From: Candidatus Altiarchaeia archaeon
GTDB taxonomy: Archaea > Altiarchaeota > Altiarchaeia > IMC4 > QMZM01
Direction of reading: 5' to 3'
Assembly (NCBI GenBank): GCA_049299895.1
Contig: JBAQYF010000019.1
Span: 71,709 to 135,708, forward strand
Length of the DNA: 64,000 nt
In this document: piece after piece, positions 1 through 64,000 of the stretch
How positions within the stretch are numbered: the first letter of the stretch is position 1
Layout: every line of letters starts with the position of its first letter
Made by a program: the position numbers and the translations under genes
The notes under the pieces: generated by a model
Databases searched by the model: none
What the model was told of the DNA's origin: nothing
What the model saw: only the letters and a program-made list of their open reading frames with translations

Positions 1-805
1 TCAGTATCTCCCAGGGGAGTTGGCGCATGAAGTGGAATATTCCCGTTGATTCCCACTGGTGTTCTCCGAAGGTCTCGTAGTCCATGAAAAGATTGATAGT
101 GTTTCCGCTGCCGTTCACGGCGTTGACCCATGAGGTGAATTTTTCGCTCGTAAGGGGCCATTCCTTCCATGAGCGCTCCGAGAACCTGAAGGCTATGTCG
201 TCCGATAGCTTGTAGTTCTTCAGGAGGAGTTTTATCTTCTTTGTTCCCTTTGGACGGTACAGATAGTTGGGGCTCCTCCAGCCCAGGACGCGGTCTGCGC
301 CTTCTGCGAGTATGCCCTTGTAGCCCATGTCTTCCACAGTGTGAGCAACCTGGTTGTTGTACACGAGTTCCGTATTCCTGAATACCTGGGGCGTGTAGTC
401 GAAGAGCTCTTTTATCATCTTCCTGTGCATCTGGACCTGTCTACGGAATTCCTTCCTGGAATAGAGGAAGGCCATAGAGTGGTAATATGTCTCATCGAGG
501 AGCTCCACTGCACCCGTATCGACAAGCCTGCGGAAGCTCTCGATCACTTCGGGGGTGTATTCCTGGAACTGCTGCAGCGCCGCTCCGCTTATGCTGTAAC
601 TGACCCGGAAGCGCCCGCCGGTCTTTTTTATGAGTTCGAGTATCATATGATTTGTCGGGAGGTAGCATTTGTCCGCAACCTTGCGCATGATGGAGCGGTT
701 CTTTTCATGGTCCCAGTAGTCGCTGTTATGCCCTATGTCAAACACAGGGTATTTTCTCATCCTGTAAGGCTGATGTACCTGGAAATAAAAACACACTGAC
801 ACCAT
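1..805 (-). CDS. Glycoside hydrolase family 57 (alpha-amylase / 4-alpha-glucanotransferase / branching-enzyme-like), N-terminal ~268 codons. The C-terminus runs off the left edge of the window.
   Basis: Manual minus-strand translation from the ATG at 803-805 gives MVSVCFYFQVHQPYR..., the GH57 N-terminal signature, with no stop before position 1. The listed + strand ORF 341-799 is its shadow. The gene sits directly downstream of the glycogen-synthase-like gene on the same strand. Confidence 0.65.
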   Translation of the reverse strand, partial: MVSVCFYFQVHQPYRMRKYPVFDIGHNSDYWDHEKNRSIMRKVADKCYLPTNHMILELIKKTGGRFRVSYSISGAALQQFQEYTPEVIESFRRLVDTGAVELLDETYYHSMAFLYSRKEFRRQVQMHRKMIKELFDYTPQVFRNTELVYNNQVAHTVEDMGYKGILAEGADRVLGWRSPNYLYRPKGTKKIKLLLKNYKLSDDIAFRFSERSWKEWPLTSEKFTSWVNAVNGSGNTINLFMDYETFGEHQWESTGIFHFMRQLPWEIL

Positions 806-811
806 TTTTTT

Positions 812-2119
812 CTAATTGGCCTCGATGATTGCTTTGTTATACGCATCTATGCACTTTTTAGCCGGGTGATCCCATGAGAAGCCCTTTATTTCTTCCAGTC
901 CCTCATTCATCAGAGACTCTTTTAGGGCGGGGTATTTTAGGACTGCAAGTATTTTGTTTGCCATCTCGTCGACGTCCCAGAAGTCGGCTATGAGACAATT
1001 CTTAACGACCTCGGACACCCCAGACTGCTTTGACACTACGACGGGGGTCTTGTTCTTCATGGACTCGAGGACCGTTAAACCGAAGGGCTCGGATATCGAG
1101 GACATCACATATACGTCCGCCATGCGATAGGCCTTGTCTACTGCCGCCCCGCTGACGTGGTCAGTGAATAAGACCTTGTCTCCTATGCCCATGTCGGCCG
1201 AAGCCTCGACCACCCGGGAGAACATGTCTCCGCTGCCGGACATAACGAACCTGACCTCGGAATCGACCTCGGATATCCTTTTAGCTATCTTCAGGAAGTG
1301 ATCCGGGCCCTTCTGGATGGTCATTCTGCCCAGGAACAATACTACAGGATGATGCTCCTTCAGATGACCCTCATCTACCCCGGCAACAGGCGCACAATCA
1401 TAGTCAATGGAGTTATGGACGACCCGTACCTTGTGGGGGTTTATGGCGTAGTTATTCACTACGATGTTCTTGGTGTAGTTGCTGACCGCAAGGATCGAAT
1501 TAGCCCGGTGGAGGCCTTCGTACTCTATATGGGAGACCCGCCCGTCAGGATGTCCTCCGGTGCGATCGAACTCGGTTGCATGAACATGTGCCACAAGGGG
1601 GGCCTTTATTCCGCGCTCCCTGGCAACCTTTAGAGCGGCCATCCCCGCAGGATAGGTAAGCCAGTCGTGGCAGTGGATGACGTCATATTCCTCTTCGGAT
1701 GCTATCTTCCTTGCTTCACGCGAGTAGCGGTAGACCTCGTGGAAGAGGTCTTTCCCGTAGAGGCTGTGCTTGATATTCAGAGTCGACAGATCAGTTTTAA
1801 CCTTGGAGGACATGTACTGCTTGAAGGGTGTCCCGGCATTTTCCTCCAGGTCCAGATAACGTAGTTCGTCTATATATGATTCGCTCGTTACATAAGGTTT
1901 CAGGAGGGAATTGACAGTCCGGAATTTGAGGTTCTTGAAGACCCCCCCGGCCGAGAGGATCTTAAGGTAGGTATGGTCCGGTGTATCACCTATTCTAGGC
2001 AGTACAAGGGTTATCTCTACTCCCTGCCGCGTGAGACCCTTTGTTAATCCGTAACAAGCGGTTCCCAACCCACCCGTGTTAAACGGAGGAAACTCCCAAC
2101 CGAACATTAATACACGCAT
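812..2119 (-). CDS. Glycosyltransferase (GT4/GT5 fold), archaeal glycogen-synthase-like
   Basis: 435-aa ORF. N-terminus MRVLMFGWEFPPFNTGGLGTA matches the K/NTGGLG motif of glycogen/starch synthases. It forms a same-strand pair with the GH57 gene. Confidence 0.7.
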   Translation of the reverse strand: MRVLMFGWEFPPFNTGGLGTACYGLTKGLTRQGVEITLVLPRIGDTPDHTYLKILSAGGVFKNLKFRTVNSLLKPYVTSESYIDELRYLDLEENAGTPFKQYMSSKVKTDLSTLNIKHSLYGKDLFHEVYRYSREARKIASEEEYDVIHCHDWLTYPAGMAALKVARERGIKAPLVAHVHATEFDRTGGHPDGRVSHIEYEGLHRANSILAVSNYTKNIVVNNYAINPHKVRVVHNSIDYDCAPVAGVDEGHLKEHHPVVLFLGRMTIQKGPDHFLKIAKRISEVDSEVRFVMSGSGDMFSRVVEASADMGIGDKVLFTDHVSGAAVDKAYRMADVYVMSSISEPFGLTVLESMKNKTPVVVSKQSGVSEVVKNCLIADFWDVDEMANKILAVLKYPALKESLMNEGLEEIKGFSWDHPAKKCIDAYNKAIIEAN

Positions 2120-2900
2120 TTGGATTCAGGTCTAATTATATTTAGAGATGAGAAGGATTTTATGACAAAGATAAATTTTTGAGGCATTTTTTTGAACAAA
2201 AAACAATTTATAGATATTAAAACATGAATATAACAAAACATTAATATTATGGAAACACCACTATATAAATATATGCCATCCAGAGAATAAAAGCAAAAAA
2301 TGTGATCTGGCAGGCAAAATGCCGCAAATGGGAAATGCAAAAATGCAGTATGCCTAAAATTGAATATATAAAATTCTTAGACCTTATTGACTTATATCAG
2401 ATAAATTATATTTTTTAAAGACATATAAAATATGAATATTGTATATCCATGTTTTTCAAAGACAATTAATGCTTTAATTGCTAAAATACGTATTATTACG
2501 AGTTTAAATCACTATTAAAAGTTTATTAATACTTCTTTTTCTTTAATAAATATTAATATTATTTTTTTTGCTAAATTTAATTAAAATTTTAATTATAATA
2601 GATTTTTAAATAATTTAATTATTAAAATAGGCTTTTAAAATAAGAATTATTATTCAAAATGAGTTTATAGTTATATTTTACTTTTTTTTATTTAAAATGT
2701 CGTGTAATTTACTTTTTATTTACTTTATCAAATGAATTAATAGATTAAATAAGTTTCTAAAGATTAATCTTACTCCGTTTATCATTTTAAGCATTTTCAA
2801 GTCAAAAACCGCTTAAAACCATTTTTCTTATTTTTCCCCGGCTCTCTAGGACAAGAGCTTTTAAACCGCATCCACAACAATCCTATTCCGGAAAAACAAA
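2120..2900. other. Candidate replication origin (oriC): extremely AT-rich spacer between divergent genes, upstream of orc1/cdc6
   Basis: About 780 bp at well under 25% GC, with no credible ORF. Long A/T runs act as a possible DNA unwinding element. Short repeated words occur (AAATGC x4 at about 2310-2350; TGGAAACACCACT at about 2252). The position immediately 5' of orc1/cdc6 is the usual archaeal origin context. No canonical ORB box was confidently identified. Confidence 0.45.
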
Positions 2901-3123
2901 AAAAATAGGTGATCCACATGATATACCCAACAGTGAAGGAATGCTTGGATGCTTGCAGCAAAACAGGAGTGCTTAAGGTAGAAGGCTTGAGAAACGATGA
3001 ATACGTCCTGAAGGGTGCGGGCTTTACGCCCAGGTACTCAAGGGGCCCGGATAAATTGCCGGTCTCAAGGACACTGGCTAAATCAGCCGTCTTTTTTTCT
3101 CTGGTTCCCATAGTAATACTGCT

Positions 3124-4203
3124 ATGAAACCAGGAGACATCTTAATGGACGGGGAAACCCTCTTCCAGAACGAGAGCGTATTCACCCCTGCATACGTACC
3201 CAAGGACTTCATACACAGAGACTCTGAACTAGGGGAGATAATGCTTGCCTTAAAGCCGGGCCTACGGGGGGTTGCCCCGGTAAATGCCCTGGTCTATGGC
3301 CCCCCCGGAACAGGCAAGACCTCAGCGGTAAAATACGCCTTCGAGGAACTGAAACAGGCAAGTAAGAAGCTTTTGCCGGTATACATAAACTGCGAGGACA
3401 ACTCCACCCCTTATGCCATATTCGCAAAAATTTACGAAGCAGTCTACGGACTCTCCCCCCCAAGCACTGGAAAGCCCATAGAAGACGTAAAAGAGAGGGT
3501 GTTCTCCAGGCTGAAAAAAGAGGACAGAAGTCTTGTAGTAGCACTGGACGAACTAGACCGCCTGGCAGCCGACAGAACCATCGACAGGGTCCTTGTGGAT
3601 TTTCTAAAGGCCCATTCCACGTATGGATATGACAAAATAGGAATCATCGGCATAACCATCAAAGAAGACCTCCTTGCGGGCCTCGACGAAAAAACCCGAA
3701 GCGTATACAACCCCACGAGAATACTATTCCAGAGATACAAGAAGAACGAGATAAAAGACATCCTTGGAAACAGGGCAAGACACGGGTTCTACGACGGAGC
3801 CCTCAGTGACGGCCTGCTTACATACATCGCTGACAAGACCTATGACTCGGGAGACCTGCGCACGGGAATAGACCTCATGAGGAGAAGCGGCCTGCTCGCA
3901 GAAAAAGAGGCAGTCAGGGAGATAACAAAAGAACACGTAGAAAAAGCCCTCGGAAACCTCCCCCGGGAGCGCATACAAGAGGCTGAGGAAAAGCTCCTGG
4001 AAGAGGATAAAAGCCTGCTTGAAAGAATAAAGAAAAAAGAGTCCTGGACCTCGGGAGACCTCTACAAAAACCTGCACACAGAGAAAGAATGCTCCACCAG
4101 GAAATACAACGAGATACTCGCAAAACTGGAGAAGATGAAACTGATCACGACAGAATACCGCACAGGCATCCGCGGACGGAGCAGGGAAATAAAGGCTCTG
4201 TAA
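3124..4203 (+). CDS. cdc6: Orc1/Cdc6 replication initiator (AAA+ ATPase with C-terminal winged helix)
   Basis: Walker A GPPGTGKTS is present. LVVALDELD is Walker B-like. The overall Orc1/Cdc6 architecture is evident over 359 aa. The start could instead be the in-frame ATG at 3145. Confidence 0.9.
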   Translation: MKPGDILMDGETLFQNESVFTPAYVPKDFIHRDSELGEIMLALKPGLRGVAPVNALVYGPPGTGKTSAVKYAFEELKQASKKLLPVYINCEDNSTPYAIFAKIYEAVYGLSPPSTGKPIEDVKERVFSRLKKEDRSLVVALDELDRLAADRTIDRVLVDFLKAHSTYGYDKIGIIGITIKEDLLAGLDEKTRSVYNPTRILFQRYKKNEIKDILGNRARHGFYDGALSDGLLTYIADKTYDSGDLRTGIDLMRRSGLLAEKEAVREITKEHVEKALGNLPRERIQEAEEKLLEEDKSLLERIKKKESWTSGDLYKNLHTEKECSTRKYNEILAKLEKMKLITTEYRTGIRGRSREIKAL

Positions 4204-4762
4204 ATTAACAGACAAAAACCCCCGCTACCACTCAAAACCCCCATTACCCGGCCTTTCCTGCTTCAGCCATAAAACAGGTTATCCCGCTATGAACACGCCA
4301 AAGACAGCATACCCAAGGTTCTTCTAGACCCAATTTACCACGTAATCTCCAATATAAAGTCGCAGTATGCACCTATGCAGGATGCGATCACATCCACTAA
4401 TAGTGCTTGTTCCCTGCGCCGGAACATATGAAGACATGATCCGGGTGCGATTATTCTGCGGATGCGAGGCGGCCTTGTATCCGGGATCGGTTGCCTGTTT
4501 TACGCCCGGATTTTTTTATCGGGATCCGGATCGTCCATGAGTACGTCGAGGCTCTCCTGCACGAGCGGCAATAATTTCTTCCCTTCAGCGGTCGAAGCAT
4601 ACGTCTTCCTGTCCGGCTTCCCGCCTCCGGGAGTGCTCCCATGAGCATTCAATGAAACCGGGGCCCCGGGAAAAGCCCCTTTTATTCCTGTAATGAGCTT
4701 ATTTAATAAAACATTCATATAGCATTTATATAAACCGCAACTGGACCAGGCCTTTTTCAGGG

Positions 4763-7336
4763 GTGAAGAACATGCCGAAAGACTCGGAGTACAAAGCGCA
4801 GAAGACGGACTACGACTACCTGGGAGCGTCAAAGGAAGTCCTCTTCATCCGCTTCGGTACCTCGGAAAAAGGCCTCTCCGATGCAAGAGCAGAGCGCCGC
4901 CTCAGGGACTACGGCCCAAACGACGTCTCAAGCAGGAAGAATGCGAGCATATTATTCCAGTTCGTCTCCAAGGCCGCAGACCCGCTCGTAGTGGTCCTCC
5001 TCGCGATAGCCGCTATCTCCCTTTTCTTCGGCGAAAAGATCAACGCAGTATTCGTCTCCGCGATGGCTGCAATAAGCGTCGTCATATCATTTGTCCAGGA
5101 ATACCGCGCAGGAAGAGAAGCAGAGAAACTGAAAGAGATGGTTCACACCAGCGCGGAAGTCTGCAGAGGAGGGGAATTAAAGGAAAAGGACATATGGAGG
5201 ATAGTCCCCGGGGACATAATCGAACTGTCGGCAGGAGACATGGTTCCCGCAGACGTGAGGCTCATCTCCTCAAAGGACCTGTTCATCGACCAGTCCACCC
5301 TGACAGGGGAATCGTTCCCAGTGGAAAAGAACTCCAAGCCCGTGAAAACAGGAGGAACCATTCTCTCGGCACATACGAACGTCGCATTCATGGGCTCTTC
5401 CATAGTAAGCGGAACCGCAACAGGCATAGTCATCCGGACCGGGAGATACACCGAATTCGGAAAAATATCGGAACGCCTCGCAAGAAAAACCCCCGAGACG
5501 AGCTTTGACCGGGGCATAAAGGCATTCACCTGGTTCATGATAAGATCCATGCTCCTCCTGGTAGTGGCGGTGTTCGCCATAAACTCCGCCTTGAAAGGAG
5601 ACTACGTCGAAGCACTCCTCTTCTCCCTTGCAGTCGCGGTAGGCCTGACGCCCGAGATGCTCCCGATGCTCGTAACAGTGAACCTGTCCAAGGGAGCGCT
5701 GTCGATGGCAAAAAAGAAGGTCATAGTAAAGCGCCTGCACTCCATCCAGAACTTCGGAGCAATGGATACCCTCTGCACCGACAAAACAGGCACGCTCACA
5801 TTAAACGAGATAGTCCTTGAAAAACACGTAGACGTCCTCGGAAACGAGAACGAAGACGTCCTAAGATACGCATACATAAACAGCTTCTACCAGACGGGCC
5901 TAAAGAACCTGCTGGACATGGCCATCCTAAAACACCAAAAACTGCTTATAAAAGAATTCAACAAAATAGACGAGATACCCTACGACTTTGAAAGAAAATT
6001 AATGTCCGTCGTCGTGGAAAGCGAAGAACGCCGCGCCATAATAACAAAGGGCGCAGACGAGGAGATATTCAAAAGATGCAACAGGTACATCCTCGAAGGA
6101 GAGATAAAAAAGACAGACCCTGAAATGCTCAAACGCTTCAGGGAAGAAGTAGACAAACTGCAACTGGAAGGATTCCGGGTGCTTGCAGTCGCATACAAAG
6201 ACATAGAAACAAAGGGCCAATACTGCAAGACAGACGAAAGCAACCTGATACTAAAGGGATACGTCTCGTTCCTCGACCCGCCGAAACCGGATGCGGCAAA
6301 CGCGATAGAAGCACTAAAAAAAAGAGGCATAGACACGATAGTACTGACGGGCGACAACGAACTGGTCACAAAAAAGATATGCGGAGACGTAGGCCTCGAC
6401 GTAAAAGAGATAATAACCGGGGACAGGATAGAAAAAGCAAGCGAACAAGAACTCAGGGAACTGGTAAAAAAATCGAAAGTATTCGCAAGGCTCAGCCCGA
6501 TACAGAAAGAGAAGATAATAAAAGCCCTCCAGAAAAACGGCTGCGTAGTAGGATACCTCGGAGACGGCATAAACGACGCACCAAGCCTCAAAGCGGCAGA
6601 CGTGGGAATATCGGTGAACAACGCAGTGGACGTAGCAAAAGAATCCGCGGACATGATACTACTAGAAAAAAACCTCATGGTCCTCGAAGACGGAGTAATA
6701 GAAGGAAGAAAGACCTTCGGAAACATCCTCAAATACCTCAAGATGAGCTCTTCCTCCAACTACGGCAACATGTTCTCCATGATAGGCGCAAGCATATTCC
6801 TACCATTCCTCCCGATGACGCCGCTACAGATACTACTCAACAACTTCCTCTACGACACATCCCAGATAGCAATCCCGACAGACGAAGTAGACCCAGAATA
6901 CATAAACAGACCAAGACCGTGGAACGTAGGATACGTAAAAAAATACATGCTCACACTCGGCCCCATAAGCAGCATATTCGACTACGCAACATTCGCCGCA
7001 ATGTGGTTCATACTACAGGCGAACACATCATCCCAACAGGCACTCTTCCACACAGGATGGTTCATAGAATCACTCTGCACCCAAACACTCGTAGTATACA
7101 TAATAAGAACAGGAAAAAACCCGCTCAAAAGCACGCCAAGCAGATCGCTCATGCTAATGTCGGCAACAGTCATGGGAATAGCACTCATACTTCCATACAC
7201 GCCGCTAGCAGAACCATTCGGACTCGTCCCCATGCCGCAGGAATACTACATAATACTCGCAGCACTGACCGCAGCATACCTGCTCCTCGTGCAGGAGGTA
7301 AAGAACTGGTTCATAAAGAAATACGGATACGAATGA
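4763..7336 (+). CDS. P-type cation-transporting ATPase, MgtA-like (type IIIB)
   Basis: 857 aa. DKTGTLT phosphorylation motif. GDGINDAPSL hinge motif. N-terminal GLS..AE.RL..YGPN cation-ATPase-N segment. Ten predicted TM segments. A 560 bp upstream leader is present. Confidence 0.85.
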   Translation: MKNMPKDSEYKAQKTDYDYLGASKEVLFIRFGTSEKGLSDARAERRLRDYGPNDVSSRKNASILFQFVSKAADPLVVVLLAIAAISLFFGEKINAVFVSAMAAISVVISFVQEYRAGREAEKLKEMVHTSAEVCRGGELKEKDIWRIVPGDIIELSAGDMVPADVRLISSKDLFIDQSTLTGESFPVEKNSKPVKTGGTILSAHTNVAFMGSSIVSGTATGIVIRTGRYTEFGKISERLARKTPETSFDRGIKAFTWFMIRSMLLLVVAVFAINSALKGDYVEALLFSLAVAVGLTPEMLPMLVTVNLSKGALSMAKKKVIVKRLHSIQNFGAMDTLCTDKTGTLTLNEIVLEKHVDVLGNENEDVLRYAYINSFYQTGLKNLLDMAILKHQKLLIKEFNKIDEIPYDFERKLMSVVVESEERRAIITKGADEEIFKRCNRYILEGEIKKTDPEMLKRFREEVDKLQLEGFRVLAVAYKDIETKGQYCKTDESNLILKGYVSFLDPPKPDAANAIEALKKRGIDTIVLTGDNELVTKKICGDVGLDVKEIITGDRIEKASEQELRELVKKSKVFARLSPIQKEKIIKALQKNGCVVGYLGDGINDAPSLKAADVGISVNNAVDVAKESADMILLEKNLMVLEDGVIEGRKTFGNILKYLKMSSSSNYGNMFSMIGASIFLPFLPMTPLQILLNNFLYDTSQIAIPTDEVDPEYINRPRPWNVGYVKKYMLTLGPISSIFDYATFAAMWFILQANTSSQQALFHTGWFIESLCTQTLVVYIIRTGKNPLKSTPSRSLMLMSATVMGIALILPYTPLAEPFGLVPMPQEYYIILAALTAAYLLLVQEVKNWFIKKYGYE

Positions 7337-7794
7337 GCATGCACCGTTGGGCGCACCCCGGGGAAAGAAACCGCATACTCTTCGCTAGCGGCTCAGACGA
7401 CACAAAGCTATCAGACGCCGTCAAGGGGGCTCCTAACGTTCTTTATCAGTTGAGCAGATAGTCTCCTGCAATCCCCATCCAAACATATCCCCGGGGGAAT
7501 ACAAAACCACCTGCAGGAGAAAAGATGATAATATTGCCGTAGACACCCGGCTTCTGAGACAGATAAACGGTTCCGATGCCTGCGCAGGCCAAAATAGGAT
7601 CAACAAACAAAACGTTCCAGCCGGAATAAAAATTGCTGCTGACGCTTAATTGACCATTTCATACAATAAATATTCCCCCCCCCGGATGCAAACAAAGAAA
7701 CTCAGACGCCAAATACCAGAGTCAAACAAGACAGGCATCCAATAAACCCTTTTCTTAGCGCGGATGAACTAGATTCGCCTATGCGCATGCGCAT

Positions 7795-8058
7795 TCATCC
7801 GGGGGTTTTGTGGCTTATTTTCATTGCTGCAAGAATGAGGGATAATCCGATCAATCCTTCGGCGAGTTTTATTGCAAGAAGCGTTCCTGCCGAATACTCT
7901 GACAACTCCCGTATACACAGCCGGTATGCTTCCGGGGCATATTCCAGGCCCCACAGCATATACGTTTTACCCAGGGCCAGCGCCAAAACAGAATCCAGGA
8001 TAAGGAATGATCCAAGGAACAAAAGGACCCATTTGATATTCTTTGAGGAATCAGCCAC
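7795..8058 (-). CDS. Small membrane protein, two TM helices, hypothetical
   Basis: 87-aa ORF with two clear hydrophobic helices. It lies directly downstream of the DsbA-like gene on the same strand. No recognisable family. Confidence 0.3.
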   Translation of the reverse strand: MADSSKNIKWVLLFLGSFLILDSVLALALGKTYMLWGLEYAPEAYRLCIRELSEYSAGTLLAIKLAEGLIGLSLILAAMKISHKTPG

Positions 8059-8120
8059 TTTTTACTTCCCGGGCATAAAAACATATGAAAAGAAAAGAAA
8101 GAAAAGAAAAAGACCCGGGC

Positions 8121-9386
8121 TCAGCATGAGCCTGCAGATAGTCCGCCGGTGGACGAGTTTAGCACGACGTCGCATCCCGAGAGGCCGGCGTTATATTTGC
8201 AGAGGTTCGTCTTCACGGTCTCGGAATCTATTCCCCCGAACTCGTAGCGGTTGTTTGCAAGCCACGTAGGCGATCCGCTTATGCCCAGGGAGTCTGCTAT
8301 CTTGATATCGGCACTGAGGAGCTCTTTTCCTTTGGTTCCGTTGACGCATTTCTCTATGGTCTTTATTGCTACGCTGCTTATCCCGGAGTCTTCTGCACAT
8401 GTGTGCCAGTCTATTCCTTTTACTCCGTTGGTCGACCTGCAGAATAGATAGTCCAGGAGTTCGTCTGGGCTGTATGCTTTTACGCATAGCTGCACTATGT
8501 CTTCGTCGACTTCATATTGCCCGTGCAGGCTGCTGAATGCTCCATTCGCTTCGCTTGCTATGTAGTGGACGTCCCATGCTAGGGAGTCGCCGAAATTGTC
8601 AACGACAGGCTTCAAGGCCTGGATAGCCTGCCTTCCGTAGGGGCAGTCCGCCATTATGAAGACCTGTATGTCGTTCTTTTTCTCGGGTCTGCATTCGATC
8701 TTGCTTGCGCATTTGACGCAGTCTATCGTTCCGTCATCCTTGTAGCATGCTGGCTCGTACTGTGCGCCTATCCTCAGGGACTGGTATTTGCCGGCGGCTT
8801 CAAGGTAGTCTGATATGTCGGAGTATCCTGCGGCTGTTTTAGCGTCCTCCGAGAACAAAATGGCCGGCAGGTATTTTAATTGAGCGTCAGAGAATAATTT
8901 CGTTCCTTCCGTTGTGCTGTAATCCACGGTCGTTACGGTCAGCCCGGGGAAAACGTCCAGCAACTGGGTTATCACATCATCCACGAAAACACATTCTTCA
9001 CAGCGCTTGTCGGAGAGGACGATGACGTTGACCTTCTGGGCTGCCGAGGCTAATGTTGTAGTGGCGGCTGCCTTTTGCCCGGTAGTCGTTACAACTGAGA
9101 GGGGCATAGTAGTCGGGTTCTTGTCGGATGATCCGTTGGAGGGTATAATGCCGGCATTTTTCAGGGAGGTTATCTTTCCGCTCAGATTGTTTATCAGGAC
9201 TATCGAGTAGACGTTCAGGAGCAGTATCAGCACGGCCAGGCCGATTACGACGTATTGCATCGTATTATGGGAGACTTCTTTCGCATCATTTCTTCCGGTG
9301 GCTTCTTCCACGACCTGATCAAAGTTATTATCGTTCGAGATATCATCATTCATGTTTTTCTTCCTGTGCTTTGTTTCTTCATCCAT
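8121..9386 (-). CDS. Membrane-anchored thioredoxin-fold protein, DsbA-like thiol:disulfide oxidoreductase
   Basis: N-terminal TM anchor. CEEC (CxxC) motif. A second Trx-like half containing CPYG. C-terminal G.SGSPTW..N segment typical of DsbA family proteins. Confidence 0.5.
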   Translation of the reverse strand: MDEETKHRKKNMNDDISNDNNFDQVVEEATGRNDAKEVSHNTMQYVVIGLAVLILLLNVYSIVLINNLSGKITSLKNAGIIPSNGSSDKNPTTMPLSVVTTTGQKAAATTTLASAAQKVNVIVLSDKRCEECVFVDDVITQLLDVFPGLTVTTVDYSTTEGTKLFSDAQLKYLPAILFSEDAKTAAGYSDISDYLEAAGKYQSLRIGAQYEPACYKDDGTIDCVKCASKIECRPEKKNDIQVFIMADCPYGRQAIQALKPVVDNFGDSLAWDVHYIASEANGAFSSLHGQYEVDEDIVQLCVKAYSPDELLDYLFCRSTNGVKGIDWHTCAEDSGISSVAIKTIEKCVNGTKGKELLSADIKIADSLGISGSPTWLANNRYEFGGIDSETVKTNLCKYNAGLSGCDVVLNSSTGGLSAGSC

Positions 9387-9619
9387 TTTTCAGGCCTCAC
9401 ATCAACCCATTAAGAATATACTATACATTTGCTTCAAAAAAGCAATAAAGTTTAATAAAATTAAGGAACAGGGAATAAAATATGGGAATCCACGGGTCTC
9501 TTACATGATTATCCGGTATAGAAGGCATTTTTCCCGGGGACCAACGCATGGGAACCGTCCGGCCAATTTTTTAGGTGCGCCTAACATTTTTATAGGCGTA
9601 GGGCTAATTAGTTATCACT

Positions 9620-10264
9620 ATGCAAAGCGAGAATCGGGAGGAATACCTGGAAGCAATATACGGCCTTTTGGAGGAGGGATACGAGGTCTCTCCCACCAGG
9701 ATAGCAAGGAAGCTAGGCATTAATCCGTCGAGCGTTTCCGAGATGCTGAAAAAACTGGACGCCGAGGGCTTCGTGTTATGGAAGCCTTATGGGAACGTCG
9801 AACTGACGAAGAAAGGCTTCAAGAAGGCCTCGGGGATGAAGAGGAAGCACCGTCTCCTGGAAAGGTTCCTCTACGACGTACTCAAGATAGAGATCGGAAA
9901 AGTCCACGAACAGGCCTGCCGCATGGAGCACTCGCTCTCGGATGAAGCCGCCGAGGCGCTGTCAAAGTTCATGAACCACCCGGCGAAATGCCCGGACGAC
10001 AACAAGAGGATCCCGAAGGGAACGGAGCCAGAATCCCTGAGAACGCTTACGGACCTCAAGCAGGGGGAGACTGCATCCATCGTCTTCCTGGAAGGAGGAG
10101 ACGAGTTCAAGAACAGGATACGCTCGGTCGGAGTGGTGGAAGGAAAAATGGCAAAGGTAGTCGCAAAAGAACCCTTCGGAGGGCCCCTTGTGATAAAGGT
10201 CGGGAGCACGCAGATAACCCTCGGGAGGGGCATGGCATCCAAGGTGAGGGTGGTTGCAGGATGA
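9620..10264 (+). CDS. DtxR-family metal-dependent transcriptional repressor with C-terminal FeoA (SH3-like) domain
   Basis: N-terminal HTH (EEYLEAIYGLLEEGYEVSPTRIARKLGINPSSVSEMLKKL) is typical of DtxR/MntR. A C-terminal FeoA-like segment is present. The stop overlaps the feoB start in ATGA. Confidence 0.75.
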   Translation: MQSENREEYLEAIYGLLEEGYEVSPTRIARKLGINPSSVSEMLKKLDAEGFVLWKPYGNVELTKKGFKKASGMKRKHRLLERFLYDVLKIEIGKVHEQACRMEHSLSDEAAEALSKFMNHPAKCPDDNKRIPKGTEPESLRTLTDLKQGETASIVFLEGGDEFKNRIRSVGVVEGKMAKVVAKEPFGGPLVIKVGSTQITLGRGMASKVRVVAG

Positions 10265-11958
10265 AGATACTCCTAATAGGCAATCCGAACGTCGGGAAAA
10301 GCTCGCTTTTTTCAAGGCTCACGGGAGTGGAAGTAGTCTGCTCGAATTATCCCGGGACGACGGTCAACTATTCAACCGGAACAGTCAGATGCGCAGGGGA
10401 GAAGGCCGGGATAATAGACGTTCCCGGGACGTACTCTCTCAAGGCTGAGAACCCGGCGGAGAAGGTCGCAACAGACATGTTAAAGGACGGCGACGTCATA
10501 GTGAACGTCGTAGACGCAACGAACCTGGAAAGGAACCTCAACCTCACGCTGCAGGTACTGGAATACGGAAAACCCGCCATAATCGCCCTCAACATGAGCG
10601 ACGATGCAAGGCACCTCGGGATAGAGATAGACAAACAGGCGCTGGAAGAGGCCCTCGGAGTACCCGTGGTCGAAACAGTCGCATTAACGGGACAGGGACT
10701 AAAGGAATTGATAGAGAAAATACCCTACGCAAGAAGCGCTCCCCCAGCGAAAAGAACGGATGCCGACCGCTGGAAAGAGATAGGGAGAATACTTGAAAGA
10801 ACCCAGAAACGCCAGGACAAGCAGCACAGCCTCGCAGAACTCCTGGAAGACGCGACGATAAAACCGCTCACAGGAATACCCATCGCACTCCTCGTATTAT
10901 ACCTGCTATTCTCAGCCATCATAGGAGCAGGAGACGCCCTCACAGAATACGCTATCGACCCGTTCTTCCACACAATATACCTGCCCGCAGCCAAGGCGGC
11001 AGTCGAACCGCTCATACCCCGGGGATTGGCGCATAACCTCCTGCTCGGAACAAGCGACGATCCCGTGGCCGGCCTGGGCATGCTCACGACGGGATTATAC
11101 ATACCAATTGGAATGATCCTGCCGTTCGTCATATTGTTCTATCTGGCACTCGGCCTGCTCGAAGACATAGGATATCTTCCGAGGATCGCAACCCTCATGG
11201 ACAACGTGATGCACAGGATAGGCCTGCACGGCTCGGCCATAATCCCCGCCATACTTGGAATGGGATGCAAGGTCCCGGGGATACTTGCGACAAGGATACT
11301 GGAAACCGAGAAACAGAGATTTATTTCCGCAACGCTGATAGCAATATCCATACCGTGCCTTGCGCAGAACGCGGTGATAGTAAGCCTCCTCATGCGCTAC
11401 GGCATACAATACGTAGCGATAGTATACGCGACGCTGATAATAATACACATAGCAGTAGGGCTTCTCCTCAACAAAATGACGAAGGGCGAAAGCCCGGAGA
11501 TACTCCTGGAGATCCCCCCATACAGGAAACCCTCATTCGGGACGACTATCAAAAAGACCTGGATAAGGGTGAAATACTTCCTGAAAGAAGCCGTGCCTTA
11601 TATTATTATAGGTGTATTCATAGCAAACATATTATTCATCACCGGGACCACGCAGAAAATAGCCGAGACCGCAGGACCCACGTTGACCGCCGCCTTCGGG
11701 ATACCGGGAGACGCCGTTCTGGCGATACTCGTAGGCTTCATCAGAAAGGATGCGGCAGTCGGGATGCTCGCGGCAATACCTATGACCCCCATGCAGCTTA
11801 CGATAGCATGCATACTCCTCGTGACCTATTTCCCGTGCATAGCGACCCTTGTGGTATTATACAACGAGCTGGGAATAAAGAACTTCCTAAAGACGATAGC
11901 ATTGATGATTGTTGTAACGTTCGTCACAGGGGTTGTGTTGAAGATGCTTTTGTTGTAG
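10261..11958 (+). CDS. feoB: Ferrous iron transporter FeoB
   Basis: Starts MKILLIGNPNVGKSSLF (G1 box), followed by the G-domain and a polytopic gate domain. The ATG at 10261 overlaps the DtxR stop. The upstream part of ORF 9988-11958 is a non-coding extension overlapping the DtxR gene in another frame. Confidence 0.9.
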   Translation: MKILLIGNPNVGKSSLFSRLTGVEVVCSNYPGTTVNYSTGTVRCAGEKAGIIDVPGTYSLKAENPAEKVATDMLKDGDVIVNVVDATNLERNLNLTLQVLEYGKPAIIALNMSDDARHLGIEIDKQALEEALGVPVVETVALTGQGLKELIEKIPYARSAPPAKRTDADRWKEIGRILERTQKRQDKQHSLAELLEDATIKPLTGIPIALLVLYLLFSAIIGAGDALTEYAIDPFFHTIYLPAAKAAVEPLIPRGLAHNLLLGTSDDPVAGLGMLTTGLYIPIGMILPFVILFYLALGLLEDIGYLPRIATLMDNVMHRIGLHGSAIIPAILGMGCKVPGILATRILETEKQRFISATLIAISIPCLAQNAVIVSLLMRYGIQYVAIVYATLIIIHIAVGLLLNKMTKGESPEILLEIPPYRKPSFGTTIKKTWIRVKYFLKEAVPYIIIGVFIANILFITGTTQKIAETAGPTLTAAFGIPGDAVLAILVGFIRKDAAVGMLAAIPMTPMQLTIACILLVTYFPCIATLVVLYNELGIKNFLKTIALMIVVTFVTGVVLKMLLL

Positions 11959-12057
11959 TATATCAAATTCGACTTATCGAAATTTTAAAACTACTAAAAA
12001 TAAATATCCCCGCAGCAAGCTGCGGAGTATTTACGATGTAAACGTGTTAAGCTTCAT

Positions 12058-12880
12058 TTGAGAGTAATCTTCTTTCTCTTCAGGGGAACCTTGCTGCTCT
12101 ACATATCTTCTGATTATGTCCTCTGTTACGCCGTCTCCAACGGTCCCTATGTATCCCCCATCACTCCAAAACTCTGCTCCCCAAAGCGTTTTCCTAACCT
12201 CGGAAAACGCTCAAAAAGCATACGGGCAGATACGCTTTTCATCACCTGCATCACTCTGGACGGGGCATACCGGGGAGCAGCCCCAACGAAGTGGTTTTCA
12301 TGCTTTTAACGAGGCTGTCGGCTGGTTTCTTGCCTGCGAGCGGAAAAACCTCGATAGATGCGACAGGCTATGACCGAAGACATGCCAGCAAACACTATGT
12401 GAAAAGATGCAAAATGCAGTTGCAGAGCATGAAAACAACCTACTTGGTGGATACTGAATCACTGGCCATACTTGGAGTTCACACCACCGTAACCCGCAAA
12501 CACGACACCAAAATACTGCTGCCTGTCGTCAGGCAGGCAGAAGAACATTATTTTATAGAAAGCGTCCGCGCGGACAAAGGATACGATGACCAAAAAATAC
12601 GCAACACCCTGCGTGAGGCGGGCATACGCCCGCTCATAAAACACCGGGAATTCAAGCCTTTGGACAAGGCACACAACGCCCGCATGAAAAAAGAGGACTA
12701 CAACCAAAGAGCCATGAGCGAATCAGTAAACAGCATGACCAAACGCAAGCACGGAGACACACTACACACCAAAACTTACTGGACACAATTCAAAGAAATA
12801 CGCCTAAAAGCCATAACCCACAACATCGAAAGATGCATAAAAACAATGCATCAAATAAGGAATTCAATCAAGCTAATAAT
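12058..12880 (+). pseudogene. IS4/IS5-like DDE transposase, disrupted by at least two frameshifts
   Basis: Transposase-like segments are spread over three + strand frames: 12058-12309, 12116-12373, and 12291 to about 12870. Typical DDE_Tnp_1 pieces are present (IDATGYD, ADKGYDD, KHREFKP...HNARMKK). The 3' part of ORF 12291-13214 is a shadow of the opposite-strand ATPase. Confidence 0.5.
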
Positions 12881-12940
12881 TTTTAATTTTAATTCCTTCT
12901 TGGGGGAGTATGCCGTATTCGTGGACGAAATGTCCATTTT

Positions 12941-14194
12941 TTACATCATATACTTCCACAGCGGCACATATTCTATTTCTAATCCGTCTCTTGTCTCCTT
13001 TTTTTCCAGGTCTTTTGTTACGACGAGCAGATTTTTTGCATCCAAGGTTTTTGCTGCCTGCACGTTTTTTGTTATATCTGACTGGGGGTTTTCAGAGTAT
13101 TTGACTTCTATCGGGGTTTTGTCTTTTGTGATGAAGTCGATCTCGCCATGTTTTCTCCAGAAGTTTTCAGCCCCCGATCTCTCGGCTACTGCGTTTTCTG
13201 CTAGTTTGGTATAAATTCCCTGATAGTCTGTTTCGTTTTCGAGGGCTGATGCGGCGAGCGTCGTTGTGGTCAGGTATGCTTTTTTTGCTTTTCTCGTCCC
13301 TGCTGCCGCGCTTCCCGTATGGTTGTAGAGTAGTTTTATCAGGAAGGCTTTCTCAAGGTATTTTACGTATTTTGAAGCCGTCTGATACGTTACCCCGAGG
13401 TTTGATGCAAGGTTGCGGTATTCTATCATCATGCCGGGGTTTTTTGCTATCTGTCTGAATATTTCTGCGAGGACGTCTGGTTCTGCGGCATCGTACGTCT
13501 TTGGTATGTCCCCATATATTATTTTTTCGGTTATGCTTCTTACGTATTTTCTTACCTTGTCGTAGTCTGCCTCGTTGATTATTTCCGGGAATCCTCCCCG
13601 GATAAGATAGTTTACAAGCTCTTTTTTGAGGATATCTTTTTGTATTACTGTATCCTTTATTTCTATTCCCTTGAAGTAGAGATATTCCTGATAATTCAGC
13701 GGTTTTAGCTGGAAGTCATATATTCTGCCTGCGAGGCTTTCCTGGGCTTTTCGAATGTTTACGCCTGCCGACCCTGAGACGACGAATTTTATTCCTTTAT
13801 CGAGGTCGTAATATCTCTTGAGTATTATCTGCCAGTCTCTTACATGGCTTATCTCGTCAAGGAAAATGTATACATTCCTCAGGTCCTCTCTGAGTATACT
13901 CTCCTCGTAGGCCTGGATCAGTTTTTCTACTGCATCAGGATCTTTTGCAAAAATCTCGTCAAAGGAGAAGTACATAATCCTCAGGGGATTCGTCTTTTCC
14001 AGCAGGCGGTCTATGAACTGGTGCATGAGAACAGTCTTCCCCACTCTGCGTAGACCGGTAATACATAAGATTTGCTTGTCTTCTTGGTATCGGAGAACTA
14101 CTTCTAAAAGCCGCCTTTCCTTTGGAGGGCTCTGGAAAGCCTTTGAACCGCTCCACCAGGGGTTCTGCCTTACAAGATAATCAACAAGTTCCAT
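12941..14194 (-). CDS. AAA+ superfamily ATPase (COG1373 / DUF4143 type)
   Basis: 417 aa. Walker A GLRRVGKT. Architecture typical of the archaeal 'predicted ATPase (AAA+)' proteins often found next to mobile elements. Its promoter region 14195-14290 is very AT-rich. Confidence 0.75.
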   Translation of the reverse strand: MELVDYLVRQNPWWSGSKAFQSPPKERRLLEVVLRYQEDKQILCITGLRRVGKTVLMHQFIDRLLEKTNPLRIMYFSFDEIFAKDPDAVEKLIQAYEESILREDLRNVYIFLDEISHVRDWQIILKRYYDLDKGIKFVVSGSAGVNIRKAQESLAGRIYDFQLKPLNYQEYLYFKGIEIKDTVIQKDILKKELVNYLIRGGFPEIINEADYDKVRKYVRSITEKIIYGDIPKTYDAAEPDVLAEIFRQIAKNPGMMIEYRNLASNLGVTYQTASKYVKYLEKAFLIKLLYNHTGSAAAGTRKAKKAYLTTTTLAASALENETDYQGIYTKLAENAVAERSGAENFWRKHGEIDFITKDKTPIEVKYSENPQSDITKNVQAAKTLDAKNLLVVTKDLEKKETRDGLEIEYVPLWKYMM

Positions 14195-14314
14195 TTTAGT
14201 AATATAATTGGTTAATTATATATAAAAATCAATTAATACAATTATTAATTTTGTATTAATTACAATTAATACATTTAAAAAGAGTATCTGAAACCAGATA
14301 TATCCCATGGAAAA

Positions 14315-14407
14315 ATGGAGGGGACCTTGAACTACGCAAAGACGATAGGATTGATGCTTGTCGTAACATTCGTCACGGGAACGCTGCTGAAGGTCCTGCT
14401 GCTCTGA
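14315..14407 (+). other. Relict duplicate of the feoB 3' end (30-codon mini-ORF, MEGTLNYAKTIGLMLVVTFVTGTLLKVLLL*)
   Basis: The nucleotide stretch 14330-14407 aligns to feoB 11877-11958 (KNFLKTIALMIVVTFVTGVVLKMLLL*). It ends at a stop codon in the equivalent position. Similarity stops sharply upstream of about 14325. Confidence 0.6.
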
Positions 14408-14412
14408 CAGGC

Positions 14413-15657
14413 TCATTGGGTTACTTCCAGCGAAGCGACCCGGTAATCCTCTTTTACGCCCGGGGCAGTTCCTTTCTTCTGGTTGCGCTCGTATACGAAA
14501 GAGCCCACAGTAGCAATGATGTTGGTGAACACTATTATTATCAGCACCATGTCCGTGAAGCCTGCCGGAACCGCCCTCGTTATCAGGGGCGACGATGCGA
14601 GAACTGCTGCCGCAAGGCCTCTTGGCATCATGGTCCCGATGATTGTCCCGGAATCGGACAATTCTTTTCCGTTGCGCTTTATTATGAGGACCGTCGGTAT
14701 CGCCCTTGCGAGGATAAGAGCCAGGACTATGACGAAAGCCGTTATTAGAAGCGAGCCGTTGAGTATCTTCAGATTGAATAAAAGCCCCAGGTACACGAAG
14801 AAGAAGGTGCGGATGAAAAAGGAGACCTCTTCCTGGAATGCGCGTATGCTCGGATCCAGGACAAAGTTTTTGTCTATCCTGAGGATCCTTGCAAGGTCTG
14901 TCGAATTGCCGAGGACCAGGCCGAAACAGAATGCCGCTATTGCCCCGTTCCCCTGCGAGAATTCCACAAAAGAGTAAAGCAGGAATATGACGGCAACGGT
15001 CATAAGATACCCGAAAGGCAGGTGATGGAAACGCGCAAGTATCCTTATCCAGAATATCCCGAATATGAAAGCAAAAAATGCGCCGACCGCAAAGGCGGAG
15101 AACAGGCCGTTCGACACTTCGGACAGGTCCGCAGACCCGGAGACTATGATGCCGCTTATGGTGATCGCGCCTATTATGCTCAATACGTCAGTCAGGGTCG
15201 CCTCAAGCGTGAGCAGCACGCGGACGCACTCGTTTATGTTCAGCTTGGACGCAAGGGAGATAACGATAGCGGAACTCGGACCCCCGACGACGATCCCCAT
15301 AAGAAGCGCCGGCAGGAGGTCCCAGCCCATGAGATAAAGCGCCGCCATGACCAGTACGCCGTTGAGTGCGAAAACCGACACTGTGTAGACGGTCGCAGTC
15401 GGGAGCTCGTTTATGACCTTCTGGAACTTGAGATTTATCCCCCCGTCGAAGAGTATCATCATGAGAGCAAGTGCGCCGAAGTATTCTGCGAATGACAGGA
15501 AGACCTTGGAGTCGAAACCCGGGAAGCCGTTGGCGATTAGAACGCCTATGGACATTAGTATCAGGACGTCGGGTATCTTTGTCTTCTCGAAGAAAAGCAT
15601 GCTGAAAAAGCCCACGAAGATTATCAGCCCCATTGCGAAAAAGACGGTTTCTATCAT
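14413..15657 (-). CDS. Na+/H+ (cation:proton) antiporter, CPA1 family
   Basis: 414 aa with 11-12 TM segments. Na_H_Exchanger-like layout. A C-terminal cytoplasmic tail is present. Confidence 0.8.
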   Translation of the reverse strand: MIETVFFAMGLIIFVGFFSMLFFEKTKIPDVLILMSIGVLIANGFPGFDSKVFLSFAEYFGALALMMILFDGGINLKFQKVINELPTATVYTVSVFALNGVLVMAALYLMGWDLLPALLMGIVVGGPSSAIVISLASKLNINECVRVLLTLEATLTDVLSIIGAITISGIIVSGSADLSEVSNGLFSAFAVGAFFAFIFGIFWIRILARFHHLPFGYLMTVAVIFLLYSFVEFSQGNGAIAAFCFGLVLGNSTDLARILRIDKNFVLDPSIRAFQEEVSFFIRTFFFVYLGLLFNLKILNGSLLITAFVIVLALILARAIPTVLIIKRNGKELSDSGTIIGTMMPRGLAAAVLASSPLITRAVPAGFTDMVLIIIVFTNIIATVGSFVYERNQKKGTAPGVKEDYRVASLEVTQ

Positions 15658-15786
15658 TGTATCAGATCAAAAAAACAACCCGGCAATCATATATTTAGCG
15701 GATAAGACTATTTAAAACTTTTACCGCAGGAATAACGTCTTTTGCCCATGCGTTCCCTAAACATAAACCCATAAAAGGCGTTTTAC

Positions 15787-16312
15787 ATGCCAGAACAGAA
15801 AACCGATACCGGCACAGGGTTAAACTCGTCGGAGGCGGGAAAAAGGCTGCTCGAATACGGACCAAACAGGTTATCCAGGCCGTATGAAGTAAAGTTCCGG
15901 GATATCGTGAAAGAAGACCATCAGAGGGATACTCGCATCCGGGGCAAGCCTGTTTGCCGCTGTATGGATAGCGTACTACTATGCGGCGTCCATGAACCTG
16001 CCCCTGGCAGAGATACAGACCTACGCCTTCACGGCATGGATAACGGGACACCTGATACTCGCATACATCTCCAGATCCGAGACAGACCCGTTATACAAGC
16101 TCGGACTCTTCTCGAACGGGATAATGAACTATTGGGCGGCGCTGGTGGTGCCGTTCCTCGCACTCTTCATATACGTTCCCGCGGTAGGAACGCAGCTGAA
16201 AGCAACCTGGATACCTATTGGGGAGATAGCGGGCATCGCACTGATAGCCTTCCTTGCGATAATCTGGCAGGAAATAGGGAAAACTATAAAATACCTGAAG
16301 AACAATAGATAA
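15787..16312 (+). pseudogene. Internally deleted P-type cation ATPase: N-terminal ~35 codons joined out of frame to the C-terminal ~140 codons
   Basis: ORF 15787 starts with the cation-ATPase-N motif GLNSSEAGKRLLEYGPNRL and then loses similarity. A second frame (15896-16312, after an in-frame stop) reads ...ILASGASLFAAVWIAYYYAASMNLPLAEIQTYAFTAWITGHLILAYISRSE...FSN...YVPAVGTQLKATWIPIGEIAGIALIAFLAIIWQEIGK. This matches the last TM helices and the NARSE-like segment of type II P-type ATPases. About 2 kb of core sequence is missing. Confidence 0.55.
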
Positions 16313-16316
16313 CAAA

Positions 16317-16568
16317 ATGAAAATCGGCGTATGCGGCGTAGCCTGCGAAAAATGCCCCAAGATGACGAAAGGAACATGCCCCAACAAAGATACGGGAGGA
16401 TGCGTCCCAAAAGATAACCCGTTCTGCAAGATAGCAACATGCGCCCACCACAGGGGAGTCAAACTCTGCTTTGAATGCCCCGCATTCCCGTGCGCAACCT
16501 CAAAAACAGGCCCCCTCAACTACGGATACTGCCAGTATCTTGCAGGAAAAGACATCAACGGGCTGTAA
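16317..16568 (+). CDS. Small cysteine-rich protein (14 Cys in 83 aa), possible metal/FeS-binding, DUF3795-like
   Basis: Sequence MKIGVCGVACEKCPK...CP...C...C..C.FECPAFPC contains several CxxC pairs. Confidence 0.4.
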   Translation: MKIGVCGVACEKCPKMTKGTCPNKDTGGCVPKDNPFCKIATCAHHRGVKLCFECPAFPCATSKTGPLNYGYCQYLAGKDINGL

Positions 16569-16572
16569 AACC

Positions 16573-18072
16573 CTATTCGACTATCACGTGCGCGTCTTTC
16601 AGGTCCTTGTCCACCTTCAGGAAGAGCGCAAGGAATGCGCCGAATACAAGTATCAGGGACGCTATGTAAAAGTCCGTCCTGTATGCTATTATCTGCGCCT
16701 TGAGTACGACCAGATTCAACACCTGCGCGCGTATGACCGGATCAGCCGTGTTTATCACCGTGTTCTGCGAAAGGGCCAGGACCTGATCCTCGGTCGTGTA
16801 GCGGATGATGGTCGCAAAGAACGCTATCCCGAAGGCCCCCGCGATGTTCCTTGCGAGTGCGAGGATAGACGAGGATATGCCTATCTCATCTTCCGGGACG
16901 ACCGCAGCGATTATGTTCGTCCTCTGCGCCATGCCAAGACCCATCCCGAAAGCAAGGGTAAAGACCGCGAACATTATCTCAGGGGCAGTGGACCTTACGT
17001 CCAGCGTAACGAAAAGCGACATACCAAGAGCTGCAATCAGCGTGCTTAAGGCTATCACGTATCTGGGCTCGACTTTTCCTGTGAGGCTTCCCCCGAGGGG
17101 CGCTGCAAGCATCATCCCGAATGCCATGGGCATAAAGAGGTAACCGGTCGCAGTCGCGTCATACCCCAGGTATATCTGGGCGAAGAGCGGCAGTATGAAT
17201 ATCCCCCCCATCATCCCCATGAAGATAATAAAATTATTCAGCAATGCCCCAAGGAATATCTTCTCCCGCAGGTACTTGAAGTCCACTATCGGCTCCGGGT
17301 GCTTGTCGTCTATCAGATAGAACACGTAGAAGAACGTCAGCCCTATAAAGTAGCAGGCCATCGCTTCCGGGGAACCCCAGCCCCAGTCTACGCCCTTGTC
17401 GAGGACCAGGACGAGCGCAGACAGGGCAACACCCAGGGTTATAGCGCCCCACCAATCGAATTTCAGAGTCTTTCTCTCGGACGTAGATTCATTGATGAAC
17501 ATAAGAGCCATTACCAGGCCAAGGATACCTACAGGGAGATTGATCAAAAACACAGACCTCCAGCCGAAGGTATCTATCAATGGACCGCCTATCAAAGGCC
17601 CGAATACGGAGGCAACGGCAAACGAGGAAGACCATATGCCGAGAGCCATGGAACGCTCCCTCCCCTTCCTGAACGTGACGGCGATGATGGCCATCGCAGT
17701 CGGATAATCCGCGGACCCGGCAATTGCCTGTATGATCCGGAACACTATCATAGAATTAAGGTCCCAGGCAAGGCCAGCAAGGACGGAACCTATTATGAAA
17801 ATGGTAAAACCCATTATGTAGATCTTTTTCCTTCCAAGGGTGTCCCCCAATTTACCCCAGATGGGGACGAATATAGCGTTCGCAAGGATGTAGGCGGTCG
17901 CAATCCATCCTGCGGAGGATACGGTTATGTTAAAATCAGAGATAATCCTGGGCAGCGCCAGATTGACTATTGTCTGGTCTAATCGCCCCAGGAACGTTCC
18001 TACGATGACCGTCAGGAGTATCCACCATTTCAGGCTGCCGTTGCCGTTCTCCGCGCCTTTCCCGTTTTCCAT
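16573..18072 (-). CDS. MFS transporter, DHA2 (EmrB/QacA-like, 14 TM) efflux family
   Basis: 499 aa with MFS signature regions and 14 predicted helices. It is the last gene of the COG1361-MarR-HlyD-MFS same-strand cluster. Confidence 0.85.
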   Translation of the reverse strand: MENGKGAENGNGSLKWWILLTVIVGTFLGRLDQTIVNLALPRIISDFNITVSSAGWIATAYILANAIFVPIWGKLGDTLGRKKIYIMGFTIFIIGSVLAGLAWDLNSMIVFRIIQAIAGSADYPTAMAIIAVTFRKGRERSMALGIWSSSFAVASVFGPLIGGPLIDTFGWRSVFLINLPVGILGLVMALMFINESTSERKTLKFDWWGAITLGVALSALVLVLDKGVDWGWGSPEAMACYFIGLTFFYVFYLIDDKHPEPIVDFKYLREKIFLGALLNNFIIFMGMMGGIFILPLFAQIYLGYDATATGYLFMPMAFGMMLAAPLGGSLTGKVEPRYVIALSTLIAALGMSLFVTLDVRSTAPEIMFAVFTLAFGMGLGMAQRTNIIAAVVPEDEIGISSSILALARNIAGAFGIAFFATIIRYTTEDQVLALSQNTVINTADPVIRAQVLNLVVLKAQIIAYRTDFYIASLILVFGAFLALFLKVDKDLKDAHVIVE

Positions 18073-18088
18073 GATCCGCTTATTCTGT

Positions 18089-18766
18089 TTACTTGTGTAT
18101 CCACATCTTCGCGGACATCCCGTTCATCAGCTCGGGATAGGCGTATACGTCGTATTTCACCTTCACGTCGAACTGCTTCTGCTCCCTCTTGTCGGAGATG
18201 GAGAAAACAAGATCAGAGGACCTCGCCGTGGGGCTTATGCCGTCCACGACGCCGGAGTATTCTTTTGACGGGAACGCATCCACGGTGAACGATACTTTCT
18301 GGCCGACTCTCAGGTCGGATAAGCCTTTGTTCTCTTCCACGCGGCCGACTACCCGCAACTCCTTCGGATCTATTATCCTGACAATGGAATCCGCATTGCT
18401 GACAGCCTGCCCGGGGACGTTCTTCACGGAAAGGACTATGCCGTCTGCGCCCGCGCGTATCACCTGGCCGTCCCTCAGGCGCGCAACAACCTTATTCTTC
18501 GAGACCTTGTCTCCTTCCTTGACCAATACCTCATCCAATACGACCGGCGGAGACGTCGGAGCAAGCCTCGGGCCGAGAGATATCACGGGCGCCGATATCT
18601 CGGACTTTTCCACGTAGACCTTGCTCTGCTCGTCCTGCCAGTAGGCAAGACCCGCTACCGACGCCGCAAGAACGATGAAAGCGATAACGCCGAGCGCTAC
18701 CGGACTATTCCTTATCTTACGGAAAATATTCCTCTTAGGTTTAGCCCCATGACTTTTATTTGGCAT
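18089..18766 (-). CDS. HlyD-family membrane-fusion / periplasmic adaptor protein (EmrA-like)
   Basis: N-terminal TM anchor, then biotinyl-lipoyl-like and beta-barrel segments (VKEGDKVSKNKVVARL..., GQKVSFTVDAFP). It is coupled to the downstream MFS pump. Confidence 0.7.
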   Translation of the reverse strand: MPNKSHGAKPKRNIFRKIRNSPVALGVIAFIVLAASVAGLAYWQDEQSKVYVEKSEISAPVISLGPRLAPTSPPVVLDEVLVKEGDKVSKNKVVARLRDGQVIRAGADGIVLSVKNVPGQAVSNADSIVRIIDPKELRVVGRVEENKGLSDLRVGQKVSFTVDAFPSKEYSGVVDGISPTARSSDLVFSISDKREQKQFDVKVKYDVYAYPELMNGMSAKMWIHK

Positions 18767-19214
18767 TTTCTTCCTCCCCGCACACCCTCATGAATATCTC
18801 CCTGACTTTGTCGAGCGACGCGCACAGCGCCTCCAGATCCCCGTCGGAAAGTTTCGAAAGGTTTTTCTTTATCTCCTCCTTTTCTTCTACGCGATGCTTC
18901 AACATGAACGCCTTCCCGGCTTCGGTCAATGAGATATTTATTATCCTCCGATCGTTCGCATCATAAGTCCTCTCCAGCTTCCCGTCATTTATTAGGCGGT
19001 CGATAAGAAAGGTCGCCCCGGGCTTTGAGACGCAAATATTGCGCCCAAGCTCGGACATGGACATGGAACCCTTACGCAGAAGGATCCCCATTATCATGTA
19101 ATGGCCGGGATTTAGGCCCTCTGTATTCTTGTGCCAGGCCGTGACCTTCCGGTAAAAAAAAGGCAGGAACATATGCAGCCGGTCTGCGATCGCCTCAAGC
19201 TTTTCGTCGTCCAT
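18756..19214 (-). CDS. MarR-family transcriptional regulator
   Basis: Winged HTH ...HYMIMGILLRKGSMSMSELGRNICVSKPGATFLIDRLINDGKLER.... It overlaps the HlyD start by 11 bp. Confidence 0.8.
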   Translation of the reverse strand: MDDEKLEAIADRLHMFLPFFYRKVTAWHKNTEGLNPGHYMIMGILLRKGSMSMSELGRNICVSKPGATFLIDRLINDGKLERTYDANDRRIINISLTEAGKAFMLKHRVEEKEEIKKNLSKLSDGDLEALCASLDKVREIFMRVCGEEENAK

Positions 19215-19220
19215 CTTGCT

Positions 19221-20837
19221 TTATGCACCCTCTTTTTCAGGCAGCGCCTTTACGGCCTTGGACTTCTGCGCCCCAGACCGGGATAAGAATGACACGATGA
19301 GGCCCAGGGCAACGAGTGCCATCAGACCCTCCAGACCCATTATCAAAGGAGATACGCTCCCAGAGGATTGCCTGGCCGAATACTCCTGCCCTGAAAGAAC
19401 GTTCACATCGACGTCCGATAAAACGATCTGATCGACATTGCTGTTCGTCTCTTTATACTGCAGCCGGACCGTCAATGGGATCGTCCCGGACGACGCGTTT
19501 TTATTAACCGTTATCTCGTAGTCTTCTGTGACCGTCGCATCCGAACCAAGGTTCCCGACGTAGGATTCCGCAGGCAGGCTCACCGCATAGTTTTCCGTCG
19601 GCAGCAACCCGACGCTGAGGAACTTTACCTCGGCATAACCCTTGTTGACGACGCTTAAAGTGACGCGGCCCGTAGTCCCGGGGGCAAGGAGATCGCTCCT
19701 TTCCAGGAAGAGTTGCAACTCCGGCTTACCGTCCAGAGCAAGGCCGATGGTCTTCTTAACGGCGTACTTGACCCCTGCGGCATCGAAGTATTCTATCGTA
19801 AGAGGTATCTCGTAAGCCTTTACGTCGGCCTGCGAATCCACCAAAAGCCGGAAGGAAACGTCCTCCTTCCCGTGTTTTCCTATGTCCCCGATGAAGCGCT
19901 CGGACGAACCGATAGGAGTAAAGGGACTAGACAACTGGGCAGTAACGCTCACGTCATTTGCCTGCGCGCTTCCGAGGTTTTCCAGGGATACCGTGACGTT
20001 CACAGCAGTCCCCGGGCTTGCGCTCGTATACGAGACGTCCGATACCTTGAAGTCCGCATCGCTCCTCTGAACGTCGATACTCACGGGAAGATTCTCCTTC
20101 ATGGAATTCCCGGAGATATCCGAATAATCCATCAACAGGGAAAAAGAGCATACCCCAACATTAGAAGGCTTGATGTCATACTCCAGGCGGAAATCCTGCC
20201 CGCGGGAAACGTCCCCGACAAACACCTTGGACGAACCGATCACGGATGCGCACGCGGCCTGGGCCGGATCAGGGCCAAGCGTCGCAGAAACGCCCTTTGC
20301 CCCGTCCTGAGTCGAACCGGTGATGACCAATTTACCCGCGGAATCCTTGGAGAAAACATCCTTCACAACCGCTATCTGGAAGTTCGCACTCACATAGACC
20401 CTCACTGGAAAATCCCAGACAGTCTCCTGATCGTTCTCAAGCTTCCCTGAACTGTCATACCCGTCGTAATTGATCCTGACCTGTATGTTATGCAAGCCTA
20501 TGTACGCGTCCTTTGAAACGGTCAACGTCGAAGATACCGTCTTGATGGAGTAGGGCTCCATCTTCCCAAGATCCCACTTCTTATTGACCGCGATGCTCCC
20601 GGTCTCGGGAACAGACAACTGGACATCCTCTGCCGCCTGAGGCCCCACGTTCCTGATAACTATCTGCAGCACCCCGGAATCGCCAGGTTTCAGGTTCGAA
20701 TCCACGTGCGTCAGATCGTAGTCCAGCACGACGTTCGTCGGGCTGACGCTCTTATCATCGGCAGCATAAGCAGTCATGCTCGATAATACAAACAAGATCG
20801 CCAAAAATATTCCAAAAAAGTTCCGTTTATTTTCCAT
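19221..20837 (-). CDS. Secreted, C-terminally membrane-anchored beta-sandwich repeat surface protein (COG1361 / CARDB-like), paralog 1
   Basis: Signal peptide MENKRNFFGIFLAILFVLSSMTAYA. Repeated approximately 100-aa beta-rich units. C-terminal TM (LIMGLEGLMALVALGLIVSFL) plus a basic tail. Clear paralog of 24178-25749. Confidence 0.6.
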   Translation of the reverse strand: MENKRNFFGIFLAILFVLSSMTAYAADDKSVSPTNVVLDYDLTHVDSNLKPGDSGVLQIVIRNVGPQAAEDVQLSVPETGSIAVNKKWDLGKMEPYSIKTVSSTLTVSKDAYIGLHNIQVRINYDGYDSSGKLENDQETVWDFPVRVYVSANFQIAVVKDVFSKDSAGKLVITGSTQDGAKGVSATLGPDPAQAACASVIGSSKVFVGDVSRGQDFRLEYDIKPSNVGVCSFSLLMDYSDISGNSMKENLPVSIDVQRSDADFKVSDVSYTSASPGTAVNVTVSLENLGSAQANDVSVTAQLSSPFTPIGSSERFIGDIGKHGKEDVSFRLLVDSQADVKAYEIPLTIEYFDAAGVKYAVKKTIGLALDGKPELQLFLERSDLLAPGTTGRVTLSVVNKGYAEVKFLSVGLLPTENYAVSLPAESYVGNLGSDATVTEDYEITVNKNASSGTIPLTVRLQYKETNSNVDQIVLSDVDVNVLSGQEYSARQSSGSVSPLIMGLEGLMALVALGLIVSFLSRSGAQKSKAVKALPEKEGA

Positions 20838-20843
20838 TTTTAT

Positions 20844-20893
20844 AGTTCAACTGTAAAATAGTTCAATATTTGAACTGTTATTTAGTTGAACTA
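20844..20893. promoter_or_regulatory. Operator-like array of AGTTCAA(C/T) half-sites (four copies, two forming the palindrome AGTTCAAtatTTGAACT) in the promoter of the COG1361-marR-hlyD-MFS cluster
   Basis: Sequence tAGTTCAACtgtaaaatAGTTCAAtatTTGAACTgttatttAGTTGAACta lies immediately 5' of the 20837 start codon on the minus strand. Confidence 0.4.
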
Positions 20894-21072
20894 ATTATCC
20901 GCACTAGAAGTTTATAAATAAGAAAAAAAGATCAGATGGTTCACATAATATACCCATAACAGGTTTTATGCGAAGAAAACTTCGCATAAAAACTAGTTAT
21001 ATGAAATTTCAGTTTTGGCTTGTTTTCTTCTTTTTCCGGCGATATATATGCGAAAAAGCCGCTATTCCTATT

Positions 21073-21300
21073 ATGAGAGGCGATAAAATCCAAACCTTTA
21101 CGGCTGTCTTGCATAAAGAAGAAGACATGTATGTCGCCGAATGTCCCGAGGTTGGCACGGTCAGCCAGGGAGAGACCATAGAAGAGGCAGTAAGCAATCT
21201 TAAAGAAGCTACCGAGCTTTATCTCTGTGAATTTCCCCTAAAAGAAAAGACCAAGACCTTGATGACGACTTTCGAGGTCGCCTACAGTGCCAGCGCTTAG
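21073..21300 (+). CDS. hicB: HicB-family antitoxin (UPF0150 / RNase H-like fold)
   Basis: MRGDKIQTFTAVLHKEEDMYVAECPEVGTVSQGETIEEAVSNLKEATELYL is typical of HicB. It is immediately followed by the HicA toxin. The perfect palindrome TTATGCGAAGaaaaCTTCGCATAA at 20966-20989 lies about 85 bp upstream. Confidence 0.65.
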   Translation: MRGDKIQTFTAVLHKEEDMYVAECPEVGTVSQGETIEEAVSNLKEATELYLCEFPLKEKTKTLMTTFEVAYSASA

Positions 21301-21517
21301 AAAAGTTTCAGGAGAAAAGGCCATTAAGATTCTATGCAACAAACTGGGCTTCCAAGTAACAGGCAGAACAGGAAGCCACGTACGACTATCTAAAATGACA
21401 CCAGACGGAAAAATAGGAACCGTCGTACCCATGCACAACGAATTAAAGATCGGAACACTCAAAAGCGTACTAAAACTGGCGAAGATCGACGAAGAAGAAT
21501 TCTCAAAATATTTATAA
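21287..21517 (+). CDS. hicA: HicA-family mRNA interferase toxin (YcfA-like)
   Basis: 76 aa. ...KAIKILCNKLGFQVTGRTGSHVRLSK... is the HicA dsRBD-like motif. It overlaps the hicB stop. Confidence 0.7.
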   Translation: MPALRKVSGEKAIKILCNKLGFQVTGRTGSHVRLSKMTPDGKIGTVVPMHNELKIGTLKSVLKLAKIDEEEFSKYL

Positions 21518-21574
21518 GAAGCCAAAATCGAAACTCTCGCGAGCGCGCTCGGTGCTGATCGCACTCACATAACA

Positions 21575-21646
21575 CGCATTTAACGGCTCACTCGCTTCGC
21601 TCGTTCGGCCCAAATTCTGGCTACGGCCAGAACTTCGTTAAATGCG
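21575..21646. repeat. Intergenic repeat copy A (core GCTCGTTCGGCC...CAAATTC...CTTCG) bounded by a perfect 11-bp inverted repeat CGCATTTAACG / CGTTAAATGCG
   Basis: Direct reading. The inner arms ATTTAAC / GTTAAAT fit the RYYYAAC / GTTRRRY integron attC core consensus. An inner hairpin AATTCTGG-ctacgg-CCAGAACT is present. Confidence 0.5.
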
Positions 21647-21737
21647 GGACGTTATACGCAATTCAAAAATCCTGTCGTTTTCCGTCGACCGACGGTTTAT
21701 TAACTCGTAAGACCAATCTTATCATAGGTGATTTGAA

Positions 21738-22007
21738 ATGATAAACGTCGATTTTACCAAGATGAGCTCCAAAGGCCAGATAGTCATACCTCAGGAGATG
21801 AGAAAAGGGCTAGATGTTGGAGACCGGTTCATCATAATCCGCAGAGACAACGAGATCATATTGAAACCAGCAGACGATCTTGAAGAGAATTTCTTGGAAG
21901 ACCTAAATTTCGCAAAAAAGACCCTGGCGTCGCTCGATAAGTACGGCAAGGGCAAGTTCAAGGAGATTGAGGGCAAAGATTTCCTAAAAGAACTTGAGAA
22001 ATGGTAA
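21738..22007 (+). CDS. AbrB/MazE/SpoVT-type antitoxin
   Basis: The N-terminus (SKGQIVIPQEMRKGLDVGDRFIIIRRDNEIILKP) is a swapped-hairpin AbrB-type domain. Its stop overlaps the start of the RelE-like gene. Confidence 0.65.
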   Translation: MINVDFTKMSSKGQIVIPQEMRKGLDVGDRFIIIRRDNEIILKPADDLEENFLEDLNFAKKTLASLDKYGKGKFKEIEGKDFLKELEKW

Positions 22008-22249
22008 CAGTCGCGTACGACAAAAGGTTCGAGCGGACCATCAAAAAAATAAAAGACGAGGGACTAAAGGAAAGAGTTAAGAAGCAGATAGCAAAGGTGG
22101 TAGAAAACCCTGAAACGGGAAAACCGATGCGCTTCATCCGAAAAGACACACGAGAAGTATACGTTCCACCATTTCGTCTATCGTATGCATACCTGAAAGA
22201 AGAGGACAAAATAATATTCCTCGAATTATACCACAAAGACGAACAATAG
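22001..22249 (+). CDS. relE: RelE/ParE-family type II toxin
   Basis: 82 aa. ...PETGKPMRFIRKDTREVYVPPFRLSYAYLKEEDKIIFLELYHKDEQ is the RelE/StbE-like fold pattern. Paired with the upstream AbrB-type antitoxin. Confidence 0.65.
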   Translation: MVTVAYDKRFERTIKKIKDEGLKERVKKQIAKVVENPETGKPMRFIRKDTREVYVPPFRLSYAYLKEEDKIIFLELYHKDEQ

Positions 22250-22420
22250 GAACAGGATTTTTGAACTTCTCGTAGCCTACGGCTCCTCGACCTTTACAGG
22301 GCGCATAACAAAGGACGCTGTCTCATAATTCGGTTTTTTATCATTTTAATTTAAAAGGGTTTTTTAAGCCGTATAAACTGCAATTCGTAACGTGATTTTT
22401 AATTATGGGACAGCCTGAGG

Positions 22421-22487
22421 CATTTAAACGGCTCGTTCGGCCTGCGGCCTCACTTGGCTCAAATCCCCTTAGGGGACTTCGTTAAAT
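22421..22487. repeat. Intergenic repeat copy B (CATTTAAACGGCTCGTTCGGCC...GGCTCAAATCCCC...CTTCGTTAAAT)
   Basis: Shares GGCTCGTTCGGCC, a CAAATCC motif and CTTCGTTAAAT with copy A. Terminal ATTTAAAC / GTTAAAT is an imperfect inverted repeat. It lies directly 3' of the relE cassette. Confidence 0.5.
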
Positions 22488-22551
22488 CACATACATTATA
22501 TTCAATAAATCTGGAGCCCTCAGCATTCAGAAAAATATTTAATATCCAAAG

Positions 22552-23244
22552 TTGTATTATAAGATAAGATATATGATGGAAAATAAAAATTTGGGTAATA
22601 AGATTTTTCAGATCATACTAATTATCGAAGTAATTGCAGTCGCTTTGGTGATTATCTTTGATTTCTTTCTTCCGACATTGGTTATCCTTGCTCTGGCTGC
22701 TTTTTCCCTTTTAATTCGTAAAGAAAACATTAAAGCGCTCGGGTTCAAAAAAATAGACAAGCCATTAAAAATGGTTGGAACTATATTTCTGCTCTCTCTT
22801 ATATGGTCGGTTATCTTGTTGGCATTTATTATGCCGGTTCTTAATCATTTACTTGGAACGACACAGGACTTATCTGCTTTTGAAGACCTGAAAGGCAATA
22901 TTGGAAAACTGATCCCTCTTTTGTTGCTTTCATGGACCCTGGCAGCCTTAGGTGAAGAGACTGCGTATAGGGGTTATCTGCAAAAAATTCTTTATGATCT
23001 TTTTGGAAAAAATAAAATAGGAATTGTTTTAACAATCGCAATCTCTTCGATTCTATTTGGTCTTGCACATACCGAACAAGGCATTATCGGAGTTGTTTTA
23101 ACTACATTTGATGCGGTCATTCTCAGCTTGGTGAAGAGGCATTATAATGACAATTTATGGGCACCAGTATTTTTTCATGGGATAAACAACACTGTCGGTA
23201 TGATAACCTTCTTTTTTATTGGACCAATTTATGGATTTTGGTGA
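22552..23244 (+). CDS. CPBP-family intramembrane metalloprotease (CAAX protease / Abi domain)
   Basis: The EExxxR (EETAYRG), FxxxH (LFGLAHTEQG) and FFHGINN motifs of the CPBP family are present, across 6-7 TM helices. Confidence 0.75.
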   Translation: MYYKIRYMMENKNLGNKIFQIILIIEVIAVALVIIFDFFLPTLVILALAAFSLLIRKENIKALGFKKIDKPLKMVGTIFLLSLIWSVILLAFIMPVLNHLLGTTQDLSAFEDLKGNIGKLIPLLLLSWTLAALGEETAYRGYLQKILYDLFGKNKIGIVLTIAISSILFGLAHTEQGIIGVVLTTFDAVILSLVKRHYNDNLWAPVFFHGINNTVGMITFFFIGPIYGFW

Positions 23245-23342
23245 TAATTTAAACTATTGAAGAGTTCCGGGCTCCAGATTTACTCTGAAATTTCCCTTCA
23301 GGACGTTGCACTAAATTTCAGCCTGCAGGGAATAAAACAGCG

Positions 23343-23410
23343 AGTTGAACGGCTCGTTCGGCTGCGCTTCGCTCGGTCCAAATCCTCGCTTCGGTCGGAC
23401 TACGCATAAT
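23343..23410. repeat. Intergenic repeat copy C (GAGTTGAACGGCTCGTTCGGCTGCGCTTCGCTCGGTCCAAATCCTCGCTTCGGTCGGAC)
   Basis: Shares AACGGCTCGTTCGGC, CCAAATCC and CTTCGG with copies A and B. The right end is degenerate. It lies directly 3' of the CPBP gene. Confidence 0.45.
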
Positions 23411-23485
23411 CCGGTATGTTTAGCGCAATATAAGCACTGCCCAAAAGAAATGTTTATATATTTATTAAAAAACTAATTCATTATC

Positions 23486-23752
23486 ATGAAACTTAATGAC
23501 CAGACGATTATTTCCCTTGTTGCGGGAGCTTGTTTGCTTGGTTTAGTCGTAGTTCTTAAAAATGTGTTATTGATTACGCCGGAGATCTTATCAAGAGACG
23601 TTATCCTTTATATTATCTGCTATACCGGTTTCATAGCTTCTTTTTCTGCAAAAGATAAAACTAAAAAACAATTCAAACAGGATACGCCTTTATTCTGGAG
23701 CATATTGATCGTACTGATAACGCTGGCAATTATTGCGGTGTATGCTTTATAG
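23486..23752 (+). CDS. Small membrane protein (3 TM), hypothetical
   Basis: 88-aa ORF with three hydrophobic helices. It is the last + strand unit before the strand switch. Confidence 0.35.
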   Translation: MKLNDQTIISLVAGACLLGLVVVLKNVLLITPEILSRDVILYIICYTGFIASFSAKDKTKKQFKQDTPLFWSILIVLITLAIIAVYAL

Positions 23753-24181
23753 ACCGGACGGGCTTGCATCTTCCTCCTTCTGGAACAGGGTCAGCCCTTG
23801 GTCGCAGCTTTTGACCGAGATGTTCTTTACAAGGCAGAGCAGGCGCTCTTTTACTTCCAGCAGGAATTCCTCCCCTTTGGAAGTGAGTGCGTAGGTCTTC
23901 TTCCCGGGTTTTCCTTCGGTATACGCCCATTCGCCTTTTATGTATTCCTTGTCTTCGAGCCACTGGAGGACGGGATATATCTTTCCCGGGCTTATTTTGA
24001 CGTTGTATGTCTTCTCAAAGAACTTGATTATGTCGTAGCCGTGGGTGTGGCCCTTCGAGATCAGGGAGAGGCACTGCACTATGGCAAAGGATTTCAGGAA
24101 GTGCTCGTCTATCCACGCAAGCAGGGATCCTTCGTCGATCCCGGCGCATTCACCGCCTTTTGAAGCTGCCGGTTCTTTCAT
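23747..24181 (-). CDS. PadR-family transcriptional regulator
   Basis: PadR winged helix (...YDIIKFFEKTYNVKISPGKIYPVLQWLEDKEYIKGEW...). 4-bp overlap with the upstream COG1361 gene. Confidence 0.8.
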   Translation of the reverse strand: MKEPAASKGGECAGIDEGSLLAWIDEHFLKSFAIVQCLSLISKGHTHGYDIIKFFEKTYNVKISPGKIYPVLQWLEDKEYIKGEWAYTEGKPGKKTYALTSKGEEFLLEVKERLLCLVKNISVKSCDQGLTLFQKEEDASPSGL

Positions 24182-25749
24182 TCCTCTTTATCTTTGTTCT
24201 TTTTCTTGCCTTTGGTTAGAGTATATGCGCCTAGCAATAAAACCAAAACAATAACCCCTGCAAGGACATACGTCATAGTGTTGCCGCTTTCTCCTGCCTG
24301 GACGCTTACTCGCGCAGTCTTGGAGAATACGAGCACTACGCCGTCTTTCGTGCAGCGTATCTCGACAGGAAGGAGGTATTCCTTGACCTTCGCATCGCCG
24401 TCTACTGTGAAACGGATCACTGCGTCTCCTTTCTCGCCCTTGTCCAGGTCGCCTATGTATTCGCTTTTGTCGACGAATTCAAAGGGCTGCTCGCTCTTTT
24501 TCAGGATCCATACTGTCACTGAATCGCATTTGCTTCCCTTGTTTTCTACGTTCACCCGGAGTTCCGCGGAGGCTCCCGCCTTTGCCTGCGTGACCTCTGA
24601 GGACAGGTTGAAGTCCGGGTAGTCCATGACGTCTACTGGAACAATTATCGAAGCATTCTTGTCCGCGTTGTCCGTCTCGTAGCTCAGGGAGAATACCTGC
24701 CCGGTTCTTGCAGGCACTGCGTCCTTGTTTATGTTCGCGTAAAAGGACATTATGCTGTTTGCCCCGGATTTTATCGTTCCAAGATCCTGGGCCTGGACAT
24801 ATGATTTGCTGTTCTCGAAGGGCGCCTGGGGAACATAGACCACGCGCACGTTCTTTATGTCCGTCGTTCCCTGGTTGTCTATCTTGATCTTCAATTGGAC
24901 GTCTGCGTCGCCTGCATGTATCTCTTTTGGGTCGGTCTCGGAAACGGTTATCGATATCTTCGTGTCTCCGACGACTTGCAGCCCAAGAGGCAGGGTCGCG
25001 CTTGCAGGGTTGTGGTTCTTGTCCTTGTAGCTTATGCTCAAGGGGAGAGAGTATGCGCCTGTCGGCAGGCTCTTGTCCAGGTATACCGCGTACTCCAATT
25101 CCTTTTTGCCCCCTGACGCGATATCCCCGAGGAACTGTTTCTCTGAGCCTATCACTTTGATGAGGGCGCTGCCGGTTCCAAGCTGGCCTTCGGAGTCATA
25201 CGCCTCCGCTATTCCCATGTTCTTTATCCTGACTTTGAGGCTTATCGTATCCCCGGGCCGGGGAACGGCATTTGTATTTATTGCTTCGACCACGAATATT
25301 GATTCGCCTTTGACGTTGACGTTTATCTCCCATGCATCGCTCTTGTCGTTCTCCGCTTTTCCGCGCACGTTGTAGCCGTCGTAGGCGGCGGTTACCCGGA
25401 TTGTGTGCAGGCCGATCTGCGCGTTGTCTGCGATGTTGAATTTAGTGGATATGGTTTTGACTTCCCCGGGGAGCATCGTACCCACGTATTCTCTTTTGGA
25501 TATTTTTATGTCTCCTGCGTCGGGTATGTATATCTCCACGTGTTCGGCATTCTGTCCGCCTATGTTCTTTATGACCAACGACATCACTCCCGAGTCTCCG
25601 GGCTGCAGGTTCGTCTGTATCTGGCTGAGCGTGTAGTCCAGCGCGAGCTTCGTCTCGGTCACCGACTGCGCGTATCCCGCAGATACAAAAAGCATCAACA
25701 ATACGCCGTAGAGCATTATCTTTCCCGTTGTTTTATCCGTCTTATCCAT
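24178..25749 (-). CDS. Secreted, C-terminally anchored beta-sandwich repeat surface protein (COG1361 / CARDB-like), paralog 2
   Basis: Signal peptide and C-terminal TM plus a lysine-rich tail. Alignable to paralog 1 (LDYTLSQIQTNLQPGDSGVMSLVIKNIGGQNAEHVEIYIPDAGDI versus LDYDLTHVDSNLKPGDSGVLQIVIRNVGPQAAEDVQLSVPETGSI). Confidence 0.6.
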   Translation of the reverse strand: MDKTDKTTGKIMLYGVLLMLFVSAGYAQSVTETKLALDYTLSQIQTNLQPGDSGVMSLVIKNIGGQNAEHVEIYIPDAGDIKISKREYVGTMLPGEVKTISTKFNIADNAQIGLHTIRVTAAYDGYNVRGKAENDKSDAWEINVNVKGESIFVVEAINTNAVPRPGDTISLKVRIKNMGIAEAYDSEGQLGTGSALIKVIGSEKQFLGDIASGGKKELEYAVYLDKSLPTGAYSLPLSISYKDKNHNPASATLPLGLQVVGDTKISITVSETDPKEIHAGDADVQLKIKIDNQGTTDIKNVRVVYVPQAPFENSKSYVQAQDLGTIKSGANSIMSFYANINKDAVPARTGQVFSLSYETDNADKNASIIVPVDVMDYPDFNLSSEVTQAKAGASAELRVNVENKGSKCDSVTVWILKKSEQPFEFVDKSEYIGDLDKGEKGDAVIRFTVDGDAKVKEYLLPVEIRCTKDGVVLVFSKTARVSVQAGESGNTMTYVLAGVIVLVLLLGAYTLTKGKKKNKDKEE

Positions 25750-26884
25750 TTTGTTTCACCGATTTTTTTGAATTAAAATATTTTTCGAATATTACAAGGA
25801 GCGAAGGAACAATCGTCATCGCCGCAACCATGCACAGGAAGACCCCGAGGGACATTATCGTGCCCATCTCGGCCATCATCGTAAGCCTTCCAAGGGACAT
25901 CGCACGGAAACCGATGAGCGCTGCTATCGTCGTCGTAAGCATGGGGACCGTGACCCCGCATATGGTCGCAACCATCGCTTCGTCGTAACGGCCTCTCTTG
26001 AGCTCCTGGCGGAATCTTGCGACTATCTGTATCCCGAAGTCTATCCCTATCCCCATTATCATAGAGAGGACGCCTGCGCTCATAGAACTCATGGTCATGT
26101 GGAAGGTTCCAAGTATGCCGAAAGTCCAGACGTTCCCGAACAATATTGCCATCAGGGATATGCCGCTGTATTTGATCGATCTGAAGAGCAATAATATGAC
26201 GAATATTATCCCTATCAGGGAGTACGTGGAGGTTCTTTCCATGTCGGGCATCGTCTTTTCCTGCATTACAACGGTTGTTGCAAAGCTTCCCGTGACCTCT
26301 GCCTTTATTCCCGCGGGAACAGGCGTCTCCTCCAGTACGTCGTTTACTTCATCCATCAGTTTCTCTTCGTCTGCGCCGTCCGTCAGCCCGAATCTGACCA
26401 ATGCCATATCATAGTCTTTGCTTATGTAAGTCTGCGTCTGAGTTGTTGCGGAGAGCAGTGATTCGATAGTTTTTCTCTCCTGGGGGATCCTTCCGTCACT
26501 GGAGGACTTCAGGAGGTCTGCCGCGCTTTTCGAGCTGGATACCCCGTCCAGTTTGAAAATCTTCTGCGATAGTACGTCCATGTACGAAATGACCCTGTAG
26601 TCTCTTACGTCGCGCGCTTCGTCGGAGCCGTTCTCTTTCGGGTCTATCTGCACAACTATCATCCCGGAGTCTGTTCCGCCGAATTCCCCCTCAAGGTAAT
26701 CCATCGCTTCGACTACTTCTACGCCTTTCGGGAGCAATGTCTTTGTCTCCATCGACGTCATCGTAAGATTCGATACCTGGGTCGATACCGCAAGCGTGAA
26801 GACGAGCATTATTGCGATTATCAGGAACGGGCGATTTGTGATGAGCCGCCCGTACCACGTCAGGATGTCTTTTACAACGCTCAT
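25742..26884 (-). CDS. MMPL/RND-superfamily half-transporter (6 TM plus extracytoplasmic loop), subunit 2
   Basis: 380 aa. N-terminal TM, a large loop, then a 5-TM bundle with RND/MMPL-like glycine-rich helices. Overlaps neighbours by 4-8 bp, so translation is probably coupled. Confidence 0.7.
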   Translation of the reverse strand: MSVVKDILTWYGRLITNRPFLIIAIMLVFTLAVSTQVSNLTMTSMETKTLLPKGVEVVEAMDYLEGEFGGTDSGMIVVQIDPKENGSDEARDVRDYRVISYMDVLSQKIFKLDGVSSSKSAADLLKSSSDGRIPQERKTIESLLSATTQTQTYISKDYDMALVRFGLTDGADEEKLMDEVNDVLEETPVPAGIKAEVTGSFATTVVMQEKTMPDMERTSTYSLIGIIFVILLLFRSIKYSGISLMAILFGNVWTFGILGTFHMTMSSMSAGVLSMIMGIGIDFGIQIVARFRQELKRGRYDEAMVATICGVTVPMLTTTIAALIGFRAMSLGRLTMMAEMGTIMSLGVFLCMVAAMTIVPSLLVIFEKYFNSKKSVKQNG

Positions 26885-28062
26885 TTTGTCGCCTCCTTAT
26901 GTTTCCTGATCCTGTGGTCCAATTCTTTGTGCTTTCTTACGTCCAGATAGTGCATCACGTTTTCGTGCACCACCATAAGCGCGGGGTTTAATCCGATCGC
27001 TGCGACTACGCAGTAGAATATCCCTATTGCAAGGGTTGCGCCCAGGTGCTGGAGCATCGGCATGGATGCGAGCATGAGTGCCAGGAACCCCATTATCACT
27101 GTCGACGAAGAGCCGATTATAGCGCCTCCGACTTCTTTCATCGCAAGCCTCATCGATTTTATCTGCGCGTATCCCTTCTCTCTTTCCTCGTTGTATCTTT
27201 CTATGTAGAAGACGCTGTATTCGACTCCCAGCCCAAGGATCATCGCGCCGACCCCGACTGTTGCTATCGAGAGCGCTATGTTAAGCCATCCCATCGTTCC
27301 CATCGTCCATATCAGGCCGAATACGAGGGGTGCGAATACAACGACTCCGTCGCTTCTGGGATTGCTGATAATCAGGAGAACTATAAGTATCGAAAGCGCC
27401 GCAAGGCATATCGTGAATACGGCGTCGCTTTGCAGAGTATCCATCAGGACCACTCGTATCGGCGGCATGCCGGTCAGTTGGACCTTTACCCCCGGAGGCA
27501 CGGGCGATGAATCGATGTCTTTTCGGATGGCTTCTTCAAGGTTCCTGACGGTCTGTTCCTGGCTTCCGAGGTTGGCATTTACCTGGATTATCGTTGCGCT
27601 GTAGTCTTTATTGAATGCGCTTTTTGATTCCGGCACCCTGTCCAGGATGGCCCGTACGCCGGCTGACGTCTGGGGTATGCCCGTTTGTTTGAATATCTGC
27701 GCAAGAGAGTTTACGCTGTCCACTGAGTTCTCGCTTCCTATCTGGTCGCCGAGTTCGGTTATAAGTTTTATCACCCTCGGGTCGCGTATGTCCTGCACTG
27801 CGTCTTTCTGCGTTGCAGAATGGTCTAGACTGATCACCACTATAACTACGTCGTAGCCGCCGAAGGTCTCGCTCACTTTATCCTGGAGCTTCATAATCGG
27901 CATGTCCTTGGGCATCTCTTTGGCCAGGTCCGTTTCCATGCGGATGTTTCCTACCCCCATGCCCAGGAGTAAAGTCAATACCAGAGCCACTATGACTATT
28001 GCATTGGCGTGCCTGCCCTGGAATTCGCCGATCCCTTCTAGCATATCTTCAAAGCCCGACAT
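26881..28062 (-). CDS. MMPL/RND-superfamily half-transporter, subunit 1
   Basis: 393 aa with the same topology. Together the two genes resemble a split 12-TM RND/MMPL exporter. Confidence 0.7.
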   Translation of the reverse strand: MSGFEDMLEGIGEFQGRHANAIVIVALVLTLLLGMGVGNIRMETDLAKEMPKDMPIMKLQDKVSETFGGYDVVIVVISLDHSATQKDAVQDIRDPRVIKLITELGDQIGSENSVDSVNSLAQIFKQTGIPQTSAGVRAILDRVPESKSAFNKDYSATIIQVNANLGSQEQTVRNLEEAIRKDIDSSPVPPGVKVQLTGMPPIRVVLMDTLQSDAVFTICLAALSILIVLLIISNPRSDGVVVFAPLVFGLIWTMGTMGWLNIALSIATVGVGAMILGLGVEYSVFYIERYNEEREKGYAQIKSMRLAMKEVGGAIIGSSSTVIMGFLALMLASMPMLQHLGATLAIGIFYCVVAAIGLNPALMVVHENVMHYLDVRKHKELDHRIRKHKEATK

Positions 28063-28338
28063 TTTGAATAGGAATTATCATAGACTATGTAAATAAAAAT
28101 AGTATATCAGATTTTGATATATATTGTTTTTTAAAGTAACGATTGAGAAATGAGGGCATATGCGCCAGTTGCCACTCCCGGGGGAATGCCAACACATTCG
28201 CAAAAAACTGAGGACTTAATTCCAGAATTCAGACGCGCTTACCTATCAGGCCGGTTTATCGTTTATTCAATAACAGCTCTCAAAATTCAACGTCTACCCA
28301 TCCCCCAAATTTACTGCCTACTTCTTTGAACCGGGCAA

Positions 28339-28756
28339 CTATTTCAAAACCAAGATTCTCATGTAGCCGCTGGCTTCTTTCATTGGGTATGCGATCGCTC
28401 CGAGTACGGCATGTATCCCTCTTTTTCTTAAGTCATCCAGCAATGACGCATATAATAAAAAATCCGATGCCTTTTCCAACAAGATCATTCTTAAGGTATA
28501 TAGTTGATTCGACGGTGTAACGATAGGCGCATCGCCCCCTCCATCTACTGGCATACGCATAGCCGATCAATTTTCCATGGTCTAAATAAACATACCATGG
28601 AAATGAGGCAGTAACGTCTTTTATCCGTTCTCCCATCTCCCGGGAAGACACTGGATCTTCCTCAAAGATGATGCTTGTGTTCTTAACATAAAAGTTATAG
28701 ATATCGCATATCTGTTGGATATCCTCTTTTCTTACCTCTCTCACCCCCCGTTGCAT
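28339..28756 (-). pseudogene. GNAT N-acetyltransferase split by a frameshift
   Basis: ORF 28433-28756 carries the N-terminal GNAT half. The overlapping ORF 28339-28560 carries the C-terminal half (...RKRGIHAVLGAI...). Confidence 0.5.
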
Positions 28757-29137
28757 TAATATTCAATGCCTTGTGGTTCGGTGTTTCTCCTTTATTTTTC
28801 ATTCTTTTGCAAAGGGAATTTTGGAGGTTATTACGGTTCTTTCGCTTTCATATTCTAACCGGGCTATTACTTGCGAGTCTTAGGCTGTGTGCCAGTATTA
28901 TGAGTATTGCGTCTTGTCTTTGAGCGTTTTTTTCTGGCTCTTATGGCGCTGTCATATCGTCTTTTTATCATGCCGTTTACTGTTTCGCTTTTGCTTCCTG
29001 CCGGTATTACTCTTCGGGAAACGCTTTCTTTAGGCGATCGGTTCCCGGTAAGTCTAATGAGGGTTTAATAGATATTCAGGCAATCAAATAACATTGACGC
29101 ATGTCAATCAATCTCACCCATCGGGGGTTTTAGTAAG

Positions 29138-30244
29138 ATGAGCGAAGTGAGAGGGAACAGGGAGGAAGGCCAGAATGATGCGGAACGTTCTTCTTTTAGA
29201 GCCTCCAGCGTGTTTGAATCCTCAGGAGATGTTACTCCGCCTGCTTCGGGGATTTTTGCCGGCGTATTGGGCATAACGGCGCCTTTGATCGTTGGAGCGT
29301 TGATGGAACAACCAGGGGCGGGAATGATCGTTTCTCTCGGAGGTCTTGCGTTGAGCGGCAGCGGCTCTGTAGGCGCGTTCCGGGAGAGATTTTCTGATCT
29401 TGCCTGCGCTTTTGCCGCGACAAGCCTTGCTATTGCCTGCGGTGTTCTGGTGGCGGCAGATCTTTGGTTTTCCGTATTCTTAATACCGTTGATCGCTTTT
29501 TTCTCGGGGTTGTTCGGGGGGATCAGCCGGCCGCTTGCGCGGGCGTCGGGCCAGTTTATTGTCTTTATGATAATTGCCGCCGGTTTGAACGTGGGCGGCG
29601 GCGGTCTGGTCATTACGGTCTTGCTATTCTGCTTGGGGGCTGCCTGGACTGCGGTTTTATCATTGGTCTTGTATCCCGTTTTTCAGAATAGGGGAACCGG
29701 CGGCGTATATCAGCCTGCGAGAAGGCATACCGCAGAACAGTTGTTGAGCCGGTGGCGGCGTACGCTTGCGCATTTTGGCGGCTGGTTTTATCCCCTGAGG
29801 ATAGGCCTGTGCCTGCTTGTTGCAGGTTTCTTCCAGATGAACTGGCCTTACGGGCACGGTTACTGGATATTGATCACGGTTGCGATCGTCGTGCAGCGCA
29901 GTGTCCACGCGCTTTTGAAGCGGATGCTTCAGCGTGCGTTGGGGACGTTTGCAGGCATCCTTTTTGCAAGCATTTTTTTGTTCTGCGTTCCTCCTCTCTG
30001 GATTGTGATATTAGTCATCGGAGTATTGGCCGCCCTAAGGTCTGCGTACAAAGAGTCGAACTATGCCGCTTACTCGGCAGTTATGACTCTTCTTGTGTTG
30101 TTGCTGCTTGATTACGGCAAAGAGGCCGGTTTGGAGGTTATTATCGACCGTCTATTTTCCACTCTCACGGGTTGCGTAATCGCCCTGGTCTTTGGGTATT
30201 TGTTATGGCCCCGGTCTGTCGGAGAGGAGAAACCCTTAGAATAA
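29138..30244 (+). CDS. Polytopic membrane protein, FUSC/ArAE-like (aromatic acid exporter family) N-terminal module
   Basis: About 10 TM helices. The C-terminal DRLFSTLTGCVIALVFGYLLWP resembles the FUSC family signature. Confidence 0.45.
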   Translation: MSEVRGNREEGQNDAERSSFRASSVFESSGDVTPPASGIFAGVLGITAPLIVGALMEQPGAGMIVSLGGLALSGSGSVGAFRERFSDLACAFAATSLAIACGVLVAADLWFSVFLIPLIAFFSGLFGGISRPLARASGQFIVFMIIAAGLNVGGGGLVITVLLFCLGAAWTAVLSLVLYPVFQNRGTGGVYQPARRHTAEQLLSRWRRTLAHFGGWFYPLRIGLCLLVAGFFQMNWPYGHGYWILITVAIVVQRSVHALLKRMLQRALGTFAGILFASIFLFCVPPLWIVILVIGVLAALRSAYKESNYAAYSAVMTLLVLLLLDYGKEAGLEVIIDRLFSTLTGCVIALVFGYLLWPRSVGEEKPLE

Positions 30245-30442
30245 CCTTTATTAGCCGTCAGTGCCATATAGTAACGTGGATATATTATTTGCGAGACATT
30301 AACTGCTTTGGCCGCCCGGCTTACGTGCGCGGTCTTTTTTGCATGCCTTAGAATGGGTGCTGTTCAGACGGGATGCTTTCTTTTGTGAAGTATCTTCAGC
30401 CGCTTTTGTGTTTTATAAAAAAAGAGGTTATTTCAAAAAAAA

Positions 30443-31180
30443 ATGGATAAAGTGTTTTATGAAGTATTCGAGTCTTTGCCCAGGCAGGGTCCGGGCGACG
30501 ACTATTCAACAAAAAAGGCTTACATGAAATTGGCGCTCCCAAAGAAGCCCGACATCCTCGATATCGGATGCGGGTCCGGGAAGCAGACATTGGCCCTCGC
30601 GGCCCTGTCTGCGGGAAGCATAACGGCAGTCGACATACACAAGCCGTTCCTGGAATCCCTGAGAAGGGAATATAAAAAGGGCAAGTACCCTGCGAGAGTG
30701 AAGATAGAGGAAGGAGACATGTCGTCTCTTAAATACGCCGATGGGAGTTTCGACCTCATATGGTCCGAGGGATCTTGTTTCATCATGGGATTCCAAAACG
30801 CCATCGCATCATGGAGGAGGCTCCTGCGACCAGGGGGTTATCTTGTCGTAAGCGATCTCGTGTGGTTCCGCAAAAATCAGCCGAAAGAAGTTAGAGACTA
30901 CTTTGCAAAAATCTGCGTAGTTCGGTACTACAGGGACCTGTATGCGGAAATCGACTCCGCAGGATACGATCTTGTGCATTACTTCAAACTTCCGCACGAT
31001 TCCTGGTGGACAAGCTACTGCGTGCCGATGGAAAAGGAGGTAACGGAATTGGAGCACAAGTACCCGGCAGATGCCAAAGAGAGGGAGACATTGAATGCCC
31101 TGCAGGAGGAAATAGAGATCCACAGGAGATACCATAGTTACTACGGCTACGGCTTTTACCTGATGAGAAAACGGGATTGA
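30443..31180 (+). CDS. Class I SAM-dependent methyltransferase
   Basis: LDIGCGSGKQT is motif I. Motif II is the acidic residue (VD) following ITA. Rossmann fold. Confidence 0.8.
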   Translation: MDKVFYEVFESLPRQGPGDDYSTKKAYMKLALPKKPDILDIGCGSGKQTLALAALSAGSITAVDIHKPFLESLRREYKKGKYPARVKIEEGDMSSLKYADGSFDLIWSEGSCFIMGFQNAIASWRRLLRPGGYLVVSDLVWFRKNQPKEVRDYFAKICVVRYYRDLYAEIDSAGYDLVHYFKLPHDSWWTSYCVPMEKEVTELEHKYPADAKERETLNALQEEIEIHRRYHSYYGYGFYLMRKRD

Positions 31181-31290
31181 GGGACCAGGGGGGAGAAAAT
31201 AGGCATTGTATTCGAGGATCTTAGCGTGAGCTATTTAATCCCCCCTTTTTTATTATTTACGTAAAGAAGACGTAAGATTCCGAGGAACAC

Positions 31291-31800
31291 ATGAAAACAA
31301 AAAAAACACTCATAGTCTGCCAGTCTATCCATCATGGAAATACTATGAAAATAGCGGAAGTTCTTGCCGGTGAATTAAACGCGGAGATCAAAAAGCCTTC
31401 CGAAGTAGAAAATGAAGGATTAGAGGGATATGATCTGATCGGTTTCGGTTCGGGGATATACGACGATAAGCATCATGTCAGTTTGCTTAATCTCGCGGAC
31501 AGGTTGCCGGATGGTGCAGGCAAAAAAGCGTTTATCTTTTCAACCAGCGGGGCGCCTGTTGCCATACTGGGAAATAAGTTTTTAAGCAATTATTCGGCAA
31601 AAGCTCACGCCCCGCTCAAAAACAAGCTGGAATCCAGGGGTTACAGGATACTTGGCGATCTTATCCTGCCGGGCTTTAATACCAATAGTTTTCTTAAATA
31701 TTTCGGCGGGTTGAACAAGAACAGGCCGGATCACAAAGATATCGAGAGGGCAAAAGTATTCGCATCGAAAATATCGGAAGTTTTTAAAAATACTCCGTAA
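31291..31800 (+). CDS. Flavodoxin-like fold protein
   Basis: KKTLIVCQSIHHGNTMKIAEVLAGEL...YDLIGFGSGIY is the flavodoxin-like NAD(P)H-dependent FMN reductase pattern. Confidence 0.65.
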   Translation: MKTKKTLIVCQSIHHGNTMKIAEVLAGELNAEIKKPSEVENEGLEGYDLIGFGSGIYDDKHHVSLLNLADRLPDGAGKKAFIFSTSGAPVAILGNKFLSNYSAKAHAPLKNKLESRGYRILGDLILPGFNTNSFLKYFGGLNKNRPDHKDIERAKVFASKISEVFKNTP

Positions 31801-31903
31801 AAACAAAGATTATACCCTTGGCTGTGCCGAGATCCCGCTTCGTCCGGATATCATTGATTTTTTATGCCTTCAATTCGTTTATTAAACTGCCGGCGACCGA
31901 AAG

Positions 31904-32248
31904 ATGAAAGATTTCCCAGATTTCATGAAGAACAAAAAGAACGCGATAGCAGAAGGCAGCCAGAGCAGCGGAATAGAGGGCTACGTTTATGACGGCGCAG
32001 ACGGGAGCCAGATGATACACTGGACGTGCGGTGCGGACGGCGTATCAAAAGAGCATGCGCACAATTACGACGAATACATGGTTGTCGTATCCGGCAGATA
32101 CGACATGCTGATCGGCGGGAAAAAGACAGGCCTTGCTGCCGGCGACGAATATTATATACCAAAAGGCGTCCCGCACGCGGGCGCATTCATCGCGGGGACG
32201 AGAACCATCCACTGCTTCGGGGGGAAGAGGGCGGAAAGGAAAGGCTAA
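31904..32248 (+). CDS. Cupin-domain protein
   Basis: Small beta-barrel protein with HxH...E...H-like spacing (HAHNYDEYMVVVSGRYDMLIGGK...GVPHAG). Confidence 0.6.
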   Translation: MKDFPDFMKNKKNAIAEGSQSSGIEGYVYDGADGSQMIHWTCGADGVSKEHAHNYDEYMVVVSGRYDMLIGGKKTGLAAGDEYYIPKGVPHAGAFIAGTRTIHCFGGKRAERKG

Positions 32249-32916
32249 GGTTCTATGAGGCCGTCTTTCAACCTGATCACCCGGTCGAATTTCGTATGCG
32301 CAAGATGCCATTCCTCGTGCGTGACCATCACTATCGTCTGGCTGTATTCCAGGTTGAAGTTCTTGAAGAGGTCCAGTATGTGCTTCGACGATTCGCTGTC
32401 GAGGTTCGCGCAAGGCTCGTCCGCGTAGAGTATCTTGGGTTTGTGCACAAGCGCCCGGGCGATCGACACGCGTTGCTGCTGCCCGCCCGACAGTTCCGCA
32501 GGCAGGTGGTCCGTTCTCCCGGAGAGGCCGACTACTCCGAGGATCTTTTCTGCTTCCTGCGCGCATCTTTTCTTTGATGCTCCCTGCATGAGGAGAGGAA
32601 GGTATACATTTTCCAGAGCCGTGAGTTCCGGCAGAAGCGCGTAGTCCTGGAATACGTAGCCAAGGTTCTTCAGGCGGAAGTCTATTTTTTTCTTGTCGGA
32701 AAGAGCGCAGGTATGGACCCCGTCCAATATGACGTCTCCGTTCGTCGGTTTGTCGAGTATCCCGAGCTGGTGGAGCAAAGTGCTTTTACCGCTTCCGGAT
32801 GGTCCCATCAACGCTACGTATTCCCCTTTGTCGATTGAGAGGTTCACTCCTTTAAGAGCTTCCAATCTTGTTTTCCCCATTATATAAGTCTTTGTAACGT
32901 CTACTGCATCTATCAA
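32245..32916 (-). CDS. ABC transporter ATP-binding protein (MacB/LolD-type)
   Basis: Walker A GPSGSGKST. Signature LSGGQQQRVSIARAL. Walker B ILYADEP. H-loop present. Confidence 0.9.
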   Translation of the reverse strand: MIDAVDVTKTYIMGKTRLEALKGVNLSIDKGEYVALMGPSGSGKSTLLHQLGILDKPTNGDVILDGVHTCALSDKKKIDFRLKNLGYVFQDYALLPELTALENVYLPLLMQGASKKRCAQEAEKILGVVGLSGRTDHLPAELSGGQQQRVSIARALVHKPKILYADEPCANLDSESSKHILDLFKNFNLEYSQTIVMVTHEEWHLAHTKFDRVIRLKDGLIEP

Positions 32917-32920
32917 GTTC

Positions 32921-34117
32921 TCACCCCCTGATCAGATCTAGTGCATCCCTTTTGGCCATCTGGTAAGCCGGGATCGCCGAGCCTATTACCGCCGCGATGA
33001 ATAGCAGGGACGCCCTACCGATTGCTTCCGAGTCGGATAGCTGCAGGCTGATATTGCCTATCGGAAAGGGTATCGGGTGTTCTTTTGTATAAGGCGATAG
33101 AACGTACTGCATGAAGGAATATCCGAGGATCATCCCGAGCAAGGCATAGAACGCCGCCTGGAAGATGAATGACATGATTATCGCATCCCTGTCTATGCCT
33201 ATTGCCTTTTCCACGCCTATCTGGCGCTTCTTTCCGACGATGCTGACGAATATGACGACGAATATCACTATGAATGCTACGATGATGCCTATCAGGCTGA
33301 ATATGTCCCTGATCCTGCTTAACGTGTCTTCTATCATCCTGAGTATCCCCGCATAGTCTCTCCAGGTACGGATCTCTTCTCTTACGCCCGCAGACATGAG
33401 CTGAATCCTTGCGCCTTCTGCCGCCAGGCCCGACGTAGTCTTGAGCGCTATTTCGTTTGCCGCATCCTCCGTTCCGAGCACCTCTTCAAGGTCTTTTATG
33501 TTGACGTATGCGGCTGCGTCTGATGCAAAAAAATTTGTTGTGTATATTCCTTTGACGCGAAAGTCCTTTGTTATCCCGCCCATCGAGAGGGACACGGTAT
33601 CGCCGACTACAACTCCGCCGAGGGACCTTGCTTCCATCAGGGCTCCGTACCCGCCGGAAACCTCGCGGCCGAGGACTATCTCGTCCCGGTCGAGGCGGCT
33701 TATGAATTCGCCCGACAGGACGGAGGAGTGTATCTTTGTCACGGAGGATTCGTCCCTTGCGTCAACGCCGTAGACGGTCACTCCGGTGTTCTTGTCTTTG
33801 TAGTACACCGAGGCCTGTGTCTTCAGCCTGGGAGAGACCCCGAGGACATAGGGCAGATGTTCAAGCTTCGCCTTCAAGCCGGATACGCCGTCTATATAAC
33901 GAGCCCCGACACCGGGCTCTATCATGACGTTGCCGGTCTGGTAGTCTATCATCTGCTCATTGAATTTTGCGGTCACGCCCCCAAGGATGCTCGAAACGAA
34001 TACTATCTGGAGGTAGACGAGCGACAGCACGAATACCGTGAACACGTTTATCCCGACGCTTCCCCTTTGGACCGACCTGTATGCGAGGAAGGACGCGACC
34101 CGCAGCCGAGAGAACAT
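32921..34117 (-). CDS. ABC transporter permease, FtsX/MacB-like (4 TM with large extracytoplasmic domain)
   Basis: N-terminal TM, an approximately 230-aa extracytoplasmic domain, then a 3-TM FtsX-like C-terminus. Probable start MFSRLRVASF. Confidence 0.75.
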   Translation of the reverse strand: MFSRLRVASFLAYRSVQRGSVGINVFTVFVLSLVYLQIVFVSSILGGVTAKFNEQMIDYQTGNVMIEPGVGARYIDGVSGLKAKLEHLPYVLGVSPRLKTQASVYYKDKNTGVTVYGVDARDESSVTKIHSSVLSGEFISRLDRDEIVLGREVSGGYGALMEARSLGGVVVGDTVSLSMGGITKDFRVKGIYTTNFFASDAAAYVNIKDLEEVLGTEDAANEIALKTTSGLAAEGARIQLMSAGVREEIRTWRDYAGILRMIEDTLSRIRDIFSLIGIIVAFIVIFVVIFVSIVGKKRQIGVEKAIGIDRDAIIMSFIFQAAFYALLGMILGYSFMQYVLSPYTKEHPIPFPIGNISLQLSDSEAIGRASLLFIAAVIGSAIPAYQMAKRDALDLIRG

Positions 34118-34121
34118 TTTT

Positions 34122-35294
34122 TTACTTCCTGCGAATAAACAGAAGGACCAGGGCAATGACGGCGACTGCTGCGACTACGGCGATATATCCCGTATTCCCG
34201 CCGCTCTTCTCCAACACGCGCACCGGGATAACCTCTTCCAGGACGTGGGGGCCTAAGCCGTCCTCGTAGCGTATCTCCAGAGAGTAACTGTGATTTCCCG
34301 GAGCTTTCGGAACGTAGGAGAACACCGCAGGAGCATCGTCGTCGGGCTTGAGCTTGCCGAGGTAGGAAACAAGGCTTGTTCCGTCCGGCAGAGACAGCGT
34401 CGCACGCACATTCTCCGCATCCCCGTCCCCCATGTTCTCGACGCGCATCTGTATCTCCGCAGGTTCGCCCGCAACGAATCCGGCGTCCGGAGACCTTTTC
34501 AGGCTTTCTATCCCGAGTTTTGCGGGGTTCTCGACCATCACGCCTATCTGCCCGGCGGATGAATAGCTCTTGCCTCTCTCGTCCACGTAAGACACTTGGA
34601 GCGGTATCGAATACGAACCGGTCGCAACTGATTCGTCGACGACAAAAGACAACTCCAGCAACGTCTCGTTCCCCGGAGGCAGGGATTCTATGACCTTCTG
34701 GCCCGCACCGAGTATTATGAATTTATCGGAAGAAGCGGACACTTTAACGTTCCTCGCAGTGCCGGTGCCGATGTTTCTGTAAGACGCGCGGACGGAAAAA
34801 ACGCCCCCCGAACTGCCGGCCGATCCCATCGCAGGAACATTGTAGACCACGTCCGGGACCCCTACGACTTTTACGTTTATATCATACTCCCGCTCGATTG
34901 CGCCGCGCGATATTTTCACCGTTAGGGGGTACACACCTGACACTGCGCCCGCATCCACCGCAAGGTAATAAGCGTAGTCCTTGGAGCATCCCATGCATAT
35001 CTGCGGCTCGTCCATGTTGCGACCGGTCTTCAGGTAAAAGGGGTACTTCACGTCCAGGGAAACGATAGCGTTATCCATGCTTGCGTTCCCGTAGCCCGGG
35101 ACGCCGTATATGTAGTCGTTATAGACGCGGACCTTCACTGTCACGTCCCGGCCCGGCTCTACCGGTTCGGGAGAAACCTCTTCTGAGACTACCCGCATGG
35201 ACGGAGAATCCTTTATCAACGCGTCCGCCTCCGAGTACGCAGTGAGCGCAAAAAGCGCAGCCAGCAAAAATACAAATAAAACAGGGTTTTTCAT
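34122..35294 (-). CDS. Secreted, C-terminally anchored beta-sandwich surface protein (COG1361/CARDB-like), third module partner
   Basis: Signal peptide MKNPVLFVFLLAALFALTAYS. C-terminal TM (YIAVVAAVAVIALVLLFIRRK). Same architecture as the two COG1361-like paralogs, and first gene of the ABC cluster. Confidence 0.55.
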   Translation of the reverse strand: MKNPVLFVFLLAALFALTAYSEADALIKDSPSMRVVSEEVSPEPVEPGRDVTVKVRVYNDYIYGVPGYGNASMDNAIVSLDVKYPFYLKTGRNMDEPQICMGCSKDYAYYLAVDAGAVSGVYPLTVKISRGAIEREYDINVKVVGVPDVVYNVPAMGSAGSSGGVFSVRASYRNIGTGTARNVKVSASSDKFIILGAGQKVIESLPPGNETLLELSFVVDESVATGSYSIPLQVSYVDERGKSYSSAGQIGVMVENPAKLGIESLKRSPDAGFVAGEPAEIQMRVENMGDGDAENVRATLSLPDGTSLVSYLGKLKPDDDAPAVFSYVPKAPGNHSYSLEIRYEDGLGPHVLEEVIPVRVLEKSGGNTGYIAVVAAVAVIALVLLFIRRK

Positions 35295-35408
35295 TTTTTA
35301 ATGTAAACAACCAATTAGTTGTTTATAATAGAAAAAGATGAGTTAATAAGCCACAGCACACAGAAAAGAACCAAGAGACGGTTTATTTGCAATGCGCAGC
35401 AAAGAGAC

Positions 35409-36236
35409 ATGGACAACAAAAAGCTCCTACAGGACATCGGGCTGAACAAATATGAAGCCGCATCGTACCTGTTCCTTGCGGAAAACGGCGTAAGCGACGC
35501 GAACACGGTGAGCGAATGCGCAAACGTCCCGCTTGGAAAGATGTATGCGACGCTGACCAGCCTGAAATCCATGGGGCTTATCGAAGTGCAGGAGAGCCGC
35601 CCGAAAAAGTATAAGGCGATCCCTCCGGAAAAGGCCTTTAAAGAGGTCTACGAACAGAAGAAAAAAGACTCCGAAAAAGAGCTGGGGAGATACCGGGAAA
35701 CCATCGAGAAACTGAGAAAAGATATCAGGCCCGAAAAGAAAGGAAAGGAGCCGGACACATTCTGGACGCTCCTCACAGCCGACAAAGAAAGGGTCGCGGC
35801 CCTGAAGAATGTGATAGACGAATGCGAAAAAGAGTTCTGCTTCCTGATGCCGGCAAAGGTCATCAGGCGCAGAGGAATAGTCGAAGAAGTCGCGCCAAGG
35901 ATCACAAGACACTTCTTCAGCAATATCAAGTCGGGCGTGAGAGCGAGAATAATCTTCCCGGAAAAAGAGTTCATAAGAGAAAAACATCCGCTACCGGACG
36001 ATGCGGACCTCTCCAAGGTGGAGGCAAGGATCCTCCCGAGCGAGAACGGCTATTACCTGGTGGACAACAAGCTGGTGATGATCCCGGTATTCGATCCCTC
36101 CGAGGAGAACAGCATATTCGGGATGATAAAGATAAGCGACTCGAATTATGCATCAAGGGTTAAAAAGAGGTTCGAGGAAGCATGGAAGAAAGCAGCGCCC
36201 ATAGACCTTGAAAAGGAATTGGGCAGGGAGCAATAA
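35409..36236 (+). CDS. TrmB-family transcriptional regulator
   Basis: N-terminal TrmB HTH (LLQDIGLNKYEAASYLFLAENGVSDANTVSECANVPLGKMYATLTSLKSMGLIEV). It is divergent from the COG1361-ABC cluster. The inverted repeat TAAACAAC-caatta-GTTGTTTA at 35304-35325 lies in the shared promoter. Confidence 0.75.
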   Translation: MDNKKLLQDIGLNKYEAASYLFLAENGVSDANTVSECANVPLGKMYATLTSLKSMGLIEVQESRPKKYKAIPPEKAFKEVYEQKKKDSEKELGRYRETIEKLRKDIRPEKKGKEPDTFWTLLTADKERVAALKNVIDECEKEFCFLMPAKVIRRRGIVEEVAPRITRHFFSNIKSGVRARIIFPEKEFIREKHPLPDDADLSKVEARILPSENGYYLVDNKLVMIPVFDPSEENSIFGMIKISDSNYASRVKKRFEEAWKKAAPIDLEKELGREQ

Positions 36237-36408
36237 ACCGGCAGGTGATAAAAAATGAGTTGCTATATGCGGCATTTAACGGACATAATAGAGGAGCTTG
36301 GGATAGAAAATAACATAGACACGCGCAGGATAATCGACCGGCAGATCCGCTCGATACTGAAAAAACAGGACGCTAATTGTCCGGAGGTCTGGAAGGACGT
36401 AAAGGAGA

Positions 36409-37245
36409 TCATACATGACCCGGAACAGAAGAAGAAACTTGTATCGGAGCTGAGAAAGACATTATCCAAAGGTTGATTGCGCCCTCCATATAGAGGACCG
36501 CCTTCCCGGACAAGAGGACCCGGTCACCCATGTCCTTGCATAATATCTCTCCGCCTCTTTTTGAAAGCTGGATTGCCCGCATCTCCTTTTTTCCAAGCTT
36601 TTTGGACCAGTAAGGCGCAAGTTCGCAATGTGATGAACCAGTCACGGGGTCTTCGTTTATCCCGTACTTCGGGACAAAGAATCTGGACACAAAATCCGCA
36701 TCTTTGCCTTTGGCCGTGACTGCAACGCCTCTTAGATCCAGTTTTTTTAGCAGTTCCATGTCTGGTTCAATGTTCTTTACGCAGGATTCATCAGGCAATA
36801 CGACAATGTAGTCTGCGGCCTTCAATACCTGCACGGGTTCGTAATCCAATGCTGAAAGCAGTTCTTTGGGCGCAATGCATTCTATGGGCGCCTGCGACGG
36901 GAAATCCATTACAAGCAGATCGTCTTCCTTTTTCACTTTGAGTACGCCGCTTCTCGTATCAAACACGACCTCTTTAAGGGACGTGTCTATGTGGTTGAAA
37001 ATAACGTATGCGGATGCAAGGGTCGCATGGCCGCAGAGGTCTATCTCTGAAAAGGGGGTGAACCACCTGAGAAGGTACCTGCCATTTGATCCCGTGAAGA
37101 ACGCAGTCTCAGGCAGATTGTTCTCAGCAGCTATTGATTGCAGGGTTACATCAGGGATGGATCCTTCCAGGGGGCATACGCCCGCCTGATTTCCGGAAAA
37201 CAATTCCTCTGCGAATGCATCGACATAGTAAACCTTTATTTTCAT
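36409..37245 (-). CDS. PhzF-family (phenazine biosynthesis-like) isomerase
   Basis: MKIKVYYVDAFAEELFSGNQAGVCPLEG...PETAFF...DLCGHATLASA is the PhzF/DAP-epimerase-fold signature. Confidence 0.8.
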   Translation of the reverse strand: MKIKVYYVDAFAEELFSGNQAGVCPLEGSIPDVTLQSIAAENNLPETAFFTGSNGRYLLRWFTPFSEIDLCGHATLASAYVIFNHIDTSLKEVVFDTRSGVLKVKKEDDLLVMDFPSQAPIECIAPKELLSALDYEPVQVLKAADYIVVLPDESCVKNIEPDMELLKKLDLRGVAVTAKGKDADFVSRFFVPKYGINEDPVTGSSHCELAPYWSKKLGKKEMRAIQLSKRGGEILCKDMGDRVLLSGKAVLYMEGAINLWIMSFSAPIQVSSSVPGHV

Positions 37246-37307
37246 ATATTTATTATTTTGAAAAGCATAACTAAAATAGGATGATTCCTTGAGGCACGAT
37301 AATCGAT

Positions 37308-38177
37308 ATGAAATACATACAGGCTAAATCCCTTCTTTCACCGCTTAAGGAGGACCCGTTCTTCGGCTTATCCTACAGCATGAACCTGTACCGGGGCTGC
37401 CAGCACCAGTGCATATACTGCGACTCCAGGAGCACATGCTACGGCATAAAGGATTTTACGCAGATAGAAGTAAAAGAGAATGCAATCGCCCTCCTGGAAA
37501 AAGAGCTGCACAAGAAAAAGAGAGGGACGATCGGGACCGGCTCTATGAACGATTGCTACATGCCCCTTGAAAAAGAACTGGGAATGACGAGAAGAGCGCT
37601 TGAAATAATCGCAAAGCATAAGTTCCCCGTGCACGTTCTGACAAAGAGCGATTACGTTACGAGGGATATCGACCTGCTTAAAGAGATAAGCAATGTTTAT
37701 GCCGCTGTCTCATTCACGGTAACAGCGGCTTCGGACGGCATGTCTTCAAAAATAGAGCCCTGCGCCCCTGTTTCTTCGAGGCGCTTTGCGGCGGTAAAAA
37801 GATTCGCTGATGAAAACATCTATACGGGAATAATCCTGACCCCGGTCCTGCCTTACATAACGGATACTGAGGAGAACATCAGGGCGATCGTCGAAAAAGC
37901 GGCTGATGCGGGAGCAAAATATATCCTCTGCTGGACTGGAATGACTATCAGGGAGGGGCAGAGAGAATATTTCTATGAAAAACTTGATGAGCTCTTCCCG
38001 GGCTTGAAAAAGAAATACATAGAGCGTTATGGGAATTCTTACGGCTGCTCAGTTCCCGATCACGAGAAGCTGGAAAAAGCATTCAAGGAAGAATGCAGGA
38101 AACATGATATCGCGACCCGGATGAAGTTTTACGTTCCGGGAGAGGACAATAGGAAACTTTCGGAGTATATTGGATAA
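37308..38177 (+). CDS. Radical SAM protein, SplB-like (COG1533 DNA-repair photolyase family)
   Basis: CxxxCxxC cluster motif CQHQCIYCDS near the N-terminus. Overall COG1533 layout. Confidence 0.7.
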   Translation: MKYIQAKSLLSPLKEDPFFGLSYSMNLYRGCQHQCIYCDSRSTCYGIKDFTQIEVKENAIALLEKELHKKKRGTIGTGSMNDCYMPLEKELGMTRRALEIIAKHKFPVHVLTKSDYVTRDIDLLKEISNVYAAVSFTVTAASDGMSSKIEPCAPVSSRRFAAVKRFADENIYTGIILTPVLPYITDTEENIRAIVEKAADAGAKYILCWTGMTIREGQREYFYEKLDELFPGLKKKYIERYGNSYGCSVPDHEKLEKAFKEECRKHDIATRMKFYVPGEDNRKLSEYIG

Positions 38178-38181
38178 CCGG

Positions 38182-38970
38182 CTATTTCAGCTCCTTATTC
38201 AGTATGTTCTGGAACCGCGTTGTCGAGATATAATGATCGGCGAGCAGTTTCCCGTTCCAGATCAAACTGAACGATGCGTATATCGCAGGCGCATTCTGCG
38301 CTTCCTTCGGCGTTTTCAGCTCCGTTACTTTAAGTTTCACGCCTTTTTTCTTTGCCGTTTCCTCTAATTCAGGAATGGATCTTGCGACCCACGGGCATTG
38401 ATTGGAATAGACGATGTTTAGTCCCTTGTATCCGGCCAACCGTTTTTCGGTTTCCTTGAAGTTTGGCAGGGGCCCCTTTTTAAGGGATTTTACCATCAGT
38501 TCAAATGATGGCTTTGCATGCGCAACAGACACAAATCCGTTCTTTTTGAACAGGTCGATACCCGCCATGAAAGACCCTTCGCTGGTAACTGCTGCGACGC
38601 CGTATTTCCCCGCCTCCTTCGCTTCCTTTACGCATTCGTCCAATAGAAGCGACCCGTAGCCCTTGTTCTTGTATTTGTTCGGCGTAACCCAGATGCAATG
38701 GATGAACAGGTAGCCGGGCGCATCAACAGCCCTCCAGGCATTCTCCCCGGGTGCGTATTCGATGAAACCTATGCTCTTCTTTTCCTTTTCAGAGTAGAGA
38801 GCCTTGATCTTGAGGCCCTCTGAAAAGCGCTTTTTCAGCCAGTCCCTCTTTAAGACGTATCCGTCGTTTTTGGGATTCAGAAAACAAACGGGGGGATACT
38901 CCGATATATTGTTTTCATCGATCCCGACGATCCTTGTTTCAGGCATGATAAATATTATCAATCCGTTCAA
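38182..38970 (-). CDS. GNAT N-acetyltransferase fused to a C-terminal YoaP-like domain
   Basis: GNAT core (GYLFIHCIWV...KNKGYGSLLLDECVKEA). The C-terminal approximately 90 aa resemble YoaP-like domains. Confidence 0.6.
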   Translation of the reverse strand: MNGLIIFIMPETRIVGIDENNISEYPPVCFLNPKNDGYVLKRDWLKKRFSEGLKIKALYSEKEKKSIGFIEYAPGENAWRAVDAPGYLFIHCIWVTPNKYKNKGYGSLLLDECVKEAKEAGKYGVAAVTSEGSFMAGIDLFKKNGFVSVAHAKPSFELMVKSLKKGPLPNFKETEKRLAGYKGLNIVYSNQCPWVARSIPELEETAKKKGVKLKVTELKTPKEAQNAPAIYASFSLIWNGKLLADHYISTTRFQNILNKELK

Positions 38971-39002
38971 TAAAACACTTGAAAGACGTAATACAGGAGT
39001 CG

Positions 39003-40190
39003 TTAGACGTCGACGTATACCTCTGTCAGTTTGGAATTGTTCAATAGAACTACTTTTGAATCGACGATCCCCGTATTGCAGGGAAGGTCCCCGGGATAAT
39101 AGCCGCAGGTCGTATCGAGCGTTATCCAGTTGCCGTATTCGTCCGGGAGGCTGACGACGTAGGGCACGTCATAGGTCTTTCGGATGTCCTGCTTGATCTT
39201 TTCAGTCGACTCGTTGTCCCCGGAGTAGAATGCAGCGAACATATGATCGTCGGAGTAATACAGTTTTGTCGTCCCGCCTATGGATTCAACTAGCGAAGAG
39301 AGGAGGAATGCCTGGTCCTCGCAGTCCCCGACTCCCGAATCGAGCGTCTCGTCAGGCATCATCCAGTAGTCCTTTCCCCTGGGATCGTTTACATAAGCTA
39401 TGTTCGCCCGTACCCAGTCGTACAGGGCGTATATCTGCGCAGTATTGTATTCCCCGGAATGTTCCGATGCCGTCTCGCCGACGACGGAGCGCACGGGGGA
39501 GCTTACGGGCGTAACGTACCGGTTGACCTTCGCCGAAACAATGAGGCCCGGTTTTTCCATTTTGAGGGCCTTATAGCTATCGAATTTTTCAGGTATGGAG
39601 ACGTTCACGGTCTTTGGACATACCACCCCGAGATCTGCCCATGAGACGTTATCTGTGTCTGCGCTTTCCGGTCCGGGGGATGTGACCCGGGCCATGAGCC
39701 CCGTGCAAACCTCGTATTCCACGTCTCCACCCAGGCCTGAGACGTCCAGATAAACGGCGCCGAGCGGGACCGATCCGTCCCATGTGTAGAGGTAATCGTA
39801 CGCCATATATTCGGCAGACGCCGCCGCGTCCATATCTGATCCTGCGCGCCTTAAGCCGTAGGAATAAACAAACAGGGTGTCGTTGCCCATGTTCTCCGCG
39901 GAGACGGCAGCTACGCCGACGCCGGGCTCGTACAGCTTCATTCCGCTGACGTCGAACATGATGTCGTAATCTGCCTGCGCATTTTTGGCATCCGGTCTGG
40001 AAGCCGGCCGCCCCTGGCGGAAGCTCTCGACAACCGGAACCGTGAACTCGGAGGAATTGACGGAAGGGTCCGTTCCCGTCAGAGAGAAGCCCCGGGTCGA
40101 GAAATGGTATAGCAAGGCGAGCACCGGAATCGCGAGGAGGACTATTGTCGTAAACAGCAAGGCTGCATAAAATTTCGTATTGGAAGACAT
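39003..40190 (-). CDS. Transglutaminase-like cysteine protease-fold protein, membrane anchored
   Basis: N-terminal TM. Transglutaminase-core cysteine motif GVGDCEDQAFLLSSL. Confidence 0.6.
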   Translation of the reverse strand: MSSNTKFYAALLFTTIVLLAIPVLALLYHFSTRGFSLTGTDPSVNSSEFTVPVVESFRQGRPASRPDAKNAQADYDIMFDVSGMKLYEPGVGVAAVSAENMGNDTLFVYSYGLRRAGSDMDAAASAEYMAYDYLYTWDGSVPLGAVYLDVSGLGGDVEYEVCTGLMARVTSPGPESADTDNVSWADLGVVCPKTVNVSIPEKFDSYKALKMEKPGLIVSAKVNRYVTPVSSPVRSVVGETASEHSGEYNTAQIYALYDWVRANIAYVNDPRGKDYWMMPDETLDSGVGDCEDQAFLLSSLVESIGGTTKLYYSDDHMFAAFYSGDNESTEKIKQDIRKTYDVPYVVSLPDEYGNWITLDTTCGYYPGDLPCNTGIVDSKVVLLNNSKLTEVYVDV

Positions 40191-40225
40191 CTTGTTATAT
40201 ATTATAGGAGATATTAATAACTATC

Positions 40226-40702
40226 TTGAATACATTTAAAAACATGGACATATCAATAAAGGTTTATCTCTGCGGCATGCTCGTATTGTCGGTCCTCGGG
40301 CCTGCAAGCATAGGATTGCTGCTCGTAAAAGAATCCTGGGCTGGCGGTTTAGGCCTTGTCATAAGCATAATAGAGATATTCTGGATGCTTGTATCTGTCC
40401 TGCTATTCCTTTATGCATTGCTCAAACCGCAAAAAGAGAGCAGGTCCGCCGCACTTGCATTGTATTACATAATATACAGTGGCTCGCTGATGGTCATCCT
40501 CTTCATTGGAGCAATCGGAGGGGTCGATACAAAAGACCTGAACAGTCCAGTCACGCAGGCGTCTTATGCATCCTACGTTCTATTCTATCTATCGGTCGCA
40601 GTATTCTCTGTTTATCTCTTGCGCGGCAGGGAGGATCCCGGGGAAAAGAAAAAAGCGCTCAGGCAGGGCAGGAAAAAGGTCGGCCTGTTTGCCGCGAGAT
40701 AA
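40226..40702 (+). CDS. Membrane protein, 4 TM, hypothetical
   Basis: 158-aa hydrophobic ORF with a basic C-terminal tail. Confidence 0.35.
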   Translation: MNTFKNMDISIKVYLCGMLVLSVLGPASIGLLLVKESWAGGLGLVISIIEIFWMLVSVLLFLYALLKPQKESRSAALALYYIIYSGSLMVILFIGAIGGVDTKDLNSPVTQASYASYVLFYLSVAVFSVYLLRGREDPGEKKKALRQGRKKVGLFAAR

Positions 40703-40749
40703 CAGCATCAAAAGGATATTTTTTCTCCCCGTCCAATATATCTCATAAG

Positions 40750-41304
40750 ATGAAAGTCCTGTTCGCAACGAGCAACCCCCACAAGGTCAAAGAGGCCGTA
40801 GGCGTGGGAAAAGATTATGGGATAGAGTTCGTCCAGCTCAAAGAGAGCTATCCTGAGATCAGGGACGAGGACGTTGCCAAAATAGCAGAGGACGGGGCAA
40901 GGCATATCCATGACAACACAAAGAAGCCAGTCGTTGTCGACGACACAGGATTATATATCGATGCGCTCAACGGATTTCCCGGGCCTTTTTCCGCTTATAC
41001 CTTCAAGAAGGTCGGCTGCCAGGGCATCCTGCGCCTCATGGACGGCATGAATAACAGGGACGCCGTGTTCGTTTCCGCCGTCGGGTACTGCGACGGGAAA
41101 AAGCTTCTCACTTTCAGGGGCGAATGCAAAGGGACCATTACGAGCGCCATGCGCGGGCCTCCGGTCTTCGGCTATGACCCGATCTTTCTGCCTGAGGGGC
41201 AGGATAAGACGTTTGCGGAAGACGGGCAGATGAAGGATCGCGTCTCCCACCGGAGGAAGTCATTTGACGCCTTCTGCAGGTGGTTCGTATCAAAAAACAA
41301 ATAA
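40750..41304 (+). CDS. Non-canonical purine NTP pyrophosphatase (HAM1/RdgB ITPase family)
   Basis: MKVLFATSNPHKVKE... start. FxxxGxxxSxxxxD-type motifs. About 185 aa. Confidence 0.85.
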   Translation: MKVLFATSNPHKVKEAVGVGKDYGIEFVQLKESYPEIRDEDVAKIAEDGARHIHDNTKKPVVVDDTGLYIDALNGFPGPFSAYTFKKVGCQGILRLMDGMNNRDAVFVSAVGYCDGKKLLTFRGECKGTITSAMRGPPVFGYDPIFLPEGQDKTFAEDGQMKDRVSHRRKSFDAFCRWFVSKNK

Positions 41305-41314
41305 TTCAAAGAAA

Positions 41315-41992
41315 ATGGAATACAAGATAAGAGGCAGTATAATGCAGGTAGTCGACGTTGAATTGAATGCTGGCGAATCTGTGTACACCGAATCAGGCGG
41401 CATGGTCTGGATGTCTCCGAATATGGAGATGTCGACGAACACCAAAGGGGGATTGATGAAGGGCCTGGGCAGGATGCTTGCAGGCGAGTCGCTTTTCATG
41501 ACATCTTACAAGTGCACGGAAGGAAAGGGCTTGATCGCATTCTCCAACGAGTTCCCGGGAAAGGTCGTGGAATTGAATCTAGCCGCGGGGCAGGAAATAA
41601 TAGCGCAGAAAGACGCGTTCATGTTCGCGGAAAGCACAGTCACGATGGCTATGCATTTTCGTAAGAAGCTCGGAGCGGGCCTGTTCGGAGGCGAGGGATT
41701 CATAATGCAGAAGCTCACAGGCCCGGGTAAAGCGTTCCTTGAACTCGGAGGCGAGATAACGGAATACACGCTGAAAGAGGGCCAGGTCCTCAAAGTAGAC
41801 CCCGGGCACGTCGGCGCATTCGAGCCCACGGTCAATTTCGACGTATCGATGGTCAAGGGCGTGACCAACATGTTCTTTGGCGGAGAAGGACTGTTCCTCG
41901 CGCAGCTCACAGGCCCTGGGAAGGTGTGGCTGCAGTCGATGACAGTGAACAATCTTGCATCGAGAATAATTGCATCCATGCCCGGCAAGTAA
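41315..41992 (+). CDS. AIM24/DUF124 (TIGR00266) family protein
   Basis: Repeated beta-helix-like segments (...NAGESVYTESGGMVWMSPNMEM...GEGFIMQKLTGPGKAFLELGGEI...) are typical of the AIM24 family. Likely start MEYKIRGS. Confidence 0.65.
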   Translation: MEYKIRGSIMQVVDVELNAGESVYTESGGMVWMSPNMEMSTNTKGGLMKGLGRMLAGESLFMTSYKCTEGKGLIAFSNEFPGKVVELNLAAGQEIIAQKDAFMFAESTVTMAMHFRKKLGAGLFGGEGFIMQKLTGPGKAFLELGGEITEYTLKEGQVLKVDPGHVGAFEPTVNFDVSMVKGVTNMFFGGEGLFLAQLTGPGKVWLQSMTVNNLASRIIASMPGK

Positions 41993-42207
41993 ACCAATTA
42001 AAGCAAAAATGGATCTTTTTTCCATTCTTTTATTTCTTTTTATCGGGGCGGGGGTAATAGGCTTGGCGCTCTCCCTGCTCACCGGATTCGGGGTATGGCT
42101 CGTGCAATTGTTCTACGCCGTATACCATGCGCTCTTCGTAAAAGAGGATAAGAGCAAGGGCAAGAATATGGATTACAGCATAGAACAGGGAAAAGAGATC
42201 AAATAGA

Positions 42208-42840
42208 TTAGAATTCCGCGAGCAGGCTGGTTACTTCCACGTCTCTCATGTCGTGGAAGTCTTCGTAGAATGACGCTACAGCGAAACTGCTGGTGCGTTT
42301 CTCCCAGAACGTGACCACTTCGTCTGCGTATTTTCTTATCTTGTCTGCCGCATCTTTAGGGGATACGGGAACTGCTGCTATCACCTTTTTAGGCCCCTGC
42401 TTTCTTACGGATTCGATAGCCGCTATCATCGTGTAGCCGGTCGCCAGGCCGTCGTCCGTGATTATGACCGTCTTTTCGCGCAGCGCGGGCAGGGGTTTGT
42501 TCCCGCGGTATATCTTCATGCGGCGCCGTATCTCTTTGTAGACTCCGTCTGCTATCTTCCGTATCTCTGATTCATCGAGGCGCAATTCTTCTGCTATCCC
42601 GGGATTCAGTATGACGTCGCCCGCCGAGGTTACGGCGCCGAATCCCACTTCCGGGCTCCAGGGGATCGGGAGCTTGCGGGGTATTATCACGTCAAGAGGT
42701 GCGTTAAGCGCTTTTGCTATCGGGTAACCTACCGGCACCCCTCCCCGGGGTATGCCCAGGACTATCACGTCCTCCCCTTTGTATTTTTCCAGGGGCTTTA
42801 TCAGCGCTTTCCCTGCATCCAGCCGGTCTTTGAACAGCAT
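42208..42840 (-). CDS. Predicted phosphoribosyltransferase (COG1926)
   Basis: PRTase type I fold with the PRPP-binding loop VIITDDGLATGYT. Confidence 0.7.
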   Translation of the reverse strand: MLFKDRLDAGKALIKPLEKYKGEDVIVLGIPRGGVPVGYPIAKALNAPLDVIIPRKLPIPWSPEVGFGAVTSAGDVILNPGIAEELRLDESEIRKIADGVYKEIRRRMKIYRGNKPLPALREKTVIITDDGLATGYTMIAAIESVRKQGPKKVIAAVPVSPKDAADKIRKYADEVVTFWEKRTSSFAVASFYEDFHDMRDVEVTSLLAEF

Positions 42841-42948
42841 GTTTTTCGTTTATCAATTGTTTTTTATTCCTTATTACATGGTCCAAAGCGTACCCGGAGA
42901 AGATAATAAACATAGGAGCAATCAGTTATCCGCCGGAGGGATAACGTA

Positions 42949-43719
42949 TCAGATTCTCAGGAGTTCGAGCAATTCCTTATGCACCAGGCCGTTCGAGGCG
43001 ACGGCGTCCTTCGATTTCAGGTTGAAGGATTTTCCGTCTATGTCCGATACTATGCCGCCTGCCTCTCTTACGATGAGTGTCCCGGAGGCTATGTCCCATG
43101 GATTCTGTTTCAGCATAAAGAATGCGTCGACCCTGCCGCAGCCGAGGTAGGATAGTTCCAGCTCCGATGCGCCTATCTGCCGCATCCGGTCGGTCACGGG
43201 CTTTATTTTAGAGTACGCAATGATCGCCTTATTCACTGTCTCCGGGTCGTGGCCGTGGCAGAAGCAGACGAACGCGTCGCGGATACTGGCTTTTGCAGAT
43301 ACCCTTATTTTTTGGTCATTCAGATACGCTCCCATCCCGTCAACTGCATGGAAGAGTTCGTCCTGGAAGGGGTAATATACTACGCCCAGAACGGGCACGT
43401 CGTTCTTTGCAAGGGCAATGGATACGTTAAAGAATGGATTCCTTATGGAGTAATTGGTTGTCCCGTCCAGGGGATCTATCACCCATTCGTATTCCGAACC
43501 GGTGTCTTCGAGGCCGGATTCCTCTGCAAGAAAAGAGTATTCAGGGAATTCTTTTTTCAGGGCCTCTTTTATCAGTTTTTCTGAAGCCAGGTCCGAGTCT
43601 GTCACTATGCTGCGGTCTTTCTTGTATCGGACAGAGACCCTTCCGTAGTTTGCCATGAGTATCTTTCCAGATTCATATGCGGCTTCTTTGGCAGCCTTTA
43701 GTTCTTTTTCCAGCATCAT
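42949..43719 (-). CDS. Inositol monophosphatase / FBPase family protein (SuhB-like)
   Basis: WVIDPLDGTTNY metal-binding motif and the IMPase family layout. Confidence 0.85.
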   Translation of the reverse strand: MMLEKELKAAKEAAYESGKILMANYGRVSVRYKKDRSIVTDSDLASEKLIKEALKKEFPEYSFLAEESGLEDTGSEYEWVIDPLDGTTNYSIRNPFFNVSIALAKNDVPVLGVVYYPFQDELFHAVDGMGAYLNDQKIRVSAKASIRDAFVCFCHGHDPETVNKAIIAYSKIKPVTDRMRQIGASELELSYLGCGRVDAFFMLKQNPWDIASGTLIVREAGGIVSDIDGKSFNLKSKDAVASNGLVHKELLELLRI

Positions 43720-43854
43720 CCTAATTTTTTACAAGCAGCTCCGCTCTTTTTTTCATCGCATCGTACAATCGGTTTCCCTGATAAAACATATGGAAAAGAG
43801 TATTTAAGATTCACGCGCGCACATATAGGCCTAAAAACCCAAATAGTTGACCTT

Positions 43855-45564
43855 ATGGCAAAAGAGATATCCTTCGAGATAAAAGACAAGGACATAGCAG
43901 GGAGGATCGCAAGGCTCAGGATAGGGGAGCACGAGCTTGAGACACCCACTATTATGCCGGTCTACAGCCCGATTAGGCCGCTTATAACCCCAAAAGAGCT
44001 TTGGGACACGTTCGGCTGCAGGGCCCTTATGACGAATTCTTATATCATACTCAAAAACCCGCAGTTGAAGGAGGACATCCTGAAAAGAGGGATACATGAT
44101 TACCTGGGCTTCGAAGGGGTCATAGCGACGGATTCGGGCTCCTACCAGCTTATGGAATACGGGAACGTTACTGTCACGAACAAGGAGATCATAGAATTCC
44201 AGGAGAACATAGGCTCGGACATAGCTTCTTTCCTGGACATCCCAAGCCTGCCCGATGCATATAAGCCGAGAGCCGAAGAGCAGCTTGAGATAACGCTTGA
44301 GAGGGCAAAAGAAGCAATCGATGCGAAATTTTTGGTCAACGCAGGGGTGCAGGGCTCAACGCACCTAGATTTAAGAGAGAAGGCGGCAAAAGAGCTTGGA
44401 AAGGATTACAGGCTTTGCGCAGTCGGGGGAATAGTCCGCCTTATGGAGATGTACCGCTTCTCAGACCTTGTAGATATAATATCCACGGTAAAACAGAATC
44501 TTCCGGCTAACACGATAGTGCACGCATTCGGCCTCGGGCACCCGATGGTATTCTCCCTTGCCGTCGCCATGGGATGCGACCTGTTCGACTCCGCAGCCTA
44601 TGCGCTGTACGCGGAGGGCATGCGTTACCTGACGCCTACGGGCACTATGAGACTGGAGGAATTAAGCTATCTGCCGTGTAGTTGTCCCGTCTGTTCAAAG
44701 CACGGGATGGGCATAAAGGAACTGCCCCAGGAAGAAATAGTAAGAGAACTAGCACGCCACAACCTTTATATCAGCATGCAGGAAATAAACACGATTAAGC
44801 AGGCGATAAAGGAGAACGCGCTATGGGAGCTTGTGAACATGAGATGCAGGGCGCATCCGCAGCTCTACAAGGGCCTGCTCACATTGCTGGAACAGGAGTA
44901 CCTCGCGGAATACGACCCGATAACAAAGAGGTCTGCGTTCTACTACCAGGGCATCGAGTCGGAGAAAAGGACCGAGGTAACCAACGTGAAGAAGAGGATA
45001 GCAGGCATCCAGTCGAACAACAAGGCGGAGATAGCGCCCTTCGGAGCGGTTCCCTGGGAACTCTCGGACATTTACCCGTTCAACTCCTTCAGGGACGAAA
45101 TAGAGTACACAGGCTGCAAGATATCGGATCTATCCAAGGTCCGCGCCATAATGGAATACCAGTTCGGAACAGGCGCAGGAGAGCTGATACCCGACAAGGC
45201 AGTGATAAAGAAATCCAAAGCGACCAGGAGGATACGGGGGATATACGTCGGAGGAGAATTGATCGCCGCGGTAAGGGCATCCGATCATTTCATAATACCC
45301 CATGAGAGGCTCGCAGAACAGCTACATGCCAAATTCCCTTATCCCAGGTTGCGCGTAAAGATAGACGATGAAGCAGTCGAGTTCGTAAAAGACGGGAAGA
45401 GCGTCTTTGCAAAATTCGTTACCGACATAGACCCGGACCTGAGAGCAGGAGACGAAATACTCGTAGTCGACAAAGACGACAAACTACTGAGGACGGCAAC
45501 ACTCGTCATGTCCCCGAAAGAGGCACTCGACTTCGAGCGGGGAGTAGCGGCAATAACAAGATAA
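43855..45564 (+). CDS. tgtA: Archaeosine tRNA-guanine transglycosylase (ArcTGT) with C-terminal PUA domain
   Basis: 569 aa. TIM-barrel TGT core. Zinc motif CSCPVCS...H. C-terminal extension and PUA-like end. Archaea-specific. Confidence 0.85.
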   Translation: MAKEISFEIKDKDIAGRIARLRIGEHELETPTIMPVYSPIRPLITPKELWDTFGCRALMTNSYIILKNPQLKEDILKRGIHDYLGFEGVIATDSGSYQLMEYGNVTVTNKEIIEFQENIGSDIASFLDIPSLPDAYKPRAEEQLEITLERAKEAIDAKFLVNAGVQGSTHLDLREKAAKELGKDYRLCAVGGIVRLMEMYRFSDLVDIISTVKQNLPANTIVHAFGLGHPMVFSLAVAMGCDLFDSAAYALYAEGMRYLTPTGTMRLEELSYLPCSCPVCSKHGMGIKELPQEEIVRELARHNLYISMQEINTIKQAIKENALWELVNMRCRAHPQLYKGLLTLLEQEYLAEYDPITKRSAFYYQGIESEKRTEVTNVKKRIAGIQSNNKAEIAPFGAVPWELSDIYPFNSFRDEIEYTGCKISDLSKVRAIMEYQFGTGAGELIPDKAVIKKSKATRRIRGIYVGGELIAAVRASDHFIIPHERLAEQLHAKFPYPRLRVKIDDEAVEFVKDGKSVFAKFVTDIDPDLRAGDEILVVDKDDKLLRTATLVMSPKEALDFERGVAAITR

Positions 45565-45831
45565 TATCCCGTATCCGGCGGTCTGGCAGCATTATCAGAT
45601 AACAACATAGTATTATGCTTTCGTAGTGCCTAACTTTTATAGGTTATCACATAATGATATAACATGGTCTACGTGCGCGCAAAGAAGATAAAGGGCCAGA
45701 CGTATTACTATCTGGTTAAATCTGTCCGCGAGGGCGAAAGGATCAGGCAGGTGTCCCTGGAATACCTCGGAGGGGATCGGCCAAGCGGCGAAAAACTGCG
45801 AAGACTCGAGAAAAAATACCGCAGGAGCGCA

Positions 45832-46431
45832 TCAACGGGCCCATGAGTAGCATAGTTCCTTCAGATCGACGTCATCTATCCTGGGGCACAAACCAGGGTT
45901 CCTGGACTGGATCGCAACGGTCCTGAAACATTCGTCCTTTTTGCTCTGTGTAACAACCATGTCGCATATCGTGGCATTCCTGCCCTGCGACGCGACCTCT
46001 ACGTAGCAGGCGTCCGTCTGAGCGGGATCGCTTATCTTATCGCACAGGGTTATATTCGACATGGTTCTTGCTATCCAGTAATAACAGAGGTCTCTTCCGT
46101 TCAGGACTTTGGCATCCTCGCAAAACGAGGAATCCCCGCGGACCCAGGCGACGCAATAATACTGGTATCCCTCGTCAGGTATCTCGCCGCATATCCTCTG
46201 GTTCCCGGAATACTTGGCGACTTTCACATAACAGATGGATTTGGTATCGTTCACCTGTATCCGGTCGCATGGGGAGGTATCAACGTGCATGAGAGCCGCG
46301 TCCATGTAGCAGCGGTCCAGGTCCACGGTGTCGGAATTCTCCTCGCATATGGCTATCAGATCGGACTTCTTGCTCATGCAGCAGGAGAACAGGATAATGA
46401 ACACTACCAGGATATAAGCCAACTTGTTCAT
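45832..46431 (-). CDS. Cysteine-rich repeat lipoprotein/secreted protein (about eight approximately 25-aa C..D....CY repeats)
   Basis: Probable start MNKLAYILVVFIILFSCC (signal peptide plus lipobox-like). Repeated D..CY...A...D...C units follow. The upstream part of the listed ORF is non-coding. Confidence 0.45.
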   Translation of the reverse strand: MNKLAYILVVFIILFSCCMSKKSDLIAICEENSDTVDLDRCYMDAALMHVDTSPCDRIQVNDTKSICYVKVAKYSGNQRICGEIPDEGYQYYCVAWVRGDSSFCEDAKVLNGRDLCYYWIARTMSNITLCDKISDPAQTDACYVEVASQGRNATICDMVVTQSKKDECFRTVAIQSRNPGLCPRIDDVDLKELCYSWAR

Positions 46432-46703
46432 CGTATAAAGGATTAAACTACAAGGAGATAAATAAACATTTAGATCAATCATGTTATCGCCGCTATTACA
46501 GTTATGGTATTGTTGCATACCCAGCGCACTCCGGAGGGGATCTATATAGTCTAGTATTCGTTCTTGGTAGAAGGCTGACCGTTTACCGTAACAATCTCCC
46601 TCAATCCCCGGATTAAAAGCAGTTCTCAGTCTGCTAACCGGTCGACGCAAGCTTTTTGTCTACATCGCCGAATAATCCCCGGAGGAGACGGTCCCGGAGT
46701 GAT

Positions 46704-47432
46704 TTACGTCTTTATCATGAATCTCACCGCCAGAAACGGCTCCATATTCTGGTGCGGCACTCCTTCCCCGGTGTTGTTGATCTCTATGCTGTAGTCGGAC
46801 ATGTTGAGATCCGGGGGCGGAGCAGCATATAGATTTGTCCGGGTTATTTTGCCCGGGACTGCACCTGTCGGATCGGCGGTAGTTCCGGTATCAGACCCAA
46901 CCAACCAGGCATCGTGCTTGTGGACAGGCATCTGTTCCAGGGTTATGTTAATTGTCTCGTTTCCGCCCCTGGAGCCCTGGGCTCGGTTGATAAGCCCGTC
47001 TCCCTGGCCTTTTCCGATGGGCACCCTGCTACGCATGTCAGGCAACTTGAAAGTAGTGGCACCGTTTCCCCCATACAGGATGCCGATATAAAAATATAAG
47101 GCAGGATAATCCACTATGTTCAGCTCCTGGCCCTCGCACGCAAGCCACCCGGAAGGCACGGTATCCCCGGCAAACATCCTGATCTCCCCGGTATAGACCG
47201 ACGGCCAGCTTGTCCGGCAATCCCCTGCCAGGCATATCCCCGGGGAGGATAACCTGCTGCCCGCGCCTGATATATTTATGTCCCCAGCAAGGCTGACACC
47301 GCCGGACGCATTGACCCCTCCGTTTTTTATTATGACGCTACCGCTCTGGGCCATGAGCATCGCGGAAATCATAAACACTGCGACTACGGACGCAATTTCC
47401 AAACCTCCTGAAGCCTTAAAATTGAATTCCAC
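46704..47432 (-). CDS. Phage tail collar domain protein (MdpB / COG4675-like), paralog 3 of 3, N-terminal TM or signal
   Basis: GEIRMFAGDTVPSGWLACEGQELNIVDYPALYFYIGILYGGNGATTFKLPDMRSRVPIGKGQGDGL...GGNETINITLEQMPVHKHDA matches the tail-collar (PF07484) consensus almost position by position. Confidence 0.7.
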   Translation of the reverse strand: MEFNFKASGGLEIASVVAVFMISAMLMAQSGSVIIKNGGVNASGGVSLAGDINISGAGSRLSSPGICLAGDCRTSWPSVYTGEIRMFAGDTVPSGWLACEGQELNIVDYPALYFYIGILYGGNGATTFKLPDMRSRVPIGKGQGDGLINRAQGSRGGNETINITLEQMPVHKHDAWLVGSDTGTTADPTGAVPGKITRTNLYAAPPPDLNMSDYSIEINNTGEGVPHQNMEPFLAVRFMIKT

Positions 47433-47435
47433 TTT

Positions 47436-48173
47436 TTAAGTTTTTATGATATACGCGATCACCAAGTATGGTTGCATGTTCTCGTGCGAATACCCACTTC
47501 CGGCATTTAGTGTTTCAATAGAACCGTTGGCCATGGATAAGGAGCCCTCCAAGAGAGAATACCGATTGCGGCTGGGATCTATTCCAAAAACATTCCCGCT
47601 TGGAGTACTCGAATCCCCGTTCCCCGCAGCATAAGCCTTCAGCATCCCGGTGTGAGTGTGAAGCGGCATCTGGCTTAAGGTCAAGTTCTCCGACTCGTTG
47701 CCCCCCATCTCGCCAAGGCTTCTATCGGTCAGCCCGTCTCCCTGACCTCCCCCAATAGGAGATCTACCCCTCAGGTCGGGCAGCTTGAAAGTAGTATCAC
47801 CGTCTCCGCCGTATGCGATCCCGATCACGGCGTACAATGCAGGGTAGTCAGCGATGTTCAGCTCCTGGCCCTCGCACGCAAGCCACCCGGAAGGCACATT
47901 ATTCCGTGCAAACATCCTTACTTCTCCAGTTAGGCCCCCGGACCAGGTTGTCCTGCATGTCCCGGCGATGCACAGCTCGGGCGCATATACCTTTGACCCC
48001 GACCCGTAAACGTTTATGTCTCCGGCCGTCTCAATGCTGTCTGAAAGCAACACCTGCCCGTCGCGCACTGTAAAGTTCCCGCTGCAAATCAATGCAGATA
48101 CGAGACAGAACAATAAGACAAATGGAACGATATGCATTTTCTTCAACTTACGCGATTTGTTTTTCAATTTCAC
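47436..48173 (-). CDS. Phage tail collar domain protein (MdpB-like), paralog 2
   Basis: GEVRMFARNNVPSGWLACEGQELNIADYPALYAVIGIAYGGDGDTTFKLPDLRGRSPIGGGQGDGL...NESENLTLSQMPLHTHT. Confidence 0.7.
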   Translation of the reverse strand: MKLKNKSRKLKKMHIVPFVLLFCLVSALICSGNFTVRDGQVLLSDSIETAGDINVYGSGSKVYAPELCIAGTCRTTWSGGLTGEVRMFARNNVPSGWLACEGQELNIADYPALYAVIGIAYGGDGDTTFKLPDLRGRSPIGGGQGDGLTDRSLGEMGGNESENLTLSQMPLHTHTGMLKAYAAGNGDSSTPSGNVFGIDPSRNRYSLLEGSLSMANGSIETLNAGSGYSHENMQPYLVIAYIIKT

Positions 48174-48908
48174 TCAGGTTTTGATCATGTAATTCAATAC
48201 GACATAAGGTTTCATATTATTATGAGGCAGCCCCCCTCCAACAGCAGAAATGTTGGCTCCGGTTGAGGACATGTTTACAAGAACGGTCGTGTTGCTGCTG
48301 TAGCGGAGTGCTCCACCCTGGCTTCCTGGCACGTTCCCGCCAGGGTTATCTCTGTTGGAGGTGCTACTACCGATTGAATGGGCGCTGTGATTATGCACAG
48401 GCAGGTTGACTGCCGAGAGGGTCACGCTCTCGTTCCCTCCGGAAACGCCAAGATCCCACTCCGTCAGACCCTCGCCCTGTCCGGCCGCTATCGGCGCCCT
48501 GCCCCGGAAGTCCGGTATCTTGAACGACGACACGCCGTCTCCGCCATACGTTGTACCTATCACGACAAAGAGATCCGGGTAAGCGGAGGGATCAAGCGAC
48601 GTTCCGTTGCAAAAGAGCCATCCCACAGGCTCATTAGATCCCGCATATAGACGTATCTCGCCAGTGTTGGCCCCGGACGAATCCCAAGCAGTCGTGCAGC
48701 TTCCCGCCAGGCATACCTTCGACGCATATATCTTTGCGCCCGCGCCGGACAAGTTGAGCAAGGAATTTGCCTCTATGCCTCCGGACACGTTAAGGGTTCC
48801 GTTGCGCAGATTAACCTCCCAACTCTGAACGAGATATGATACCAATATCCCTGATGCCGCAGCGAGCAGCAAGTAATATTTCAGCCTGCTTTGACGGAAT
48901 TTACTCAT
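48174..48908 (-). CDS. Phage tail collar domain protein (MdpB-like), paralog 1
   Basis: GEIRLYAGSNEPVGWLFCNGTSLDPSAYPDLFVVIGTTYGGDGVSSFKIPDFRGRAPIAAGQGEGL...NESVTLSAVNLPVHNHSAH. Confidence 0.7.
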   Translation of the reverse strand: MSKFRQSRLKYYLLLAAASGILVSYLVQSWEVNLRNGTLNVSGGIEANSLLNLSGAGAKIYASKVCLAGSCTTAWDSSGANTGEIRLYAGSNEPVGWLFCNGTSLDPSAYPDLFVVIGTTYGGDGVSSFKIPDFRGRAPIAAGQGEGLTEWDLGVSGGNESVTLSAVNLPVHNHSAHSIGSSTSNRDNPGGNVPGSQGGALRYSSNTTVLVNMSSTGANISAVGGGLPHNNMKPYVVLNYMIKT

Positions 48909-48947
48909 TTTCTAAGTAGATAATAATTATATGGGAGTCAATAAATT

Positions 48948-50987
48948 TCATAATAGGGTGTTCGACGCAAGCTTGCCCCGCATGCAAAGGCTGCCCGCCG
49001 AATCGATATAAGCCATATTCGTTCCTGCGCTGTTTTGCACCACAAAAGAGCCCTCCCCGGGATACGAGCAATCCAGATCGTAGTCGCTGCAAGTCGTATC
49101 CTGTATGCAGAGGTTGCCCCATTCGTCTATATATGACACGGTCGCATCGCTGCTGTTTTGCACCAGGAACGTCCCGTCCGGCGGAGCACTGCACGACCCG
49201 CCCGCGATGCAGGATCCAGTCAAACGGATCTCTCCAGCATCGCTAAATGATGCAACCTTGTCGCCCGAACTGTTACGAACATAGAAATACGTAATCTGCG
49301 AACCATCGTCCAAAACCGCCAAAACAGTTACAGTATTATTGCACGAACCGCTAACGCCAAAGGGGATGACAATAGCCCAATACTCTTTCCTGGCTGACGC
49401 AACGCCTTCAGACGTTTCAATGCCTTCAACGCCCAGATCGAAGGCAGACTCATTTACATAACCCGTCGACAGTTTCTTTGCAGACATGCTATCATAGTTT
49501 CCCGGGAATACGCCGTAACTGATATTCCCCGCGCCGATCACACCCGCCCCGGAACATGACATGTCCGCGTTGGCGGCAACCTGTATGTCGATCATTACGT
49601 TCCCCATGTTCGTGATATTGGTGCTGTTGGCAGAACTGCTATTCTGCCCAGGACTCATAGAACCAAAACTTACGCTATCCTCCAAGACCGACAAAGCGAC
49701 CAATTGATCGACGATACTATCCCCTGCAGAAGAATTTGAATTATCAATTGAATCACTGGCAGAAACATTACAGGTCCAGGTCCCGTTCAAAGCCTCATGA
49801 TGCAAAGTGAACGCACAGGATACGTTCCGTTCATTTCCGCTCTCGCTTGTAAAAGAGCAGCTTGAATTAGTATAATGAACGTTGTAATCGTCCGGGTCTG
49901 GCGAGGAAACGGTCTGGTGATAAAGGGTCGCGTCGGCAGAAACGATATCCTGGTACCCATTGACGTCCGTGACCGAAGCGTTGCACAAGACAATGGTATC
50001 GTCTGCCACAGACAGGCCGATATTCCCGCCGTCAGAATCGGAAAGAGAGACTCCGTCAACCACGGGAGCCTCGTTAGACCCTGACAGGTTGAAAGGATAG
50101 CTTGCATTCATCGCCCCGCCGTCGTCGCTTACAAGCACGTTGCCCTCGTTGTCGCACAATTCCGCGTAGGCCCTGTACTCCCCTGCGGGATTGTCGGAAG
50201 TATTCCATGCGCCGGAATTCCACCACACCTGATCAAGCGCAAGCCCGGAGCCTGCCGTAATGATCCTCGGGGAAGAGTCGTTGACTATCGTAGCCTCGTC
50301 GATCCACGCCCCCTGTTCATTCTTCTTTTGCACGACCATGCGCAGGTATGCAAGTATGGAAGTAGACCCGGAGTTGTTCACCTCGGATTTGTCCACGCCG
50401 AAATAAGAGGACCCGGATAACATGAGGCCGCCGGTATTATTGACGTATACGTTCACAGTCCATATCTCCTTGTATTCGTCCCCGTAGGGGATAGTGTAAT
50501 TGTATTCGTAGGTCAATCCGCTGGAAATAGACCCTGCGGGAGTCATCGAGGCGTTGTTCACTGCCGCGGTCCCACCCTTCAGGAGAAGCGTGATCACTGC
50601 CGAATCGAGGCTGGATGCTCCGCCGATGTCGGTCGCGTTGACCCGTATCCTTATATCCTGCCCCTGGGTGAAAGAGGCAGATGCGCCCAGGGAGGAATCG
50701 TATGTCAGGGGCGAGGAGACAGTCATCTGTATGTCGGCTATGGTAATGACCCTTACCTCGCTTACTTCATACGTCCCGGCGGAGGAACAATTAACCCACC
50801 AATAATAGTCTCCCAGATCAAGGGACTCGTTTATGGTCAGGGACTGCTCCGTATTATTCGCTATCTCGCAGGAATCGCAGGCAAAGGCCGGACCTGAAAG
50901 CAGAAAGACGCAGAGACAAACGTAAATGGAACAAACGATTCCATGCGCTCGCATCGTGCGCCCAATCTTCTTTCTATTCGCTTTCAT
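48948..50987 (-). CDS. Large secreted/surface protein, about 680 aa, rich in N-glycosylation sequons and Cys, no recognised domain
   Basis: Likely start MKANRKK with a signal peptide (IVCSIYVCLCVFLLSGPAFA). Many N-x-S/T sequons. Cys-rich C-terminal region. Confidence 0.5.
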   Translation of the reverse strand: MKANRKKIGRTMRAHGIVCSIYVCLCVFLLSGPAFACDSCEIANNTEQSLTINESLDLGDYYWWVNCSSAGTYEVSEVRVITIADIQMTVSSPLTYDSSLGASASFTQGQDIRIRVNATDIGGASSLDSAVITLLLKGGTAAVNNASMTPAGSISSGLTYEYNYTIPYGDEYKEIWTVNVYVNNTGGLMLSGSSYFGVDKSEVNNSGSTSILAYLRMVVQKKNEQGAWIDEATIVNDSSPRIITAGSGLALDQVWWNSGAWNTSDNPAGEYRAYAELCDNEGNVLVSDDGGAMNASYPFNLSGSNEAPVVDGVSLSDSDGGNIGLSVADDTIVLCNASVTDVNGYQDIVSADATLYHQTVSSPDPDDYNVHYTNSSCSFTSESGNERNVSCAFTLHHEALNGTWTCNVSASDSIDNSNSSAGDSIVDQLVALSVLEDSVSFGSMSPGQNSSSANSTNITNMGNVMIDIQVAANADMSCSGAGVIGAGNISYGVFPGNYDSMSAKKLSTGYVNESAFDLGVEGIETSEGVASARKEYWAIVIPFGVSGSCNNTVTVLAVLDDGSQITYFYVRNSSGDKVASFSDAGEIRLTGSCIAGGSCSAPPDGTFLVQNSSDATVSYIDEWGNLCIQDTTCSDYDLDCSYPGEGSFVVQNSAGTNMAYIDSAGSLCMRGKLASNTLL

Positions 50988-51021
50988 AGACCATCTTCGC
51001 ATGATAAATGGATAAAGTAGC

Positions 51022-52923
51022 TCAGCTGACACTGCCAAACCTGACGCAGTTGATATAGTAGGCAGAAGTCTTAGTCCTGCTATATGAGTCGGTTGGGTAT
51101 TGAACAGTCTTCATTGTAGCATAATTCGTATCAACCCCATCATTCGACCAAGTCTGGTAGTAAGACCCTGAGACCCCGAAACAAGTCCTGGCAGCGGAAT
51201 CACATATGTTGGTATTAGCGAACAAAATATTGTAAGGTATTATCGCCGGAAGAGTCCAGTCATTCCACCCTGCATAAGACAACGTATCGCAGTAGTTGCA
51301 TGCAGGATAACTGCTGCCTTGATTGTCGCACGTACCCATGCTTGTTCCCGTAGGGCCCCAGGTATAAGTCGATGCGGAACCCGGGGTCCAGCACTTGTCT
51401 GGCTGGCCTGAATAAGTCGTGCATTGCAGGTAAACAGTCTGCCCCTGGATACTCAGGACGGAGTAGCTGTTGTCGCCTGAACCGCACGTACAGTCCTCGC
51501 ATCCGGCATCGGACGCGTCAGAGTATCCGTCGCAGTCGTTGTCTAAGCCGTCCCCGCAGTTCCCGTTCGCGATGGTCTCCGCAGTGTTGTATCCGCCGCA
51601 GGAACACGAACAGTCGCTGCATGAATCGCAGTTGTAATCCGTATTGCAGCTACCTGCACCGTTACATGTATGCTGGCAGTTGCTGGTCCCGGCGCAATGC
51701 CATGTACCGTCGCACGCACCGGAGTTGCACGAACCGGACGAACAATACGTATTGGAACCGCAGTTGGCGGTCGCATCGTTAGCATCGCAAGCACCTGCAC
51801 CATCGCAATAACCGTCGCCTCCCTGCTGGACGCAGACGCTGGAACAGGCAGTATAACTGGCAGTGCACTGGGTGAAAAGATCTTCATTATCCGCCTGATT
51901 CGCACAACTGCCGCTGGAACACTTCTTGCAGGTTCCGCTGCATGTACTGGAACCCTCGGTATCCTGGGTATTATCCGTTATGCTCACAGGATCAAAAGAA
52001 CTGCCGGAACAACGCTTACAGGAAGGCTGAGAGTCCTCGCCAGCAGACAAGTAGGCGCAGGCATAACCTGAACCGCTGCATGTGTCCGCCCTGCACGAAT
52101 TAGCAGCAGGCGCACCAGCAGTAGAACACTGACTCCACAGATCCTGAGCAGCAGTCTGATAAGTGCACGCCCCGCCAAAACAACGATAACATGTACCGGT
52201 AGAAGAATTACAAATATTAGAACCCTCGGAATCAGCACTATTATCCGCAACACTCACAGGATCAAAAGAACTGCCGGAACAACGCTTACAGGAAGGCTGG
52301 GACTGCTCGCCCGAAGAGAGATATGAGCACGCACCTGAGCCGTCGCATGTCTCCGCCTTGCACGAATCGGCCGACGGAGGAGCAGCAGTTGTGCACTGGC
52401 TGAACAGATCCTGGCCCGCTTCCTCGTTCTGGCAGGATGATCCGTTGACGCATCCCTTGCAGGTAGAACACGCCGCGCCCGAACCATAACACCCGCTGCC
52501 GGCGGTGCACCCGGCATAGGGATGACTGGCGTCATAGCAATAAGCGGCGCAATTTGTTCCGCTGCCGGAGCACCCGAAAGGATCCTGGCATTCTGAAGAG
52601 GTATACGTAGAATTATAGCATGCCAGCGAGCAGTCGGTTACAGTATGATTGCAGCTCCCGGTCATGTTGCAGGAATACAGGCTGTACAGCGAAGCGCTGC
52701 ACCTGCCGAGAAACAGCGTGCAGTTATAACAGGGCTCGGATCCCGAAACCATGAAATTAAAAGTGGGACTACGGCTGCCGGAGGTGGCGTTTTCAGGAGA
52801 AACAAGGTTTACCGAAAACAGCGTCTGCGCATAAACGAATAACATAAGGGCAAGCGCAAGTATGAAAGAGGACAATACCGCATATCCTACGATCCGTCTC
52901 CCGTTTTCTCCTTTTGTTTCCAT
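51022..52923 (-). CDS. Cys-rich secreted protein with internal approximately 90-aa tandem repeats, MopE-like CxDGxDNDCDG metal-binding motif and DUF1566 (Lcl C-terminal)-like end
   Basis: N-terminal TM or signal. Repeats ...SQCTTAAPPSADSCKAETCDGSGACSYLSSGEQSQPSCKRCSGSSFDPVS... occur at least twice. NGNCGDGLDNDCDGYSDASDAGC is present. The C-terminal ...WNDWTLPAI...YYINCVRFG resembles DUF1566. Confidence 0.5.
   Translation of the reverse strand: METKGENGRRIVGYAVLSSFILALALMLFVYAQTLFSVNLVSPENATSGSRSPTFNFMVSGSEPCYNCTLFLGRCSASLYSLYSCNMTGSCNHTVTDCSLACYNSTYTSSECQDPFGCSGSGTNCAAYCYDASHPYAGCTAGSGCYGSGAACSTCKGCVNGSSCQNEEAGQDLFSQCTTAAPPSADSCKAETCDGSGACSYLSSGEQSQPSCKRCSGSSFDPVSVADNSADSEGSNICNSSTGTCYRCFGGACTYQTAAQDLWSQCSTAGAPAANSCRADTCSGSGYACAYLSAGEDSQPSCKRCSGSSFDPVSITDNTQDTEGSSTCSGTCKKCSSGSCANQADNEDLFTQCTASYTACSSVCVQQGGDGYCDGAGACDANDATANCGSNTYCSSGSCNSGACDGTWHCAGTSNCQHTCNGAGSCNTDYNCDSCSDCSCSCGGYNTAETIANGNCGDGLDNDCDGYSDASDAGCEDCTCGSGDNSYSVLSIQGQTVYLQCTTYSGQPDKCWTPGSASTYTWGPTGTSMGTCDNQGSSYPACNYCDTLSYAGWNDWTLPAIIPYNILFANTNICDSAARTCFGVSGSYYQTWSNDGVDTNYATMKTVQYPTDSYSRTKTSAYYINCVRFGSVS
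51981..52300. repeat. Intragenic tandem duplication, about 270-bp period. The 44-bp segment ACAGGATCAAAAGAACTGCCGGAACAACGCTTACAGGAAGGCTG is identical at about 51983 and about 52254.
   Basis: Direct comparison of the two segments. They correspond to the protein-level repeat of the Cys-rich gene. Confidence 0.7.
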
Positions 52924-52971
52924 TATTTTTTTCGTTGGTTTACAAATCCCGGCATGCTTGGATCAATGCGA

Positions 52972-55900
52972 TCAAACGCCTGCCGGAGGATCCGTGAGAT
53001 TCACTATCTCATTTGGCCCGTATGAATCTTTTTTGGTTGCGACCGTCAGGGAAACGTTCGCTTTGACGCTGAATGAACCGTTAGTCCAATTAATATTATT
53101 TGCAGAGTCATTAACATAAATCGTGTAATTATAAGTCCCCCATTTCCAGGTTCCAGTATAGTTGTATTGCCATAGGTCCGAGACATTAGTCATCGAGTAA
53201 TTGGTCTCCAAGCCTCCAGGAGGCGTTATGCCTATCCAGACCGTGCTTATCCCGAATGACGAAGATGCAGAAGCATTTATGGAAACGTTGTAGCCGTAGC
53301 CTAACGGATCCGGCCCGTCGACGACGTCTGTTATATTCGGATTAAGCCAATCAGATGATACGCTCAGGTTATAATCGTCCGAGCGCCCGCTGTGCCCCTC
53401 AGAATCCGAGCAGTTAACAGACCAGTTATAAATTCCGTCAGGCAGGAATAAATTGAAATACTGATCCGTGTTTTTTGTTACCAACGTGTTTGTTTGGCCG
53501 ACTACATCATTTAGCAAAAGATCGCAGAAAACGATATCATAGCCCCCGCTCACGTTGTAGGTGAAATTCACAGTCCTTGATTCAGTCCATTCAGAGTTAT
53601 TGGCCGGCGCGATTAAAGACACATAAGGCGGCGAGCGAGCAATCGTAAGATACCTTGAGTTCGAAGAATCAGTATAATTCGAGTTTCCTGCAGAGTCGTT
53701 GGCCCAGCCGTAATACGAATAAGTCCCGCTTGACAGGTTCGTAACATTGACATAGAACAGATAAGTAGAGCTATTGTACTTCTGGAATTCAGACCGGTAC
53801 TGAAACCAAATTTCCCGGGAGGACAAAGTACGATTATATAACCTAACCTCGTCGATAGATCCGTTGAAATCGAAATAAAGAGGATACGCGAAGGACATAA
53901 CGCCAACGGCAAATCTATCCCCCTGGGCAGCCCGGTAAACAATCGGACCGGTTAGGACCGAACTAGTCTCGTTGACGCCGTTTAGATATAACTGCGCTCC
54001 GCTGGATGAATTATAAGTCAAAGCCACGTAATACCAAACATCGGTTGTGACCGAGGAAACAGATTGAATATTTATCTCATTCGAATTGTTAAGATCATCC
54101 AGATTAATCGACACCCATATCTTGTTATTGAGCGAATACACATTGTAGCCCGACCCCCAATTATTCCTGCCCCGGCTAAGGATAAACTGAGTACCGGAAA
54201 CCATATTAAACTTGACCCACGCCGAAACCGTGAGATAATCGCTTGGAGCCAAAACCGAAGAATTACCAAACAACACATAATCGTTATCCCCGTCAAAACT
54301 CAAAGCCGAACCAAACCTCCCGGAAGAATTCCAAACAGCATCCAGGACAGTACCGTTATTCCCATACCGGGAAACATCCACAGCAAAAGTAGAATTCTCA
54401 CCGATCGCCGAATTATTATTGAAATTCATATCCAATACGAGCGAGTTATCGTATATCGAATAATTCGAGCCATTCCAATTGAATTTGAAGAAATCAAGAT
54501 TCTGCTCGGTGATCGATATATTGACCTGCGTCGAATTAACGGTAATCGTCGACCCGTTCCCGGCAGTCGGGAAAGAGAAGTTAAGGGCAGGAGCAATCGT
54601 GTCCGCCGAAACGGTCAGATACCTTGGACTCGCCGCAGTATACGTGTTCGTATAATTCGAATTCCCTGACGTGTCGTTCGCCCAGCCGTAGTATGTGTAC
54701 GTGCCGGAGGATAGATTAGTCAGGTTCGCGTAGAACCGGTACTGTGTCGAATTGTATTTCATAAACTCCGACTGGTAGTGCATCCAGACCTCCTGCGCGG
54801 ACAGCGAGCGGTTGTACACGCGGACCTCGTCGATGGAGCCGTTCCAGTACCAGTTCGTCCATTTGTTCGCACCTATCTCCAGAGGAGCTGCAGACGAAAA
54901 ATCGCCAATGCTGCCCGAGGCGCTATTAGCCAAAACACCATTTATATAAAGACGTATAGTATTGGAGCCGTTATAGACCCCCGTCAAATGAACCCATCTA
55001 TTCGTAGCCGAAGAATCTAACTTCTCAGCATATAAATAGACGCCCCCGTGGTAAGTAAGAAAACGCCACTGCAAAGAATCCCTTTTATAATACAAACTAA
55101 AATAGCCAGTTGAAACACCCTTGCTAACAATACCCAAATGAGCACTACCCGAAACATCCACAAGATAAACCCAAGCCTCCACCGTAAAAGCAGTAGCGTT
55201 CGAAAAATTAACAGAAGGATTATGAGAAACATTAAAATAAACAGCAGACCGATTATACTTAAAAGCACCACCAAACCGCCCAGACGCATTCCACACAGGA
55301 CAAGAAGACAAAAAACAAGAAGCATTATTACCATATCCGGAAGAATCAACCACATAAGACGAATTATCACCCAAAACAGAATTATTATTGAAATTCAACG
55401 CCAAAACAAGCGAATCATCATAGAAGGTATAATTCGTACCGTTCCAGTTGAACTTGAAGGAATCAAGGTTCTGCTCTTCTATCGAAATATTCACCTGGGT
55501 CCAGTTGACGGTGATCGTTGATCCGTTCCCGGCGGTCGGGGAGGAAAAATTTAGGGCAGGCGCCATTGTGTCTGGTTCAATCAATGAAATGGTCAGATAC
55601 CTCGGGCTCGACGCATTATACCCATTCGTATAATTGGAATTCCCGGCGGAGTCGTTGGCCCAGCCGTAATACGAATAACTCCCGCTTGAAAGGTTCGACA
55701 GGTTGGCGTAGAAACGATAAGTCGTCGAATTGTACTTCGCAAACTCCGCCTGATAATGCATCCAGACCTCCTGCGCGGACAACGCACGATCATACACGCG
55801 GACCTCGTCGATCATCGACTTCGTATCGCTCTGAGCGATGTGAACATACGCTGACATAAAGCCAGGCCAGCCGTCAACATACGAACCGACCAAAACGCCA

Positions 55901-58900
55901 TCCCGATAACTGACCCTGGACCCGGAAACATTGGAGAAAACAACCGCATAATGATGGAATCCTTCCTCCAGAACGATAGAAGGAGAATCAAAATAAGAAC
56001 CCTCCACGCGCGCCACAGGCATAACCATCGACACACCGCTGTCGTTATAATACTCAAAAGTAATACGACTAGACCCATCCATGTCAAAATTCAAATAATC
56101 ACCCCAATCAACAGAAGAATCATCATCCCTCAACCAAAACTCAAAAGTAGACGAAGAAGTATTAATACCGACAACACAACTCACACCGTCATCACTGTCC
56201 AAAAACTGATAAGCACCGCCAAACCTACCAGAAGAATTCCACACAGCCCCACCAGACACATCACAAACAAAACCATTACCAGAAACATCCAAAACCAGAG
56301 TCGAATTCTCCCCGATAGCTGAATTGTTGTTGAAATTCAAAGCCAACACAAGCGAATCATCATAGAGAGAATAATTCGATCCGTTCCAGTCGAACATGAA
56401 CGAATCAAGATTAGGCTCGTCAATGGAAATATTCACCCGAGTCCAATTGACACTGATCGTCGAACCGTTCCCGGCGGTGGGATCTTCAAACGATAACACG
56501 GGAGCGGTACTGTCTGCTTCTATTGTGAATCCGTCGGCCGCGGATAGGTTGTCGTATCCTGTGTTGTGGTCGACGCAGCTTATGTTGTAATAGTAGGTGC
56601 CGCCCGACGCAAAAGACCTATTGTATTCGTAGACGCCGGAAGATGCGTTATAAGACATGTTCACGGCCTCGCTCCAGGACCCGGAGCTGTTCTCTGAATA
56701 CTCGCAGTATATACCCGTGCCATTTACAGGATCCCCCGAAGTGCCATTCGTATAGTTGGCATAGAAGAGCACCTGCTCCCCAGCATACTTGCTCTCAAGG
56801 TCGGTGTCATCCCATATAGTAAGGTTGCTGTTATAGCCCATGCCGCCGGCATAAGCCGTGAATGACGCCACAGTAAACCAGAAATGAGTCCCATTCTCCC
56901 CGTAGGAGTAATCGCCGGTTGAATTCTTCTCCCATGAACCACAGACCCCGGAGGAATAATTCCAATCCGTGCAGTGATAGATATAATCGATCCTGAAACT
57001 CTTAGGGAGGGTGATGAGCGCGTTCTGCATACTGAACTGCGTAGTATCCAACGCAACTATCGTCGAGATGTTACGGGCATCAGAAGGAAGACCCCCCTCA
57101 AGGGATGCGAACTGCGGGCCCACTGATACATTACCCAAAGTAAGATTCACACCACGCAAGACCATGCTCCCGATCCCGGACGAAATGTTAATATCATATA
57201 GGTCGTAGAGCGCAGCATACCTGCTAATCCTCGAATCAGCCAGAGAAAAGTTCTTTGACTCCAAAAGATAACCATTCCGATCAAAAACATCGGCAGAAGA
57301 ATCCAGAACACCCAGCGAAGAATTATACGCAGTCACGTTCAAGAACGCAGTCGAAGGATCCACAAATAAATCAGCGTGAGTAGAAGAACTCATGTTCTCC
57401 GAATAATTAGAGACATACACACACCAGTGTATGTCCGACTCAGAAGAAAGAACAGTCCTGGAAAGATACGAACCAATACCCCTACGCTCAATATCCCCGG
57501 GATAAGTATGAACAGAAATCTCACCCCCATCCACAGAACAAGACATACCAGTATTCTTCACCTTAACAGTCAGATTAGCCGCATCAACCCAACCAAAATC
57601 ATCCTCAACTGATATGTTCAATACAGCAGCATCCCCCGCCATATAACGCGAATTACCGCGCAGATTAATAGCATCAAGATCCGTACGCACCCGAACCAAA
57701 CGGAAGATAATAGAGGAATTCCCTTGAGCAGCAGAGTAATTAACGCCCGCATCCGAATAATTGACCGAGAGATTATAATAACCAGGCGCATAAACAGTCT
57801 TATCAAATGACAGGCCACAATGACCCGATGAATTGGTCGCGTTCATGCCCAGGTATGAGCCGTTCAGATAGAACGAACAATTCGCAAGGACACCCACAGA
57901 GGAATTATAAAACAGGTAGACTCTGCCCTGCACAGTCAAATTATTACCAACTATGCCCAACACATCCTCATGAGGAAGAGAACTGGTATAATTACCCCGG
58001 AAAACACTTCCACCATTAACCGGACTGATCAAATCCGCACACGCATACCAAGACACATTCACAGACAAAGAAACGTTGTTGTTCGATTCGCCGGACTCCG
58101 CAAAGGAGCCATCCGAGTCAACCGCCCAGAGGAACGAATGACTGCCTCCTGAAGCAGTCCAGTTAAAAACGATCACATGAGACGCATTTCTCGCAATATC
58201 CACCACGACCGATGAATTCAGGACCGAATCCACATAGAAAGACAAATTCAAACCGGACACATTCACAACGTCATTATTATGAACCGTCAGATTAAAACTC
58301 ACATTATCAAACTCCCCGGCAGAAACAGGAACATAAGAGAGGTCACTGACATTCACCGAGAAATCAAAGGCATTACCCGCAACCAGAACATCGTAGGCGG
58401 AAGTGAAATTAACGTTACCCGCAGCATCCTGCACGTAGGCAGTATAATTATAATAACCGTCAGAGAGGTTTGTGAAATTCCGATACAACCGGTTTAGACC
58501 TGCGTTGTATGAGGCATTGATCTCCTCGGGGGAGAGTGCGCGATTCCAGATGCGCACTTCGTCGATGGAACCGTTGAATTGCTCCCCGCTTCTCCCGCCG
58601 ATCCTGAAAGACGACGCCGGCCAGTCGAAGCTCTTATAAGCGCAAGAAGACACACTGGTGCCGTTAAGATATATCGAGATATTTGTAGAGTTGGACGTTA
58701 CCGTCACATAATTCCAGGAATTGCAGGGCATGGGGCTAAATGAACATATAGAAGTATAAGTACCATTGATGAATGCACCCACATAAAAAAGGCTCACGTT
58801 ATTCATTCTAATACTGGGTTTATGGTCTGCTCCTTCAAAGATGTTTCTTGTAGAATCGCCTGCAGACCGTGGATTCAGCCAGGCAGAAAAAGACCAGTCT

Positions 58901-61900
58901 GAGTCATTAAAAACACCGTCAAATGCAGGGGAATAAGGAACGGAAATAAAATCATCCAAGCCGTCAAAAACATATGCTCCTCCAAATTTACCTGAAGAAA
59001 CAAACAGGGGGCATGAATTATCAGAGCAAGTACCATTGTTCCCATAACTGCTCCAGTCCCGGACAAACGTAGAATTCTCCCCTGCCTCATTATTGAACCT
59101 CCACCACCCGACAAGCGACCGGTTAAAATCAATGAACGCCGTCCCCGCGGGGGATGAGCCGTTCACCGACACGTTCACATACAACGAGTTCACGTTCGTC
59201 GACGCATTAGATAACAGCGTCGGCGAAGCAAAGCCGATAAGAGGATATATCGTATCAACAGCCAAAGTCCTCGCGCCTGTTTCGCTGATGTTTCCTGCCG
59301 AATCGTTCGCCCAGCCGTAATATATATACGTGCCGGACGACAGATTCGTCAGATTCGCATAGAACCTGTACTCGGATGTATTGTATTTTGAGAATTCTGA
59401 TTGATAATGGAGCCATATCTCCTGCGGGGAGAGGGAACGATTATAGATGCGGACTACGTCGATGGATCCGTTAAAAGGAAATCCGTCGCCTCTCTTGCCT
59501 ACATAAAGACTCTGATAAGATTTAGTCAGGCCATGTGCGAGAGTCTTGTTGTTTTCCAGCCGGCCATCGAGATAAACATCAGCTTCAAGAGTTGAATTCA
59601 CGTAGGTGAAGGCGACATGATGCCAGGACGTATCCACACTGGTCGATCCCGTGACGGCATCATCGTTAATACCATAGTTGATATATCCTTTCAAAACATC
59701 GTTTACCACGCAGAAACCGTATGAAGCAGTATATGCTTTATCGACCATGCAGTGAACCGTTCCTGTTGAAGACCTCTTGATCCACGCCTCAATGGTCAAG
59801 GCTTCCAGGATGTCCAGGCTGGACGCGTTCCCGCAGCTGGCATAGTCCAGCAGGCCGTTGAATGTATAAGCTCCGGAATACTTGCCATTGAGGGTATATA
59901 GCGGCCGCCCATAGGTCGTCCAACCGGAATTATGCGTGTCTCCGTACGCGGCTGACTTGTCTGAGAAACCGATCAGCATTCCGTTGTTTCCTGCCCCGGA
60001 GAGGTCTGATGCAAGGCTTCCTGATGCGTTGACAAAAGGGATATAAAGGACGAGACCGGTTTCGTTGCTGTAATTGCCCAAATACTGCTGGTACGCCTCT
60101 TCTCCGGAAACCGACCGGTTATATACTCGTACCTCGTCTACAGAGCCGTTAAATAACCTGTTAGGGGAGATAGCAGAATGAGTCCCAATGCTCAGGGGGA
60201 TCTCGTTTATTGAAGCATTGATCGTCTGAAGCGCGTCATCCTTCAGCGCGCCGTCTACGTACAGCATGACATGAGTCCCATTCCACGTGCCCAGAATATG
60301 ATACCAGCGATTGGTGCTATATACGTCGCCTGTATTTGTCGAAATCTGTCCGACGCTATTGGCTATGACAAACCAGAAATTACCGACAGAATCACTAGTA
60401 GAAGTCGTCGAAATAGTGTAACTGGAGTTCTTGAAAAAATCGTCAAATGATTTGCCCACCATGCTGGCCCCGTATTTGAATGCCCTCACATAGACCCATG
60501 CAGAGACCGTCCCTGTGGAAGACAAATGAAGGGACTCGCTATCCGAGACATTGACCCAGTCATTGCTTCCGTCAAACTTGAGGGCAGACCCTCTCACAGT
60601 ACAGTTATTCCCGTATGGAGAGACATCATTTGCGCCTGTGGAATTCTCCCCGATCGCAGAATTATTGTCGAAGTTTAACGCCAGCACAAGAGAATCATCG
60701 TATATCGAATAATTCGTCCCGTTCCAGTTGAATTTGAACGTATCAAGGTTCTGCTCGTCTATCGAGATATTCACCTGCGTCCAGTCTCTGTTGATAGTCG
60801 TCCCGTTCTCCCCGGTCGGGGACGAAAAATTCAGGAACGGCGCCGTCGTATCCGCCGCTGCAAAAGAAACCGTCAAATATCTTGGACTTGTCGCAGTGTA
60901 CGTATTCGTGTAGGCGGAATTACCTATCGTGTCATTGGCCCAGCCGTAGTAACTGTATGTGCCGTCAACAAGGCCTGTAACATTCGAGTAGAACTGCCAC
61001 TGCGTAGCGTCGTACTTTTTCAGGGTGGAAAGATAATGGACTTTTATTTCCTGAACGGATAGAGAGCGGTTGTATATTCTTACGTCGTCTATGCTCCCGT
61101 TGAAATACCTGGAACCGCAGCTATATCCTATTTTCAGGGAGTTGTTTGTTTCTTTCAGGGGGCCTAGGGCGGCAGTGCAGTTCTTGGTAAGCACCCCGTT
61201 AAGATAATGATAAACCTGGGTTCCGCTCCTCTGAACGACGAAATTCTGCCAAACCTCGCTCGTGAGCTGCGTTGAACTGTTACTTGCTTCATTGCAATAA
61301 CCGGTTACGCCGATAAGTAATGAAAAAGTGAACGCATTGGTAATGGCTCCATCCTGCTGGATGGTAAATCCTTCAAGATGGCAGTTATGCCTGTCCAAGA
61401 GGCCGGCATAAGTAGCTGATTGGTTTGCCCCGGGCTTAACCCACATTGAAATGGTCATGTCATTGACCGCAGAATCCAGACTGGCCGAATCGTTCACAGA
61501 GGCATAATCATCGAAGCCATTAAACCTCATCCCAAATCCCTCTTTACCGGGGTAAGTCCATAAAGGCCTGCCGTAAGTAGTCCATCCGCTTGCAGAGGTG
61601 TCGCCTGCTCCTGCGGTTGTGTTGGCATAGTTCGTGAGGTTCCCGTGGTTGTTCATTCCGGACTTGTCTGAGGCGTTCGTGCCGGAGGCGTCTGAGAACG
61701 GGAGGTATAGAACAAGTCCCGTATCGTTGCTGTAGACGCCTTTGTATTGTTCGACGATCTCCGCTGCTGTCAGTGCGCGATTGTAGATGCGCACGTCGTC
61801 GATGGAGCCGTTGTAGTATCCAACGTTCTCCTTGCTTTTTCCGATATACAGCGTCGATGCCCCGGTGGAAAGCGCGTGAGGAGCGGATATGTCAGGCGTG

Positions 61901-64000
61901 GTGTTGCCGTTGATATAAACATTCAGGATCGAACCATTGTATGTTACCGCCACATAATTCCACTCATTTCTTATTATCGTATTGGTATTCCCGGCAGTAT
62001 CATCGGCATAAGCCCCCCAGTAGAGCCCTTCGTCAGCCTCGGAATAGTCATAAAGCAGGTTGAACATCTGGCTTGTTGCCGTCGCCCCGAACGAAAACAT
62101 ATCCTGCCTTCCCTGCTTTCCGGAAGGCTTGAACCATAAAGTCACTGTCCTCGCCTGAGAGCCGGTGATGCCGACATTGCCAACCGTATCGATATAATCG
62201 TCCAAGCCGTCAAACTTCAGCGCAGAACCCCTTATGGTCCCGTTGTTCTTGTAGCTTGAATATTCATAAGACACATTTCCCGTGCCTTCATTCATCGGAA
62301 GAGCCAAAACCAGATCAGAGTAATTGCCGCTGTATACCGGCGTTGAATTGCCGGCGCTTCCAAAGAAAGTATAATTCGTGCCGTTCCAGTTGAAAATAAA
62401 AGTGTCCAGATTACTCCCATTTATCGAGATATTCACCTGCGACGAATTCACGTTAATGATCGAGCCGTTTCCTGCAGTCGGAGCAGAGAAATTAAGCGCC
62501 ATAGCGACAGAATCGATCGTAATATATCTTGTATCGGTCATTCCCGTCCCTGCTGCCGTGTCATTGACCCAGCCGTAGTAACTGTATGTGCCGTCAACAA
62601 GGCCTGTAACATTCGAGTAGAACTGCCACTGGGTCGAATTATACCTGGCAAGGCTTGAAGAGTATTGGAATCGTATTTCTTCTGTGGTAAGAGAACGGTT
62701 ATAGACGCGGACATCGTCGATAAGACCGTTATAGCAGGCGGTTTTTGCCAAATTGCATCCGACTGCATACTGAGTGGGAGCAATGTTTGTAACCATCGTC
62801 TTGTTGCCCACAGAAATCCCGTTCTCATACAGAGTGTACATTGAACCGTCGTAGGTTGTTGAAACAAACAGCCACTGGCCTTCGACCGGGATATTGCCAA
62901 CTAAAGCATCGCCATACTGGCTCACATAAAGGTTTTTATTCCCAGACAATAAGCCTATGTGGAATGAACTAGAAAAAGAATCAACTCCATCATTATACAT
63001 TATATGATAGGAGTCTGTTGTTATGACCCCCGGCTTAGTCCAAAAACTGACTGTGCGAGACTGGTTCCCGCCCGGAAAAGCAGAATTATTTCCAGAGACA
63101 TAATCGTCATAACCGTTGAAACTAGCACCGTAAGAGTACTTCCCCCGGTTAGTCCACATGGGACGGCCGTACGTAGTCCAGCCTGAGCCGGAGTTGTCTC
63201 CTGCGCCGGCAGAGGTGTCGGCAAAGCTTGTTAAGGTGCCGTGATTGTTTTGGCCCGACTTGTCTGAGGCGTTCGTTCCAGAAAGATCGGAGAATGGGAT
63301 GTACAGCACAAGCCCGGTATTGTTGCTGAATATCCCGTTATAATGTTCAGCTATCTCAGTTGCGCCAAGAGACCGGTTATAAATGCGAAACTCGTCGATG
63401 GTGCCGTTGAATGCTCTTCCGGCGCCATACCCCCTGCCGATCATGTAGTTTAATCCGGTATTCGGCGTAACGGGGGTAGTGCATGAATCGGTTATGTTGG
63501 GCACTCCGTTCAGGTATATAGTACATGCGCTGGAATTTTTGACGACCGTCAAGTATTGCCACAAATCTGAGCTAAGATGTAGTTTGTTCGACGTTGCAGG
63601 CACCCATGCGGTTCCGTTTCCATAGGCAAAGGAATAGTTATTTAGATTGGTTGAATCCTGCTGGAATACTATCCCCAGATAACTTCCACCGTGGTTTCCA
63701 AAAATGTCCGCATATTGAACCTGCGCAGAACCAGGCTTCACCCACAGTCCTATTGAGAAATTGTCCGTTAACAGAGGAAAGTACGTACCGGTATTAACAT
63801 AATCATCGCTCCCATCAAACTTCAACGCGGAACCCCTTGTAATCCCGCTGTTTCCATAGAAAGAATAATCATAAGACGTGTTTCCCGTTCCTTCATTCAT
63901 CGGAAGAGCCAAAACCAGATCAGAGTAATTGCCGCTATAAGTCGGACTTGCATTACCGGCAGACCCGAGGAACGTATAATTCGTCCCGTCCCAGTTGAAC
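52972..64000 (-). CDS. Giant surface protein, at least 3646 aa, built from Ig-like plus LamG (concanavalin-A-like lectin, Laminin_G_3) repeat units. The 5' end lies beyond the right edge of the window.
   Basis: At least 12 copies of the LamG_3 hallmark ...NGSIDEVR(I/V)YNR(A/S)LS..EI...Y. Repeated SDLVLALPMNEGTGN and DDSLVLALNFNNNSAIGENS modules. The listed start at 63912 is a TTG read as M. Translation continues in frame (...DLVLALPMNEG) to position 64000 with no stop, so the gene is partial. Sequon density is extreme. Confidence 0.8.
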   Translation of the reverse strand, partial: FNWDGTNYTFLGSAGNASPTYSGNYSDLVLALPMNEGTGNTSYDYSFYGNSGITRGSALKFDGSDDYVNTGTYFPLLTDNFSIGLWVKPGSAQVQYADIFGNHGGSYLGIVFQQDSTNLNNYSFAYGNGTAWVPATSNKLHLSSDLWQYLTVVKNSSACTIYLNGVPNITDSCTTPVTPNTGLNYMIGRGYGAGRAFNGTIDEFRIYNRSLGATEIAEHYNGIFSNNTGLVLYIPFSDLSGTNASDKSGQNNHGTLTSFADTSAGAGDNSGSGWTTYGRPMWTNRGKYSYGASFNGYDDYVSGNNSAFPGGNQSRTVSFWTKPGVITTDSYHIMYNDGVDSFSSSFHIGLLSGNKNLYVSQYGDALVGNIPVEGQWLFVSTTYDGSMYTLYENGISVGNKTMVTNIAPTQYAVGCNLAKTACYNGLIDDVRVYNRSLTTEEIRFQYSSSLARYNSTQWQFYSNVTGLVDGTYSYYGWVNDTAAGTGMTDTRYITIDSVAMALNFSAPTAGNGSIINVNSSQVNISINGSNLDTFIFNWNGTNYTFFGSAGNSTPVYSGNYSDLVLALPMNEGTGNVSYEYSSYKNNGTIRGSALKFDGLDDYIDTVGNVGITGSQARTVTLWFKPSGKQGRQDMFSFGATATSQMFNLLYDYSEADEGLYWGAYADDTAGNTNTIIRNEWNYVAVTYNGSILNVYINGNTTPDISAPHALSTGASTLYIGKSKENVGYYNGSIDDVRIYNRALTAAEIVEQYKGVYSNDTGLVLYLPFSDASGTNASDKSGMNNHGNLTNYANTTAGAGDTSASGWTTYGRPLWTYPGKEGFGMRFNGFDDYASVNDSASLDSAVNDMTISMWVKPGANQSATYAGLLDRHNCHLEGFTIQQDGAITNAFTFSLLIGVTGYCNEASNSSTQLTSEVWQNFVVQRSGTQVYHYLNGVLTKNCTAALGPLKETNNSLKIGYSCGSRYFNGSIDDVRIYNRSLSVQEIKVHYLSTLKKYDATQWQFYSNVTGLVDGTYSYYGWANDTIGNSAYTNTYTATSPRYLTVSFAAADTTAPFLNFSSPTGENGTTINRDWTQVNISIDEQNLDTFKFNWNGTNYSIYDDSLVLALNFDNNSAIGENSTGANDVSPYGNNCTVRGSALKFDGSNDWVNVSDSESLHLSSTGTVSAWVYVRAFKYGASMVGKSFDDFFKNSSYTISTTSTSDSVGNFWFVIANSVGQISTNTGDVYSTNRWYHILGTWNGTHVMLYVDGALKDDALQTINASINEIPLSIGTHSAISPNRLFNGSVDEVRVYNRSVSGEEAYQQYLGNYSNETGLVLYIPFVNASGSLASDLSGAGNNGMLIGFSDKSAAYGDTHNSGWTTYGRPLYTLNGKYSGAYTFNGLLDYASCGNASSLDILEALTIEAWIKRSSTGTVHCMVDKAYTASYGFCVVNDVLKGYINYGINDDAVTGSTSVDTSWHHVAFTYVNSTLEADVYLDGRLENNKTLAHGLTKSYQSLYVGKRGDGFPFNGSIDVVRIYNRSLSPQEIWLHYQSEFSKYNTSEYRFYANLTNLSSGTYIYYGWANDSAGNISETGARTLAVDTIYPLIGFASPTLLSNASTNVNSLYVNVSVNGSSPAGTAFIDFNRSLVGWWRFNNEAGENSTFVRDWSSYGNNGTCSDNSCPLFVSSGKFGGAYVFDGLDDFISVPYSPAFDGVFNDSDWSFSAWLNPRSAGDSTRNIFEGADHKPSIRMNNVSLFYVGAFINGTYTSICSFSPMPCNSWNYVTVTSNSTNISIYLNGTSVSSCAYKSFDWPASSFRIGGRSGEQFNGSIDEVRIWNRALSPEEINASYNAGLNRLYRNFTNLSDGYYNYTAYVQDAAGNVNFTSAYDVLVAGNAFDFSVNVSDLSYVPVSAGEFDNVSFNLTVHNNDVVNVSGLNLSFYVDSVLNSSVVVDIARNASHVIVFNWTASGGSHSFLWAVDSDGSFAESGESNNNVSLSVNVSWYACADLISPVNGGSVFRGNYTSSLPHEDVLGIVGNNLTVQGRVYLFYNSSVGVLANCSFYLNGSYLGMNATNSSGHCGLSFDKTVYAPGYYNLSVNYSDAGVNYSAAQGNSSIIFRLVRVRTDLDAINLRGNSRYMAGDAAVLNISVEDDFGWVDAANLTVKVKNTGMSCSVDGGEISVHTYPGDIERRGIGSYLSRTVLSSESDIHWCVYVSNYSENMSSSTHADLFVDPSTAFLNVTAYNSSLGVLDSSADVFDRNGYLLESKNFSLADSRISRYAALYDLYDINISSGIGSMVLRGVNLTLGNVSVGPQFASLEGGLPSDARNISTIVALDTTQFSMQNALITLPKSFRIDYIYHCTDWNYSSGVCGSWEKNSTGDYSYGENGTHFWFTVASFTAYAGGMGYNSNLTIWDDTDLESKYAGEQVLFYANYTNGTSGDPVNGTGIYCEYSENSSGSWSEAVNMSYNASSGVYEYNRSFASGGTYYYNISCVDHNTGYDNLSAADGFTIEADSTAPVLSFEDPTAGNGSTISVNWTRVNISIDEPNLDSFMFDWNGSNYSLYDDSLVLALNFNNNSAIGENSTLVLDVSGNGFVCDVSGGAVWNSSGRFGGAYQFLDSDDGVSCVVGINTSSSTFEFWLRDDDSSVDWGDYLNFDMDGSSRITFEYYNDSGVSMVMPVARVEGSYFDSPSIVLEEGFHHYAVVFSNVSGSRVSYRDGVLVGSYVDGWPGFMSAYVHIAQSDTKSMIDEVRVYDRALSAQEVWMHYQAEFAKYNSTTYRFYANLSNLSSGSYSYYGWANDSAGNSNYTNGYNASSPRYLTISLIEPDTMAPALNFSSPTAGNGSTITVNWTQVNISIEEQNLDSFKFNWNGTNYTFYDDSLVLALNFNNNSVLGDNSSYVVDSSGYGNNASCFLSSCPVWNASGRFGGAFKYNRSAVYFNVSHNPSVNFSNATAFTVEAWVYLVDVSGSAHLGIVSKGVSTGYFSLYYKRDSLQWRFLTYHGGVYLYAEKLDSSATNRWVHLTGVYNGSNTIRLYINGVLANSASGSIGDFSSAAPLEIGANKWTNWYWNGSIDEVRVYNRSLSAQEVWMHYQSEFMKYNSTQYRFYANLTNLSSGTYTYYGWANDTSGNSNYTNTYTAASPRYLTVSADTIAPALNFSFPTAGNGSTITVNSTQVNISITEQNLDFFKFNWNGSNYSIYDNSLVLDMNFNNNSAIGENSTFAVDVSRYGNNGTVLDAVWNSSGRFGSALSFDGDNDYVLFGNSSVLAPSDYLTVSAWVKFNMVSGTQFILSRGRNNWGSGYNVYSLNNKIWVSINLDDLNNSNEINIQSVSSVTTDVWYYVALTYNSSSGAQLYLNGVNETSSVLTGPIVYRAAQGDRFAVGVMSFAYPLYFDFNGSIDEVRLYNRTLSSREIWFQYRSEFQKYNSSTYLFYVNVTNLSSGTYSYYGWANDSAGNSNYTDSSNSRYLTIARSPPYVSLIAPANNSEWTESRTVNFTYNVSGGYDIVFCDLLLNDVVGQTNTLVTKNTDQYFNLFLPDGIYNWSVNCSDSEGHSGRSDDYNLSVSSDWLNPNITDVVDGPDPLGYGYNVSINASASSSFGISTVWIGITPPGGLETNYSMTNVSDLWQYNYTGTWKWGTYNYTIYVNDSANNINWTNGSFSVKANVSLTVATKKDSYGPNEIVNLTDPPAGV
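54400..63950. repeat. Large near-identical intragenic DNA repeats inside the giant LamG gene. Unit is about 0.95 kb in the middle and about 1.6 kb toward the 5' end, with about 80-100% identity between copies.
   Basis: The motif GAATTATTATTGAAATTCA...GTTCCCGGCGGTCGGG recurs at about 54410, 55378, 56320, 60658, 62345 and 63960. A 64-bp exact match CCCAGCCGTAGTAACTGTATGTGCCGTCAACAAGGCCTGTAACATTCGAGTAGAACTGCCACTG lies at 60940-61003 and 62569-62632. Confidence 0.75.

Follow-up and report, generated by a model that had tools for sequence, protein, structure and literature searches.

In an uncultured archaeon of the Altiarchaeia, the transporter gene feoB lies within a 64-kb stretch of DNA that was analysed as a whole and is referred to here as the window. 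Directly 5' of feoB, and overlapping it by 4 nt, is a gene in which an iron-dependent repressor is fused to a FeoA domain, an upstream position that is kept in all relatives. The feoB product is 100% identical to an annotated protein (P0001) of a Candidatus Altiarchaeia metagenome-assembled genome, and the FeoB proteins of relatives have the same length. Between feoB and a convergent Na+/H+ exchanger gene lies a segment with a GC content of 0.43, against 0.52 in the flanking genes, which carries fragments of two transposase genes, an ATPase gene and an AT-rich block, and just beyond which stands a diverged second copy of the feoB terminus (Table 1).

Table 1. Features of the feoB locus in window coordinates; host and foreign origins are as argued in the text.
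Feature	Coordinates	Strand	Evidence or remarks
DtxR-type iron-dependent repressor fused to FeoA domain	9620..10264	+	Pfam Fe_dep_repress, Fe_dep_repr_C, FeoA
feoB, intact, 565 aa	10261..11958	+	Pfam FeoB_N, Gate, FeoB_C
Repeat left part in live feoB, host-derived	11880..11900	+	20/21 identical to L019, 17/21 to relic
Crossover core ATTGATG, copy 1, attL-like	11901..11907	+	identical in live gene, relic and L019
Foreign replacement terminus of feoB, 16 codons + TAG	11908..11958	+	L019 comparison, codon usage
Inserted segment, 2,449 bp	11908..14356 (equivalently 11901-14349)		absent from L019; repeat spacing 2449; composition
GC hairpin CCCGCAGCaaGCTGCGG	12009..12025 (also given as 12010-12025)		15 nt past the stop of the IS200 remnant; T-run next on minus strand
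IS200/IS605-type Y1 transposase remnant, C-terminal third only, one frameshift	12041..12262	-	Pfam, NCBIfam
IS5-family DDE transposase gene fragment, 5'-truncated	12291..12875	+	Pfam DDE_Tnp_1; NCBIfam transpos_IS5_2 positions 108-288/289
AAA_14 ATPase + DUF4143 (PD-(D/E)XK), 417 aa, intact, cargo gene	12941..14194	-	Pfam AAA_14, DUF4143
AT-rich block, GC 0.21	14195..14328		two 33-nt tandem repeats, palindromes
30-codon ORF (ATG in foreign DNA + relic)	14315..14407	+	called as a gene in one assembly; predicted only
Relic left part, feoB-like yet foreign; incoming homology arm upstream of crossover	14329..14349	+	
Crossover core ATTGATG, copy 2, attR-like	14350..14356	+	L019 comparison
Displaced original host feoB terminus, 16 codons + TGA	14357..14407	+	47/51 identical to L019
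NhaP-type Na+/H+ exchanger gene, convergent with feoB	14413..15657	-	Pfam Na_H_Exchanger

The last 79 nt of feoB (11880-11958) are repeated directly at 14329-14407, with a start-to-start spacing of exactly 2449 nt and an identity of 57/79 (72%), distributed as 17/21 in the left part, 7/7 in the motif ATTGATG and 33/51 in the right part. Both copies are in the same frame and end at equivalent stops (TAG at 11956-11958, TGA at 14405-14407), while no significant similarity was detected upstream of 14329, where the observed score was reached in 94/500 shuffles. The recurrence of the terminus, its coincident stops, the abrupt limit of the similarity and the 30-codon reading frame with an in-frame ATG had all been pointed out in a preliminary description of this DNA, and all of them are borne out; the peptides that it assigned to the two copies had, however, been swapped, KTIALMIVVTFVTGVVLKMLLL being the live end of feoB and KTIGLMLVVTFVTGTLLKVLLL that of the relic, each followed by its stop. 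The live-type terminus reads IVVTFVTGVVLKMLLL before its stop codon. A BLAST self-search of the window recovers the repeat at E values of 9e-8 (nucleotide) and 7e-9 (amino acid), and the same self-search at nine other feoB loci yielded no comparable 3'-end repeat or relic better than E 0.018, which rules out the chance match of a hydrophobic helix that the preliminary description had named as a possible refutation. An origin in chance similarity or in faulty assembly is thus barely credible: the source is a metagenome-assembled genome, which lends an artefact some initial plausibility, but the two copies share no exact run longer than 11 nt, which would not confuse an assembler, BLAST E values range from 1e-7 to 1e-9 with negative controls, and a second assembly record, a Logan contig of 11,265 bp (SRR28062479), is 100% identical over the whole region, though possibly built from the same reads.

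The arrangement that preceded this one can be seen in a 901-bp metagenome contig (L019) from a strain approximately 96% identical, in which nothing separates feoB from the convergent Na+/H+ antiporter gene. With 11908-14356 removed, the window aligns to this contig end to end (903 vs 901 nt, 37 differences, 95.9% identity), the match covering 11786-11907 (121/122) and then 14357-15137; the sole mismatch within the left part of the repeat, at site 11892, is a substitution found in L019 alone. Wherever the two copies disagree, L019 follows the live copy to the left of ATTGATG and with the relic to its right, and the crossover therefore falls within these 7 nt. The remaining halves of the repeat depart from L019: the right part of the live copy shows 20/51 differences, whereas the remaining alignment to the right of the crossover has 36/781 (p = 2e-12), and the left part of the relic, which is still FeoB-like in translation (LNYAKTIG), shows 5/21, where the strain-level rate is 4.6% (binomial p = 0.002). 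Since both diverge, both halves of the incoming homologous arm are visible. On this alignment, L019 is the empty-site allele of an insertion in feoB, the live gene is host DNA to 11907 followed by 51 foreign nt (the last 17 codons including the stop), and the relic is 21 foreign nt followed by the original 51-nt host end, hence chimeric too.

By the same comparison, the Na+/H+ exchanger gene, which abuts the feoB end in L019, is the gene that originally lay to the right of the target site. The suggested check that feoB is followed directly by this gene in related genomes holds in the closest strain only, a P-type ATPase or CARDB-domain gene coming next in the relatives whose FeoB is 87-90% identical; in the L018 locus, NhaP adjoins a P-type ATPase and DUF3795.

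Codon usage and outgroups indicate which of the two ends is foreign. The live terminus is rich in TTG and GTT and atypical for feoB, while the relic has host-like CTG and GTC; in the final 16 codons of the live gene, 3/4 of the leucine codons are TTG, whereas elsewhere in feoB the figure is 5/74 (p = 0.003). The outgroups (87-90% FeoB identity; L008, L012 and L015) have a single terminus and no insert, and over the 51 nt of the right part their ends differ from the relic at 12-14 positions and from the live end at 16-19, sharing 13-14 and 10-12 of 16 amino acids, respectively. With regard to which 3' copy is ancestral, a question raised earlier, the ends of relatives are therefore nearer to the last 51 nt and 16 aa of the relic than to the live end. 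The replacement is a same-clade FeoB C-terminus (VTFVTG..LK.LLL) that shares 19/26 aa with P0002, and its distance from the host is similar to that of the 87-90% relatives.

The core reading, namely that foreign DNA entered the 3' end of feoB, provided a substitute terminus and left the original end behind as a relic, is thus supported by three independent lines: the empty-site allele, codon usage and outgroup resemblance. A probability of about 0.85 is assigned to a single-crossover insertion with terminus replacement. This is in keeping with the preliminary description, whose proposal of an element-derived C-terminal end requires amendment in one respect: only the last 17 codons are foreign, not the whole duplicated stretch, and the relic is itself chimeric, with incoming DNA as its first 21 nt. 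On this evidence, the end of the last FeoB membrane helix is now foreign in origin.

The polarity of the event, insertion in the window and not deletion in L019, rests on that one 901-bp contig together with the outgroups and codon usage. If the window arrangement were the older one, L019 would represent a secondary deletion between the repeats, the apparent crossover would mark that deletion, and each copy would be of single origin. Recombination between direct repeats would give exactly the L019 structure, and a single empty-site contig is available; but an earlier insertion bringing a second feoB end would still be required, three outgroup lineages have one terminus and lack the insert, only 11908-11958 is atypical in codon usage within feoB, and the left part of the relic is more diverged from the host than its right part, as expected of copies that were already chimeric. 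Such a deletion is considered unlikely.

The insert itself is composed of insertion sequence debris, one intact gene and an AT-rich block. A hairpin that had been placed at approximately 12003 exists at 12010-12025, and is probably an IS200 subterminal hairpin or a terminator; its region has a 21-nt exact match at L008 2172-2192, where it occurs among similar hairpins. The 'multiply frameshifted IS4/IS5-like transposase' of the preliminary description resolves into two fragments, a minus-strand IS200-type remnant that covers positions 72-121/121 of Pfam Y1_Tnp (E 4e-11) and matches NCBIfam transpos_IS200 (E 5e-12), and a 5'-truncated IS5 fragment whose N-terminal part (the first ~107 residues) was not found in any frame. 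The truncations of both genes meet at one junction near 12262-12291, which shows that deletions occurred within the insert.

The presence of two transposase gene fragments evokes the question of whether IS5-type or IS200/IS605-type transposition brought the segment, with the repeat as a target-site duplication. Both genes are truncated, however, and terminal inverted repeats are absent at 11908 and 14356. Target duplications of IS5 elements amount to a few bases, quite unlike a duplication of 28-79 nt at 72-86% identity, and IS200/IS605 elements are not known to produce any; moreover, in its right part the live copy differs in sequence from the relic and is no duplicate of it. Contradicted by the anatomy of the locus, this route is highly improbable, and an IS5 or IS200/IS605 insertion sequence was rejected as the mobile unit on the grounds of the truncated transposases, the lack of boundary inverted repeats and the single internal hairpin. 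A casposon, for which Cas1, terminal inverted repeats and a 14-15 bp duplication would be expected, was likewise rejected, since neither Cas1 nor PolB is among the genes of the insert.

The cargo gene had been described as a mobile-element-associated AAA+ ATPase on the opposite strand, and while the ATPase and its strand stand, its class is better given as a PDC-S01-type candidate defence gene, of putative anti-virus function. It has a GC3 of 0.49, against 0.63-0.68, and its product gives a full-length match to the PADLOC model for PDC-S01 (PDLC04787, E 1.4e-60, residues 26-417) with the same ATPase plus PD-(D/E)XK architecture, DUF4143 being listed as PD-(D/E)XK. Its closest non-self homologue is 57% identical, and at the two homologue loci examined in other genomes no flanking gene-end duplication was found; we know of no link between the family and integration at gene ends. 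PDC-S01 (AAA_14 + DUF4143) is a candidate defence family, abundant in archaea, with no experimental validation (PMC12988326, PMC3424549). The AT-rich block, which is present as previously described, presumably holds the ATPase promoter and could also be the remnant of recombinase arm sites or of a replication origin.

The likeness to integrative elements drawn in the preliminary description is sound as far as integration is concerned, while its mechanism must be inferred. No integrase or other recombinase was found in the insert, whose gene content is limited to the IS200 remnant, the IS5 fragment and the ATPase, nor across the 64 kb in Pfam-scanned ORFs of at least 130 aa, which comprised most but not all ORFs of that size. 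There is no detected tRNA gene and no second copy of any part of the insert within the window, and metagenome and viral collections, which also missed L019 and the window itself, gave no match to a second copy, an attP form or a donor of the terminus.

In the scheme that best explains these observations, the incoming DNA was circular or circularised and bore a 79-nt imitation of the feoB 3' end, and one reciprocal recombination inside the shared ATTGATG moved feoB and the convergent antiporter gene 2,449 bp apart. The gene thereby continues from host sequence, at 11907, into 16 foreign codons and a foreign stop, still encoding a 565-aa transporter with its last membrane helix preserved, while the original 51-nt end, preceded by 21 nt of the incoming arm, is left 2.4 kb downstream as a dead relic. 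The comparison with the empty site shows this much. The donor may have been an integrative plasmid or a small element integrating site-specifically, and its attachment site, by mimicking the end of the target gene, would render integration harmless. An identical 7-nt core in otherwise diverged repeats is consistent with the kind of overlap region that tyrosine recombinases use. IS200/IS5 insertions and deletions would subsequently have eliminated the recombinase along with other genes, or the recombinase could have acted in trans, the survivors being the PDC-S01-type ATPase-nuclease, the AT-rich block upstream of it and the IS debris. That a site-specific recombinase carried out the insertion is put at slightly below even odds, and the complete account, this step included, is proposed just as tentatively.

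Since neither an integrase nor a second copy was found, site-specific integration is only slightly favoured over integration driven by homology with no dedicated recombinase. In the latter case, DNA from related Altiarchaeia, bearing a truncated feoB 3' end and the IS/ATPase region downstream of it, would have entered either as a circularised or IS-generated circle, through a host-mediated Campbell-type single crossover, or through homology-facilitated illegitimate recombination; together these routes are plausible, if somewhat doubtful. They would account for the absent integrase and for a replacement terminus that is a genuine same-clade FeoB C-terminus with a divergence like that of the 87-90% relatives; the crossover lies at the border of a stretch of the repeat that is near-identical (18/19 nt), and the many IS fragments could have been a source of circles or deletions. 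Nevertheless, so short a homology, 72% identical overall, is a poor substrate for RadA-type recombination, and the feoB-like arm has a sharp start, 21 nt before the crossover, and spans just the portion required to complete the ORF, which is what an evolved attachment site, and not a random fragment, should look like. Pure illegitimate joining, for its part, predicts that the left 21 nt of the relic be identical to the host, but 4-5/21 sites differ. A far more speculative and quite improbable view is that the segment is a minimal, recombinase-less 'gene-end mimic' cassette that spreads a defence-type ATPase-nuclease among related archaea, inserted harmlessly at the mimicked gene by host recombination or by its own PD-(D/E)XK nuclease/ATPase; if true, it would constitute a route of defence-gene movement distinct from integrases and transposases.

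Comparable arrangements are known from integrative elements at tRNA and tmRNA genes and from islands that occupy the 3' ends of bacterial genes, among them SCCmec in rlmH/orfX and ICESt1/3 in fda. As at feoB, the att site duplicates the 3' part of the target, a functional gene is regenerated and a partial copy remains at the far end; in those systems the duplicates are usually identical or nearly so and a recombinase gene lies beside the att site, whereas the two feoB ends share 72% identity and a recombinase is lacking. Campbell-type integration also yields a direct duplication around the insert with each copy chimeric at the crossover, as seen against L019, but as a rule it requires homology both longer than 79 nt and closer than 72%. 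Among archaeal integrated elements, 14/68 in Thaumarchaeota lie in the 3'-distal region of a protein gene and supply a new stop, an example being NitEve-E2 in Nitrososphaera evergladensis (Krupovic et al. 2019, PMC6563490). Like these elements, the feoB insert sits in the last codons, is flanked by direct repeats, has an empty counterpart in a close relative and restores the ORF with a stop of its own. Those elements differ in having short exact att repeats (median 17 bp) and, mostly, an integrase, and in the case described there the replacement consists of 8 nt plus a stop in non-homologous sequence; at feoB, 51 nt are replaced by a diverged homologous imitation, 7 nt are identical at the crossover, and the insert is 2.4 kb and lacks an integrase. 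Of the hallmarks of integrative elements, direct repeats, an empty site in a close relative and a reconstituted target gene were thus found, and an integrase inside the element was not.

Integration in the 3'-distal part of protein genes with repair of the ORF is already documented in archaea and bacteria, so that this locus is a clean example and not a new mechanism. It offers a base-pair-resolved case, in the poorly studied Altiarchaeia, of foreign DNA at the end of an essential-type transporter gene that is kept intact, and shows that the 3' end of a gene hemmed in by a convergent neighbour can be used as a landing site. From the empty and filled alleles, concrete junctions (attB, attL, attR and a predicted attP) are at hand for searches of read data. 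It was by this route that PDC-S01, a candidate defence gene, arrived; one homologue of its ATPase sits among AbiEii, ParE and Bro-N genes.

An insertion of 2,449 bp, brought in by one reciprocal exchange within the 7-nt motif ATTGATG and accompanied by replacement of the gene terminus, is very probably (about 0.85) what separates feoB from the NhaP-type antiporter gene in the window. The last 79 nt of the live gene (11880-11958) recur at the same spacing of 2,449 nt as a direct repeat (the feoB-like relic listed in the table); both copies lie in the same frame, each closes with a stop codon, and they agree at 57 of 79 positions (17 of 21 on the left, a perfect ATTGATG, and 33 of 51 on the right). 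In a self-search within 64 kb this match reached BLAST E values of 9e-8 (nucleotide) and 7e-9 (amino acid), whereas the best E in the same search of nine other feoB loci was only 0.018; a chance match between hydrophobic helices is therefore excluded, and the duplicated terminus reported in the preliminary description is real. The coordinates reported there were also right, apart from two points: the peptide strings of the two copies had been swapped, and what had been read as a multiply frameshifted IS4/IS5-like transposase consists of the C-terminal third of an IS200-type gene and a 5'-truncated IS5-family gene. Upstream of 14329, similarity to feoB is weak and not above shuffled controls. 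A 14-nt inverted match (13016-13029 with 14355-14368) was set aside, since by our own estimate about one is expected by chance in the region.

Gene order at the feoB locus (window coordinates)
Feature	Position	Strand
GILT-domain gene	8121-9386	-
dtxR-feoA fusion	9620-10264	+
feoB, 565 aa	10261-11958	+
Spacer, 82 nt, holding GC hairpin 12009-12025	11959-12040	
IS200-type Y1 transposase gene, C-terminal third	12041-12262	-
IS5-family transposase gene without first ~107 codons	12291-12875	+
AAA_14/DUF4143 ATPase gene, intact	12941-14194	-
AT-rich block, 134 nt, GC 0.21	14195-14328	
feoB-like relic	14329-14407	+
NhaP-type Na+/H+ exchanger, 5 nt past relic stop	14413-15657	-

A protein from a Candidatus Altiarchaeia MAG matches the FeoB of the window at 100% identity, and the best relatives of this FeoB come from Altiarchaeota. 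A FeoB scan of the genome collection returned only relatives of at most 44% identity, of no use for synteny, which was instead examined through a protein database and exact-protein look-ups. An allele lacking the insert was reached from the antiporter side in L019, a 901-bp JGI contig encoding an NhaP fragment 98% identical to that of the window, whose DNA matches window positions 15137-14329 and, overlapping, 11930-11786. In a base-by-base alignment, L019 equals the live gene over 11786-11907 except for one private change, siding with it where live gene and relic differ (TCCT versus ACGC at 11885-11888, C versus G at 11900); past ATTGATG, it tracks the relic from the next base and then runs into NhaP. 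Aligned end to end, the window minus 11908-14356 and L019 (903 versus 901 nt) show 37 differences, or 95.9% identity, and a strain diverged by about 4% thus has feoB abutting the convergent antiporter gene with nothing between. The exchange point is, on this alignment, confined to ATTGATG (11901-11907 = 14350-14356). Divergence from L019 is at most marginally uneven: the 122 nt left of the junction hold a single difference, and the 781 nt to its right hold 36 (Fisher p = 0.049, with large bin-to-bin scatter). That L019 represents a secondary deletion, or that the arrangement is an artifact, are minor alternatives. The filled-site junctions attL and attR contain GATAGCATTGATGATTGTTGTAAC and GATAGGATTGATGCTTGTCGTAAC, respectively, the empty site attB contains GATAGCATTGATGCTTGTCGTAAC, and the predicted free-element form attP contains GATAGGATTGATGATTGTTGTAAC.

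Host and foreign segments can also be told apart by their differences from L019. On the right side of the core, these affect 20 of 51 sites in the live gene and 4 of 51 in the relic; the remaining alignment to the right of the crossover, which gives the strain-level rate, has 36 of 781 (p = 2e-12 for the live gene). On the left side, L019 disagrees with the live gene at 1 of 21 sites and with the relic at 5 of 21 (p = 0.002 relative to the strain-level rate). It follows that the live gene is host-derived on the left and foreign on the right, and the relic is foreign on the left and host-derived on the right. Such reciprocal chimerism is what one crossover would leave if the chromosome recombined with an incoming molecule that had a 79-nt feoB-like stretch of its own. 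As judged from these comparisons, 17 codons of feoB (16 sense codons and the stop) have been swapped for a homologous foreign version, with the 565-aa frame kept and the old end displaced; the replacement terminus carries IVVTFVTGVVLKMLLL, and the predicted attP arm is GAACTACGCAAAGACGATAGGATTGATGATTGTTG. Codon usage agrees with a foreign live terminus and a host-like relic end: the Leu codon TTG accounts for 3 of 4 in the last 16 live codons versus 5 of 74 elsewhere in feoB (p = 0.003), the Val codon GTT for 2 of 5 in the same 16, and the relic uses CTG and GTC, as do feoB, NhaP and neighboring genes. The feoB loci L008, L012 and L015, used as outgroups, agree more weakly with this assignment, the relic right part differing from them at 12-14 nucleotides and the live right part at 16-19, with 13-14 of 16 matching residues versus 10-12 of 16. 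The GC content of the insert is 0.43 versus 0.52 in flanking genes. A back-translated pattern of TFVTGVVLKMLLL and its stop, as a probe for the donor of the terminus, was unmatched in metagenome or viral contigs.

Within insertion with replacement, site-specific integration followed by decay is our tentative preference, held at somewhat short of even odds. The incoming DNA would have been circular, and its feoB-like stretch could be an attachment site evolved for target-gene repair, comparable to those of elements at tRNA genes or at the 3'-distal ends of protein genes. This reading is favored by an arm that covers exactly the ORF-finishing part and has an abrupt start 21 nt upstream of the crossover, by an expressed part that keeps a FeoB-like protein at 35% nucleotide divergence, and by an identical core of 7 nt, the size of a tyrosine-recombinase overlap region. 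It is weakened by the lack of a recombinase and of a second copy, and by a near-identical 18/19-nt stretch adjoining the crossover, which host homologous recombination could also have used; entry of related-lineage DNA through homology, which this stretch suits, is possible, if slightly less favored. In Thaumarchaeota, 14 of 68 integrated elements lie in the 3'-distal part of protein genes, and one supplies a new stop codon (PMC6563490).

No integrase was found inside the insert, nor integrase domains in the Pfam-scanned window ORFs of at least 130 aa (most, not all, such ORFs), and no tRNA genes or Rfam matches lie near the site. Deletions have taken place within the insert, as seen from its IS200-type and IS5-type genes, which are each cut short and abut at ~12262-12291; arrival by transposition is a minor alternative. 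The sole intact gene encodes the ATPase, a full-length match (E 1.4e-60) to the PADLOC models of PDC-S01, a family of ATPases fused to a PD-(D/E)XK nuclease that is abundant in archaea and not validated as defense (PMC12988326, PMC3424549). Its nearest homolog in a 5.8-billion-protein collection is only 57% identical, leaving the element without a known second copy; no part of the insert recurs elsewhere in the window, and no ATPase relatives were found on viral contigs. All four att forms, searched with the degenerate pattern ATTGATGMTTGTYGTAACRTTYGTCAC, were unmatched in metagenome or viral contigs, a collection that evidently lacks this population, since neither the window nor L019 matched. 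When the 30-aa relic ORF was looked up as an exact sequence, the only match was the contig of the same organism. A recombinase-less cassette that mimics gene ends and rides on host recombination or its own nuclease is very unlikely, and found no support at two ATPase-homolog loci (L020 and L023); likewise, nothing there resembles an ATPase gene moving as a unit with flanking gene-end duplications. On L020, the contig of the closest homolog, a Ham1-like gene has its final 33 nt (8705-8737) repeated 168 nt downstream (8873-8905, 85% identity); a second repeat, of 31 nt, lies between the copies, and the gene-end duplication does not flank the ATPase. By our own count, about 29 of 120 listed PDC-S01 homologs lie on contigs barely exceeding the gene (1.3-1.8 kb), as against about 7 of 120 for the antiporter, a protein of similar size, which suggests that the family often resides in repeated or strain-variable, assembly-breaking DNA.

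Several features are unusual here, namely a long and diverged substitute gene end, no detected recombinase, the small size, the candidate-defense cargo and the host lineage; none of these demands a new mechanism, and the kind of event is already known.

FeoB relatives of 87-90% identity keep the upstream genes and differ downstream, with a P-type cation ATPase gene 3' of feoB in two lineages (L008-L011 and L015; Pfam-confirmed) and a CARDB-domain gene in a third (L012-L014). Across the downstream flanks compared (window from 11959, L008 from 6175, L012 from 3940, L015 from 2499, L026 from 9672, L028 from 9699), the neighbor varies in almost every lineage, being a P-type ATPase, a CARDB-domain gene, NhaP, an aminotransferase or small ORFs, and upstream neighbors are conserved; synteny thus breaks repeatedly at the feoB 3' end. 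The idea that this end is a hot spot for repeated integration was rejected, as no feoB relic was found in the nine other feoB loci despite the variable neighbor. Beside the antiporter lies a P-type cation ATPase pseudogene (15737-16312), reduced to an N-terminal part (15787-15930, Cation_ATPase_N) and a C-terminal part (15992-16312, Cation_ATPase_C); relative to the 810-aa gene in L018, an NhaP/P-type ATPase locus, it lacks ~1.9 kb from its middle (junction near 15911-15917), and the window is also without the Na/Ca exchanger gene that separates NhaP from the ATPase in L018. An intact paralog lies at 4763-7336.

The hairpin by the IS200 remnant (11999-12030) has an exact 21-nt stretch, AATAAATATCCCCGCAGCAAG, in common with the serpin-GILT spacer of L008 (2040-2290), which holds 3 or 4 GC hairpins, at least 2 followed by GGAGTAT; together they may form a family of IS200-associated or terminator hairpins. 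A dispersed REP-like repeat was dismissed, the hairpin being single-copy in 64 kb. The AT-rich block lies upstream of both the ATPase gene and, in the opposite direction, the 30-codon relic ORF. In it, a 33-nt unit occurs twice in tandem (14212-14244 and 14245-14277, 79% identity), and there are overlapping palindromes based on TTAATTA/ATTAATAC; the block resembles iteron or arm-site architecture. Elsewhere in the window, three tandem paralogous genes of ~242-245 aa (within 46704-48908, minus strand; the middle one at 47436-48173) adjoin a minus-strand stretch (48948-63912) with 696-aa and 633-aa ORFs without Pfam matches and a 3,646-aa ORF; the two that were Pfam-scanned (46704-47432 and 48174-48908) carry a phage tail collar domain. 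Finally, an Orc1/Cdc6-type gene (Cdc6 lid, AAA_16) at 3124-4203, 6 kb upstream of the feoB operon, indicates that a replication origin may be nearby.

Follow-up and report, generated by a model that had tools for sequence, protein, structure and literature searches.

Three operons of a Candidatus Altiarchaeia MAG each combine a COG1361/CARDB-type surface protein with an exporter and a small regulator, and this pairing of surface protein and pump recurs without exception in approximately 120 other archaeal loci that we examined. The conserved pairing points to an undescribed pump accessory subunit, and on balance we favour the view that the CARDB protein serves as a dedicated extracytoplasmic subunit of inducible pumps for hydrophobic compounds, to which it would be physically coupled. 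To our knowledge, archaeal efflux and lipid export are almost unstudied at the assembly level, and no account of a CARDB-pump linkage was found in the searchable literature.

The three operons lie on the minus strand of the window, by which we mean the whole 64,000-nucleotide stretch that was analysed, and ORF calls together with Pfam and NCBIfam placed every gene where a preliminary description of this DNA had positioned it (Table 1). The threefold arrangement that it had claimed, with a different exporter class and regulator each time, is therefore confirmed: locus 1 has the order CARDB-MarR-HlyD-MFS, locus 2 MMPL-MMPL-CARDB-PadR and locus 3 CARDB-FtsX-ABC with a divergent TrmB gene. The genes of each operon are presumably co-transcribed. 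Gene overlaps of 4–11 bp, which had also been claimed, are real at four junctions (MMPLa/MMPLb, 4 bp; MMPLb/CARDB2, 8 bp; CARDB2/PadR, 4 bp; MarR/HlyD, 11 bp), whereas all remaining junctions are gaps of 4–16 nt.

Table 1. Genes and candidate operator sites of the three CARDB-pump loci (positions in the window).
Feature	Position	Strand	Description
CARDB1 (locus 1)	19221..20837	-	538 aa; type-I membrane protein, CARDB/NPCBM_assoc; signal peptide, ~four beta-sandwich domains, C-terminal TM helix and basic tail
MarR-family regulator (locus 1)	18756..19214	-	152 aa, inside operon; PF01047 39.4 bits (cutoff 24.6)
Membrane-fusion/periplasmic-adaptor protein (locus 1)	18089..18766	-	225 aa, HlyD_3/HlyD_D23; N-terminal TM helix, lipoyl domain, beta-barrel domain
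DHA2 (EmrB-type) MFS efflux permease (locus 1)	16573..18072	-	499 aa; TIGR00711 286.7 bits (cutoff 230.2)
Candidate operator (locus 1)	20843..20893		Palindrome, 24-nt arms, 3-nt spacer, four GTTCAA/TTGAAC half-sites
MMPL/HAE3 RND half-transporter a (locus 2)	26881..28062	-	393 aa, 6 TM
MMPL/HAE3 RND half-transporter b (locus 2)	25742..26884	-	380 aa, 6 TM
CARDB2 (locus 2)	24178..25749	-	523 aa; CARDB1 paralogue, same topology
PadR-family regulator (locus 2)	23747..24181	-	144 aa, last operon gene; 63.1 bits (cutoff 27)
CARDB3 (locus 3)	34122..35294	-	390 aa; signal helix, three beta-sandwich domains, C-terminal TM helix
MacB/LolCE/FtsX-type (type VII ABC) permease (locus 3)	32921..34116	-	4 TM, large extracytoplasmic loop between TM1 and TM2
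LolD/MacB-type ABC ATPase (locus 3)	32245..32916	-	223 aa
TrmB + DUF7436 regulator, divergent (locus 3)	35409..36236	+	Listed ORF start TTG 35319
Operator-like palindrome (locus 3)	35306..35323		TAAACAAC-N6-GTTGTTTA, in 114-bp divergent intergenic region

The three surface proteins belong to one family and are not unrelated S-layer proteins: all exceed the cutoff of the CARDB profile (PF07705; 36.0, 46.4 and 45.3 bits against 22.7). CARDB1 and CARDB2 share 31% identity over 306 aa (E 2e-40), and CARDB3 matches them at only 24–26% over 137–167 aa (E 6e-9 and 9e-13). A family HMM run against all window ORFs of at least 60 aa found these three proteins alone, and all three adjoin pumps. The topology first proposed, a signal peptide, then beta-sandwich repeats and finally a TM helix with a basic tail at the C-terminus, agrees with the sequences, hydropathy, a 16-sequence alignment and an AF2 model of CARDB3 (pLDDT 84), so that all three are secreted tandem beta-sandwich proteins with a C-terminal anchor. 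In the model, three beta-sandwiches follow one another as a string anchored at the C-terminus; the fold is that of a generic Ig-like tandem stalk, for which no specific functional match turned up. Of the three domains, the membrane-proximal one is the most conserved in the ABC-linked clade of 69 members: 17 of its 104 columns reach 90% or more (9/116 and 7/113 in the other two domains), and they include a DxDAPAVF...YxDDxGxH signature. The sequence of the TM helix is not conserved (0/28 such columns). In NCBI, a homologue with 30% identity bears the name "COG1361 S-layer family protein". A true S-layer protein forms a two-dimensional surface lattice, is highly abundant and is usually encoded by a stand-alone gene; the gene context argues against a lattice-forming role, as the CARDB gene always sits within a regulated pump operon. 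Genes of this family now labelled "S-layer family protein" or "hypothetical" would be candidates for corrected annotation.

Locus 1 is an emrRAB-type unit in which a MarR repressor, an HlyD-family adaptor and a DHA2 14-TMS permease occur together, in an order that is kept in L015, where the adaptor homologue carries Beta-barrel_YknX. The 14 TM helices originally attributed to the pump are in line with its TIGR00711 score and with approximately 14–15 hydropathy peaks in a crude scan. The locus resembles emrRAB (EmrR, EmrA, EmrB) in MarR-adaptor-DHA2 order and family content, and EmrA (4tko) is among the best structural relatives of the adaptor; it differs in being headed by an extra CARDB gene, in the short adaptor devoid of an alpha-hairpin and in the absence of TolC. 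In alignments of the adaptor, chain residues 50 to 137 of 5xu0 are skipped with no query residues in their place, as are residues 128 to 325 of 8dck. In bacterial systems it is the alpha-hairpin of a membrane-fusion protein that extends to the outer-membrane factor. BesA of Borrelia likewise wholly lacks the helical hairpin (PMC8277102), but its partners are an RND pump and an outer-membrane factor and its host is a diderm, whereas the locus 1 adaptor accompanies an MFS pump in an archaeon, with no outer-membrane factor gene in or next to the loci.

In locus 2, both pump halves match the MMPL Pfam model (113 bits against a cutoff of 20.5) and show a 1+5 TM layout with a loop of approximately 175 aa by hydropathy; with TIGR00921 the two halves score 235 and 211 bits, and the cutoff of that model, 351.9, was made for a full-length protein. 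The two 6-TM halves would pair to give 12 TM, probably as a heterodimer. A close parallel in organisation is mycobacterial MmpS-MmpL with MmpR5/Rv0678, where one operon, likewise under a repressor, encodes an RND-superfamily pump and a single-pass protein with an extracytoplasmic domain: the pump can neither assemble nor function properly unless MmpS5, encoded together with MmpL5 under Rv0678, is there, and the extracellular region of MmpS5 cannot be dispensed with (PMC12122801). Unlike MmpS, which has approximately 140 aa and an N-terminal helix, the CARDB proteins have 390–540 aa, a cleavable signal peptide, 3–4 domains and a C-terminal helix, and no Pfam MmpS match was found among the locus genes. 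The pump is here also split into two HAE3-type halves, and the CARDB family serves ABC and MFS pumps as well.

In the case of locus 3, the permease most likely starts at ATG 34116, 5 nt past the CARDB3 stop, and not at TTG 34156, and TrmB most likely starts at ATG 35409 and not at TTG 35319. The permease scores 46.2 bits against FtsX (cutoff 25.5), its homologues carry MacB_PCD, and hydropathy places its TM helices at approximately 36–54, 289–307, 326–344 and 378–396, with a TM1–TM2 loop of approximately 235 aa. Amongst NCBIfam models the ATPase is best against LolD, DarD and YbbA, and permease and ATPase together are best against LolCE/LolD. Its 4-TM permease of FtsX type, which has a large extracytoplasmic domain between TM1 and TM2, and its LolD/MacB-like nucleotide-binding domain place this locus with the MacB/type VII ABC systems. 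Permease and ATPase are nearest to those of Methanosarcina (55–58% and 59–65% identity), whereas CARDB3 is nearest to DPANN/Altiarchaeota versions (up to 43%) and only 27–30% identical to those of Methanosarcina; this mismatch suggests that the partners can be swapped or differ widely in their rate of evolution. Two MacB-type systems of single-membrane bacteria, YknXYZ and, in S. pneumoniae, Spr0693-0695, share with locus 3 the 4-TM permease with a large extracytoplasmic domain, the separate ATPase and a membrane-anchored extracytoplasmic partner, in systems that lack an outer membrane, and this partner has been proposed to carry compounds off the membrane across a periplasm-like zone (PMC5985334). 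CARDB3, by contrast, is no membrane-fusion protein, with lipoyl, beta-barrel and hairpin domains all absent, and its anchor is C-terminal. Other MacB-fold transporters with dedicated extracytoplasmic partners include FtsEX-EnvC, LolCDE-LolA and YbbAP-TesA (PMC12646458, PMC7668044); those partners are unrelated to the CARDB fold, and CARDB has no recognisable enzymatic or carrier domain. A FUSC-type efflux gene at 29138–30244 of the same window stands without a CARDB partner, a point against the accessory-subunit reading.

The linkage between CARDB protein and pump is conserved in both directions. Forward, with 72 loci from GTDB species representatives retrieved using the CARDB3 subfamily, an FtsX-type permease gene follows on the same strand in all 66 loci with enough downstream DNA, and the ATPase gene in 54 of 54; these loci include cultured Methanosarcina. 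In the reverse direction, 80 metagenome loci were retrieved with the MMPL half alone (36–89% identity), and in the 57 testable ones CARDB lies directly downstream (55) or upstream (2) and is missing from none. Single-locus look-ups with precomputed Pfam gave the same pairing across 28–84% identity, and a distant relative (24% identity) sits in a PadR-CARDB-DHA2 MFS arrangement with a 4-bp overlap, a type of CARDB/pump gene junction that recurs in other genomes. The arrangement is thus far beyond chance, and the family seems to accompany two pump classes obligately and a third one occasionally. Amongst 137 family members, sampled with a bias toward two subfamilies that also affects the linkage counts, the nearest non-identical neighbour shares the pump class in 134; two pump-class changes suffice on a neighbour-joining tree, and the 57 RND-linked members all fall into a single clade. 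Single-membrane archaea commonly have these modules, which are abundant in Methanosarcina, Methanoperedens, Woesearchaeota and Aenigmatarchaeota and widespread in many DPANN lineages.

As we read these data, each locus would be a self-regulated detoxification or export module in which a pump goes together with a winged-helix repressor that responds to a ligand and with an accessory protein dedicated to the module. The pumps (MacB-type ABC, split HAE3/MMPL RND and DHA2 MFS with its hairpin-less adaptor) would clear the membrane, or its outer face, of hydrophobic or amphiphilic molecules. The accessory protein, exported by Sec and held in the cytoplasmic membrane by its C-terminal helix, would flank the pump as a stalk built of three or four Ig-like domains. 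Its membrane-proximal domain would touch the extracytoplasmic domain of the pump, and the stalk would receive the expelled compound, or steer it, away from the membrane surface and into the S-layer space or through it; alternatively, it may stabilise and oligomerise the pump. Such a role could be likened to that of MmpS with MmpL, or to that of the adaptors of Gram-positive MacB systems. Methanosarcina is genetically tractable, and since the family is present there, it would offer a definite candidate, open to testing, for the extracytoplasmic component still missing from the picture of how expelled compounds get past the S-layer space.

A co-regulated but mechanically independent CARDB protein is a rather doubtful alternative that nevertheless deserves weight: as a surface shield or decoy, it would bind and hold the same toxic compound that the pump expels, with no stable pump complex, much as LanI immunity lipoproteins work beside LanFEG exporters. 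The generic Ig-like stalk fold, the unconserved TM helix, the incongruent similarities at locus 3 and the control of the modules by inducible repressor-type regulators would all suit such a protein, as would the giant proteins of 2,000–7,000 aa that are built from the same repeat unit (6–26 matched stretches), which fit a generic surface role. All of these except the type of regulator also weigh against the subunit reading. However, the linkage is essentially obligate both ways, the association with pump class persists across deep divergence, stop and start codons often overlap, and conservation is strongest in the membrane-proximal domain: a subunit fits these observations better than a free-standing shield. 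Taking the accessory-subunit reading further, we suggest only speculatively that COG1361/CARDB stalks might be the archaeal functional equivalent of periplasmic adaptors, in the form of structurally unrelated, C-terminally anchored Ig-domain subunits on ABC, RND and MFS pumps that form an exit path for hydrophobic compounds across the pseudo-periplasm/S-layer, or toward the outer membrane in double-membraned Altiarchaeia.

It is improbable that the CARDB protein is instead the client of the pump, which would supply a lipid or glycan for its modification or anchoring, or extract it in a LolCDE-like manner for insertion into the cell wall or S-layer. The LolCE/LolD matches of locus 3, the export of lipids by HAE3/MMPL relatives and the S-layer name given by NCBI to family members agree with this, but one family is paired with three pump classes that are unrelated in mechanism, one of them a proton-coupled MFS antiporter, and drug-efflux-type repressors would be odd for envelope biogenesis. 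Furthermore, inspection of CARDB1–3 revealed no lipobox or sortase-type motif: each carries a Sec signal peptide of its own, and its C-terminal helix is plain.

The loci had also been likened to tripartite efflux or lipid-export assemblies. True envelope-spanning machines of a double-membraned archaeon, in which the CARDB protein would be the outer-membrane factor or a bridge to it, we consider very improbable. The contig is labelled Candidatus Altiarchaeia, and Ca. Altiarchaeum hamiconexum has two membranes with a periplasm of approximately 32 nm (PMC4460559); all three loci encode an inner-membrane transporter of the ABC (MacB), RND or MFS (DHA2) class, exactly those that use adaptors in diderm bacteria (PMC8277102), and locus 1 does encode a membrane-fusion protein. 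This protein, however, lacks the hairpin for docking to an outer-membrane factor, loci 2 and 3 have no adaptor, and no OEP/TolC family member appears in the Pfam matches of the genes within the loci and on either side of them, or in those of the further window genes covered by the scan, which took in part of the small ORFs. The CARDB model is neither barrel nor channel, its stalk, at an estimated 12–16 nm, is too short for a 32-nm periplasm, and identical modules are widespread in the lineages named above. The question that the HlyD gene had raised about the envelope of this organism was apt given the two membranes of Ca. Altiarchaeum hamiconexum, but the loci themselves give evidence neither way; the MAG has a GC content of approximately 50%, and a double membrane in its lineage would be presumptive. 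The HlyD gene should not count as evidence of an outer membrane in the present lineage. Coincidental adjacency of unrelated S-layer or surface proteins, for which only the generic nature of CARDB/Ig-like domains speaks, is ruled out by the family relationship, the two-way linkage and the stable pairing.

The accessory-subunit reading is also consistent with the regulators of the modules, which in the window and its relatives are of efflux-repressor types (MarR, PadR, TetR and TrmB). The candidate operator of locus 1 has a TATA-like TTCTTATTTATAA on one side and the start codon of CARDB1 on the other, which indicates that CARDB1 is the first gene of the MarR unit; the arms of this palindrome are 83% complementary, none of 1000 shuffles reached its score, and L015 keeps both the palindrome and the TATA-like box while the sequence between them diverges. 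The motif TAAACMAC-N6-GTTGTTTA is common to TrmB-linked RND modules and the ABC module of the window, and this shared operator-like site of TrmB/DUF7436 offers a handle for finding inducing compounds. In 21 of 38 loci the TrmB/DUF7436 gene has the motif at its 5' end, and the exact core of the motif has 11 occurrences there as against 0 elsewhere in 1.73 Mb.

The ORF list together with Pfam and NCBIfam profile searches recovered every gene named in the preliminary description, which had also reported gene overlaps of 4-11 bp: overlaps are real at 4, 8, 4 and 11 bp, whilst the remaining junctions are short gaps. Locus 1, on the minus strand, reads in the 5' to 3' direction as a 538-aa CARDB/NPCBM_assoc/DUF11 protein (CARDB1), MarR, a 225-aa HlyD_3/HlyD_D23 protein (the adaptor) and a DHA2 (EmrB-type) MFS permease that passes the TIGR00711 cutoff in the NCBIfam search; locus 2 comprises two MMPL/HAE3 half-transporters, a 523-aa CARDB protein (CARDB2) and PadR; locus 3 comprises a 390-aa CARDB protein (CARDB3), an FtsX/LolCE-like permease, a LolD/MacB-like ATPase and a divergent TrmB+DUF7436 gene. 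Crude hydropathy analysis gave 4 TM segments with a loop of ~235 aa after TM1 for the locus 3 permease, 1+5 TM segments and a ~175-aa loop for each MMPL half, ~14-15 hydrophobic peaks for the MFS permease and a single N-terminal helix for the adaptor. By the same measure CARDB1 and CARDB3 exhibit a hydrophobic segment at both termini; in CARDB2 the C-terminal segment lies above the hydropathy threshold and a signal sequence is evident in the translation. An NCBI metagenome-assembled genome contains copies at 100% identity of two surface proteins out of the three, under the tags WAX07_06650 and WAX07_06740. GC content is ~50%, with two dips, the second of which covers a CAAX-protease-like gene, and between loci 2 and 3 lies a fusaric-acid-resistance-like FUSC_2 gene, a fourth efflux-type gene without a CARDB partner.

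Coordinates of the features discussed, in order along the window
Feature	Position	Strand	Remark
GC dip	2001-4000		~0.39, against ~0.50 elsewhere
P-type ATPase	4763-7336	+	full
Na/H exchanger	14413-15657	-	
Cation_ATPase_N ORF	15787-16308	+	short, this fragment only; adjoins Na/H exchanger
CARDB1	19221-20837	-	locus 1
Palindrome	20843-20893		24-nt arms; directly upstream of CARDB1
HicB-like ORF	20968-21300		just upstream of second GC dip
GC dip	22001-24000		~0.39; between loci 1 and 2
CAAX-protease-like gene	22552-23244		
CARDB2	24178-25749	-	locus 2
FUSC_2 gene	29138-30244	+	368 aa
ABC ATPase	32245-32916		locus 3
FtsX-type permease	32921-34116		locus 3; start probably at ATG 34116
CARDB3	34122-35294	-	locus 3
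Operator-like palindrome	35306-35323		TAAACAAC-N6-GTTGTTTA
TrmB+DUF7436 gene			start probably at ATG 35409
Three tandem paralogous ORFs	46704-48908	-	~244 aa; each with Phage Tail Collar domain (E 1e-24 to 1e-27)
696-aa and 633-aa ORFs	48948-52923	-	no Pfam match; weak Lcl_C match
Giant 3,646-aa ORF	52972-63912	-	

The co-occurrence of surface protein and exporter proved to be conserved in both directions. In individual look-ups of homologues (28-84% identity, precomputed Pfam annotation), CARDB2 relatives always stood in the order MMPL-MMPL-CARDB, for example in Methanoperedens and a Nanobdellota MAG, with PadR or a divergent TrmB+DUF7436 gene as regulator, whilst CARDB3 relatives always formed CARDB-permease-ATPase units, sometimes with PadR or TetR. 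For the forward test, one genome per GTDB species was scanned with a 4-sequence alignment of the CARDB3 subfamily, to which this test is limited since the broader alignments A1 (16 sequences) and A2 (8) were too divergent for retrieval. The scan returned 72 loci from Woesearchaeota, Aenigmatarchaeota, Altiarchaeota, Forterrea/Ainarchaeum, Bathyarchaeota, Hydrothermarchaeota, Methanoperedens and many Methanosarcina (cultured strains included), whose six-frame ORFs were searched with the window proteins: the permease came next on the same strand in 66/66 loci with at least 400 nt downstream, and the ATPase was present in 54/54 loci with at least 2.2 kb downstream. The reverse test used 80 metagenome loci retrieved solely via the MMPL half-transporter (36-89% identity); 57 were testable, and CARDB lay directly downstream of the second MMPL half in 55, upstream in 2 and was missing in 0. 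The commonest regulator near these loci was TrmB (28 loci), followed by PadR (10). Chance adjacency of CARDB proteins and pumps is excluded by this linkage in both directions. Paired CARDB-pump modules (RND+ABC or ABC+ABC) also often occur side by side in the retrieved loci (L006, L090, L111, L127, L131, L147 and L097), so that three modules within 20 kb represent a recurring pattern. The sole bacterial-labelled match in the GTDB scan, a Prolixibacteraceae-assigned MAG contig (L070), is probably a mis-binned Methanosarcina fragment; its permease matches that of the window at 6e-146, in the same E-value range as Methanosarcina permeases.

Neither the pumps nor the regulators depart from known families, the regulators being of the efflux-repressor kind. 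Relatives of these pumps (LolCDE, MacB, YbbAP, HpnN, MmpL, EmrB) are known to clear the membrane, or its outer face, of hydrophobic or amphiphilic molecules. On balance, and as the most economical view, we lean towards reading each locus as an inducible export or detoxification module, in which the third component, beside pump and regulator, would be a dedicated extracytoplasmic accessory subunit, the CARDB protein. Such a role would be analogous to that of MmpS with MmpL and of the Gram-positive adaptors that accompany MacB-type pumps, although the CARDB fold and topology are unrelated to both; the finding would thereby fall among efflux pumps with accessory extracytoplasmic subunits.

The three surface proteins had been assigned to one family, and this agrees with a family HMM trained on CARDB3 plus 15 homologues: among all window ORFs of at least 60 aa it matches exactly CARDB1-3. 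The first two are clearly paralogous (31% identity over 306 aa, E 2e-40), whilst the kinship of CARDB3 with them is at domain level only (E 6e-9 and 9e-13). A profile search of 1.84 billion representatives yielded 3,140 proteins with E <= 1e-30, rising to 11,334 with E <= 1e-10; most top matches span proteins of 370-440 aa in full, and in some giant proteins the unit is matched in 6-26 stretches. The AF2 model of CARDB3 (16-sequence alignment, mean pLDDT 84) exhibits a signal helix (4-28), then three domains of beta structure only, and a C-terminal helix (368-389) that leads into RRK; the alignment shows this single architecture to be kept from DPANN lineages to Methanoperedens. Foldseek comparison of the model with the PDB returned tandem Ig-like matches only (TM-scores <=0.37), among them ciliary central-pair proteins, pilins, integrin chains and complement/TEP1, and provided no functional lead. 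On this model the protein is thus a membrane-anchored beta-sandwich stalk in which the fold of an enzyme, channel or carrier cannot be recognised.

Within the 69-member ABC-linked clade, a Methanosarcina-dominated sample, the membrane-proximal domain is the most conserved, with 17/104 columns at >=90% (D320, P322, F325, D345 and G348 among the conserved residues) compared to 9/116 and 7/113 in the outer domains and 0/28 in the TM segment. This pattern fits, as indirect evidence, a possible contact level with the extracytoplasmic domain of the pump. As an alternative to the accessory subunit, the CARDB protein could be an independent shield or binding protein that is merely co-regulated with the pump, which we consider rather unlikely; that it is instead the client of the pump appears clearly less probable still. 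A CxxC motif (C100, C103) in the outermost domain of CARDB3 may be a disulfide or metal site; it was dropped as a general family clue, as it occurs in only 25/137 members, all from the DPANN-type subclade. Elsewhere in the window, the giant ORF combines 10 Laminin_G_3/ConA-like lectin repeats (E 1e-214) with one CARDB and one Big_13 domain, is not matched by the pump-linked family HMM and probably encodes a huge adhesin-like surface protein; the Tail Collar ORFs and, upstream of these, the 696-aa and 633-aa ORFs share its strand.

Turning to regulation, the palindrome preceding CARDB1 contains four GTTCAA/TTGAAC half-sites, and its score was reached by 0/1000 shuffles. L015, a homologous locus from another genome, retains both this palindrome and a TATA-like TTCTTATTTATAA, although the stretch between the two has diverged; this places CARDB1 as the first gene of a unit under predicted MarR control. 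The palindrome upstream of locus 2 was no better than chance (260/1000 shuffles). At locus 3, the operator-like palindrome lies in the 114-bp CARDB3/TrmB intergenic region, and TAAAC[A/C]AC-N6-GTTGTTTA is found at the 5' end of the TrmB/DUF7436 gene in 21/38 loci with that regulator, Methanoperedens included (the window, L113, L114, L117, L123, L124, L127, L129, L131, L132, L134 and 10 further loci); of the exact core there are 11 copies at those 5' ends and 0 in the remainder of 1.73 Mb. We regard this motif as a candidate operator of an uncharacterised regulator family. A single TrmB/DUF7436-operator pair would then govern both the ABC-type module of the window and RND-type modules in other loci, and this sharing argues that the two kinds of module respond to related signals. 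The near-obligate, cross-class partnership with one Ig-repeat family and the shared candidate operator appear to be undescribed: literature searches (COG1361, CARDB, FtsX, HAE3, MacB in archaea, an archaeal "dark matter" survey) returned no description of the linkage, and neighbourhood databases may already show the adjacency.

In bacterial tripartite pumps, the alpha-helical hairpin of the adaptor is the part reaching the outer-membrane factor. The locus 1 adaptor aligns with 5xu0 in two pieces (query 77-101 with chain 26-50, query 98-182 with chain 137-221), and its alignment to the HlyD-type 8dck chain leaps from residue 128 to 325; on the basis of these alignments to solved adaptors the protein is devoid of the hairpin, a verdict for which the single-sequence AF2 model (pLDDT 44.8) was not used. 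CARDB-pump modules are, moreover, abundant in lineages such as Methanosarcina, which is single-membraned. The preliminary description had noted that an HlyD-type protein is normally a two-membrane device and so raises a question about the envelope; given the missing hairpin, the existence of hairpin-less adaptors such as BesA (PMC8277102) and the frequency of adaptors among Gram-positive bacteria, in which their proposed site of action is a periplasm-like zone (PMC5985334), the gene is uninformative on a second membrane. That the loci form a true two-membrane assembly is highly improbable: Ca. Altiarchaeum hamiconexum does possess two membranes and a periplasm of ~32 nm (PMC4460559), but against this stand the abundance of the modules in Methanosarcina, the hairpin-less adaptor and the fact that no TolC-like gene was seen among window genes scanned with Pfam.

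The pump class associated with the CARDB family has changed rarely. When 137 members were labelled by adjacent pump, the nearest non-identical neighbour had the same pump class in 134/137 cases. On a rough midpoint-rooted NJ tree only two changes of class are required: the RND-linked members, 57 in all, make up a single clade that nests among ABC-linked members, and the MFS-linked pair is nested within an ABC-linked clade. From this nesting, a MacB-type transporter seems to have been the ancestral partner, followed by one putative switch to RND pumps and a recent one to an emrRAB-like unit. CARDB1 relatives at 38-52% identity do not adjoin MFS pumps, their units being (weak MarR_2-like match)-ATPase-CARDB-permease-permease or CARDB-permease-ATPase, and only the 84%-identical relative (L015) retains CARDB-MarR-adaptor-MFS. 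A PadR-CARDB-MFS unit that lacks an adaptor and has a 4-bp overlap encodes a far more distant relative (24% identity, 645 aa); the MFS there is a full-length DHA2 homologue of that in the window (28% identity, E 9e-64). The MFS pairing thus arose more than once. Given this unrelated locus and the retention in L015, we rejected the idea that the pairing is a one-off accident.

Within locus 3 the genes disagree in their affinities. With their Methanosarcina counterparts (L041-L083) the permease shares 55-58% and the ATPase 59-65% identity, compared to 33% and 54% for the Altiarchaeota locus L016, whereas CARDB3 shows the reverse pattern (27-30% to Methanosarcina, 43% to L016), its nearest relatives being Altiarchaeota/DPANN versions at up to 43% identity. 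This points to an exchange of the partner gene within the operon or to a much higher evolutionary rate of that gene in Methanosarcina. In general the pairwise similarities of CARDB and permease are nonetheless correlated, with a Spearman coefficient of 0.73, against 0.83 for permease and ATPase, both confounded by phylogeny. Beside locus 1, the Cation_ATPase_N ORF is 9 kb from the full P-type ATPase gene, and in L015 (6918-11835) a P-type ATPase, an Na/Ca exchanger and an Na/H exchanger directly follow the MFS gene, which suggests partial synteny with rearrangement.

Follow-up and report, generated by a model that had tools for sequence, protein, structure and literature searches.

Positions 20953–23429 of the window, by which we mean the whole 64,000-nucleotide stretch analyzed here from an Altiarchaeota chromosome, hold a small array of gene cassettes, all on the plus strand. 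This array is probably a partly decayed cassette array built on the integron principle and an orphan of a system linked to a XerA-type recombinase. We class it as a CALIN (orphan array) of a Xer-type integron-like system; we write "integron-like" rather than integron in the strict sense because the recombinase linked to this site family is of the XerA type and has no IntI-specific domain. The original prediction of an integron-like array or CALIN is upheld by structured sites with compensatory changes, by the pairing of cassettes with their own sites, by the occurrence of cassettes in different contexts, and by related arrays that adjoin a recombinase gene and an attI-like site.

The cassette array and its sites

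The array lies between surface-protein loci and has a GC content of 38–44% vs. about 52% in the flanks. The four plus-strand units and three repeat copies of the original prediction are real and were correctly placed. Cassette 1 (20997–21651) carries hicB (21073–21300; a weak Pfam HicB match, under the Pfam cut-off) and hicA (21287–21517; a clear Pfam HicA match) and has an inverted repeat of its own (21007–21024/21516–21533; 83% complementary). Cassette 2 (21652–22495) carries genes for an abrB/mazE-type antitoxin (21738–22007; Pfam AbrB/MazE) and a parE/relE toxin (22001–22249; Pfam ParE/RelE), with a perfect cassette-specific inverted repeat of 14 nt (21662–21675/22252–22265; 100% complementary). 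Cassette 3 (22496–23418) carries a gene for a CPBP/Rce1-like intramembrane protease (22573–23244; Pfam CPBP/Rce1), a 14-nt inverted repeat that is likewise perfect (22506–22519/23269–23282; 100% complementary) and a conserved accessory hairpin module at about 23283–23329. The terminal unit (23430–23752, plus strand) contains a small membrane ORF (23486–23752; no Pfam family) and overlaps a convergent PadR gene; a covariance model search of the 64 kb yielded no site downstream of it, and a search for a pairing partner of its 5' sequence found none. The unit represents either a cassette that was cut short or chromosomal flank. As had been noted, the window has no tyrosine recombinase: none turned up among its approximately 40 large ORFs.

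In addition to the three copies, a short fourth site lies ahead of hicBA and had been missed. This attI-like site, attC0 (20953–21007, plus strand), was identified by a scan for R and L boxes, which found only two sites in the 64 kb, attC0 and site A, and by alignment to related contigs. It comprises an R''-like CCCATAAC (20953–20960), an 11-6-11 palindrome formed by TTTTATGCGAA (20964–20974), GAAAAC and TTCGCATAAAA (20981–20991), then ACTA, a G (20996) followed by the inferred crossover point, and the arm TTATATGAAAT (20997–21007).

A covariance model based on 15 members of the family places sites A, B and C, all on the plus strand, at 21558–21662, 22402–22506 and 23323–23429 (93, 84 and 79 bits, respectively; E 1e-24 to 1e-20), each ending in ...GTTAxxxxxAAT. 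It found nothing else in the rest of the 64-kb window and had no matches in 670 kb of unrelated DNA. The extent of the copies, initially put at about 70–90 bp, has to be corrected: the conserved unit is longer, about 105 nt.

Site A is an intact attC-like site (E 7e-25), also found by the R/L-box scan. It has R'' CACATAAC (21566–21573), an L box that is a perfect 11-bp inverted repeat (21575–21585/21636–21646), the spacer GGAC, and the R' G at 21651, followed by the arm TTATACGCAAT (21652–21662). The perfect repeat had been described correctly and misassigned as the R''/R' pair: it is the inner L box, and the true, crossover-proximal R box lies outside it (ATAAC, 21569–21573; GTTAT, 21651–21655).

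Site B is damaged. An AT-rich insert of about 109 nt (22311–22419, plus strand) divides it between R'' and L'', so that the R'' belonging to cassette 2, GCGCATAAC (22301–22309), is pushed away from L'', which begins at 22420; R' reads ATTAT, not GTTAT (A at 22495), and is followed by the arm TTATATTCAAT (22496–22506). The insert resembles what is left of an IS end or a MITE-like element: at its right end, AATTATGGGACAGCCTGAG corresponds to AATTATGAGACAGCCTGAG at the same position of another site (contig L064), where the matching sequence adjoins an opposite-strand ORF that appears transposase-like by eye. In contig L023, which represents the same locus in another sample, 22278–22412 are missing. 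Site C is degenerate, as had been noted, its L-box arms now pairing poorly; it has R'' GAATAAAAC (23330–23338), the R' G at 23418 and the arm TTTAGCGCAAT (23419–23429). The interruption of site B and the degeneration of site C suggest decay of the array, which may be inactive because of this damage.

Structure and distribution of the site family

Single-strand folding, proposed originally as a check, gave a clear hairpin for site A (z = -3.2 on both strands), no clear one for site B (z = -2.0), and for site C nothing better than shuffled sequences (z = +0.3). What establishes the site structure is covariation within the family, not the folding of single copies. In an independent MAFFT alignment of 15 sites, 88% of the cells were paired, vs. 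20–46% in slid controls, and 12 pairs showed compensatory changes. In an alignment of 24 sites, 90% were paired, 26 of the 30 pairs showed compensatory changes and all 11 L-box pairs covaried, this alignment having been fitted to the model and being hence biased toward structure.

The sites are about 105 nt long, or 170–190 nt with the outer stem and the accessory hairpin. The outer stem (10–17 bp) is cassette-specific and encloses the R box, (x)xATAAC ... GTTAxxx, with the core TAAC/GTTA; further inside come the L box, some 11 bp long and in most cases carrying a single bulged base, and a three-way junction. Nineteen copies were found in the window, ten metagenome contigs and L023, in one orientation per contig. 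The arrays comprise one to four cassettes per contig and occupy several chromosomal places; those with no recombinase gene in the available sequence follow enolase (L077) or lie beside ilvE (L075) or hydrogenase-type genes (L130). Their cargo is of the kind usual in integron cassettes: toxin-antitoxin pairs, GmrSD, GNAT, Fic, and an AAA_5 (McrB-type) ATPase with a partner ORF.

Cassette boundaries and mobility

Cassettes of this family are complementary to their own ends. In 12 of 14 cassettes, the first 40 nt or so pair best with the region before the cassette's own downstream site; the duplex between own 5' and 3' ends has a mean of -17.2 kcal/mol vs. -9.0 +/- 2.3 kcal/mol for non-own pairs (14 cassettes), and in all seven complete cassettes the circularized own junction folds 3–15 kcal/mol better than the array junction. 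All three cassettes of the window rank first: the own-junction duplex has -16.7 kcal/mol in cassette 1 (rank 1 of 14) and -17.9 kcal/mol in cassette 2, and in cassette 3 the own junction has -31.5 kcal/mol vs. -23.1 kcal/mol for the array junction. Pairing of this kind can be understood only if the DNA passes through a circular intermediate.

Cassettes have also been shuffled between arrays: in the window, the abrB-relE cassette comes after hicBA, whereas in contig L079 it is preceded by a HEPN/nucleotidyltransferase cassette. One cassette start (TTAATCTC...) stands behind three different site types, and the crossover is therefore confined to ACGTTA. We infer that recombination would take place at G|TT, on the border of an 11-nt arm (TTATAyGCAAT) that is similar to half of an archaeal dif site; this arm, lying after the crossover, would therefore be part of the next cassette, and excision as a circle would restore a perfect long hairpin.

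Recombinase genes in related contigs

Contig L117 contains a site of the same family (113 bits) and a divergent tyrosine recombinase fragment, with a palindromic site about 65 nt from the recombinase start codon. The same layout with one to four verified cassettes is seen in L148, L153 (L154 is a duplicate) and the distant L150, all of them, like L117, metagenomic. An 11-6-11 palindrome lies 40–70 nt upstream of the tyrosine recombinase gene in six related contigs; it is present in 6/6 contigs of the Altiarchaeota type having upstream sequence. The attC0 site aligns with this palindromic site (L148, L153, L155, L117) and is near-identical to that of L156, upstream flank included. A downstream site was not detected in the 2 kb or so available for L156 and L157, and the contexts of the homologues P0003 and P0005 contained no array. 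The L148 recombinase gene has an apparent stop or frameshift near its start.

Six recombinase sequences were typed, leaving out those of L153, L155, L156 and L157. The best NCBIfam match was recomb_XerA_Arch in five of them, P0008 scoring slightly higher on integrase_gron; the latter model was below cut-off in all six and matched full-length homologues in two stretches, skipping the insertion. P0001 gives an unbroken alignment with Pyrococcus abyssi XerA, while about 54 IntI residues have no counterpart when it is aligned to VchIntIA; its next relatives (50–58% identity) are Xer-like proteins of DPANN archaea. The two homologues compared with solved structures are XerA-type, without the IntI-specific insertion. 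Sequence comparison thus assigns the full-length homologues to the XerA type; the L117 fragment stops short of the insertion region, so the absence is seen in the homologues. In a single 11-nt comparison, 9/11 positions of the site A arm TTATACGCAAT agree with the left arm of P. abyssi dif (PMC2958812) taken as its reverse complement.

The arrays adjoin the recombinase genes, and adjacency is all that links the two. The catalyst would be a XerA-family tyrosine recombinase lacking the IntI-specific insertion, and we infer that it would act on a folded strand and do so at present. In related contigs the divergent recombinase gene adjoins the 11-6-11 palindromic attI-like site that opens the array; the window has kept that site (20953–21007) but not the gene, and its orphan array is probably held in place by the two toxin-antitoxin cassettes.

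Alternative explanations

The XerA-type gene is set among housekeeping genes, and the array-linked recombinase may be the housekeeping XerA of these archaea. The palindrome could then be the chromosomal dif, with the cassettes being minimal mobile elements that pile up there, comparable to IMEX and Acinetobacter pdif modules, and no dedicated capture platform. A palindrome of the perfect 11-6-11 core type and an R' arm similar to that of P. abyssi dif agree with this, and there are precedents: XerCD acts on the folded hairpin of the CTX phage, and pdif modules carry toxin-antitoxin or resistance genes. We nevertheless regard this explanation as unlikely. The inferred crossover lies 3–4 nt outside the palindrome and not at the arm boundaries; arrays of the family occur at several unrelated places without a recombinase in the available sequence (L077, L075, L130 and the window); attC0 is about 18 kb from a probable replication origin, where a terminus dif would hardly be expected; and in Thermococcales dif does not adjoin xerA (PMC2958812).

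Somewhat more doubtful still is an ordinary integron CALIN, in which a canonical IntI (with its additional domain), encoded at another locus or by other organisms, would act in trans on plain attC sites and the XerA-like neighbor would be incidental. Archaeal CALINs are known already and most archaeal integrons have no detectable IntI (PMC9668308); integrons share the R-box core TAAC/GTTA and the logic of the cassettes, and one experimentally validated archaeal attC has the identical boxes GTATAAC/GTTATAC. However, the insertion-less recombinase or a close homologue, divergently oriented, heads arrays in four independent contexts, with a conserved site between its gene and the first cassette, and the spacer geometry is unlike that of nine validated archaeal attCs. 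Moreover, Altiarchaeota genomes are absent from the IntegronFinder survey tables, this phylum not being among those in the genome tables of the archaeal integron survey (Ghaly et al. 2022, PMC9668308).

It is very improbable that the repeats are a MITE- or REP-like dispersed family, or a structured RNA element of 3'-UTRs, unrelated to cassette mobility. The family is indeed repeated, structured and intergenic, and one helix has a conserved T-G pair that wobbles on the top strand only, which is compatible with RNA folding. Yet all 24 sites are co-oriented within each contig and lie in arrays or beside small accessory-type ORFs; no dispersed or inverted copies and no terminal inverted repeats with target duplications were seen, one cassette occurs in different arrays with its junction inside the site, and the own-junction complementarity fits only a circular DNA intermediate. 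The MITE reading, offered originally as an alternative, was accordingly rejected.

The other original alternative, stacked tRNA-derived att remnants from serial integration into a tRNA gene, has a negligible probability: its only point is the likeness of GGyyCAAATCC to a T-arm, whereas ARAGORN found no tRNA in the window, Rfam had no match at E <= 1 in 20500–24200, the CAAAT block sits at a helix junction and forms no T-arm, and att duplications would not be expected to show R' pairing with the next R'' in a cassette-specific way.

Comparison with known systems

The array shares with integrons and CALINs (PMC9668308) small ORFs in a common orientation, with an imperfect-palindrome site (boxes xxxTAAC ... 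GTTAxxx) behind each of them; a crossover at G|TT, which leaves the distal half of R' with the following cassette; a recombinase gene, divergently oriented, and an insertion site heading the array (here, in related contigs); cargo rich in toxin-antitoxin, defense and acetyltransferase genes; and the frequency of orphan arrays. It differs in the recombinase, which has no IntI-specific insertion of the kind that defines integron integrases, in the length of its sites, with their three-way junction and cassette-specific outer stems, and in having an 11-6-11 palindrome as the attI-like site. Canonical attC sites have R-L spacers of 5 and 6 nt and two bulged bases, whereas these sites have spacers of 1 and 4 nt and a single bulged base, and their L' is a direct, not an inverted, copy of R'.

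Sedentary chromosomal integrons of the Vibrio type (VCR) likewise have highly similar sites within a lineage, a chromosomal location and toxin-antitoxin cassettes, which are thought to stabilize the array; in contrast, the arrays described here are short, lie at several chromosomal places and have no IntI. IMEX elements such as the CTX phage integrate at dif via XerCD. There too, the substrate would be a hairpin that folds to mimic a core site and is exchanged at the boundary of an arm by a Xer-family enzyme lacking the IntI insertion; but IMEX are phages or islands using the host dif at the terminus, not promoter-poor single-gene cassettes, and we know of no IMEX forming a cassette-by-cassette array with swapped half-sites. 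Acinetobacter pdif modules resemble the cassettes in carrying small accessory genes, including toxin-antitoxin pairs, between Xer-type sites in varied contexts; however, pdif sites are plain 28-bp duplexes in alternating orientation on plasmids, and the unit is not known to include an adjoining recombinase gene, whereas the sites of our family are long, structured and uniformly oriented. In the single-recombinase modules XerS/difSL and XerH/difH, which resolve chromosome dimers, the recombinase gene also directly adjoins its own palindromic site; to our knowledge, no gene-cassette arrays are attached to them. The presence of a Xer-type recombinase, and not a classical integron integrase, beside such arrays bears on the origin of integrons.

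Organization of the cassette array

The original prediction placed four consecutive units on the + strand within 20838-23760 of the window, and Pfam searches and ORF calls bear this out. The first unit consists of hicB (21073-21300, a weak match below the Pfam cut-off) and hicA (21287-21517), the second of genes for an AbrB/MazE antitoxin (21738-22007) and a ParE/RelE toxin (22001-22249), and the third of a CPBP/Rce1 protease gene (22573-23244), all found with Pfam, while the fourth is an 88-aa membrane ORF obtained by ORF calling (23486-23752). As had been claimed, one copy of a repeat follows each of the first three units; the attC-like unit measures ~105 nt (sites A, B and C at 21558-21662, 22402-22506 and 23323-23429, respectively), and copy A does contain a perfect 11-bp inverted repeat (21575-21585 / 21636-21646). 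The GC content of this island is 38-44% vs ~52% in the flanks. The window carries the archaeal markers Orc1/Cdc6, archaeosine TGT and TrmB, and all named relatives of the TGT belong to Candidatus Altiarchaeota. Exact-protein look-ups with the window genes returned only short fragments from the same organism.

The pair CGCATTTAACG / CGTTAAATGCG, which had been read as the R''/R' boxes, covaries inside each copy, which makes it an internal stem, the L box. In the metagenomic copy L115a, for instance, the partner of CAGATTTTAACG is CGTAAAATCTG, whereas in the next copy of that array GCGATTTAAGCG goes with CGTTAAATCGC. We also considered this inner pair as the crossover site and rejected it, since L' covaries with L'' of its own copy and not with that of the next copy. 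The R box is the outer pair. Its upstream member reads (x)xATAAC or GATTAAC and its downstream member GTTATAC or GTTAATC; copy A has ATAAC at 21569-21573 and GTTAT at 21651-21655. R' mismatches its own upstream partner but fits that of the following site in the same array. This match between R' and the next R'' is the signature of integron cassettes, in which the distal R' half passes to the following cassette by exchange at G|TT, the crossover inferred here.

Each cassette thus defined has its own site. When the arrays were cut at G|TT and the 3' end of each cassette was joined to its own 5' end, a long continuous hairpin formed in all seven complete cassettes, and these own junctions were 3-15 kcal/mol better than the array junctions (for example, -49.7 vs -37.4 and -31.5 vs -23.1). 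The extra stability comes from R-box matches of 8-10 bp and from outer inverted repeats of 10-17 bp that are specific to each cassette. Those of the window lie at 21662-21675 / 22252-22265 and 22506-22519 / 23269-23282 (both perfect, 14 nt) and at 21007-21024 / 21516-21533 (18 nt, 83%). For 14 cassettes from six contigs we also calculated duplexes between the first 40 nt of the cassette and the 150 nt that precede R'' of the same cassette. The mean was -17.2 kcal/mol for own and -9.0 +/- 2.3 for non-own combinations, the own duplex ranking first in 12 of the 14 cassettes. In circular form, the abrB-relE cassette would have its 3' end joined to TTATACGCAATTCAAAAATCC.

Conservation and structure of the sites

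In a genome collection without the source genome, the pattern AACGGCTCGTTCGGC...CAAATYC was matched 22 times, always by chance and within coding sequence of bacteria, and two scans of viral contigs gave chance matches or nothing. A metagenome scan identified at least 10 genuine family loci among the 120 matches listed, the other 110 being due to chance, and the family must be larger than this. A covariance model built from 15 copies detected 19 copies in the window, in the 10 listed loci and in L023, a contig with the same locus from another sample. Exactly three of these copies lie in the window (93, 84 and 79 bits), and the model had no match in 670 kb of unrelated DNA. Family copies are co-oriented within each contig, with an array spacing of 0.85-4.2 kb.

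RNAalifold applied to a MAFFT alignment failed to recover the L box because of a bulge, and the structure was specified by hand. Its four helices are the R stem, an L stem of 11 bp from which one base bulges, and a pair of hairpins that create a three-way junction. In the MAFFT alignment 88% of the cells are paired and 12 pairs show compensatory changes, while slid controls reach 20-46%. With 24 sites, distant ones included, 90% of the cells are paired (slid controls, 23-49%) and compensatory change is found in 26 of 30 pairs, all 11 of the L box among them, in an alignment that was fitted to the model and is therefore biased toward the specified structure. The TAAC/GTTA pairs are retained in 21-22 of the 24 sites. 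When the three repeats were folded as single strands, as had been proposed, copy A alone was clearly hairpin-like.

Like attC sites, the family combines R''/R' boxes of the RYYYAAC/GTTRRRY type with an L''/L' box in a hairpin-forming imperfect inverted repeat. In most copies a single A bulges from the '' arm, the side on which canonical attC sites carry two extrahelical bases; copy A has no bulge. Nine experimentally validated archaeal attCs, compared by eye, share TAAC...GTTA boxes with the window family, and one of them has the same GTATAAC/GTTATAC boxes. They differ from it in having spacers of 5 and 6 nt, two extra bases on the '' arm and no three-way junction; the corresponding spacers of the window-type family, again by eye, are 1 and 4 nt vs ~5 and 6 nt in canonical sites.

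Head-of-array site and linked recombinases

When the 64-kb window was scanned for stems of 8 bp or more between xAAC and GTTx, only two places came up, namely copy A and, upstream of hicBA, a site of 45 nt at 20956-21000. This fourth, short site, attC0 (20953-21007), reads CCCATAAC AG G TTTTATGCGAA GAAAAC TTCGCATAAAA ACTA G|TTATATGAAAT. Behind its perfect 11-6-11 palindrome comes the junction at which the hicBA cassette begins. The extra base of attC0 is on the arm opposite to that of the bulged A. The start of a CARDB surface-protein gene lies 116 bp away.

Palindromes of the same build were found next to recombinase genes. In metagenome contig L117, where the window's site family scores 113 bits, a tyrosine recombinase gene runs divergently from the array and is cut by the contig end. 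The palindrome lies ~65 nt from the start codon of this gene, and GTTA and the first cassette follow directly behind it. Further contigs were reached through homologues of the L117 fragment. In L148, whose recombinase is 61% identical to this fragment, a near-identical palindrome is followed by a GNAT cassette, and R'' of its site (GCATCTAAC) pairs 9/9 with the cassette start (GTTAGATGC). The recombinase frame of L148 appears to be broken by a stop or frameshift after the first ~18 codons (780-880, MEDSLKKLNLELRLRNFS*), which would be either a pseudogene or an assembly error. In L153/L154, from Altiarchaeales ex4484_2, the palindrome precedes DUF6438 and GmrSD cassettes with perfect R boxes of 9-10 bp and a 14-bp outer stem. 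L155, L156 and L157 also contain the palindrome, that of L156 being nearly identical to attC0 with the upstream flank included; no downstream site was found in L156 and L157 within ~2 kb of sequence.

Altogether, six contigs (L117, L148, L153, L155, L156 and L157) have the conserved palindrome, followed by GTTA, 40-70 nt upstream of their recombinase gene. It stands beside this gene at the head of the array, with the first cassette directly behind it, and would serve as attI. An alignment of the palindromes, attC0 included, shows compensatory changes in the stem, so the window keeps the head-of-array site and has lost the recombinase gene.

The distant contig L150 has four cassettes organized by the same rules (28-38 bits to the covariance model), and its recombinase-plus-array layout shows that the system is not confined to Altiarchaeota. 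This 35.7-kb contig (Ga0401691_0054) is rich in small genes and contains fmt, gatB and many ORFs without any family.

Six recombinase sequences were compared with NCBIfam models. The best match was recomb_XerA_Arch for five of the six, which come from related contigs and not from the window; its cut-off was exceeded by P0003 only, and no arrays were found in the contexts of P0003 and P0005. For P0008, integrase_gron scored slightly above recomb_XerA_Arch, but integrase_gron stayed below its cut-off for all six sequences, and on full-length homologues it matched in two stretches that skip the middle of the model, where the insertion is located. Among solved structures, P. abyssi XerA (4a8e; 166 bits) gives an unbroken alignment with P0001, whereas the alignment of P0001 to Vibrio IntI4 (VchIntIA) splits (residues 6-142 to 41-182 and 154-235 to 237-318), leaving ~54 residues of the Vibrio IntI, IntI-specific domain included, without a counterpart. 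The L117 fragment ends before the insertion region, so that it is the homologues of this fragment in which the insertion is seen to be absent; for L153, L155, L156 and L157, the placement of the recombinase is based on similarity to P0001.

A strict integron integrase is a tyrosine recombinase with the IntI-specific additional domain (in IntegronFinder, PF00589 plus the intI_Cterm profile), and none was found in the window or among the homologues of the array-linked recombinase. Xer-family recombinases are present in the related contigs and not in the window. Judged from these homologous sequences, the recombinase linked to the arrays is of the Xer type and not an IntI. Its adjacency to the arrays in metagenomic contigs suggests that a XerA-type enzyme catalyzes cassette recombination.

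Alternative explanations

A housekeeping XerA with the palindrome as its dif site would agree with the recomb_XerA_Arch matches and with the build of the palindrome, as a Xer core site has two ~11-bp arms and a 6-8-bp center. Xer enzymes cut at arm boundaries, and G|TT lies at the boundary of the R' arm. The arm after the crossover (TTATACGCAAT) agrees with the reverse complement of the left arm of P. abyssi dif (ATTGGATATAA; PMC2958812) at 9 of 11 positions. However, the inferred crossover, at the edge of the R' arm, falls outside the palindrome, and arrays of the family occur at several chromosomal places without a recombinase in the available sequence. In addition, attC0 lies ~18 kb from the probable origin beside orc1/cdc6, which argues weakly against a terminus location. 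We therefore regard the dif reading as unlikely. Xer-exploiting elements and Acinetobacter pdif modules are the nearest mechanistic relatives of the arrays.

An ordinary CALIN served by an unseen IntI leaves the conserved layout of recombinase, palindrome and array unexplained, and we give it little credence.

A reading of the sites as MITE-like repeats fails. The ~109-nt insert inside site B is the only element that is MITE-like in look; the sites themselves lack the terminal inverted repeats with target duplication and the mixed orientations of MITEs, and all 24 are co-oriented with their neighbors, in arrays or beside small accessory-type ORFs. Remnants of tRNA-derived att sites, in which the repeat would match the 3' part of a tRNA gene, were rejected on the evidence of the window, where no tRNA occurs and Rfam, which has no attC family, gave no match at E <= 1.

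The integron-like array that was originally predicted is supported, with corrections. The sites are structured, the cassettes follow own-junction logic, and, as claimed, no tyrosine recombinase occurs among the ~40 large ORFs of the window. With four sites 0.6-0.9 kb apart, the array fits the definition of a CALIN (two or more attC sites separated by less than 4 kb in an integrase-free neighborhood), provided that the sites count as attC. The array system is best filed as an integron kind with a Xer-type recombinase. Our tentative proposal, to which we assign somewhat less than an even chance, is that a "Xer-type integron", a platform for capturing and shuffling cassettes, exists in Altiarchaeota and in one or more distant lineages with small genomes (L150). 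Its integrase would belong to the XerA family, without the I2/IntI-specific insertion, and would act on attC-like sites that are long and folded and on an attI in the form of a dif-like palindrome.

State and cargo of the arrays

Site A has remained intact. In site B, an AT-rich insert of ~109 nt (22311-22419) separates R'' (22301-22309) from L'' (22420 onward), and the crossover G is mutated to A. Sequence matching the right end of the insert occupies the equivalent position of a different site in contig L064 (1-810), where it adjoins an opposite-strand ORF that is transposase-like by eye; the insert may be an insertion sequence or a MITE targeting these sites. In site C the L-box pairing is lost, and the fourth unit has no site of its own. 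The damage to sites B and C, the siteless last unit and the missing recombinase gene point to a decaying orphan array, plausibly kept in place by its two toxin-antitoxin cassettes. Such an array accounts for the low-GC island of toxin-antitoxin and protease genes in the window. L023 lacks window positions 22278-22412; excision of a cassette was rejected for this 135-nt difference because its ends lie away from G|TT.

Cassettes occur in different surroundings. The abrB-relE cassette (start TTATACGCAATTCAAAAATCCTGTCG) lies behind the hicBA cassette in the window and behind a HEPN/nucleotidyltransferase cassette with a different site in L079. A second cassette start, TTAATCTCAATTGAGCCC, is found behind three different site types in L115, L077 and L079, which confines the exchange point to the common ACGTTA.

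Across all arrays, the cargo is typical of integron cassettes. It includes HicAB, AbrB-RelE, HEPN-nucleotidyltransferase and Fic, as well as two GmrSD, an AAA_5 (McrB-type) ATPase with a partner ORF, two GNAT, a racemase, DUF1801 and the CPBP protease. The ATPase and its partner share one 4.2-kb cassette, which, like the two GmrSD cassettes, holds a whole defense system (L077 2419-6211, L153 253-1923 and L112 339-2039). The related arrays act as small defense islands.

Other loci in the window

In the 1-kb intergenic region 2120-3123, upstream of orc1/cdc6 (3124-4203), the GC content drops to 10-15%. The region is enclosed by an inverted pair of 22 nt (2272-2293 / 3091-3112), which includes CCAGAGAA / TTCTCTGG, and probably represents a replication origin. 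Between the start of the CARDB gene and attC0 lies a palindrome (20843-20893) with 24-nt arms, TAGTTCAACTGTAAAATAGTTCAA / TTGAACTGTTATTTAGTTGAACTA, that are 83% complementary; it could be an operator for the neighboring MarR- or PadR-type regulators. An ORF with a DDE_Tnp_1 transposase domain overlaps an AAA_14/DUF4143 ATPase gene on the opposite strand (12291-13214, 12941-14194), and only one of the two would be real. On the - strand, 46704-63912 contains a 3646-aa ORF (52972-63912), then ORFs of 633 aa and 696 aa without Pfam match, and three adjacent ORFs of ~245 aa, one with a phage tail-collar domain (46704-48908). This region may be a large surface or contractile-system locus.

Relation to known integrons

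Archaeal integrons and CALINs were described in 2022 from 75 genomes with 539 attC sites and six IntI, all six defined by the additional domain, and the genome tables of this IntegronFinder survey list no Altiarchaeota (PMC9668308). A classification of tyrosine recombinases describes the insertion as "not fully conserved" in an integron-like subgroup and gives no cassette arrays for such proteins (PMC8138268). According to PMC4792948 and PMC7790495, the insertion (I2 helix region) defines integron integrases and reads the extrahelical bases of the folded attC, and integrases are held to have arisen from a Xer-like enzyme by its gain. A literature search found no description of a Xer-type integron, which does not prove that none exists.

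If our proposal is true, cassette recombination is possible without the insertion that is viewed as the key innovation of integron integrases. Many archaeal "CALINs" might then have unrecognized integrases, and surveys that require an IntI profile (e.g. IntegronFinder) would call such systems orphan arrays or miss them. The system would be a living relative of the integron ancestor or an independent invention, its insertion-free recombinase representing a possible pre-insertion stage or a convergent solution. A natural insertion-free system with full cassette logic would make the origin of integrons directly testable.
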